DNA from: Candidatus Iainarchaeum sp.
Lineage (GTDB): Archaea > Iainarchaeota > Iainarchaeia > Iainarchaeales > JAFCCJ01
Length of the DNA stretch: 18,653 bases
Direction: 5' to 3'
Assembly: GCA_043816965.1 (NCBI GenBank)
Contig: JBDRHK010000097.1
Location: 1 to 18,653, forward strand
This document shows positions 1 to 18,653 of the stretch, piece after piece. The notes under the pieces were generated by a model. The model worked only from the letters and a program-made list of their open reading frames with translations. It did not search any database and was not told the origin of the DNA. Each line of letters starts with the position of its first letter. Position 1 is the first letter of the stretch. The translations under genes were made by a program, and so were the position numbers.

Positions 1-2600
1 CCGCTTACATAATCATTTGTTGCCCCTTGTAAAGCCTGACCAAACTTTCCTGAAGTATAAGCCATTGCATCTGCCAATGTTCCGTTATTGCCATTTCCGC
101 TGAGGTCTGTTGCAGTTGTTCCTGTCCCTTCATCAAGACCCCACCATAACATAAGAGATCCATCCCTCAAAAGGGCAAGGTTAACATCGGCGATTTTCGT
201 TTCATTGGCAATTCCTGAAGTTGTGGAATAATAAACTGAAATATTCAAATCATCATTTTGGGCATCGCTTACATTAAAATCAAACACAACATTTCCATCT
301 GTGTTGTAGTTGTAGGTTTCATAACCATTTGGGGAAATTACATTTACATCAGGAGCTGCATTAAGTGCGACCGTGAAATCTAATGAAGTTGTGGTTGAGG
401 TGTTTTCCCCATAATCCTGGCAGGCGTAATAGTAAGTGTAGCTGTCTCCTGCTAAACTACCGAATTCACAGTTGTACTGTATTCCGGATTTGGTGCAGCT
501 GTTGGAGAGTGAGGCATATGCGGCATTGGAGCTGTCCCATTTGCAGTTTACCCCTGCAATATTGAAATCTGAAATGCTCAAAAGGAGGTTGGTGTCACTG
601 TTTATAACAGGATTAACATAGGGGGCTTCTGCGTCCCCTGCAAGTGACACAACTGTTACTACTGGTGCTGTGTTGTCTATTTGGAACAGATTGTCAGAGG
701 AATCATATTTGTTTGCGTCCAATGTGTCCGCAATATTAACATCTACATAATAGTTCCCGTCTGCAATTCCCCCAACATCCCAACTGTAGAAGCATCTTGT
801 TGAATCTGAAAAGTTCATGTCCTGGCAGCTGGTTTGGAACAGGGCCTGGATTTCTGCAGCAGAGAAACCGCGGTTGAAAATTGCCACATCGTCTAATTTT
901 CCTGCAACATATGAGCCACGATTGACAGCACCTGGCTCATTGAATCCCTTTCCAATTGTAAGCCCCCAATCAGGGAAATCCCCAAGCCATTTGGTGTCTG
1001 TATTGGTGGTATTACAGTCCCTTCCATCATAATATGTTTTTATTCCACTTCCGTCCTGAGTTACTGCATAATGGTGCCAGGCAGTAGTGCCTGGGTTTAT
1101 GCTACAACTACCCGGGGAATATTTGACGCCATCAATATAGAAATATACTGCAAATGTAGTGACAGATGCCATTGCAATAAACGAATTAGCACCATTCACT
1201 TTGTGCATTACGGCATCATTTCTCATGTCATCTGCCCTTTTCAGCCAGAAACTGATGGTTCCTGTAGAAGTATCAAAATCAGAGGATGAGGCAACATTCA
1301 CATAATCATTATTGCCATTAAAGGAAATTCCTTGTTCATATTTTCCATCAGATACCCATCCGCTGTTGGAATCGCAGTCAAGTGTTGTGCAGTCGAAATT
1401 GGTTAATGTCCCATTGTTGCCACTACCACTTGAATCCACAGCTGTTGTCCCTGCACCGTCATCCATCCTCCACCATCCTACCAATCCGAAGTAAGCGCTT
1501 GCATTGACAAGATTAACATCAGATGCAATCAAATTCTCGAATTCTCCAGCCCCTGATGAGTAGTAAATATCGGCTGTTAAAACATCCCCGTCGGCATCCA
1601 TTACATTGAAATCTATAGTATAGTTGCCGTCCTTTGCATAGGAAATTGTTTCCCCGCCATTGGGGAGGTTTAGGTTCATGTCAGGTGGTTGTGGCCCTAA
1701 TTTTTCATAGGTCGATGCAGACAAGTTTGTTTCTACAGTATCCTTATTTCCAACTGAGTCTTTGCATGCAACATAATAGCTTACTGATGTGCCAGCTGTT
1801 TGGGTAATGCTGGAACAGGTTATGCTTGTCCCCCCATCCCCTGTGCAATCCCACCCTCCTGAATCTGCAGTATCATAATCGCTGTCGGCATCATCAATTT
1901 TACAGTCCCCATTTTCATTCAGGGTAAAAGTGTAGAAAGGGTCTACATATCCTGATGTCGGGCAGCTTGAGCAGCTGGCGGTAGGAATTGTGACATCATC
2001 CACGGTGTAGGACGCGGAAACAACGACCCTTGATGTGGTGTTAGTGCAAACCGCGCTGTTGTTGGACCATGTTGTGCCATCCCAAAGGTTGCACCTTACA
2101 TATTCTGTTCCGTCTGTTGAGCCGACAGGATAGGTGCAGGTATAGGCGGCATAAACATAACTGCATGCAGTTCCTGAAGATTCCTGGTGGCTTGTGTCGC
2201 CCCCTGTGCAGATTGTTTCTGCAGCTGTTGGCGTGCAGGTATTTGCATTATCCTTGCAGCAGTAGAAGTAAAGGGTGTCCCCTTCCTTGTCAGTCTGCCC
2301 TGCAGAGGTAACGGTTTGGGTATTGCCTGTATCAATGGGATTTACTGAAGCTGAAATTGAATCAAGCTTTGGGTTGTAACCTGCGAAATAAATTATCTCC
2401 TTCGCTGTTTCCTCATCAAGCTTTGAATTAATGTCAGGGAAATGAATTCTATCAGGGCCCTTTTTGCTGCCCTCCAAAATCTCTTCCCAATTGCCTGAAT
2501 AACCGAACAAATCAAAGGCCCCAACAAAGGAAAGAAGAAGGATTAGGCATGCAAAAACAATCAGTATGGTGGTAACTTTAGCTTTGTCATCAAGAACCAT
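1..2600 (-). CDS. Large secreted or membrane-anchored surface protein with LamG/concanavalin A-like domains, Ig-like modules and Cys-rich segments (3' end beyond the window; at least 866 aa)
   Basis: Translated by hand; absent from the ORF track because there is no stop in the window. ATG at 2600 (MVLDDKAKVTTILIVFACLILLLSFVGAF = hydrophobic signal/TM), open to position 3. LamG motifs GLVGWWRMDDGAGTTAVDSSGSGNNGTL ... ISFNGNNDYV ... TISFWLK ... WHHYAVT ... GKLDDVAIFNRGFSAAEIQAL at about 838-1490. A second LamG starts LMLWWGLDEGTGTTATDLSGNGNNGTL at about 155. About 13 N-x-S/T sequons by hand count. Confidence 0.93.
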   Translation of the reverse strand, partial: MVLDDKAKVTTILIVFACLILLLSFVGAFDLFGYSGNWEEILEGSKKGPDRIHFPDINSKLDEETAKEIIYFAGYNPKLDSISASVNPIDTGNTQTVTSAGQTDKEGDTLYFYCCKDNANTCTPTAAETICTGGDTSHQESSGTACSYVYAAYTCTYPVGSTDGTEYVRCNLWDGTTWSNNSAVCTNTTSRVVVSASYTVDDVTIPTASCSSCPTSGYVDPFYTFTLNENGDCKIDDADSDYDTADSGGWDCTGDGGTSITCSSITQTAGTSVSYYVACKDSVGNKDTVETNLSASTYEKLGPQPPDMNLNLPNGGETISYAKDGNYTIDFNVMDADGDVLTADIYYSSGAGEFENLIASDVNLVNASAYFGLVGWWRMDDGAGTTAVDSSGSGNNGTLTNFDCTTLDCDSNSGWVSDGKYEQGISFNGNNDYVNVASSSDFDTSTGTISFWLKRADDMRNDAVMHKVNGANSFIAMASVTTFAVYFYIDGVKYSPGSCSINPGTTAWHHYAVTQDGSGIKTYYDGRDCNTTNTDTKWLGDFPDWGLTIGKGFNEPGAVNRGSYVAGKLDDVAIFNRGFSAAEIQALFQTSCQDMNFSDSTRCFYSWDVGGIADGNYYVDVNIADTLDANKYDSSDNLFQIDNTAPVVTVVSLAGDAEAPYVNPVINSDTNLLLSISDFNIAGVNCKWDSSNAAYASLSNSCTKSGIQYNCEFGSLAGDSYTYYYACQDYGENTSTTTSLDFTVALNAAPDVNVISPNGYETYNYNTDGNVVFDFNVSDAQNDDLNISVYYSTTSGIANETKIADVNLALLRDGSLMLWWGLDEGTGTTATDLSGNGNNGTLADAMAYTSGKFGQALQGATNDYVS

Positions 2601-2730
2601 GTTCACAACCCAACCGATGGATTCCCAGCAGATTTGCCTGTATTAAAGAACAATATACATATTATTAAATCTTACTTTTATTAATGAAAAAAATAATAGG
2701 GGGTCAGGGACCGCTTTGGGAGAAAAAATC
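2601..2730 (-). promoter_or_regulatory. AT-rich intergenic region: T-tracts after the GT-C stop (possible archaeal terminator) and TATA-like boxes for the LamG gene
   Basis: Minus strand reads GATTTTTTCT...TATTATTTTTTTCA downstream of the stop at 2731. TTTAATA occurs twice (2663-2669, 2641-2647). GGTTGTGA lies just before ATG 2600. Confidence 0.4.
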
Positions 2731-4401
2731 TCATCCGCATCCGGAAATTATCGGGCTCGCAAGCTCATCAGGTCCGCAATCAAGGTTCACTTCATAGATT
2801 TTGGTTGATTCTACTGAGAATCTTTCCTGCAGGAAACTGCAGTTGAGTTCAGGCAAATCCATTGTTCCTGACACCAGCTCAATAGATTTTGGCTTTACAA
2901 TAAAATCCGCCTGATAGTATTTTGTGAGGATTTTCTCCTGTGTTTGGCAGTCTGAAAGGAAATAATTTATGTTGTTAAGGACATGTTCCGGCCTGCATCC
3001 TACTTTAGTTTCGTTTGTGCATACCACTTTCCTCCCAGTAAGGACATTTATGGGCTTTGAAAGATAGGGTGTTGAGAGTATGAGGGTGTTTTCTGGAGTG
3101 TTTTCATTAATCCAGTCGATTACAGGGAGCTGCTCAGGCTCAATATTACGGTAAAAGTGGTCTCCTGCGGCGAAGGGGAAATATGAAAGGGAAATAAGGA
3201 TTATTGCAACTGCCACAATTGGGACAATCTTTCCCGGAAACTTTTTGGCAAAATATTTGTAAATAATCCAAAAGGTGATTCCAGAGAGCAGTGAGGTCAG
3301 ATAGAAAAGGAAAAGCAATCCCCTTCTCAGCAGAAAAGGCAGATTTATTTCGGAAAGGGAAAAAATCAGCAATGAAGCAATTAGAAGAAGGAAACTTATT
3401 GGCAAAATCAGAAGATGGTTTGGGTTTTTTTTGCTGAATTTTTGTTTTTTCAGGGTTATGTATATGGCAGCTATTAGGGCTGCAAGGAAGAGTACTGCAA
3501 TTGGCAGGGTTATGTAGTCTTGTGGAATGGCACCGTTTGCCAGATTATATAAAGGGCTTATGTTAAAGAAATTCAGATTTTGGATTAATCCATCCAGAAT
3601 TGCGATTAAGGCAACAGGGCCATGTTCCTGGAGAAGGGCCAGCAAACTTGTGCTGGAGAAGCTGGCAATCAAAGCAAATATTTCCAGTAATACAACTATG
3701 GCGAATACCGCCATACCGGCAAAAATTTCCTTCCATTTTTCAAATAAAATTTTTGGGTTTAAAATGAGGAAAATAGAGGATGCAAATAACACAATTGTTG
3801 TTGTTATCGGATAGAAAAAACTGCTGAATATTAAGAAGGCAAAAAATAACAGGAAGTATTTTTTGCTTGAAATTGCCTTCAGCAGGAGGTAAAACAGAAA
3901 AGGCAGCAGAGCAAGACCAAGGCTTGATGCAACCACTAATTGATATCCCAAAATAGTTGGATTGGCGGTTGTGAAAAGCACAAAAACAGAGGAAATTATT
4001 GCGGCAAGCCTGTTTTTGAAAAGCTGTTCTACCAGGAGGAAAGTGGAAATCAGCAGTAGGAAGCTCATTAGTATTGGAAATAAAATTATGGTTTCCGTAG
4101 TTCCGAAGTTTGCAAGCATTATGGGAATTGAGAGGAAAACTTCGTAGGCAAGCACCATTGTCAGTACCGGAGGTTCGTCAATGTTGTTGTAGATTGATTT
4201 TTCAGGGCCAGGGGCATAGGGGTCATATGTTGTAACCATCCCTTTGGAAACAGTTTCATTTGCAAGGGCAAGGTTGTCATATTCGTCAGCGTGGAGGGGG
4301 AGGGGATAATTCAGGTGATTGGGCAGGGTTACAGAGACTGAAAGCAGAAGGAAAAGGGAAATTATAAACATCTTGTTATCCAAAAGTTTCTCGATTTGCA
4401 T
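2731..4401 (-). CDS. Multi-pass membrane protein, GT-C fold glycosyltransferase-like (lipid-linked sugar donor)
   Basis: 556 aa, many hydrophobic helices, acidic DE motif in the first loop (PLHADEYDNLALAN), C-terminal soluble domain DWINENTPENTLILST resembling the STT3/ArnT-type external domain but without WWDxG. Purine-rich RBS (GGGGATGGGG). Confidence 0.7.
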   Translation of the reverse strand: MQIEKLLDNKMFIISLFLLLSVSVTLPNHLNYPLPLHADEYDNLALANETVSKGMVTTYDPYAPGPEKSIYNNIDEPPVLTMVLAYEVFLSIPIMLANFGTTETIILFPILMSFLLLISTFLLVEQLFKNRLAAIISSVFVLFTTANPTILGYQLVVASSLGLALLPFLFYLLLKAISSKKYFLLFFAFLIFSSFFYPITTTIVLFASSIFLILNPKILFEKWKEIFAGMAVFAIVVLLEIFALIASFSSTSLLALLQEHGPVALIAILDGLIQNLNFFNISPLYNLANGAIPQDYITLPIAVLFLAALIAAIYITLKKQKFSKKNPNHLLILPISFLLLIASLLIFSLSEINLPFLLRRGLLFLFYLTSLLSGITFWIIYKYFAKKFPGKIVPIVAVAIILISLSYFPFAAGDHFYRNIEPEQLPVIDWINENTPENTLILSTPYLSKPINVLTGRKVVCTNETKVGCRPEHVLNNINYFLSDCQTQEKILTKYYQADFIVKPKSIELVSGTMDLPELNCSFLQERFSVESTKIYEVNLDCGPDELASPIISGCG

Positions 4402-4506
4402 AGCCCCATCCCCTGCCAGTAAAGAAGTGAATAAAAAAGTCTTTAAGCAGTTCTTTTGGGAAGGGACTTAAATAAAGATAAAAAGAAGTCGCATTATTTT
4501 TCTACT

Positions 4507-5496
4507 ATGAAGTCAGCAGGCATAGCTGCAACAGGCATATATGTGCCGGAAAAGGTTGTGACAAATAAGGATATTGAAAAGTTAATGGACACAAGTGATG
4601 AGTGGATTTGGGAGCATATAGGGATTAGGGAAAGGAGGTTTGCAAGGCCTGACCAGCCAACTTCTGACCTGGCCATAAGGGCGGGTGAACTTGCATTAAA
4701 GAATGCGGGAATAGGCGCAGATGAACTGGACATGATTTTTGTGGCTACCTGCAGCCCTGATATGTTCAGCCCTTCAACAGCCTGCATAGTGCAGGATAAG
4801 ATTGGTGCCGGGAATGCTGGCGCGGTTGATGTTAACAATGCCTGTACTGGCTTTGTTTACGGGCTTGAAATTGCATCCAAATTCATTGCTGATTCCAGCT
4901 CTAAGAATGTTCTGCTTATAGGTGCGGAAAAGCTTTCAGTTGCATTAAGCGTTAAGGACCGTTCAACATATGTCTTTTTTGCAGATGGTGCAGGGGCGGC
5001 AGTATTAAAAGAGGCAGAAAAGGGAACAGGCGTTATTGGCAGCTATCTCAGGGCAGATGGAAGCGGGGCAATGTATTTGGGAATCCCTGCAGGAGGGACT
5101 GCAATGCCCTCCACCCATGAAACACTGGATTCAGGAATGCATACAGTTAAAATGAACGGCGGGAAGATATGGGGCTTTGCGGTTAAGGCTTTTCCTGATG
5201 CCGTGCGAAAGGCACTGGAAAGGACAGGTTATTCTGTTGAGGATGTGGACATGATTATTCCCCATCAGGCCAATTACAACATTATAGTGGAGGGGATGAA
5301 AAAGCTTGGCCTGCCTATGGAAAAGACCCACACAAACATGGATAAATATGGGAATACTGTTTCGGCATCAATTCCTATAGCACTGCATGAAGCTGCTGAA
5401 CTTGGAAAGATAAAAAAAGGGGACTTGGTTGTGCTGGCTGGTTTTGGTGGGGGGCTTAGCTGGGGGGCCAATGTTATAAGGTGGGGTTGCAAATGA
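4507..5496 (+). CDS. fabH: 3-oxoacyl synthase III (FabH/KAS III family), copy 1
   Basis: DTSDEWI...GIRERR, catalytic Cys (NNACTGF), His (PHQAN), Asn (YGNTVSAS), GFGGGLSWG. Start moved from track TTG 4456 to ATG 4507 (MKSAGIAATGIYVP) to match the FabH N-terminus. Confidence 0.93.
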   Translation: MKSAGIAATGIYVPEKVVTNKDIEKLMDTSDEWIWEHIGIRERRFARPDQPTSDLAIRAGELALKNAGIGADELDMIFVATCSPDMFSPSTACIVQDKIGAGNAGAVDVNNACTGFVYGLEIASKFIADSSSKNVLLIGAEKLSVALSVKDRSTYVFFADGAGAAVLKEAEKGTGVIGSYLRADGSGAMYLGIPAGGTAMPSTHETLDSGMHTVKMNGGKIWGFAVKAFPDAVRKALERTGYSVEDVDMIIPHQANYNIIVEGMKKLGLPMEKTHTNMDKYGNTVSASIPIALHEAAELGKIKKGDLVVLAGFGGGLSWGANVIRWGCK

Positions 5497-6248
5497 TCTG
5501 GCCTGAGTTTGCGGGAAAGACAGCAATTGTTACAGGTGCGTCTGCCGGGATTGGGAGGGCAATTGCACTTTTACTGGGAAAAAACAGGGCAAATGTAATT
5601 GTGAACTATAATCAGAATAAGGAAAGGGCAGAAGAGGCAGTTAAGGAAATTGTTTCATTTGGAGGGAAGGCAATCGCGGTTAAGGCAGATGTTACAAAGG
5701 GGGGAGAGGTTGAAGAAATGGTAAAAAGGGGGTTGGATGAGTTTGGGGCAATTGATTTTTTAGTGAACAATGCAGGCATTACAGGGGATGCCACATTTAT
5801 TAAGATGGGAAAGGAACAGTGGCAAGAGGTTATTGATGTTAATTTGAACGGGACATTCAATTGCTGCAAGGCAGTTGTCCCAAAAATGGTTGAAAATGGC
5901 AAAGGAGGGGTGGTGAACATAGCTTCAATAAGTGCAGAAATTGGAAACTTTGGTCAGGCGAATTATAGCGCTGCAAAAGAAGGCGTTATTGGATTCTCCA
6001 GAACACTTGCACGGGAGCTGGCTGTTAAGGGCGTGAGGGTCAATGTGGTTTCCCCTGGATTTATTGACACCAAAATGAGCGAAAGCATACCGGATAAGAT
6101 AAGGGAGATGCTGATTATGCTGACTCCCTTGGGGAGAAAGGGCCGTCCTGAAGAGGTTGCAGAGGCAGTGCTTTTCATGCTTTCAGAAAGGGCAAGCTAT
6201 ATAACTGGGCAGGTGCTGGATGTAAACGGCGGATTCTATATGAGGTAA
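5493..6248 (+). CDS. fabG: 3-oxoacyl reductase, SDR family (FabG/PhaB-like)
   Basis: TGASAGIG, NNAG, catalytic S and YSAAK, PGFIDT, GQVLDVNGG. ATG 5493 overlaps the fabH stop (ATGA), indicating translational coupling. Confidence 0.92.
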   Translation: MIWPEFAGKTAIVTGASAGIGRAIALLLGKNRANVIVNYNQNKERAEEAVKEIVSFGGKAIAVKADVTKGGEVEEMVKRGLDEFGAIDFLVNNAGITGDATFIKMGKEQWQEVIDVNLNGTFNCCKAVVPKMVENGKGGVVNIASISAEIGNFGQANYSAAKEGVIGFSRTLARELAVKGVRVNVVSPGFIDTKMSESIPDKIREMLIMLTPLGRKGRPEEVAEAVLFMLSERASYITGQVLDVNGGFYMR

Positions 6249-6253
6249 TCTTG

Positions 6254-6859
6254 ATGAAAGTTCTGGGAATAAATGGAAGTCCAAAAAGCAAAGGCAATAG
6301 TGCTTTCTTATTGAATGAATGCTTGGAATCAGCCAAGAAAGAAGGGGCTGAAACTGAGATTATACATCTTGCAGATTACCGTATAAAAAAGTGTAATGGA
6401 TGTGACAGGTGCATTAAAGAAAAGAAGTGCAACCTTGATGATGATTACAAAATTATTGAAGAAAAAATGATTGAAGCTGATGCACTTGTGCTTGCTTCCC
6501 CGGTTTATGTCGGAAGCGTGAGCGGGCTTATGAAAGATTTTGGCGACAGGGCCAGGCCATTGCGCATGGATTCATTCAGGCTGAAGGATAAATTTGCGGC
6601 ATTTATTTCCGTGGCCGGTTTGAGGCATGGTGGGCAGGAACATGCATTCATATGGTTTATAGATTTCAGCCTCTACTCTGGCTTGATTCTCATCGGGAAT
6701 GCTGCAGATCCAGTAAGCCAAGGATATTTTCCCGCAGCCTCACTGCAAAGGGATGATGGCAACTTTAGTTTTGTAAAAAGAGACAGCCTGGCAATTGAGG
6801 AATCTGTGCAGTTGGGAAAGCGGATTGTAGAAATTCTGAAAAAGTTTAGATGTAAGTAA
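6254..6859 (+). CDS. Iron-sulfur flavoprotein (Isf-like; flavodoxin/NADPH-dependent FMN reductase fold)
   Basis: MKVLGINGSPKSKGNS FMN-binding loop, CNGCDRCIKEKKC = Cx2Cx2Cx5C Isf-type cluster motif, ASPVY, GGQE. ATG at 6254, GAGGT upstream. Confidence 0.88.
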   Translation: MKVLGINGSPKSKGNSAFLLNECLESAKKEGAETEIIHLADYRIKKCNGCDRCIKEKKCNLDDDYKIIEEKMIEADALVLASPVYVGSVSGLMKDFGDRARPLRMDSFRLKDKFAAFISVAGLRHGGQEHAFIWFIDFSLYSGLILIGNAADPVSQGYFPAASLQRDDGNFSFVKRDSLAIEESVQLGKRIVEILKKFRCK

Positions 6860-6980
6860 ATGAATGTTTTAGGCATTAATAGCGGTCTTGGGGGTGGAAG
6901 CAATACCTGGTTTTTTCTTGATGAATACATAAAGGCAGTTAGGGCGAATGTAGTACATTGCTTTTGGAAAAATAAAATTA
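6860..6980 (+). pseudogene. 5' remnant of a second flavodoxin/Isf paralog
   Basis: MNVLGINSGLGGGSNTWFFLDEYIKAV...HCFWKNKIKK aligns with MKVLGINGSPKSKGNSAFLLNECLESA...HLADYRIKK of the preceding gene. Similarity ends where the convergent MaoC stop lies (6978-6980), before the Cys motif. Confidence 0.65.
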
Positions 6981-7412
6981 AAAAGGCGCTTTCGCAGAAG
7001 CCCTGCCTTTTACTAACAATTCCCCCTTATGGTTTGTTATTGTGGTTTCAACATCCACATGCTTTTTCTCATAATTTTTGTTTGATATTTTTGCCTTAAC
7101 AGTTAATGTATCGCCAATCCTTGCCGGCCTTAGGAATTTTAAGTCTTGACTACGGTATATGTACCCATTTCCAGGCAACTTTGTTCCTAGCAGAGCAGAA
7201 ATCATTGCGCCCAGAAGCATCCCCTGGGCAACCTTCCCCTTGAAGATTGATTTCCTCGCAATCTCATCATCAAGATGTATTGGGTTGGTGTCCTGGCTCA
7301 CCTTTGCAAACTCTTCCAAATCCTTTTCCTCAACTGTCCTTTTCAGCGAGGCTGTTTCCCCAATCTGCAAATCTGCAAACGGCCTTATCTTGTATTTTGA
7401 TTCAGGAACCAT
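6978..7412 (-). CDS. MaoC-family (R)-specific enoyl-CoA hydratase/3-hydroxyacyl dehydratase (PhaJ-like), copy 1
   Basis: Hot-dog fold motif FAKVSQDTNPIHLD (catalytic D...H), GMLLGAMISALLGTKLPG, SQDLKFLRP..IGDTLT. Confidence 0.9.
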   Translation of the reverse strand: MVPESKYKIRPFADLQIGETASLKRTVEEKDLEEFAKVSQDTNPIHLDDEIARKSIFKGKVAQGMLLGAMISALLGTKLPGNGYIYRSQDLKFLRPARIGDTLTVKAKISNKNYEKKHVDVETTITNHKGELLVKGRASAKAPF

Positions 7413-7434
7413 GAAAAATCTATGATTGAAATAT

Positions 7435-7442
7435 TCTTAAAG
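7435..7442 (-). promoter_or_regulatory. TATA-like box for MaoC copy 1
   Basis: CTTTAAGA on the minus strand, 23-30 nt upstream of ATG 7412, no SD; fits a leaderless archaeal promoter. Confidence 0.4.
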
Positions 7443-7469
7443 AAATGTTATTGGGCAAATGGTTTGGGA

Positions 7470-7877
7470 CTAATCCATTAATTTTATTTCAGAACTTTCT
7501 TCCAACACAGCATCTCCGCTTTTTGTTTCGGCTTTTGAACTGCACGAAAGGGAGTTGTTCCTGCCCTGCCTGCACTCTAGTTTGAAAACTATTTTTTCAC
7601 CCAAAAAAACAGGTTTAATGAATTTTACATCGTGCCTAATCAGCTTGAAACTTCTTTTTAGATTCCTGCTGTAACGTGAATGTATATGGGCCACCAAAAG
7701 CACGCCGAAAACAGCCCTCCTCCCAAAAGCGGTTTTGCCTGCAAAATCCCTGTCTGCGTGAATTGGGTTAACATCACCGACCAAATTATTGAAAGCTTCA
7801 ACTTCTTTTGCTGTGAACTCCTGCATAAGTGAGTCTACTTTCCCTACCCTGAGCTCATCAAAGTTTTTTGTTTTCAC
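7470..7877 (-). CDS. MaoC-family dehydratase, copy 2 (divergent)
   Basis: FNNLVGDVNPIHAD..FA..T.FG, KFIKPVFLGE. GTG start. Confidence 0.82.
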   Translation of the reverse strand: MKTKNFDELRVGKVDSLMQEFTAKEVEAFNNLVGDVNPIHADRDFAGKTAFGRRAVFGVLLVAHIHSRYSRNLKRSFKLIRHDVKFIKPVFLGEKIVFKLECRQGRNNSLSCSSKAETKSGDAVLEESSEIKLMD

Positions 7878-7914
7878 ATTAGTATTTAATTTCGTAACTG
7901 ATTAAAAGATATAG
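7878..7914. promoter_or_regulatory. 37-bp bidirectional promoter region
   Basis: TATTTAAT (+, 7883-7890) is 25-32 nt before ATG 7915. CTTTTAAT (-, 7901-7908) is 24-31 nt before GTG 7877. Confidence 0.55.
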
Positions 7915-8952
7915 ATGGCCGGGGAAACCAAAATAAGGCAGTACAAGAAAGGGGATGAAGTCAGGATTAAAGAGCTTATTAAAAGCAGCTCAAGGCCGGT
8001 TACAATTCAGGAATGGAACTGGAGGTTTCTGGAGAACCCTTTTGGAGAGCCTATTATTCTTATTGCTGAAAGTCCGGATGGCGAATTGGTCGGGCATATA
8101 GGCGCATTCCCTATGGAATTGAAAATTGGGGAGACTATTGTCAAAGCATATCAGGCAATTGATTTTGTTGTATCGGAGGAATTTCGGGAAAAGGGCATTT
8201 TCACAAGGCTGTTCAGAAAAGGGCTTGAAATAGTCAGAAGAGAAAAGCTGCCCTCTTTTGGTTTTACCAATAGGGAGGCAATGAATGCGATTGGGAAAAA
8301 AACAAATCTCAGAAGTGTTCTTGGCATGCAGCAGTATGTCAAGCTGTTTAACTCTGTGCCTTTGTTAAAGCTGCTGGGAATTGAGCAGACTCCAAAATTC
8401 TTGAAAAAATCATTGGATGCCGTTGTGCAGATATTTTTTGGCGGTAAAGTTTCAACCAAGCCTCAAAAACTCAAATTTGAAAAAATAAAAGTGTTTGGGG
8501 CTGAGTTTGACCGGATTGCAGGGAAGATCGATGCAAATTACAATATGGCGGTTAAGAGAAGTTCGAAATACCTGAACTGGAGATTTGTGGGAAAACCGAA
8601 TAATAATTATGAGCTGTTTGCCATCAAAAAGGACAGGGTTTTGTTAGGATATGTGGTGCTGAAGCTTGGCAAAACCAGCGGGCAAATTGTTGACTTGTTT
8701 TTTAAGGAAGATGAATCTGTTCTTTTGGAAACTTTGGGTTTTTGTGAGGAATTCTTGAGGGGAAAGGGTAAAAGTTCAATTTCATTCGGGATTTATTGCA
8801 AGTGGGTTGAGGAAAGATTATTTGGGGCAAGGTATGTGAAAAATATTTTATCTGTGAAGCCCAGATTCTTTATTGATGATATACGTGCGCAAAGATTGGG
8901 TAAAAAATTAGGCCGGGCTTATTTAACAATAGGTGACACTGATTGGGCGTAG
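7915..8952 (+). CDS. Two-domain GNAT-family N-acyltransferase
   Basis: KIRQYKKGDE, WNWRFLENP, acyl-CoA-binding motif A DFVVSEEFREKGIFTRL, GFTN; second half RSSKYLNWRF..KP. This architecture is typical of GNATs in polysaccharide loci. Confidence 0.82.
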   Translation: MAGETKIRQYKKGDEVRIKELIKSSSRPVTIQEWNWRFLENPFGEPIILIAESPDGELVGHIGAFPMELKIGETIVKAYQAIDFVVSEEFREKGIFTRLFRKGLEIVRREKLPSFGFTNREAMNAIGKKTNLRSVLGMQQYVKLFNSVPLLKLLGIEQTPKFLKKSLDAVVQIFFGGKVSTKPQKLKFEKIKVFGAEFDRIAGKIDANYNMAVKRSSKYLNWRFVGKPNNNYELFAIKKDRVLLGYVVLKLGKTSGQIVDLFFKEDESVLLETLGFCEEFLRGKGKSSISFGIYCKWVEERLFGARYVKNILSVKPRFFIDDIRAQRLGKKLGRAYLTIGDTDWA

Positions 8953-8960
8953 GTGTTTGA

Positions 8961-10178
8961 TTGAGCGAAACAAAAAGGATTGCAAAAAACGGCCTCGTGC
9001 TTTTCATCGCTAACGGCTTTTCAAGGGCAGTTTCCATTGTCCTGGTAATTTACTTCATCCACCTTGTTGGTGCAACAGTCTTTGGGACCTACAGCTTTGC
9101 ACAGGCATTTGTTTCTGTCTTTGTTGCCTTTACCGCTCTTGGCCTGAACAACCTAACCATAAGGGAGGTCGCAAAAGATTACCGCCAGGCGGGAAAATAT
9201 CTGGGGAATTTATTTCCCCTAAAGGCGGCAATATCGACGGTTATTCTGATTTTGATTCTTTATTCTGCATTACTTCTAAAGCTTCCTTTTGAAACAATTG
9301 TTGTTATTATCCTGCTTGCCCTTGCAGGGATTGTCAACGCACTTGCAGACATATTCAGGGCACTTTTCCGGGCCTTTGAGGAATTTGCCATTGAATCAGT
9401 TGCAGGCATCTCCTCAAGCCTGGTTGGTTTTGCGGCCGGAATTATTTTATTATATTATGGGTTTGGGATAACTGGCTTGGTCTTTGCCCTGCTTCTCGCA
9501 TCTGTAACAGATTTTATCCTGCAAATGGCATTTCTCGGAAAGATTAGGGCGGAAATTAAAATTGAATTTGATTTCAGCTTCTGGAAGAGTACCCTGAAAT
9601 CTGCGGTGCCTTTTGGCATGGTTATTTTAATGTTTGCGGTTTATTTTTCGGTTGATGTTTTCATTTTAAAATTTCTGCGTGGGGAAGAGCTCCTTGGATT
9701 CTACACCATAGCATACAACATGGTGCTTGCAATTTCAATTCTTCCTCAGGCTTTTGCAACCTCGACTTTCCCTTTCTTTTCCCGCAATCAGGAAGGGGAT
9801 GCGGAAAAAAACGAAAGAATTCTTTCAAAAAGTTTGCTATTGTCTGTTTTGGCCGGACTTGTGTTCGCCCTGGTTCTTTTTATTTTTGCGCAGGATATTG
9901 TGGTTCTTTTGTTCGGGACTGGATTCGGGGAAACAATATCTGTGCTTCAGATTATCTGCTGGGGCCTTGTCCTGCTTTTCCCGGGAATAATCCTTATAGG
10001 CTATATGAGCGCAACCGGCAGAAATAATGTCCTTGCTATTTTGCTCCTTGCGGTTACGGCGATAAACACTGCCCTTGACTTGTTGCTTATTGGCGATTTT
10101 GGGCTTTTGGGCGTGGCATCGGCAACCGTTTTCAGCCAAATCATTTTATTCATTTTACTATTGTATTTTAAGAGGTGA
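8961..10178 (+). CDS. Wzx/MOP-superfamily oligosaccharide flippase
   Basis: RIAKN, FGTYSFAQAF..F..LGL...IREVA, D.FIL..LRG...LGFY..AY, FPFFSR, NTALDLLLI..FGLLG.A.ATV; highly hydrophobic. TTG start with AGGTG upstream. Confidence 0.9.
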   Translation: MSETKRIAKNGLVLFIANGFSRAVSIVLVIYFIHLVGATVFGTYSFAQAFVSVFVAFTALGLNNLTIREVAKDYRQAGKYLGNLFPLKAAISTVILILILYSALLLKLPFETIVVIILLALAGIVNALADIFRALFRAFEEFAIESVAGISSSLVGFAAGIILLYYGFGITGLVFALLLASVTDFILQMAFLGKIRAEIKIEFDFSFWKSTLKSAVPFGMVILMFAVYFSVDVFILKFLRGEELLGFYTIAYNMVLAISILPQAFATSTFPFFSRNQEGDAEKNERILSKSLLLSVLAGLVFALVLFIFAQDIVVLLFGTGFGETISVLQIICWGLVLLFPGIILIGYMSATGRNNVLAILLLAVTAINTALDLLLIGDFGLLGVASATVFSQIILFILLLYFKR

Positions 10179-10183
10179 ATTGG

Positions 10184-10975
10184 TTGTGTGATTTTTGTGT
10201 TGAGCATGGGGAAGGTAAAAAATGGTACCTTAATGCCCACAATTATAGCAAGGAGCTCGCAAGAAAGAAAAAGCTTGAGAACTATGATTCCCTCCATCTT
10301 TTTATGGACCAAAAGCTGGGGGAAATCGGCCTGAAGTTCATGCTTACAAGGCCCATCTTAAGGCACTATGCAAATGATTTCTACACCAAGCACCATTCAG
10401 GGCAGATAATTCCTCTTGACGATGCATTGGAAATATTGGACATAGCCGGTGACTTTCGGCTGTTTGATTGCCCCTGTGAAAAATTAATTGACGGGGTAAG
10501 CAGCAAAAAATGCCTTATGCTTGGCCCCAAATCCGACAGGATGAATAGCCTTAGCAAAGAGAAGTCAGAGATTCTTGACAGGGAGGATATTGAAAATTAT
10601 CTTAGAGGATTCAATGAGAAGGGATTGGTGCATTCTGTATGGACTTATGGGGTCCCATATATCGGGTGCATCTGCTCCTGTGACAGCGAACGGTGCTTGG
10701 CGGTTATAGGCAGGAATAAGTTTGAAAAATATGGTGTCAATACAACAATCAAAAAATCAGAATACCTTGCGTCGGTCGATGAAAAAAGGTGCATTGGCTG
10801 CGGGTTTTGTGTGGAGAAATGTGCCTTTGGGGCGATAGAAATAAATCAGGGCGGAAAGGCCGAAATCAATATGGAAAAATGTTATGGCTGCCTGAACTGC
10901 GTTTCTGCATGCAACCGAAAGGCAATTTCTCACAAATCAAGGGAAGATGTTCCTGATTTTGAGGGAAAATGGTAA
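10184..10975 (+). CDS. Multi-cluster Fe-S protein with C-terminal 2x[4Fe-4S] ferredoxin domain
   Basis: CIGCGFCVEKC and CYGCLNCVSAC motifs, plus extra Cys groups (N-terminal CDFCVEH, CPC..C, CICSCDSERC). Start moved to TTG 10184, 5 nt after GAGGTGA (10172-10178). Confidence 0.82.
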   Translation: MCDFCVEHGEGKKWYLNAHNYSKELARKKKLENYDSLHLFMDQKLGEIGLKFMLTRPILRHYANDFYTKHHSGQIIPLDDALEILDIAGDFRLFDCPCEKLIDGVSSKKCLMLGPKSDRMNSLSKEKSEILDREDIENYLRGFNEKGLVHSVWTYGVPYIGCICSCDSERCLAVIGRNKFEKYGVNTTIKKSEYLASVDEKRCIGCGFCVEKCAFGAIEINQGGKAEINMEKCYGCLNCVSACNRKAISHKSREDVPDFEGKW

Positions 10976-10977
10976 AA

Positions 10978-12465
10978 TCATATTTTGGCTGAGTTTTTTA
11001 TTTTTCGCATTGCGCTGAAAAAATTAATTTCAAGTCTGGGGCTTATTGAGAAAAGAATTTTCGAGATATGGTAAGTGGAAAGGGAAAGGGAAAACTGCAA
11101 AATTCCTTGGCTGTTTTTTATGTTGTGTGAAACGATAAAATCGACTGTCTTCCCATACTCATTCTTCGCCTCTTCAGGATAGGTAAAAAATATATCGAGA
11201 AGAATCGGGGGATAGTGGTAGAAATTTTTTTGGAAGACAGGGATTTCCTCTGATTCTACAAAATATTTTTTTTCTTCCGAGTTCCACCATCCATCAAATC
11301 TGTTCTTACTCCTGTATTCCTCAAAAAGTTTGGAGCCGGGAAAGGGGGTAAGGACATATGAGGGGGTGAAATTGCTTACATATGGGGAAATCTCACTCAT
11401 AAACTCCCTTGTTTTTTTGATATCCTTGGCATTCTCCCAGGGGAAGCCGAGGATGAAGTTTGCATTTGCAGCAATCCCTGCGTTTTTTGTCAGAATTAGG
11501 GCATCCCTCGTCTGCTGAAGGGAAATCCCTTTCCGGATTTTTTCAAGTGTTTTTGGGTTTCCGCTCTCAAGGCCATAGGTTATTGAACCGCATCCCGCAT
11601 TCTTCATTTTTTTAAGGAGTTCGAAATCAACTTTATCAACCCTTGTTGCGCAGTGCCATTTAATTTTGAGATTTTTATTAAGAATTAATTTGCAAAGTTC
11701 CATCACTCTTTCCCTATTGAAGCTGAATGAGTCATCGGTGAAGTAAAATATTTCAGTGCCATAGCGTTTCCTGTATTCTTCAATCTCTTTCATGACTTTT
11801 CCTGCAGACATGAACCTGAATCTTTTCCCCTGGACTAGGGAGGTTGCGCAGAAAATGCAGTTGTATGGGCAGCCTCTGCTTGAGTTGATTACTGCAAAAT
11901 TGGAACTCGCTCTTTTTGATTTTGCATAATCTTTTTCATTGAAGAGGTCTATTGCAGGAAATGGGAGGCTGTCGAGGTTTTCTATTGGCGGCCTTGCGGA
12001 ATTGCCAATGACTTTTTTCCCTTTCCTGAAGCTGATTCCCAAAATATTTTCCAGTTTTTTTTCGCCTCTTGCGAAATCAATAAGCTCTGCAAATGTCTCT
12101 TCCCCCTCACCCCTTACAACAACATCAAATCCTCTTTCCAGGGATTCCTGGGGAAGGATTGTTGGGTGCGGTCCGCCCGCTATCTTCAGTGCAGGTGAAT
12201 CTGCCAATAAATTAATCATCTTAAGTGCCTGGCTTGCATAGAGGGTGTTTACCGAAACACAGACAATGTCAGGCCTGAATGAGTCCACGGAATTCAATAT
12301 ATCCTTATCAGAGTATTCCGCATATCTTGCTGAGAGGTCGATTGTTTTTATTTCGCAGTTTTTTTCCCTTGCAACTGCGGCAAGATAGGCAAGGCCCAGA
12401 GGAGGGGAAAAATGTCCGGAGTTTTCCTTCGGGTGAATGAAAAAAACTTTTGTTTTGCCTGGCAT
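10978..12465 (-). CDS. Cobalamin-binding radical SAM enzyme (class B methyltransferase-like)
   Basis: N-terminal B12 domain (PPLGLAYLAA, GGPHPT, VVRGEGE), SRGCPYNCIFC CxxxCxxC, GLESG, FILGFPWE, TPFPGS. Start likely ATG 12465 (AGGGA upstream) rather than track 12498. Confidence 0.92.
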   Translation of the reverse strand: MPGKTKVFFIHPKENSGHFSPPLGLAYLAAVAREKNCEIKTIDLSARYAEYSDKDILNSVDSFRPDIVCVSVNTLYASQALKMINLLADSPALKIAGGPHPTILPQESLERGFDVVVRGEGEETFAELIDFARGEKKLENILGISFRKGKKVIGNSARPPIENLDSLPFPAIDLFNEKDYAKSKRASSNFAVINSSRGCPYNCIFCATSLVQGKRFRFMSAGKVMKEIEEYRKRYGTEIFYFTDDSFSFNRERVMELCKLILNKNLKIKWHCATRVDKVDFELLKKMKNAGCGSITYGLESGNPKTLEKIRKGISLQQTRDALILTKNAGIAANANFILGFPWENAKDIKKTREFMSEISPYVSNFTPSYVLTPFPGSKLFEEYRSKNRFDGWWNSEEKKYFVESEEIPVFQKNFYHYPPILLDIFFTYPEEAKNEYGKTVDFIVSHNIKNSQGILQFSLSLSTYHISKILFSISPRLEINFFSAMRKIKNSAKI

Positions 12466-12473
12466 AAAAATCC

Positions 12474-13592
12474 CTATGGTTTGAATTTCCTTACGCAATC
12501 CATTACTCGTCCCATATCCCCATCAGTTAAGTCAGGAAAGAGCGGGAGAGTAAGCAGTCTTTTCCACACGCTGCCGGCAACCGGTGTTGAGCCTGCAATG
12601 CCCATTTTTTTGTAGAGAGAATGCAGGTAAATCGGTTTGTAATGCACAGAGCTTGAAATGCCGTTTTCAGCGAGATGTGCAATCAATCTGTCACGGGTTT
12701 TTTCATCATTCATTTTAATGACATAATTGTGGTTCGAACTTTTAACATAACTTCTTTTAGCAGGAATCTCAAGCCAGTTCAATTTGGAGAAGGAATCATT
12801 GTACTGTTTGGTTATTTCCCTGCGTTTTTTGTTGGCAACATCCAGCTTTTTCAGCTGAATCAGACCTATTGCCGCAGCCAAATCATTCATATGGTATTTG
12901 AATCCCAACTCAGTAACATCATAATGCCATTTGTAATTTTGATTGTCCCTGGAGAAGGTATCCTTGTCAATTCCAAGCCAGCTTAGCAATTGCAGCCTTT
13001 CTGCAATCTCCTTGTTGTTTGTGGTTATCATGCCCCCATCACCTGTTGATAGGTTTTTAACCCCGTGGAAACTGAAACATCCGATTTCGCCCAAATTTCC
13101 CGCCATCATTCCCCTGTATTCTGCACCACATGCATGGGCGGCATCTTCTATAACAAATAATTCATTCTCCTTTGCGATTTCATTCAATTCATCCATCTCA
13201 CAGGGGTGGCCGCCATAATGCACAGGAATAATTGCCTTTGTTTTTTCCGACATTTTTTTTCTTATATCATCAGGGCTGATGTTCAAAGTATCTGGTTGAA
13301 TATCGGCAAAAACCGGGGTTGAATTATTGTAAAGAATTGAGTGGATTGTTGAAACAAATGTAAGGGGCGTGGAAATTACCTCGCCCTTATCAACATCCAG
13401 TACTTTCAATGCGAGATGCAATGCCGCGGTTCCTGAATTGGTTGCAACAGCATATTTTGTTCCGATAAATTCCGCAAATTTATTCTCAAATTCCTTAACC
13501 CTTGGGCCACAAATAACATAACCGCTCTCAATTACTTTTCTCACGGCATTAGCCTCTTCTTCCCCCATGGATGGCCTGAAAACAGGAATCAT
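12474..13592 (-). CDS. DegT/DnrJ/EryC1/StrS-family PLP-dependent sugar aminotransferase
   Basis: NSGTAALHLAL, TFVST, PVHYGG, IEDAAHA, PLP-lysine motif SFHGVKNLSTGDGG, LGFKYHM, LTLPLFP. Confidence 0.94.
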   Translation of the reverse strand: MIPVFRPSMGEEEANAVRKVIESGYVICGPRVKEFENKFAEFIGTKYAVATNSGTAALHLALKVLDVDKGEVISTPLTFVSTIHSILYNNSTPVFADIQPDTLNISPDDIRKKMSEKTKAIIPVHYGGHPCEMDELNEIAKENELFVIEDAAHACGAEYRGMMAGNLGEIGCFSFHGVKNLSTGDGGMITTNNKEIAERLQLLSWLGIDKDTFSRDNQNYKWHYDVTELGFKYHMNDLAAAIGLIQLKKLDVANKKRREITKQYNDSFSKLNWLEIPAKRSYVKSSNHNYVIKMNDEKTRDRLIAHLAENGISSSVHYKPIYLHSLYKKMGIAGSTPVAGSVWKRLLTLPLFPDLTDGDMGRVMDCVRKFKP

Positions 13593-13596
13593 ACAA

Positions 13597-14535
13597 TCAC
13601 TTCAATAAAAATTGATTTGAAATTATTTTAAGCAGTTCAGTGTCACTAATCTTCCTACTTTCCTGTATTATTTCCCTTTTTTTGAGGATTTTCGGCAAAT
13701 CCTTCATTGCATCAAATTTGGCCTTTGCCACGCTGAAATTTCCCTTAAGTGTGTTTAATGCAAGAATGCCAAATTGGAGGGGAACAATCCAAACCAAATT
13801 TCTCAGGAGAATTCCGCGCGGGAAATTTTTTGTAATAAACCAGATTATGTTTCTTTCAACCAGGTATTTTTTGAAATTGTCCTTTTTGTTGACTGTTACA
13901 GAGCCCTTGTGGAAAACGACTGCCTCTTTTGCGAGGGATACATTCCAGCCCCTGAGCAATGCCCTTATGCTTATGTCTGCATCCTCAAAATAAATGAAGA
14001 AATCATTGTCATAAATCCCCTCTTTTTGCCTTATATCCTCAAGCATTTCCCTGCGATAGAGACATGCACAGTCATCAACGCCGAACAGTTTTCCATCGCC
14101 CTTAAGCTCGAGTGGGTAGCCGGATTTAATGAGTTTCAGGCCGATTGTGTCTATTTCGTTTGAGCCTGTGCGCAGGATTTTGCTTCCCACCAGCCCAATT
14201 TTTTTATTCTTTTCAACTTTTTTCACTAATTCTTCCAGCCAATTTCTGTCTGCAACAGCATCATTGTTCAACATTGCTACATAACTTCCCATGCTTTTTT
14301 CAATCCCAATATTGTTTGCAGCAGCAAATCCCTCATTAGTTTTATTTCTTATTATTTTAACTCCTGGAAATTTATTTTTCACAAGTGCAATTGAATTATC
14401 TTTTGAGGCATTATCTACAAGAATAATTTCTGTTTTTTTGTGGGTCTGGTTGGAAAGGGAGGAAAGGCATTCCTCCAAAAGGTTTTCCCCGTTGTAATTC
14501 ACAACAATCACTGAAATTAATTTTTCTCTTTTCAT
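13597..14535 (-). CDS. Family 2 glycosyltransferase (WbbL/rhamnosyltransferase-like subgroup)
   Basis: ISVIVVNYNG, LVDNASKD, NEGFAAANNIG, LNNDA, FFIYFEDADIS.R, VFH. Start likely ATG 14535. Confidence 0.92.
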   Translation of the reverse strand: MKREKLISVIVVNYNGENLLEECLSSLSNQTHKKTEIILVDNASKDNSIALVKNKFPGVKIIRNKTNEGFAAANNIGIEKSMGSYVAMLNNDAVADRNWLEELVKKVEKNKKIGLVGSKILRTGSNEIDTIGLKLIKSGYPLELKGDGKLFGVDDCACLYRREMLEDIRQKEGIYDNDFFIYFEDADISIRALLRGWNVSLAKEAVVFHKGSVTVNKKDNFKKYLVERNIIWFITKNFPRGILLRNLVWIVPLQFGILALNTLKGNFSVAKAKFDAMKDLPKILKKREIIQESRKISDTELLKIISNQFLLK

Positions 14536-14540
14536 ACAAA

Positions 14541-15662
14541 TCATTTTCCTTTCAGTTCATTTTCATACATTTCATTTATCTCGTTCGCGGCATTGGCCCA
14601 TGAAAAATTCTCCGCAGACTTTAGCGCATTCTTTCCCATTTCACTTCTTAACAAATTATTTTTCAGGAGTTTTTTTATTGTGGCTGCAAGTTTCTCCGAA
14701 TTTTTTTCCTCCACAAGCAGGCCGTTTTTTTTATCGTCAACTATGTAGGGGATTCCGCCTGATTTTGTCGCAACAACCGGCTTTCCGCAGGCAAATGCCT
14801 CCGGGATTACAAAGGGCATGAGCTCTGCATCCGCATAGGAGGGAAGGACAAGGAAAAATGATTCATTATATGCCTTTGCAAGTTCCTTTTCCCCTAAAAA
14901 ACCCTTGAATTCCACTGTGCCATTCAAACCCAAACTTTGGGAATAATTTTTGTAATGGTTAAAGAGGTTTCCTTCCCCTGCAACCAAAAGTTTTGTTTCC
15001 GGGAATTCATCTTTAACCAGTTTCATTGCCTCCAGAAGGTAGTTGAAGCCCTTCCATTGCTGCGATTTCGAGAGGGCGCCTACAAAAAGCAAATGCCTCT
15101 CGCAGGAATTGGTTTTCCTGAACATTTTCCGATCAAGGCCTGGGGAGAAGAAGAAAAGTTTTTTCCTGAAACCAGATAAAAATCCTGAATTTTCAAGCCC
15201 CTTGTTGTAAACTACAATCTTTCTTGCCAGGTTTAATGTAATTCCCTTTAGGGAATTCTCATAGATAGAGGAAAGCAAATTTTTTCTTTTATCTATCCTG
15301 CGGAAGGTGAATGTGTTGTAACTGAGGAAGAAGGGGATTTTGTTTTTTCTTGCTGCAAGGGCGGCAATGTCTGCGTAAAACGGAACTGGTGTAAAAGCCT
15401 GCACAAGGTCAAAGTCTTTTTTCAGGAGCCGGTCTAAGGTAAAAAATAAATTGAATTTAATCGGGGTGTTGGAAATAAGGAAATCAGGTTTTGTTGTAAT
15501 TAATTCAAACCCGTCCTGCATTGTTGTTGTGTTCTCATTTCCTGAGACAACTACAGTAACATTATGGCCTTTTCGGGAGAATTCCTTTGCAAGGTTTAGA
15601 ACTATTCTCCCCACACCGCCCCCGTCAGGATATATGTAGGGGCTTACAAACAAAAGTCTCAT
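14541..15662 (-). CDS. Family 4 glycosyltransferase (GT-B), copy 1
   Basis: YIYPDGGGV, LLFVG.L....WKG, PS..AELMPFVIPEAFACGKPVVAT..GGIP, NGLLV; Ex7E retained. Confidence 0.92.
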   Translation of the reverse strand: MRLLFVSPYIYPDGGGVGRIVLNLAKEFSRKGHNVTVVVSGNENTTTMQDGFELITTKPDFLISNTPIKFNLFFTLDRLLKKDFDLVQAFTPVPFYADIAALAARKNKIPFFLSYNTFTFRRIDKRKNLLSSIYENSLKGITLNLARKIVVYNKGLENSGFLSGFRKKLFFFSPGLDRKMFRKTNSCERHLLFVGALSKSQQWKGFNYLLEAMKLVKDEFPETKLLVAGEGNLFNHYKNYSQSLGLNGTVEFKGFLGEKELAKAYNESFFLVLPSYADAELMPFVIPEAFACGKPVVATKSGGIPYIVDDKKNGLLVEEKNSEKLAATIKKLLKNNLLRSEMGKNALKSAENFSWANAANEINEMYENELKGK

Positions 15663-15738
15663 ATTACCTGCCTTCTAATTTATAGAAACGGCAAAAGCTT
15701 TTTCTAATCGTCATATTTCATTTTATAGGGGATAATTT

Positions 15739-16686
15739 ATGAAAGCTGAAATAAGGGCTATAGGGACATATGCGCCAGAAAGGGTGCTTTTGAATGAGGA
15801 ACTTATCGGGATTAAGGGAATAAACACTTCAGATGAGTTCATAAGGGAGAAGTTTGGGGTCAGGGAGAGAAGGGTTGCGGAGAATGAGAATACCTCTGAT
15901 TTGGGTGTGAAATCTGTTGAAATTGCGCTTAAAAAAGCAAATATGAAAAAAGAGGATTTGGATGCAATAGTTGTTGCAACAATGACTCCGGATTTACAGT
16001 GCCCTTCCACTGCTTGCATAATTCAGGAAAAACTCGGGCTAAAGGGGATTCCCGCCTTTGACCTCAGTGCCTTTTGCTCAGGATATGTATATGGTTTGGA
16101 TACAGTAGCAAGGATGTTAGATAACAGGATGAAAGGGGATTCCTACAAAAATATTGCATTTGTGACAGCTGAAAAAATGTCTGGGATTTTGGATTATTCT
16201 GACAGAACTGTTTCCCCCATTTTTGGGGATATTGGCTGCACCACAATTGTGTCAAAGAGTGAAAAGGATAAGGTGATTTCCTCCTACCTTTACGCAGACG
16301 GTTCTGGGAAAGATGCGCTAATTATTCCTGAGGGGGGGAGATATTTGAAAATGGAGGGCAAGGATGTTTATGATTTTGCAACCGAGCTTTTCCCAAAACT
16401 TGTTAAGGAAACTTTAAGAAAGGCAGAAATGCACCTGGATGATGTGGACTGGATATTTCCGCATCAGGCAAATGTGAACATAATCAAAAAAGGTTTGGAG
16501 GCCCTGGGTCTGGGGATGGAGAAAACTTTCTTGAACATGGATAAGTATGGGAATACTGCTGCTGCATCAATTCCGCTTGCAATTGGTGAGGGGATTGAAA
16601 AGGGAAAGGTAAAACGCGGGGACATCCTGCTTTGCGTCGGTTTTGGTGCAGGCTGGACTGGTGGGGGAATTGTTTTAGAATTCTGA
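15739..16686 (+). CDS. fabH: 3-oxoacyl synthase III (FabH/KAS III family), copy 2
   Basis: NTSDEFI...GVRERR, catalytic Cys (SAFCSGY), His (PHQAN), Asn (YGNTAAAS), FGD, GFGAGWT. Confidence 0.9.
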   Translation: MKAEIRAIGTYAPERVLLNEELIGIKGINTSDEFIREKFGVRERRVAENENTSDLGVKSVEIALKKANMKKEDLDAIVVATMTPDLQCPSTACIIQEKLGLKGIPAFDLSAFCSGYVYGLDTVARMLDNRMKGDSYKNIAFVTAEKMSGILDYSDRTVSPIFGDIGCTTIVSKSEKDKVISSYLYADGSGKDALIIPEGGRYLKMEGKDVYDFATELFPKLVKETLRKAEMHLDDVDWIFPHQANVNIIKKGLEALGLGMEKTFLNMDKYGNTAAASIPLAIGEGIEKGKVKRGDILLCVGFGAGWTGGGIVLEF

Positions 16687-16691
16687 GTGGG

Positions 16692-17804
16692 TTAAATGCT
16701 TCTTTCGTAAATCTGCTCTATTTCTTTTGCGGTATTGCTCCAGCTGTATTTTGCTACAGAGTTAAGGGCATTCTTCCCTAAAATTTCCGGAATCCTGCTG
16801 TCCCTCAAAATAAGTTCCATCATGTCTGCGATTTCGATGGGTTTCTGGGGATTTACAAGAAGGCCATTGTGCCAACGGTCGATTATGTATGGAATTCCAC
16901 CGACACTTGAAGCAATAACTGGCTTTCCGCAGGCAAATGCTTCTGTAATGACAAAGGGCATGAGTTCTGCATTAGTAAAAGAAGGCGCAACCAATGAATG
17001 GCACTTGTTGTAAGTTTCTGCCAATTTCCTATCATTTAAAAAGCCAAGGAAATCAACATTGTTTTCAATCCCTAATTTCCTGGAAATGGTTTTGAAATGG
17101 TCCAATGAATCCCCTGTGCCTGCAACCTTAAGCCTTGCCCTTAAGCCTCTGGACTTCAGGATTTTAATTGCCTTTAGCAGATGGGAAAGGCCTTTCCATT
17201 TCTGTTTTCGATTCAGGGTTCCGACAAAAAGAAAATAATCTGCGGAACGGGAAGTTGGATAAAAAACTTCCTTGTCGATTCCAGGATGGACAAATTCGGT
17301 CTTGTTGCGGTGCATGCTAAGGGCATCTGATTCAGAGAGATTTTTATTGTAAAGGATTATTTTCTTTGCAGAATTGAGGGTGAATCTCTCAAAGGTTTTT
17401 TGATAGAGATAAATTAAGGGGTCAAGAAATATTCCTTTTCCTCTCAAATCAAAGGTATTATAGCTGAGAAAGAACGGGATTTTGTTTTTTCTTGCAGCAA
17501 TTGCAGCCATATCTGCAAAGAAGGGCACAGGAGTAAATGCCTGAACCAAATCATAATCATTTTCCCTAATAAGATGGTTGAGTTTTGGCAGAAGGCCAAG
17601 ATTCAGCGGAGTGTTCTTGAATTTCAATCTTGATTTCAGGAAATGGAAATCAATTCCCCTGATGTTTGCACTTGCATTGTGGTCCCCATTGCACACAACA
17701 GAAACACTGTTCCTTTTGGAAAGTTCCTTTGCAAGTTTGTATGCAAACCTGCCCACTCCGCCCCCTTCTGGATGGATGTAGGGGCTAACGAAAAGAATCT
17801 TCAT
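16692..17804 (-). CDS. Family 4 glycosyltransferase (GT-B), copy 2, paralog of 14541-15662
   Basis: YIHPEGGGV, FLFVG.L....WKG, AELMPFVITEAFACGKPVIAS..GGIP. ATG overlaps the stop of the upstream GT2 (17801-17804). Confidence 0.92.
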   Translation of the reverse strand: MKILFVSPYIHPEGGGVGRFAYKLAKELSKRNSVSVVCNGDHNASANIRGIDFHFLKSRLKFKNTPLNLGLLPKLNHLIRENDYDLVQAFTPVPFFADMAAIAARKNKIPFFLSYNTFDLRGKGIFLDPLIYLYQKTFERFTLNSAKKIILYNKNLSESDALSMHRNKTEFVHPGIDKEVFYPTSRSADYFLFVGTLNRKQKWKGLSHLLKAIKILKSRGLRARLKVAGTGDSLDHFKTISRKLGIENNVDFLGFLNDRKLAETYNKCHSLVAPSFTNAELMPFVITEAFACGKPVIASSVGGIPYIIDRWHNGLLVNPQKPIEIADMMELILRDSRIPEILGKNALNSVAKYSWSNTAKEIEQIYERSI

Positions 17805-18478
17805 TTGAATCTTTCCCTAAACATGAACTGGATATGGGATATTCCCTCGCCGAACAAATCCCTGTCTGGTTCTGTAATTTTAGGGTGGTAATTTATAGGG
17901 ACCTCTGCTATGTTTAAGCCCATCTTTTTTGCATTTATCAGCATTTCAGCAGCAAATTCCTTTCCCACGGCCTCTAGGCCAAGGCGGTCACGCGCCTCCC
18001 TTGACAGGCCTCTGAAATTGCAGTAGCAGTCACTGAATCTGGTGCTAAAAAGCAGGTTGAAAATTCCTGTAAGGAGTGGGTTTCCTATTAATCTGCGGGA
18101 GGGGTGCATTGAGCCTTCCTCAATTTTTCCCTTGAACCTTGTCCCAACAACAACATCACTTCCTTCTTGGAGAATCCTCACAAATTTTCCAATCTCAAAG
18201 GGGCTGTAGGATTTGTTACCTTCCATCAGGACAATGAAATCCCCCTTTGCCCGGTTTATGCCCTTGACACAAGCCTGCCCATAACCTTCTTTTGGCTCAT
18301 GCAAAACTCTTGCACCTGCAAGGGTTGCATAAAGCTGTGAGGCATCAGTAGATGCATTATCAACCACAATTACCTCCCCTGCAAGGCCTAGGCCATCTAT
18401 CGCCTTTTTTGCGTCAACGACACATTCCCCGATTGCCTTCTCCTCATTCCTGCAGGGCATTACAACTGAGACATCCAT
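17801..18478 (-). CDS. DPM1-like family 2 glycosyltransferase (polyprenol-phosphate hexosyltransferase fold) with degenerate DxD motif
   Basis: MDVSVVMPCRNEE, VVDNASTD, GYGQA...G, DVVVGTRF, IAEVPINY. Start moved to ATG 18478 (fits family N-terminus and TATA spacing). DxD position reads EGN. Confidence 0.85.
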   Translation of the reverse strand: MDVSVVMPCRNEEKAIGECVVDAKKAIDGLGLAGEVIVVDNASTDASQLYATLAGARVLHEPKEGYGQACVKGINRAKGDFIVLMEGNKSYSPFEIGKFVRILQEGSDVVVGTRFKGKIEEGSMHPSRRLIGNPLLTGIFNLLFSTRFSDCYCNFRGLSREARDRLGLEAVGKEFAAEMLINAKKMGLNIAEVPINYHPKITEPDRDLFGEGISHIQFMFRERFK

Positions 18479-18498
18479 GTAATGAAAAGGGCGTGCAG

Positions 18499-18513
18499 AT
18501 ATAAATTTCTTTC
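18499..18513 (-). promoter_or_regulatory. Archaeal BRE + TATA box for the DPM1-like GT2
   Basis: Minus strand GAAAGAAA-TTTATAT, TATA 21-27 nt upstream of ATG 18478, no SD. Confidence 0.65.
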
Positions 18514-18572
18514 CCTTGGGGAGGATAGGAAACAAATAAATAAACTTGGAGAATAACTTATTCGGCGATAGG

Positions 18573-18653
18573 ATGTATGATGTTGTTTCAGTGGGTTCGG
18601 CAACAGAGGATGTTTTTGTAAAGGTGCATCCAAAATCTGTGGGGGGGAATGTT
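18573..18653 (+). CDS. 5' end of a PfkB/ribokinase-family carbohydrate kinase (partial)
   Basis: ATG 18573 gives MYDVVSVGSATEDVFVKVHPKSVGGNV, open to the window end. DV..vG.a..D matches the PfkB N-terminal strand; only 27 codons visible. Confidence 0.65.
   Translation, partial: MYDVVSVGSATEDVFVKVHPKSVGGNV

Follow-up and report, generated by a model that had tools for sequence, protein, structure and literature searches.

What do bacterial-type fatty-acid enzymes do in the surface-glycan gene cluster of an archaeon? The window analysed here, a stretch of 18,653 nucleotides, is the entire contig C97 of a 1.34 Mb genome (G000, 86% complete), and it contains such enzymes embedded among glycosylation genes. 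A preliminary description had read the locus as a kit that makes a short acyl-CoA, which a GNAT places on an amino-sugar. Overall this interpretation is supported: the contig is archaeal, the ACP and FabD that the enzymes might need were not found in the genome, and the acyl genes accompany glycosylation genes in relatives. We consider it probable that the cassette builds a short or medium acyl group on CoA, without a carrier protein, for the N-acylation of an amino-sugar.

Gene content and origin of the locus

The genome is that of a tiny DPANN archaeon, Candidatus Iainarchaeum-like (Iainarchaeota). It encodes STT3/AglB (on contig C105) and a GGGP synthase, and the composition of C97 is typical of the bin, with a tetranucleotide distance rank of 26 among the 54 contigs of at least 8 kb and a GC content of 0.420 against 0.4245 for the bin; on these grounds the contig is archaeal and not bacterial. 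The window contains the following genes:

3–2606, minus strand: large surface protein with LamG/Big_3 domains, open at the contig end (Pfam Laminin_G_3, 1.8e-18)
2731–4401, minus strand: 556-residue membrane protein, GT-C-like (predicted structure only)
4507–5496, plus strand (TTG start at 4456 also possible): FabH1, KAS III condensing enzyme (NF006829, TIGR00747)
5493–6248, plus strand (GTG start at 5481 also possible): FabG-type 3-ketoacyl reductase, SDR (adh_short_C2, 1.4e-69)
6251–6859, plus strand: FMN_red-family flavoprotein, probable Fe-S flavoprotein (PF03358, 6.3e-33; CX2CX2CX5C motif)
6978–7412, minus strand: MaoC-a, (R)-specific hydratase/dehydratase (PF01575, 8.6e-23; D-x-N-P-I-H core)
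7470–7877, minus strand: MaoC-b, second hot-dog hydratase (PF01575, 6.4e-13; D-x-N-P-I-H)
7915–8952, plus strand: tandem (double) GNAT N-acyltransferase (Acetyltransf_9, 4.4e-10)
8961–10178, plus strand: Wzx/MOP-family flippase (Polysacc_synt, 2.2e-31)
10175–10975, plus strand: 266-residue protein, Cys-rich in its N-terminal part, with a 2x[4Fe-4S] domain at the C-terminus (Fer4 families)
10978–12498, minus strand: B12-binding radical SAM enzyme, class B (PF04055, PF02310)
12474–13592, minus strand: DegT-family sugar aminotransferase (PF01041, 5e-119)
13597–14544, minus strand: GT2 glycosyltransferase (PF00535, 7.9e-35)
14541–15662, minus strand: GT4 glycosyltransferase (PF00534, 5.5e-39)
15739–16686, plus strand: FabH2, second KAS III (NF006829, 317.9 bits; Cys-His-Asn triad)
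16692–17804, minus strand: GT4 glycosyltransferase (PF00534, 6.9e-35)
17801–18652, minus strand: GT2 of the AglJ / dolichyl-phosphate hexose transferase type, open at the contig end (TIGR04182, NF041391)

The Pfam and NCBIfam family assignments confirm that the acyl kit lies inside a glycosylation locus. All genes named in the preliminary description were found, but the flavoprotein (6251–6859) and the 4Fe-4S protein (10175–10975) had been overlooked. The GT-C gene, which it had counted among the genes between 4507 and 16686, lies outside that range (2731–4401), belongs to no Pfam family and is GT-C-like by predicted structure only.

Conservation across the phylum

FabH is patchily distributed, being present in 8 of 215 genomes of the phylum. 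The six that carry FabH1 all have the core FabH1-FabG-flavoprotein-MaoC-MaoC in the same order, so the arrangement is more than chance. The GNAT comes next after the core in the five of them where the contig is long enough, and glycosylation genes lie within 10 kb of the core in the same five. Across four genera the cluster genes are all intact and keep a colinear order, with 42–89% protein identity. The core and GNAT thus recur beside glycosylation genes in every genus with FabH1. Related loci add further enzymes: an ECH_1 crotonase directly upstream of FabH1 in genome G165, an IorAB-type 2-oxoacid:ferredoxin oxidoreductase upstream of FabH1 in G110 and G107 (its beta subunit is seen in G109), a thiolase after a FabH2-like gene in G076 and G077, and the order NeuB-FabH-3-hydroxyacyl-CoA dehydrogenase-GNAT in metagenome locus L140. 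These additions, like an AMP-binding ligase beside the GNAT in L178, are CoA-specific enzymes and count for CoA-based chemistry.

Condensing enzymes and ketoreductase

FabH1 scores above the cut-off for both NF006829 (391.7 bits, cut-off 249) and TIGR00747 (352.1 bits), its best PDB matches are canonical FabH, and it is 50–57% identical to ordinary bacterial FabH. Its Cys-His-Asn triad can be read in the sequence and is invariant in our alignment (A1). The coupling of FabH1 to FabG, noted previously, is directly visible as an ATGA overlap, in which the ATG of FabG, at 5493, runs into the TGA of FabH1, at 5494–5496. FabG reaches 295.7 bits with TIGR01830, slightly below the cut-off of 297.75, and 260.6 bits, also below cut-off, with the acetoacetyl-CoA reductase model TIGR01829.

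In the phylogenetic tree, FabH2 belongs to an Iainarchaeota/Diapherotrites-specific clade (support 100/100); eight relatives share 60–89% identity with it and the next at most 45%. FabH1 groups with Altiarchaeota copies (98/91) and, with weaker support (92/79), also with FabHs of glycan loci (Sphaerochaeta L107, L140) and with Bathyarchaeia and MGII copies, while all 17 ordinary bacterial FabHs in the tree fall outside this group. The FabH1 clade is mainly archaeal.

Two positions past the HQAN motif is a residue presumed to correspond to the arginine most important for ACP docking in E. coli FabH. Of 120 database homologues, 79 have Arg there and 35, mostly the closest matches, have Asn; both FabHs of the window have Asn. 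The FabH1 clade mostly lacks this presumed docking arginine, which is a weak argument for carrier independence, as the FabH1 proteins of G165 and G110 have Arg and one set of loci in the comparison was chosen with a pattern that contains the Asn.

Carrier protein and malonyl source

The largest uncovered gaps between 4507 and 16686 are 118, 76, 57 and 37 nucleotides long. Just one open reading frame is of ACP size (6860–7099, plus strand, 79 residues, overlapping MaoC-a), and it matches nothing in Pfam at E ≤ 10; a six-frame search of the genome found no ACP (PF00550); the earlier statement that the window has neither an ACP nor a gap fitting one therefore holds. Profile searches of the genome for PP-binding, ACPS, Acyl_transf_1, ketoacyl-synt, Carboxyl_trans and Biotin_carb_C all returned zero, so that ACP, AcpS, FabD, FabF/B and acyl-CoA carboxylase were not found in this 86% complete genome. 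PP-binding, ACPS and Carboxyl_trans are likewise found in none of the eight FabH-bearing genomes (completeness 63–92%). Among the 215 phylum genomes, ACP (4), AcpS (4) and carboxyltransferase (2) occur only where the FabH cluster is absent; the same searches recover ACP adjoining AcpS in these other genomes. A malonyl extender source was not found, with no carboxyltransferase in the eight FabH-bearing genomes and no biotin carboxylase in G000, whose only AMP-binding enzyme is an acetate-CoA ligase (856 bits, cut-off 729) for acetyl-CoA supply. The main puzzle is that no malonyl extender source was found although the Cys-His-Asn triad for decarboxylation is retained in FabH1 and FabH2 alike.

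The missing malonyl source, ACP and FabD, the closeness of FabH1 to ordinary bacterial FabH and the patchy distribution would also suit FabHs that do not condense here, being either acyl-CoA-dependent acyltransferases or part of a bacterial fragment that arrived by recent transfer, functions poorly and needs malonyl-ACP. KAS III-like acyltransferases exist, such as ChlB3 with Cys113, His296 and Asp301 (PMC9573744); the known ones have Cys-His-Asp, unlike the Cys-His-Asn of FabH1 and FabH2. The intact, colinear genes in four genera also speak against this alternative, and the mostly archaeal clade of FabH1 argues for long retention under selection; we regard it as very unlikely.

Redox proteins and the MaoC pair

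The CX2CX2CX5C motif of the flavoprotein is also present in its best PDB match, 7d38. In G110, G109 and G107 a PNPOx-like flavoprotein substitutes at the same position (PNPOx_N in L021 and L020); the slot in the core is always filled, though the family varies (FMN_red or PNPOx-like). The protein may be either a surrogate enoyl reductase or an electron donor for the radical SAM enzyme. The latter exceeds the cut-off of no NCBIfam model; B12 radical SAM genes adjoin FabH also in L041, L140 and L143, and the enzyme probably C-methylates or rearranges either the sugar or the acyl chain. The 4Fe-4S protein, the reading frame of which overlaps the Wzx stop, belongs to a widespread uncharacterised family of about 270 residues, has an orthologue only in G152 (55%) and is a probable redox partner.

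MaoC-a matches the enoyl-CoA hydratase subfamily NF006045 with 145 bits, below cut-off, and the NCBIfam HadA/HadB matches of the MaoC proteins are weak only. The D-x-N-P-I-H motif, kept in MaoC-b, is missing from the second MaoC copy in G165, G110 and G107, as in heterodimeric long-chain dehydratases, among which we would liken the pair to HadAB. The motif loss would suit an alternative, an ACP-free mini fatty acid synthase, in which FabH1, FabH2, FabG, the MaoC pair and the flavoprotein as enoyl reductase carry a CoA ester through a full reductive cycle to a medium or long chain. The NMT-like GNAT would then attach this chain as a lipid tail, whether to a glycan, to the head group of a lipid or to an amine on a protein, so that the product would be a lipoglycan or lipoprotein anchor instead of a small decoration. 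All four elongation-cycle activities can be assigned to conserved core genes, and there are two condensing enzymes. However, FabH-type enzymes normally perform only the first condensation, no elongating KS (PF00109) was found in G000, the absent malonyl source weighs even more here, and the flavoprotein fits equally well as reductant of the radical SAM enzyme, its constant companion. In favour of the mini synthase, CoA-based fatty acid synthesis has been demonstrated in an archaeon, Sulfolobus (bioRxiv 10.1101/2024.07.05.601840).

The tandem GNAT and its amino-sugar context

The AF2 model of the GNAT is a confident tandem-GNAT (pLDDT 89.2, pTM 0.89). Its structural neighbours are amino-sugar N-acylators (Eis, glucosamine N-acetyltransferases, MshD) or fatty acyl-CoA users (NMT), with Z-scores of 22.9 for NMT, 20.5–22.1 for Eis-type enzymes and 18.6–19.8 for glucosamine N-acetyltransferases. 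The rank of the N-myristoyltransferases among the best matches (Foldseek E 2e-15) would suit the mini synthase, but the Eis-type acetyltransferases come within about 1–2 Z units at lower r.m.s.d. and the Pfam NMT match has an E-value of only 0.036. Taken with the points on the core enzymes, a complete synthase of this kind seems fairly unlikely.

In 45 metagenome loci of at least 6 kb, DegT is the commonest neighbour of the tandem-GNAT family (18/45), and FabH is rare beside this wider family (2/45). Loci L178 and L140 have the GNAT within PseB/DegT/CMP-synthetase/NeuB-type pathways, and in L178 an AMP-binding ligase adjoins it. The DegT adjacency and this amino-sugar and nonulosonic-acid context support the proposal that the GNAT acts on a DegT-made amino-sugar. 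The DegT of the window, with 355 bits for TIGR03588 and 318 bits for NF008658, all below cut-offs, appears closest to the C4-aminotransferases PseC, ArnB and WecE. The window lacks an NDP-sugar dehydratase of its own; genes for such dehydratases or for epimerases lie at other sites in G000. NeuB is absent from G000, the single weak match being a DAHP synthase and rejected as a candidate.

NMT-type enzymes are defined by a C-terminal catalytic arrangement, and the likeness of the GNAT to their double fold is at fold level. It could nonetheless acylate a protein or peptide amine, for instance in the neighbouring LamG protein, at its N-terminus or at a lysine, with the glycosylation genes forming a separate pathway on the same protein. 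Structure searches are reported to have turned up NMT-type double-GNATs in both archaea and bacteria (PMC12219266), the LamG protein is kept beside the cluster in G152, G165 and G107 (tblastn synteny), and DegT, which lies outside the conserved core, was not seen in the 15–20 kb fetched of the G110 and G107 loci. Against this, DegT and sugar-nucleotide enzymes dominate the GNAT-family neighbourhoods and Wzx begins only 9 nucleotides downstream of the GNAT; of all readings considered, we give protein acylation the least credence.

Proposed pathway

We infer every chemical step of amino-sugar N-acylation, as well as the chain length, acceptor and final target, from gene content. FabH1 would form a 3-ketoacyl-CoA by condensing a malonyl-type thioester with an acyl-CoA primer, like NphT7, an ACP-independent KAS III relative, and FabG would reduce this to the 3-hydroxyacyl-CoA. 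The MaoC pair could dehydrate it to the 2-enoyl-CoA, the double bond may then be reduced by the Fe-S flavoprotein, unless this protein only supplies electrons to the radical SAM enzyme, and FabH2 may add a second C2 unit. Once complete, the acyl group would be moved by the tandem GNAT off CoA and onto the amino nitrogen of an NDP-amino-sugar. DegT would make this sugar from a keto-sugar, which dehydratases encoded outside the window would supply; a methyl group is probably contributed by the B12 radical SAM enzyme. GT2 and GT4 enzymes would assemble the glycan on a dolichyl-phosphate carrier, Wzx would flip it, and AglB or the GT-C-like neighbour would hand it to an acceptor on the surface, for which the LamG protein next door is a possible candidate. 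To make a 3-hydroxybutyryl group, not all of the two MaoC proteins, the flavoprotein and the second FabH would be required. This surplus counts against the explanation, as do the malonyl source that was not found, the place of DegT outside the conserved core, the lack of an NDP-sugar dehydratase in the window and of NeuB in G000, the rarity of FabH beside the wider GNAT family and the 86% completeness of the genome.

Bacteria are already known to have N-acyl amino-sugars with dedicated acyl supply, and there are published cases of archaeal fatty acid chemistry that is independent of ACP. For N-(3-hydroxybutanoyl) amino-sugars, dedicated transferase genes are documented in K and O loci of bacteria (PMC3726653 and PMC9676051).

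Glycosyltransferases and the surface protein

The two GT4 enzymes (14541–15662 and 16692–17804) are paralogues with 46% identity. The GT2 at 17801–18652 matches TIGR04182 (112 bits) and NF041391 (71.6 bits) below their cut-offs, and its homologues adjoin the acyl module in G165, G110 and G107. The Atlas model of the 556-residue protein has TM-scores of 0.66–0.76 to clusters with PMT_2, STT3 or Dpy19, which makes it a candidate transferase using a polyprenyl-phosphate-linked sugar; it is kept beside FabH1 in G152 (78%), G165 (31%) and G107 (33%). The LamG surface protein, a possible target of the glycan, is also found in L022 and has paralogues on contig C40.

Gene order and archaeal origin of the locus

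The genome that holds the window, G000, comprises 1.34 Mb in 109 contigs and is 86.2% complete, with 1.4% contamination. Pfam and NCBIfam scans of 17 open reading frames in the window gave the following gene order.

Genes of the window (coordinates, strand, product, source of the assignment)
3–2606, minus, LamG surface protein
2731–4401, minus, 556-residue membrane protein, GT-C-like (predicted structure only)
4507–5496, plus, FabH1 (Pfam/NCBIfam)
5493–6248, plus, FabG (Pfam/NCBIfam)
6251–6859, plus, FMN_red flavoprotein (Pfam)
6978–7412, minus, MaoC-a (Pfam)
7470–7877, minus, MaoC-b (Pfam)
7915–8952, plus, GNAT, 345-residue tandem (Pfam)
8961–10178, plus, Wzx (Pfam)
10175–10975, plus, 4Fe-4S protein (Pfam)
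10978–12498, minus, B12 radical SAM enzyme (Pfam)
12474–13592, minus, DegT (Pfam)
13597–14544, minus, GT2 (Pfam)
14541–15662, minus, GT4 (Pfam)
15739–16686, plus, FabH2 (Pfam/NCBIfam)
16692–17804, minus, second GT4 (Pfam)
17801–18652, minus, AglJ-like GT2 (Pfam/NCBIfam)

The TGA of FabH1, as read in the sequence, is overlapped by the ATG of FabG. The gene list of the preliminary description agrees with these scans for the genes it named; the flavoprotein and the 4Fe-4S protein had been overlooked, and its GT-C gene lies outside the stretch it covered, being GT-C-like by predicted structure alone (TM scores of 0.66–0.76 to structure clusters carrying PMT_2, STT3 or Dpy19). Rfam and tRNA scans found no RNA genes in the window.

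The DNA is confirmed as archaeal (DPANN/Iainarchaeota). G000 encodes STT3/AglB (74 bits, contig C105) and GGGP synthase (150 bits, C50), and among the control genomes STT3 was matched in the four archaea only. The contig of the window, C97, is compositionally ordinary for its bin, ranking 26th in tetranucleotide distance among 54 contigs of at least 8 kb, with a GC content of 0.420 against 0.4245 for the bin. A bacterial origin of the contig, which would have removed the point of the preliminary description, is contradicted by these two enzymes and by the composition. In the databases, the relatives of FabH1 and FabH2 that bear a name carry the label 'Candidatus Diapherotrites archaeon', and in a second genome of the phylum, G165, the corresponding 78.7 kb contig runs on into a FlaI/TadA-like pilus ATPase and many reading frames without a family match.

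Some of the flanking genes have relatives elsewhere in G000. Contig C40 (42224–48835) holds three paralogous matches to the LamG surface protein. The B12-binding radical SAM enzyme has five more paralogues, on C104, C1, C105, C59 and C92, with 28–36% identity to the one in the window; this number is high for 1.34 Mb, and several of the contigs concerned also bear glycosyltransferases. For the N-terminal domain of the 4Fe-4S protein, a PDB sequence search and the Atlas returned no named family.

Carrier protein and fatty acid synthase partners

No match to PP-binding (PF00550), ACPS (PF01648), Acyl_transf_1/FabD (PF00698), ketoacyl-synt (PF00109, the elongating synthases FabF/B), Carboxyl_trans (PF01039) or Biotin_carb_C (PF02785) was present in G000 at 86% completeness; canonical FabH works with malonyl-ACP and should have ACP, AcpS and FabD beside it in the genome, and an ACP and FabD needed by these enzymes would have told against the proposed carrier-free acyl kit. 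The same searches found each of the six families in 10–14 of 14 control genomes. FabD, ketosynthase and biotin carboxylase were sought in G000 only, the other three families in all 215 genomes of the phylum. There, PP-binding occurs in four genomes (G068, G131, G160 and G164, three of them above cut-off), ACPS in four (G068, G069, G160 and G164) and Carboxyl_trans in two (G199 and G204, one above cut-off). None of the eight FabH-bearing genomes, which are 63–92% complete, has a match to any of these three.

In G068, G160 and G164 the ACP and AcpS matches lie within about 0.5–2.3 kb of one another, so the searches do detect a carrier system where one is present in the phylum. These pairs form a separate, carrier-dependent cassette. 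It resembles the locus described here in being an acyl-decoration unit within an archaeal glycan island of the same phylum, but differs in having its own carrier protein and AcpS; the FabH-bearing genomes have neither, and the genomes with the cassette are without the FabH module. The pair adjoins an FkbH_N-like gene in G160 (locus L024, G160:C13:33745–36861) and an HMGL-like gene in G164 (locus L025); the G068 locus is L026.

A hidden ACP gene in the window was considered and rejected. The largest gap within the cluster as first delimited is 118 nt, leaving no room for such a gene, as had been claimed, and neither the 79-residue frame at 6860–7099 nor four other small reading frames of the window matched PP-binding at E ≤ 10. 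The frame at 6860–7099, the single one of ACP size, matched no family at all at this threshold. Two unexplained reading frames of G152, a genome of the same genus, likewise gave no PP-binding match at that threshold.

The condensing enzymes FabH1 and FabH2

Both condensing enzymes belong to the FabH family. FabH1 scores 391.7 with NF006829 (cut-off 249) and 352.1 with TIGR00747 (292.1), FabH2 317.9 and 301.5, respectively, and the best structural matches of both are canonical FabH crystal structures or models. A Cys-His-Asn triad can be read from both translations, and C113, H253 and N283 are invariant in the FabH alignment A1. In KAS III-like acyltransferases such as ChlB3, the consulted portion of the source describes Cys-His-Asp, with Asp for Asn (PMC9573744). 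An acyltransferase-type KAS III is rejected for FabH1 and FabH2 because their triad is Cys-His-Asn.

FabH1 is 50–57% identical to FabH of Negativicutes, Clostridia and Actinobacteria, while FabH2 has eight database relatives at 60–89% identity, all others being at 45% or less. A scan of named genomes with A1 found 251 relatives; its patterns, one of them HQAN[IY]NII, bias it towards one sequence type. Judged by the labels of the best 80 loci, three are from Ca. Iainarchaeum, one is the contig of G109 (labelled 'archaeon'), ten are from Bathyarchaeia/Bathyarchaeota, one is from Altiarchaeota and four are bacterial; the other 61 are labelled as MGII, Poseidoniales, Thalassarchaeaceae, Euryarchaeota, Methanobacteriota or Thermoplasmatota archaeon.

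A midpoint-rooted maximum-likelihood tree was calculated from 50 sequences of our own choice, other hits being left out: seven genes from Iainarchaeota loci, the eight FabH2 relatives, 18 genes from loci of the A1 and A3 scans (A3 being a GNAT alignment) and 17 named bacterial hits. In this sample, FabH2 and its relatives form a clade (100/100) on a stem of 0.58. FabH1 groups with two Altiarchaeota copies (98/91), and these join sequences from Sphaerochaeta, Bacillota, Planctomycetota, the metagenome locus L140, Bathyarchaeia and MGII (92/79). Ordinary FabHs of bacteria, the 17 named hits, stand apart (87/96, drawn open).

In E. coli FabH, the residue two positions after HQAN is presumed to be the chief arginine for ACP docking. 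Scored at this one of four docking positions, the top 120 FabH1 homologues have Arg in 79 cases, Asn in 35 (mostly the closest homologues), Ile in one and Val in one, with no motif in four. Both FabHs of G000 have Asn, as do G152, G109 and G107; the residue is Arg in G165 and G110 and Lys in the FabH2-like protein of G077. Asn at the presumed docking position is suggestive of relaxed ACP docking. In BioZ, four basic residues form the ACP-docking patch, according to the part of the report consulted (PMC8024396).

A precedent for condensation on CoA thioesters is NphT7, the acetoacetyl-CoA synthase of Streptomyces sp. CL190. This relative of KAS III takes CoA substrates only and joins acetyl-CoA and malonyl-CoA with no need of ACP, as stated in the excerpt used (PMC5432608). 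FabH1 and FabH2 would, by analogy, work in the same mode, a CoA-only decarboxylative condensation. NphT7, however, has its place in the mevalonate pathway. For FabH1 and FabH2 the best matches are canonical FabH, and our searches found no source of malonyl-CoA. The context fits CoA-only condensation insofar as CoA enzymes adjoin this FabH clade.

Source of the extender unit

By an established mechanism, a KAS III with a Cys-His-Asn triad generates its carbanion through decarboxylation of a malonyl-type thioester. Yet our searches turned up no carboxylase, FabD or malonyl-CoA synthetase, the carboxyltransferase having been sought in the eight FabH-bearing genomes and the others in G000. The sole AMP-binding enzyme of G000 is an acetate-CoA ligase, so that a malonyl-CoA synthetase was rejected. 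The rest of G000 likewise gave no IorAB, crotonase or true thiolase by tblastn (E ≤ 1e-5, 40% coverage). The window lacks a thiolase, and with that of the related genome G076 as query the only match was one of 24.7% identity, on C103.

Three candidate explanations can be put forward: malonyl-CoA derived from the host, genes within the unassembled 14% of the genome, or a novel route. On the last, IorA-like oxidoreductases adjoin the FabH clade, yet G000 has none. If the acyl supply is indeed CoA-only, the lack of a carboxylase match in all eight FabH-bearing genomes makes the question of the extender source a sharp one, and its answer could reveal a new route to malonyl-CoA or a host-derived metabolite.

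The IorA-type proteins are fused 2-oxoacid:ferredoxin oxidoreductases of 600–621 residues. They stand beside the FabH clade in Iainarchaeota (loci L022, 12500–15258; L020, 11840–13648; L021, 3674–4240), Altiarchaeota (L041, 3136–4962) and Bathyarchaeia (L039, 7537–9402), with an IorB-like subunit in the Iainarchaeota loci L022 and L021. Their position points to primer acyl-CoA being made in place.

Conservation of the module in the phylum

With FabH1 as query (E ≤ 1e-20), matches were found in eight of the 215 genomes and four of 79 genera: G000, G152, G165, G110, G109, G107, G076 and G077. Six carry a FabH1-type gene (54–75% identity), while the match in G076 and in G077 is solely a FabH2-like gene, 60–62% identical to FabH2. 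Locus arrangements were derived by tblastn and Pfam on fetched loci. The order FabH1-FabG-FMN_red-MaoC-MaoC-GNAT is shared by G000, G152 and G165. In G110 and G107 a PNPOx-like gene takes the place of FMN_red in an otherwise equal order, and G109 agrees with these as far as its 4.6 kb contig reaches. Every locus long enough contains, around the module, AglJ-like GT2, GT4s, Wzx, a GT-C-like or PMT_2 protein, a LamG protein and sulfatases. The acyl genes do therefore recur beside glycosylation genes in relatives (G152, G165, G110 and G107), and the interpretation offered in the preliminary description withstands each test set there.

The additions vary. In G165, FabH1 is immediately preceded by a radical SAM-SPASM gene and an ECH_1 crotonase; the locus also has a methyltransferase, a FemAB-like protein, DegT and FabH2. 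Upstream of FabH1 in G110 and G107 are IorA-like and IorB-like subunits (IorA-like of G107: TIGR03336, 628 bits against 650.9) and a radical SAM-SPASM gene, the latter and a 124-residue reading frame being annotated in G107 and G109 only. On the short G109 contig, just the IorB-like subunit and the radical SAM-SPASM gene are visible as additions. The pair of B12 radical SAM enzyme and 4Fe-4S protein is common to G000 and G152 only.

Genes for LamG proteins border the module in G152, G165 and G107. Sulfatase genes adjoin the cluster in G152 (locus L019, G152:C16 10937–12223) and G107 (L022, 69–1076). Radical SAM-SPASM genes adjoin FabH1 in G165, G109 and G107; they could serve in anaerobic sulfatase maturation and have nothing to do with the acyl pathway. 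An extra 135-residue reading frame, missing from the window, lies between MaoC-b and GNAT in G152 (L018, 8463–8870), with faint similarity to hot-dog thioesterases (E 0.007–0.1).

In G076 and G077 a thiolase is found downstream of the FabH2-like gene. It is an acetyl-CoA C-acetyltransferase directly following that gene (L023 of G076, 124–5341; L011 of G077). The G076 locus has AsnB and a methyltransferase upstream and, next after the thiolase, an N-acetyltransferase gene of the AAC(3) family. These loci may represent a second type of acyl-decoration cassette, built on FabH2.

The tandem GNAT protein

Only 15 database relatives of GNAT fell within the length range. The AlphaFold model, based on 16 sequences, has a pLDDT of 89.2 and a pTM of 0.89 and contains two GNAT domains, the predicted fold corresponding to the double-GNAT fold of N-myristoyltransferase (NMT). 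Foldseek placed eukaryotic NMTs first, with E about 2e-15 and a TM score of about 0.6. VIA-align was run against 48,161 chains.

VIA-align matches of the GNAT model
NMT, Z 22.9, r.m.s.d. 4.4–4.5 over 313–315 residues
Eis-type tandem GNATs, Z 20.5–22.1, r.m.s.d. 3.0–3.9
Glucosamine N-acetyltransferases, Z 19.8 and 18.6
MshD, Z 16.1
HisAT, Z 14.6
FemA/FemX, Z 11–12

The label NMT is not justified, because Eis-type tandem GNATs are tied with it and the Pfam NMT family is below threshold (PF01233, E 0.036, 14.4 bits against a cut-off of 25). The honest label for the modelled protein is tandem-GNAT N-acyltransferase, whose structural neighbours acylate amino-sugars or use fatty acyl-CoA. Its residue D341, five residues from the C-terminus, is invariant in the broad GNAT alignment A2.

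Gene context discriminates the role of GNAT better than structure. GNAT alone as query returned no relative in the named-genome scan, and A2 has no stretch conserved enough for a metagenome scan, so the narrower A3 was used. From the best 80 loci of 286 relatives, the 45 of at least 6 kb were probed by tblastn with the window proteins; DegT was a neighbour in 18 of these, GT4 in six, the B12 radical SAM enzyme in four, Wzx in three, and FabH and FabG in two each. Locus L178 has the order PIG-L, PseB-type dehydratase (339 bits), DegT, CMP-sugar synthetase, unknown protein, GNAT, glyoxalase and AMP-binding ligase. In L127 the order is 2-oxoacid dehydrogenase E1 alpha and beta, DegT, methyltransferase, unknown protein, GNAT, PIG-L and UDP-sugar dehydrogenase. 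L140 begins with a C-methyltransferase, a cupin, CMP-sugar synthetase, NeuB, FabH (54% identical to FabH1), 3-hydroxyacyl-CoA dehydrogenase and GNAT, and continues with a NeuC-type epimerase, PIG-L, a PglD-like acetyltransferase, Wzx, and a methyltransferase between two B12 radical SAM enzymes. L178 and L140 show the GNAT family in pathways of the PseB/DegT/CMP-synthetase/NeuB type. Judged by its genes, L140 reads as a putative CoA-based 3-hydroxybutyryl supply for nonulosonic acid N-acylation. A Sphaerochaeta locus, L107, contains a cluster of DegT, WbpA/B-like and LbH-acyltransferase genes ending in FabH-FabG.

Sugar and redox genes

DegT is nearest to the C4-aminotransferases PseC, ArnB and WecE, all under their NCBIfam cut-offs. 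The window contains no NDP-keto-sugar 4,6-dehydratase; G000 has GDP_Man_Dehyd, RmlB/GMD-type enzymes on C38 (two copies), C26 and C105, scoring 279, 220, 191 and 186 bits. A PseB-type dehydratase was not found in G000, where the best PF02719 match reaches only 75 bits, and the sole NeuB match (49.7 bits) was rejected, being a DAHP synthase (TIGR01361, 290.8 against 267.75); a nonulosonic acid was rejected as the sugar of G000 on these two grounds. With DegT near PseC, ArnB and WecE, neither NeuB nor PseB, and RmlB/GMD-type enzymes present, the most economical guess is that the sugar would be a 4-amino-4,6-dideoxyhexose.

Both MaoC proteins of the window keep the D-x-N-P-I-H motif, which the second copy lacks in G165, G110 and G107. 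The flavoprotein has a CX2CX2CX5C motif also present in its best PDB relative, 7d38 ('Cd1'); the label Isf was considered, but the PDB search yielded 7d38 only. The slot after FabG is in every case occupied by a flavoprotein of one family or other, and a radical SAM enzyme is always close by; the flavoprotein may be an enoyl reductase or the reductant of the radical SAM enzyme.

Comparison with known systems

In the sections consulted of two Acinetobacter studies (PMC3726653, PMC9676051), K loci are associated with N-(3-hydroxybutanoyl) forms of Fuc3N, Qui3N, QuiNAc4N, pseudaminic and legionaminic acid, and bacterial O-antigen and capsule modules with N-acyl groups other than acetyl. As in the Acinetobacter-type modules, a DegT-type aminotransferase, a dedicated N-acyltransferase, glycosyltransferases and a flippase stand together in the window, as DegT, GNAT, GT2/GT4 and Wzx. 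Among clusters of this kind, the Sphaerochaeta locus L107 and the metagenome locus L140 even hold an Asn-type FabH with a ketoreductase. Unlike the bacterial modules, the window belongs to a DPANN archaeon with dolichol/AglB-type machinery, makes the acyl donor in place with five genes (FabH, FabG, flavoprotein and two MaoC) and a second FabH, and has a 345-residue tandem GNAT as its transferase, in a genome without a NeuB or PseB-type gene. On balance we favour, with some reserve, the reading that a cassette in this archaeal surface-glycan locus makes acyl groups on CoA alone and supplies them to the tandem GNAT, which would act as an N-acyltransferase of amino-sugars.

Archaeal acyl synthesis offers a second comparison. 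The ACP-independent fatty acid synthesis of Sulfolobus acidocaldarius uses thiolase/DUF35, an SDR reductase, a MaoC dehydratase and an MDR enoyl-CoA reductase, as far as the portion seen describes it (bioRxiv 10.1101/2024.07.05.601840). CoA-bound intermediates, an SDR ketoreductase, an (R)-specific MaoC and the lack of ACP are points of likeness in the passages available (bioRxiv 10.1101/2024.07.05.601840; PMC3533463); the window has a FabG-type SDR and two MaoC proteins with D-x-N-P-I-H, of putative CoA specificity. Condensation in Sulfolobus, in those passages, is non-decarboxylative and due to the thiolase/DUF35 complex, whereas the window has a bacterial-type KAS III; that study found no decarboxylating condensing enzyme, and the word 'FabH' is absent from both texts (bioRxiv 10.1101/2024.07.05.601840; PMC3533463). 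The Sulfolobus reductase is an MDR enzyme, of which Pfam finds none in the window; the candidate here is a small flavoprotein, and the genes lie inside a glycan locus. With bacterial FAS II (FabH, FabD, FabG, AcpP, FabF, FabZ, FabI, AccABCD), FabH and FabG are close in sequence (50–57% for FabH1), but ACP, AcpS, FabD, FabF/B and acetyl-CoA carboxylase are lacking in G000, and MaoC stands in place of FabZ/FabA.

A bolder alternative is that Iainarchaeota, and perhaps the wider archaeal FabH clade, have a self-contained, ACP- and biotin-free fatty-acyl synthase, with an NMT-like GNAT lipid-tailing a surface glycan or protein. Its parts would be two KAS III, the ketoreductase, the MaoC proteins as a heterodimeric dehydratase and, as enoyl reductase, the small Fe-S flavoprotein, and the extender would come by a route other than acetyl-CoA carboxylase, for which an IorAB-type 2-oxoacid:ferredoxin oxidoreductase is a speculative candidate. 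We consider this improbable; if true, a DPANN archaeon would make and use its own fatty acyl chains.

If the favoured reading, CoA-only supply to an amino-sugar N-acyltransferase, is right, archaea have taken up a bacterial KAS III that works on CoA thioesters alone, and a decarboxylating route is added to an archaeal ACP-independent acyl chemistry that was so far thiolase-only. DPANN archaea, with their reduced genomes and a reputation for poor biosynthesis, would then invest about 17 genes in an elaborate surface glycan, which bears on their host attachment and virus evasion, and FabH, FabG, the MaoC pair and the tandem GNAT would be a compact toolkit for non-acetyl acylation of amino-sugars. 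Chemistry of this kind is well known from the O-antigen and capsule loci of bacteria, and for archaea acyl chemistry without ACP has already been published. In our literature searches we found no account of the five-gene module with two KAS III, of its archaeal clade or of its ACP- and carboxylase-free occurrence in DPANN.

Two further archaeal groups have FabH in other surroundings. The Altiarchaeota locus L041 (3136–11958), which has no glycosylation genes in view, contains IorA-like, B12 radical SAM, FabG (52%), MaoC (47%), a protein of the HpaB/4-hydroxybutyryl-CoA dehydratase family, a 4HBT thioesterase and two tandem FabH genes. Fatty-acid-synthesis genes in MGII were reportedly described in a phylogenomic study of 2017. 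In MGII/Poseidoniales, an SDR is conserved 4.5–6.1 kb upstream of FabH in locus L048 and about 45 other loci among the best 80 of the 251 relatives, the order in L048 being formyltransferase-like, SDR, luciferase-like, asparaginase II, aldehyde dehydrogenase and FabH.

Follow-up and report, generated by a model that had tools for sequence, protein, structure and literature searches.

Two bacterial-type FabHs encoded in the surface-sugar gene cluster of an archaeon without a detectable acyl carrier protein (ACP) most likely use coenzyme A as the carrier on which they assemble a short acyl chain. The two genes, designated KAS1 and KAS2 (KAS III copies 1 and 2), are located on contig JBDRHK010000097.1 of Candidatus Iainarchaeum sp. 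(assembly GCA_043816965.1), and the window analyzed here is positions 1–18,653 of this contig (18,653 nucleotides). FabH is known from textbooks as the enzyme that starts bacterial fatty acid synthesis in an ACP-dependent manner. In the current view, archaeal acyl chains are assembled on CoA by thiolases. We consider it fairly probable that KAS1 is a functional, decarboxylating condensing enzyme of the FabH type, derived from bacteria, which converts an acyl-CoA primer to a 3-oxoacyl-CoA without ACP, and that the CoA-based module to which it belongs decorates the amino sugar of a surface glycan. CoA would then carry both substrates; like this role of CoA, the product and the connection of the module to the sugar are inferred.

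KAS1 and KAS2 belong to the FabH family

The ATG at 4507 is the likely start of KAS1, with the TTG at 4456 as an alternative, and the protein in the database has 329 amino acids. Both KAS III domains were detected (PF08545, 85.9 bits; PF08541, 125 bits), and the score against TIGR00747 was 352 bits (352.1), above the cut-off of 292.1. The proteins were aligned by MAFFT with FabH from E. coli K-12 (EcFabH; NC_000913, L009:2260-3213), which also provides the residue numbering. The catalytic triad of KAS1 is intact, with Cys (4843–4845), His (5263–5265) and Asn (5353–5355) at the positions of C112, H244 and N274, and the CoA-contact residues W32 and R151 are retained. The AF2 model of KAS1 had a pLDDT of 96.6, and its top PDB match in Foldseek was FabHA from B. 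subtilis (8vd9; TM 0.92/0.97, rmsd 1.4), with which KAS1 shares 45% identity. By its domains, its TIGR00747 score, its triad and a confident predicted structure resembling the solved FabHs, KAS1 is a FabH, and it has the fold, the domains and the triad in common with the E. coli and B. subtilis enzymes at 40–45% identity.

The triad of KAS2 also aligned with C112, H244 and N274 and is intact. In KAS2, R249 is replaced by Asn (HQANVNIIKK), K214 by Asp, K256/K257 by Glu-Ala and W32 by Phe. It is 89% identical to its orthologue in the related genome G152, and the dN/dS of about 0.07 obtained against the G152 orthologues indicates that the KAS III genes are under selection.

Residues at the ACP-docking surface

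The codons at 5263–5292 of KAS1 (cat cag gcc aat tac aac att ata gtg gag) encode HQANYNIIVE, as stated in the initial annotation, and the alignment with EcFabH agreed with its further reading of copy 1, namely Asn at R249 (5278–5280) and Glu at A253 (5290–5292) with the triad intact. The flap sequence PAGGTA that it had described lies at 5086–5103. In addition, KAS1 differs from the bacterial FabHs in having Gly (5173–5175) at K214 and His (4615–4617) at R36, while K256 and K257 are retained and a Lys is present at position 211 (5164–5166). K214 and R249 are the basic ACP-docking residues of FabH that Zhang et al. are said to have described in 2001, and PMC8036411 mentions R249 as well. Both are missing in both copies, replaced by Gly and Asn in KAS1 and by Asp and Asn in KAS2. 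KAS1 is not special in this respect, because KAS2 also has Asn at R249.

Position 249 was Arg in 159 of the 163 FabH-type matches from a set of 169 loci, and the other four comprised one Lys and three Asn, the latter from the two window copies and an Iainarchaeum orthologue of theirs; this set was collected with a tight alignment of Asn249 proteins, whose patterns were generic and matched almost only canonical FabHs. Among the nearest 150 representatives (50%-identity clusters), 125 had Arg, 17 had Asn and 8 had another residue at this position, and a non-basic residue was present at 214 in 16 of the 17 with Asn. In the KAS1 clade, acidic residues predominate at positions 214 and 253, with D, E, N or G occupying 214 in every row and Glu occupying 253 in 9 of 11 rows. 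Judged from these sequence comparisons, the Asn249 substitution is more than chance. The idea that the whole docking patch was stripped of positive charge found no support in a crude count over nine tunnel-mouth positions excluding 249, in which the net charge was 2.06 for the Arg249 representatives and 2.12 for the Asn249 representatives.

In NMR titrations, malonyl-ACP was bound by KAS III from A. baumannii even though this enzyme carries Asn at the R249 position and Ala in place of R36, according to the available portion of that report (PMC8036411). Like KAS1, it has a non-Arg residue at R36, but the same text describes binding through other basic residues, two insertions and a retained K214 equivalent, unlike KAS1. 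Conversely, Arg249 is retained by two KAS1 orthologues from ACP-less relatives, in genomes G165 and G110. Because of the A. baumannii enzyme and these two orthologues, Asn249 is not diagnostic of CoA use, and it does not alone prove ACP-free chemistry. The initial annotation had derived the use of CoA thioesters from the docking residues and had named a common occurrence of R249N among proven ACP-dependent FabHs as evidence against it; we found one such case, the A. baumannii enzyme, in the part of PMC8036411 at hand. The conclusion itself is well supported, not by the argument from the residue but by the missing ACP system and the CoA-type gene neighbours described below and by the mostly acidic residues at 214 and 253 in the KAS1 clade. 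CoA thioesters are probably the substrates of KAS1, mostly for reasons other than Asn249. The PNAS 2025 paper on FabH and BioZ contained no text on R249 or K214.

Carrier protein and malonyl donor

The host is a DPANN archaeon (Iainarchaeota), and its genome is 86% complete. The contig resembles the rest of the genome in GC content (0.420 versus 0.425) and tetranucleotide usage (r 0.979), and this composition, together with synteny in independent Iainarchaeota MAGs, ruled out a mis-binned bacterial piece. No match to PF00550 (PP-binding), PF01648 (ACPS) or PF00698 (FabD) was obtained in this 86% complete genome; FabF/B was not found in it either, with ketoacyl-synt matches only below the cut-off. 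The window itself contains no ACP-like frame of at least 45 amino acids, and none of its ORFs matched Pfam PP-binding. GGGP synthase is present in the genome, and a thiolase and an HMG-CoA-synthase-like gene are located elsewhere, on contig C103.

A survey of 215 genomes from the phylum detected KAS III in 8 of them and PP-binding in 4 others. ACP (PF00550) was thus found in 0 of the 8 KAS III-bearing genomes, versus 11 of 14 control genomes. A divergent carrier could escape PF00550 as well as the AcpP-derived profile used in this analysis, and all of the genomes are incomplete MAGs (63–92% complete).

None of the 8 genomes with KAS III yielded an acetyl-CoA carboxylase, which makes malonyl-CoA problematic as the extender. 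Of the 215 phylum genomes, 1 gave a Carboxyl_trans match, and it was not among the 8 with KAS III. The host genome gave no match to Carboxyl_trans or Biotin_carb_C (biotin carboxylase) and no malonyl-CoA synthetase, its sole AMP-binding enzyme being an acetate-CoA ligase.

Gene cluster around KAS1 and KAS2

KAS1 lies in a glycan cluster, in contrast to the fab operon of bacterial FabH. The features of the window are listed in Table 1. The FabG-like gene starts at GTG 5481 or ATG 5493, overlaps the end of KAS1 and lies beside KAS1 in 6 related genomes. The flavoprotein that follows is a candidate enoyl reductase or electron carrier; in G107, G109 and G110, a non-homologous PNPOx-like protein of 141–144 amino acids takes its place. 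The GNAT protein, which had no sequence relative in the PDB, is a candidate N-acyltransferase for the amino sugar and is kept within the module in related genomes. The ferredoxin-domain protein showed a weak EFR1-family match below the cut-off, and the top NCBIfam model for the aminotransferase was PseC, with a score below the cut-off of that model.

Table 1. Features in the window around the two KAS III genes
Feature	Position	Strand	Basis and remarks
KAS1 (KAS III copy 1)	4507..5496	+	329 aa from ATG 4507; Pfam ACP_syn_III and ACP_syn_III_C
FabG-like SDR 3-oxoacyl reductase	5481..6248	+	Pfam adh_short_C2, KR; NCBIfam FabG and acetoacetyl-CoA reductase models
FMN_red-type flavoprotein, Cys-rich motif	6251..6859	+	Pfam FMN_red; directly after FabG
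MaoC-like (R)-hydratase/dehydratase 1	6978..7412	-	Pfam MaoC_dehydratas; D-x-N-P-I-H motif
MaoC-like (R)-hydratase/dehydratase 2	7470..7877	-	Pfam MaoC_dehydratas; D-x-N-P-I-H motif
GNAT-type acyltransferase, 345 aa	7915..8952	+	Pfam Acetyltransf_9, Acetyltransf_1
Wzx/MurJ-type flippase	8961..10178	+	Pfam Polysacc_synt
Protein with C-terminal 2x[4Fe-4S] ferredoxin domain	10175..10975	+	Pfam Fer4 families
B12-binding radical SAM enzyme	10978..12498	-	Pfam B12-binding and Radical_SAM
DegT/PseC-like sugar aminotransferase	12474..13592	-	Pfam DegT_DnrJ_EryC1, 398 bits
GT2 glycosyltransferase	13597-14544	-	Pfam
GT4 glycosyltransferase	14541-15662	-	Pfam
KAS2 (KAS III copy 2)	15739..16686	+	315 aa; Pfam; TIGR00747, 301 bits
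GT4 glycosyltransferase	16692-17804	-	Pfam
GT2 glycosyltransferase	17801 to window end (18652)	-	Pfam

Conservation of the module and neighbours of Asn249 KAS IIIs

The KAS1 module is kept in 6 related genomes, and in several genomes it is situated amid glycosyltransferases, an aminotransferase, a flippase and a GNAT protein. Its additional neighbours are CoA enzymes, namely a crotonase in G165, a thiolase in G076 and G077, where it lies beside KAS2-type genes, and an IOR-like 2-oxoacid:ferredoxin oxidoreductase in G107 and G110. Outside this group, a glycan cluster of Neomarinimicrobiota encodes an Asn249 KAS III with a 3-hydroxyacyl-CoA dehydrogenase and a hexapeptide acyltransferase, and a bacterial Asn249 KAS III is flanked by a sugar transferase and an N-acyltransferase. 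The clostridial members lie in clusters of multiple KAS IIIs with a 3-hydroxyacyl-CoA dehydrogenase, a hotdog thioesterase and an IOR-like oxidoreductase, and on Bathyarchaeota-type contigs the Asn249 KAS III gene is followed by that for a family III CoA-transferase. The IOR-like oxidoreductase and the family III CoA-transferase recur beside Asn249-type KAS III genes.

An ACP-like ORF was present within 8 kb at 0 of 31 Asn249 loci and at 65 of 232 Arg249 loci, a count that overstates independence because the Asn249 loci stem from about five lineages. Asn249 thus marks a KAS III subfamily located beside CoA-type enzymes and, in the 31 loci, never beside an ACP. Restriction of Asn249 to archaea was ruled out by members from a Firmicutes MAG, Wukongibacter and a Neomarinimicrobiota bacterium. 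A literature search, mostly without subscription journals, yielded no discussion of KAS III in Bathyarchaeota, Poseidoniales or DPANN.

Proposed pathway and alternatives

In the pathway that we propose, KAS1 would take an acyl-CoA primer and release a 3-oxoacyl-CoA with no acyl carrier protein involved, and the co-transcribed FabG-like reductase would convert this product to an (R)-3-hydroxyacyl-CoA. The two MaoC dehydratases would produce the enoyl-CoA, which the adjacent flavoprotein may reduce, and KAS2 may add a second C2 unit. The DegT aminotransferase would make the amino sugar, onto which the GNAT protein would transfer the short acyl group, and the glycosyltransferases and flippase of the cluster would build the acylated sugar into a surface glycan. 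If this is correct, a conserved and selected FabH-type enzyme in ACP-less archaea would show that nature has adapted the KAS III scaffold to chemistry without a carrier not only in NphT7 of Streptomyces, and the cluster would point to an investment of DPANN archaea in acylated surface glycans. The signature of a non-basic residue at 214, Asn249 and often Glu253 would then help to tell such enzymes apart from true FabHs, both of which receive the same label in current automatic annotation, and the missing source of malonyl-CoA would be a concrete, testable gap. A broader proposal, which we regard as possible but doubtful, is that the KAS IIIs with Asn249 and a non-basic residue at 214 form a distinct condensing class, mostly from archaea and some anaerobic bacteria, that builds chains without ACP or acetyl-CoA carboxylase. 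The extender would come from another source, such as malonyl-CoA that the IOR-like ferredoxin oxidoreductase would form from a 2-oxoacid or that the family III CoA-transferase would form, or would not be malonyl.

It seems very unlikely to us that KAS1 is an ordinary ACP-dependent FabH, for which ACP, AcpS and FabD are unassembled or too divergent to be recognized and other basic residues compensate for Asn249. The retained K256/K257 and Lys 211, the TIGR00747 score above the cut-off, the 45% identity to B. subtilis FabHA and the 86% completeness of the genome are in line with such an enzyme, and so is the binding of malonyl-ACP by the Asn-containing A. baumannii protein in the accessible text of PMC8036411. 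However, ACP was missing from all 8 KAS III-bearing genomes and recovered from 11 of 14 controls, the host genome also lacks recognizable AcpS, FabD and FabF/B, and the Asn249 loci have CoA-type enzymes as neighbours and an ACP-like ORF in none of 31 cases. KAS1 might also act on CoA thioesters with no malonyl extender, by non-decarboxylating condensation of two acyl-CoAs as in thiolase or OleA, or with another activated C2/C3 donor. This would explain the missing carboxylase; neither carboxyltransferase, biotin carboxylase nor malonyl-CoA synthetase was found, a thiolase adjoins the KAS2-type genes in G076 and G077, and the Sulfolobus pathway, as described in the available part of the preprint, needs no malonyl-CoA (bioRxiv 10.1101/2024.07.05.601840). 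We still regard it as unlikely, as the Cys-His-Asn triad typical of decarboxylating KAS IIIs is intact, the nearest relatives are true FabHs and no extra catalytic base was identified in KAS1. The non-decarboxylating relatives OleA, thiolase and HMG-CoA synthase have a different residue set, which also counts against it.

Some KAS III homologues in antibiotic pathways act as acyltransferases, and KAS1, KAS2 or both could transfer an acyl group from CoA to the sugar, or to some other acceptor, with no C-C bond being formed. The setting in a glycan cluster with an aminotransferase, the lack of a detected malonyl source and the presence of the enzyme in two copies are compatible with this function, but both copies retain the triad Asn, which the characterized acyltransferase homologues often replace. 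Furthermore, the co-conserved reductase and two dehydratases need a 3-oxoacyl product, and the cluster has a separate GNAT acyltransferase, and thus we find such a role highly improbable. Alternatively, the CoA-based module could make fatty acids, either free or bound to lipids, that serve the membrane or the lipidation of proteins, with its location in the glycan cluster being incidental. Its functions form a complete set (condensation, reduction, dehydration and possibly enoyl reduction), and CoA-based fatty acid synthesis does exist in archaea, according to the part of the preprint available (bioRxiv 10.1101/2024.07.05.601840). On the other hand, the module is embedded among glycosyltransferase, aminotransferase, flippase and GNAT genes in several genomes, a bacterial Asn249 KAS III lies between a sugar transferase and an N-acyltransferase, and a comparable glycan-linked module, predicted only, is described for F. 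psychrophilum in the accessible part of PMC6519341. Fatty acids as the end product therefore appear quite unlikely.

Comparison with known systems

In Sulfolobus acidocaldarius, an ACP-independent, CoA-based fatty acid synthesis was reconstituted, consisting of ketothiolase/DUF35, an SDR ketoacyl-CoA reductase, a MaoC dehydratase and an enoyl-CoA reductase, as far as the available text of the preprint describes it (bioRxiv 10.1101/2024.07.05.601840). The window pathway is likewise archaeal and putatively CoA-based, and by homology it combines an SDR reductase with a subsequent (R)-specific MaoC-type dehydratase. In contrast to Sulfolobus, it has a bacterial-type KAS III and not the ketothiolase/DUF35 pair, a flavoprotein in place of the MDR enoyl-CoA reductase, and a location in a glycan cluster. 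The chemistry proposed for KAS1 is that of NphT7 from Streptomyces sp. CL190, a KAS III homologue which condenses acetyl-CoA with malonyl-CoA, releasing a CoA product, in the portion of the paper at hand (PMC5509993); the two are likened by the described reaction and not by sequence. NphT7 is encoded in a mevalonate cluster, and its organism produces malonyl-CoA, whereas no source of malonyl-CoA was found in the host of KAS1.

The enterobacterial 3-hydroxybutanoyl O-antigens were rejected as a model for the cluster, since in the sources as available their clusters carry only the transferase (FdhC/QdhC) and no synthesis module. The O-polysaccharide locus of F. psychrophilum (wfpC-wfpG with pglE/pglF) is predicted to acylate a 4-amino sugar with a 3,5-dihydroxyhexanoyl group, a function that is unassayed in the accessible part of the report (PMC6519341). 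It has in common with the window two ketosynthases, a ketoreductase, a sugar aminotransferase and an N-acyltransferase within a glycan cluster. The F. psychrophilum locus carries a dedicated ACP gene (wfpD) and codes for a PglD-type acyltransferase, whereas the window has no ACP, a GNAT protein as the acyltransferase, and two dehydratases and a flavoprotein in addition.

Docking-surface residues and predicted fold of the two KAS III proteins

Both KAS III proteins encoded in the window were aligned with E. coli K-12 FabH from NC_000913, whose residue numbers are used here. In KAS1, R249 is replaced by Asn, A253 by Glu, K214 by Gly and R36 by His, and K256/K257, W32, R151 and the C112-H244-N274 triad are retained. 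The initial annotation had read Asn and Glu at the R249 and A253 positions, an intact triad and a PAGGTA flap; the alignment agrees at every residue, and the motif was located. In KAS2, K214 is replaced by Asp and K256/K257 by Glu-Ala, and R249 again by Asn, which is thus not peculiar to KAS1. KAS2 also has Phe at the W32 position. An AlphaFold2 model of KAS1, built on 24 subfamily sequences, had a pLDDT of 96.6, and its best Foldseek matches were solved FabHs, among them B. subtilis FabHA (8vd9; TM 0.92/0.97, 45% identity) and E. coli FabH (38% identity). By this model, KAS1 is structurally a FabH.

Features of the window and of related genomes (G) and retrieved loci (L)
Feature	Position	Strand	Remarks
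KAS III copy 1 (KAS1)	4456/4507-5496	+	Pfam ACP_syn_III + ACP_syn_III_C; TIGR00747 352 bits, cut-off 292
PAGGTA of KAS1	5086-5103
Segment of KAS1	5263-5292		translation HQANYNIIVE
KAS III copy 2 (KAS2)	15739-16686	+
Flavoprotein, FMN_red type	6251-6859
Laminin_G_3/Ig-like surface protein	3-2606	-	large
Polytopic membrane protein	2731-4401	-	556 aa; no Pfam or NCBIfam match
B12-binding radical SAM enzyme + 2x[4Fe-4S]-domain protein	10175-12498		within glycan cluster
PNPOx-like proteins	L188:7972-8400; L189:446-880; L190:9319-9744		141-144 aa
Radical SAM/SPASM enzymes	L185:4786-5814; L189:2677-3696; L190:11517-12500
Thiolase, G076/G077	L176:1164-2327		387 aa
KAS III matches with a flagged stop	G165:C7:52645-53625, 63746-64672; G076:C82:2543-3469		one in-frame TAG or TGA
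Clostridial multi-KAS III cluster	L193:290-14172		Wukongibacter sp. M2B1; also L197, L198, L202
Neomarinimicrobiota glycan cluster	L278:1956-7459
KAS III/CoA-transferase pair	L281:7706-10061; L293:8001-10245

Distribution and meaning of Asn249

Position 249 was Arg in 159, Asn in 3 and Lys in 1 of 163 FabH-type matches (169 loci, mostly of bacterial species representatives), the three Asn cases being KAS1, KAS2 and one orthologue. Among 123 rows comprising the best 120 database homologues, KAS1, KAS2 and E. coli FabH, 80 had Arg and 41 Asn. Among representatives of clusters at 50% identity, the nearest 150 comprised 125 with Arg, 17 with Asn and 8 with another residue, and Asn249 was accompanied by a non-basic residue at 214 in 16/17. 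Named Asn249 members belong to Bathyarchaeota, Poseidoniales, an 'archaeon', a Firmicutes MAG and Wukongibacter. In a FastTree phylogeny of 177 rows, a canonical clade of 122 held 119 Arg249 rows, and the Asn249 rows were spread over several other lineages whose branching was poorly resolved. Asn249 is clustered but forms no single clade, because the label needs at least nine changes on starred branches. KAS1 falls in a starred clade of 11 Iainarchaeota-type rows (8 Asn, 3 Arg), in which 214 is non-basic throughout and 253 is Glu in 9 rows (6/8 distinct sequences).

K214, R249, K256 and K257 reportedly dock ACP (Zhang et al. 2001, who are also said to have described the effect of A253 substitutions), and the initial annotation took the changes at 249 and 253 as reason for the use of CoA thioesters. 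Mean net charge over nine positions around the tunnel mouth was 3.06 for Arg249 (n=125) and 2.12 for Asn249 (n=17) representatives; with position 249 left out, the means were alike (2.06 and 2.12), which weakens the residue argument, as does the retention of Arg249 in orthologues of the ACP-less genomes G165 and G110. The individual net charges were +4 for E. coli FabH, +2 for KAS1 and +1 for KAS2. In A. baumannii KAS III, the residues at the R36 and R249 positions are A60 and N296, and the enzyme still binds malonyl-ACP via other basic residues, two of which match E. coli N210/E211 (PMC8036411). KAS1 has Lys at 211 and KAS2 has Lys at 210. Taken alone, the argument from Asn249 is weak.

Gene neighborhood

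KAS1 is followed by a FabG-like SDR and the flavoprotein, with overlapping or abutting codons, and on the opposite strand lie two MaoC-type hydratases, both with a D-x-N-P-I-H motif. Further on are a GNAT, a Wzx-type flippase, a ferredoxin-domain protein and the B12-radical SAM enzyme, and then a DegT/PseC-like aminotransferase, glycosyltransferases and KAS2. The core of KAS1, FabG, flavoprotein, two MaoC proteins, GNAT-like protein and glycosyltransferases was seen again in four related genomes (G152, G165, G107 and G110); from G109, on a 4.6 kb contig, only KAS1, FabG, flavoprotein and one MaoC were recovered. Compared with the G152 orthologues, dN/dS was ~0.07, with dS of 0.87 for KAS2 and 2.4 (saturated) for KAS1. 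CoA enzymes appear as additional neighbors: G165 has a crotonase, G076/G077 have a thiolase directly 3' of the KAS2-type gene, and G107/G110 have a two-subunit, IOR-like 2-oxoacid:ferredoxin oxidoreductase.

In three genomes the slot after FabG holds an FMN_red flavoprotein; in three others a PNPOx-like protein, not homologous to it, takes its place. Related clusters have radical SAM/SPASM enzymes instead of the B12-binding radical SAM enzyme and the 2x[4Fe-4S]-domain protein. The polytopic membrane protein, possibly a GT-C-like glycosyltransferase or a polymerase, adjoins the surface protein, and this pairing is kept in G152, G165 and G107. The stops flagged in KAS III matches of G165 and G076 are probably at match ends, and the ORF calls are open.

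Carrier machinery and extender supply

The host genome (1.34 Mb, 109 contigs, 86% complete), of which the window forms contig C97, encodes GGGP synthase. The contig matches it in GC (0.420 vs 0.425) and tetranucleotide composition (r 0.979 vs a mean of 0.975 for other contigs), and the nearest KAS1 relative (75% identity) comes from a MAG labelled 'Candidatus Iainarchaeum archaeon', where the contig that carries it is syntenic with the window. Profile searches of this 86% complete genome gave no match to PP-binding (ACP), ACPS phosphopantetheinyl transferase or FabD, and ketoacyl-synt matches below the cut-off only; the same searches gave matches in the expected control genomes. KAS III was found in 8/215 genomes of the phylum (4/79 genera) and PP-binding in 4/215, without overlap; the eight are 63-92% complete and one absence alone is no proof, but an ACP missed jointly in all eight is unlikely. 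With a profile from AcpP-like ORFs, an ACP-like frame was found within 8 kb of KAS III in 65/232 Arg249 loci and 0/31 Asn249 loci, the latter representing about five lineages and including several short loci, so that the count supports this reading without being statistical proof. The one locus with both residues had none, and one of three Lys loci had one.

KAS1 belongs to the FabH family by sequence and fold, but the ACP partner that this family needs for its function was not found. Among known systems, the window module most resembles the reconstituted ACP-independent, CoA-based fatty acid synthesis of Sulfolobus (bioRxiv 10.1101/2024.07.05.601840): SDR reductase and MaoC dehydratase are common to both, and KAS III substitutes for the thiolase/DUF35 pair. 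It is also similar, but for the ACP, to a glycan-linked acyl module of Flavobacterium psychrophilum, whose function is predicted and which comprises two ketosynthases, reductase, ACP, PglD-like transferase and pglE/F (PMC6519341). NphT7 is a biochemical precedent for a KAS III using malonyl-CoA (PMC5509993). Our literature search, with most subscription journals outside its coverage, found no paper describing KAS III in these archaeal groups. From the lack of detectable ACP machinery and the CoA-enzyme neighbors, KAS1 probably works on CoA thioesters, as initially proposed, although the residue reason then offered is insufficient.

A decarboxylating KAS III requires a malonyl thioester. Neither carboxyltransferase nor biotin carboxylase was found in the host genome, whose sole AMP-binding enzyme is an acetate-CoA ligase, so that the search yielded no malonyl donor. 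Carboxyltransferase was found in 1/215 genomes of the phylum and in 0/8 with KAS III. One pyruvate-type oxidoreductase is encoded elsewhere in the genome, outside the window. Candidate suppliers are two kinds of enzyme encoded next to relatives, the CoA-transferase and the repeatedly seen IOR-like oxidoreductases, neither of which is in the window.

Asn249 KAS III clusters of other lineages

The Asn249 gene of Wukongibacter, Fusibacter, Thermotalea and a Halanaerobiales MAG is within a row of five or six consecutive KAS III paralogues, accompanied by SDRs, 3-hydroxyacyl-CoA dehydrogenase, hotdog thioesterase and SCP2-like protein; all but the Halanaerobiales MAG also have an IOR-like oxidoreductase there. 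Clostridial clusters of the L193 type hold two SDRs, a glyoxalase-like protein, an FlK-type thioesterase and a DUF362/ferredoxin protein besides the IOR-like oxidoreductase, dehydrogenase and SCP2-like protein; no ACP was found in L193, L197, L198 or L202. Several of these paralogues keep the triad Cys, with His changed to Tyr or Val and Asn to His. We know of no described pathway with this layout.

On Bathyarchaeota-type metagenome contigs, other fatty-acid genes are absent near the Asn249 KAS III, and a family III CoA-transferase directly 3' of it is conserved on both. In the glycan cluster of a Neomarinimicrobiota bacterium, which includes an epimerase, an Asn249/Asp214 KAS III is flanked by an initiating sugar transferase on one side and by 3-hydroxyacyl-CoA dehydrogenase and hexapeptide acyltransferase on the other; the cluster appears to form a compact pathway for making a 3-hydroxyacyl sugar amide.
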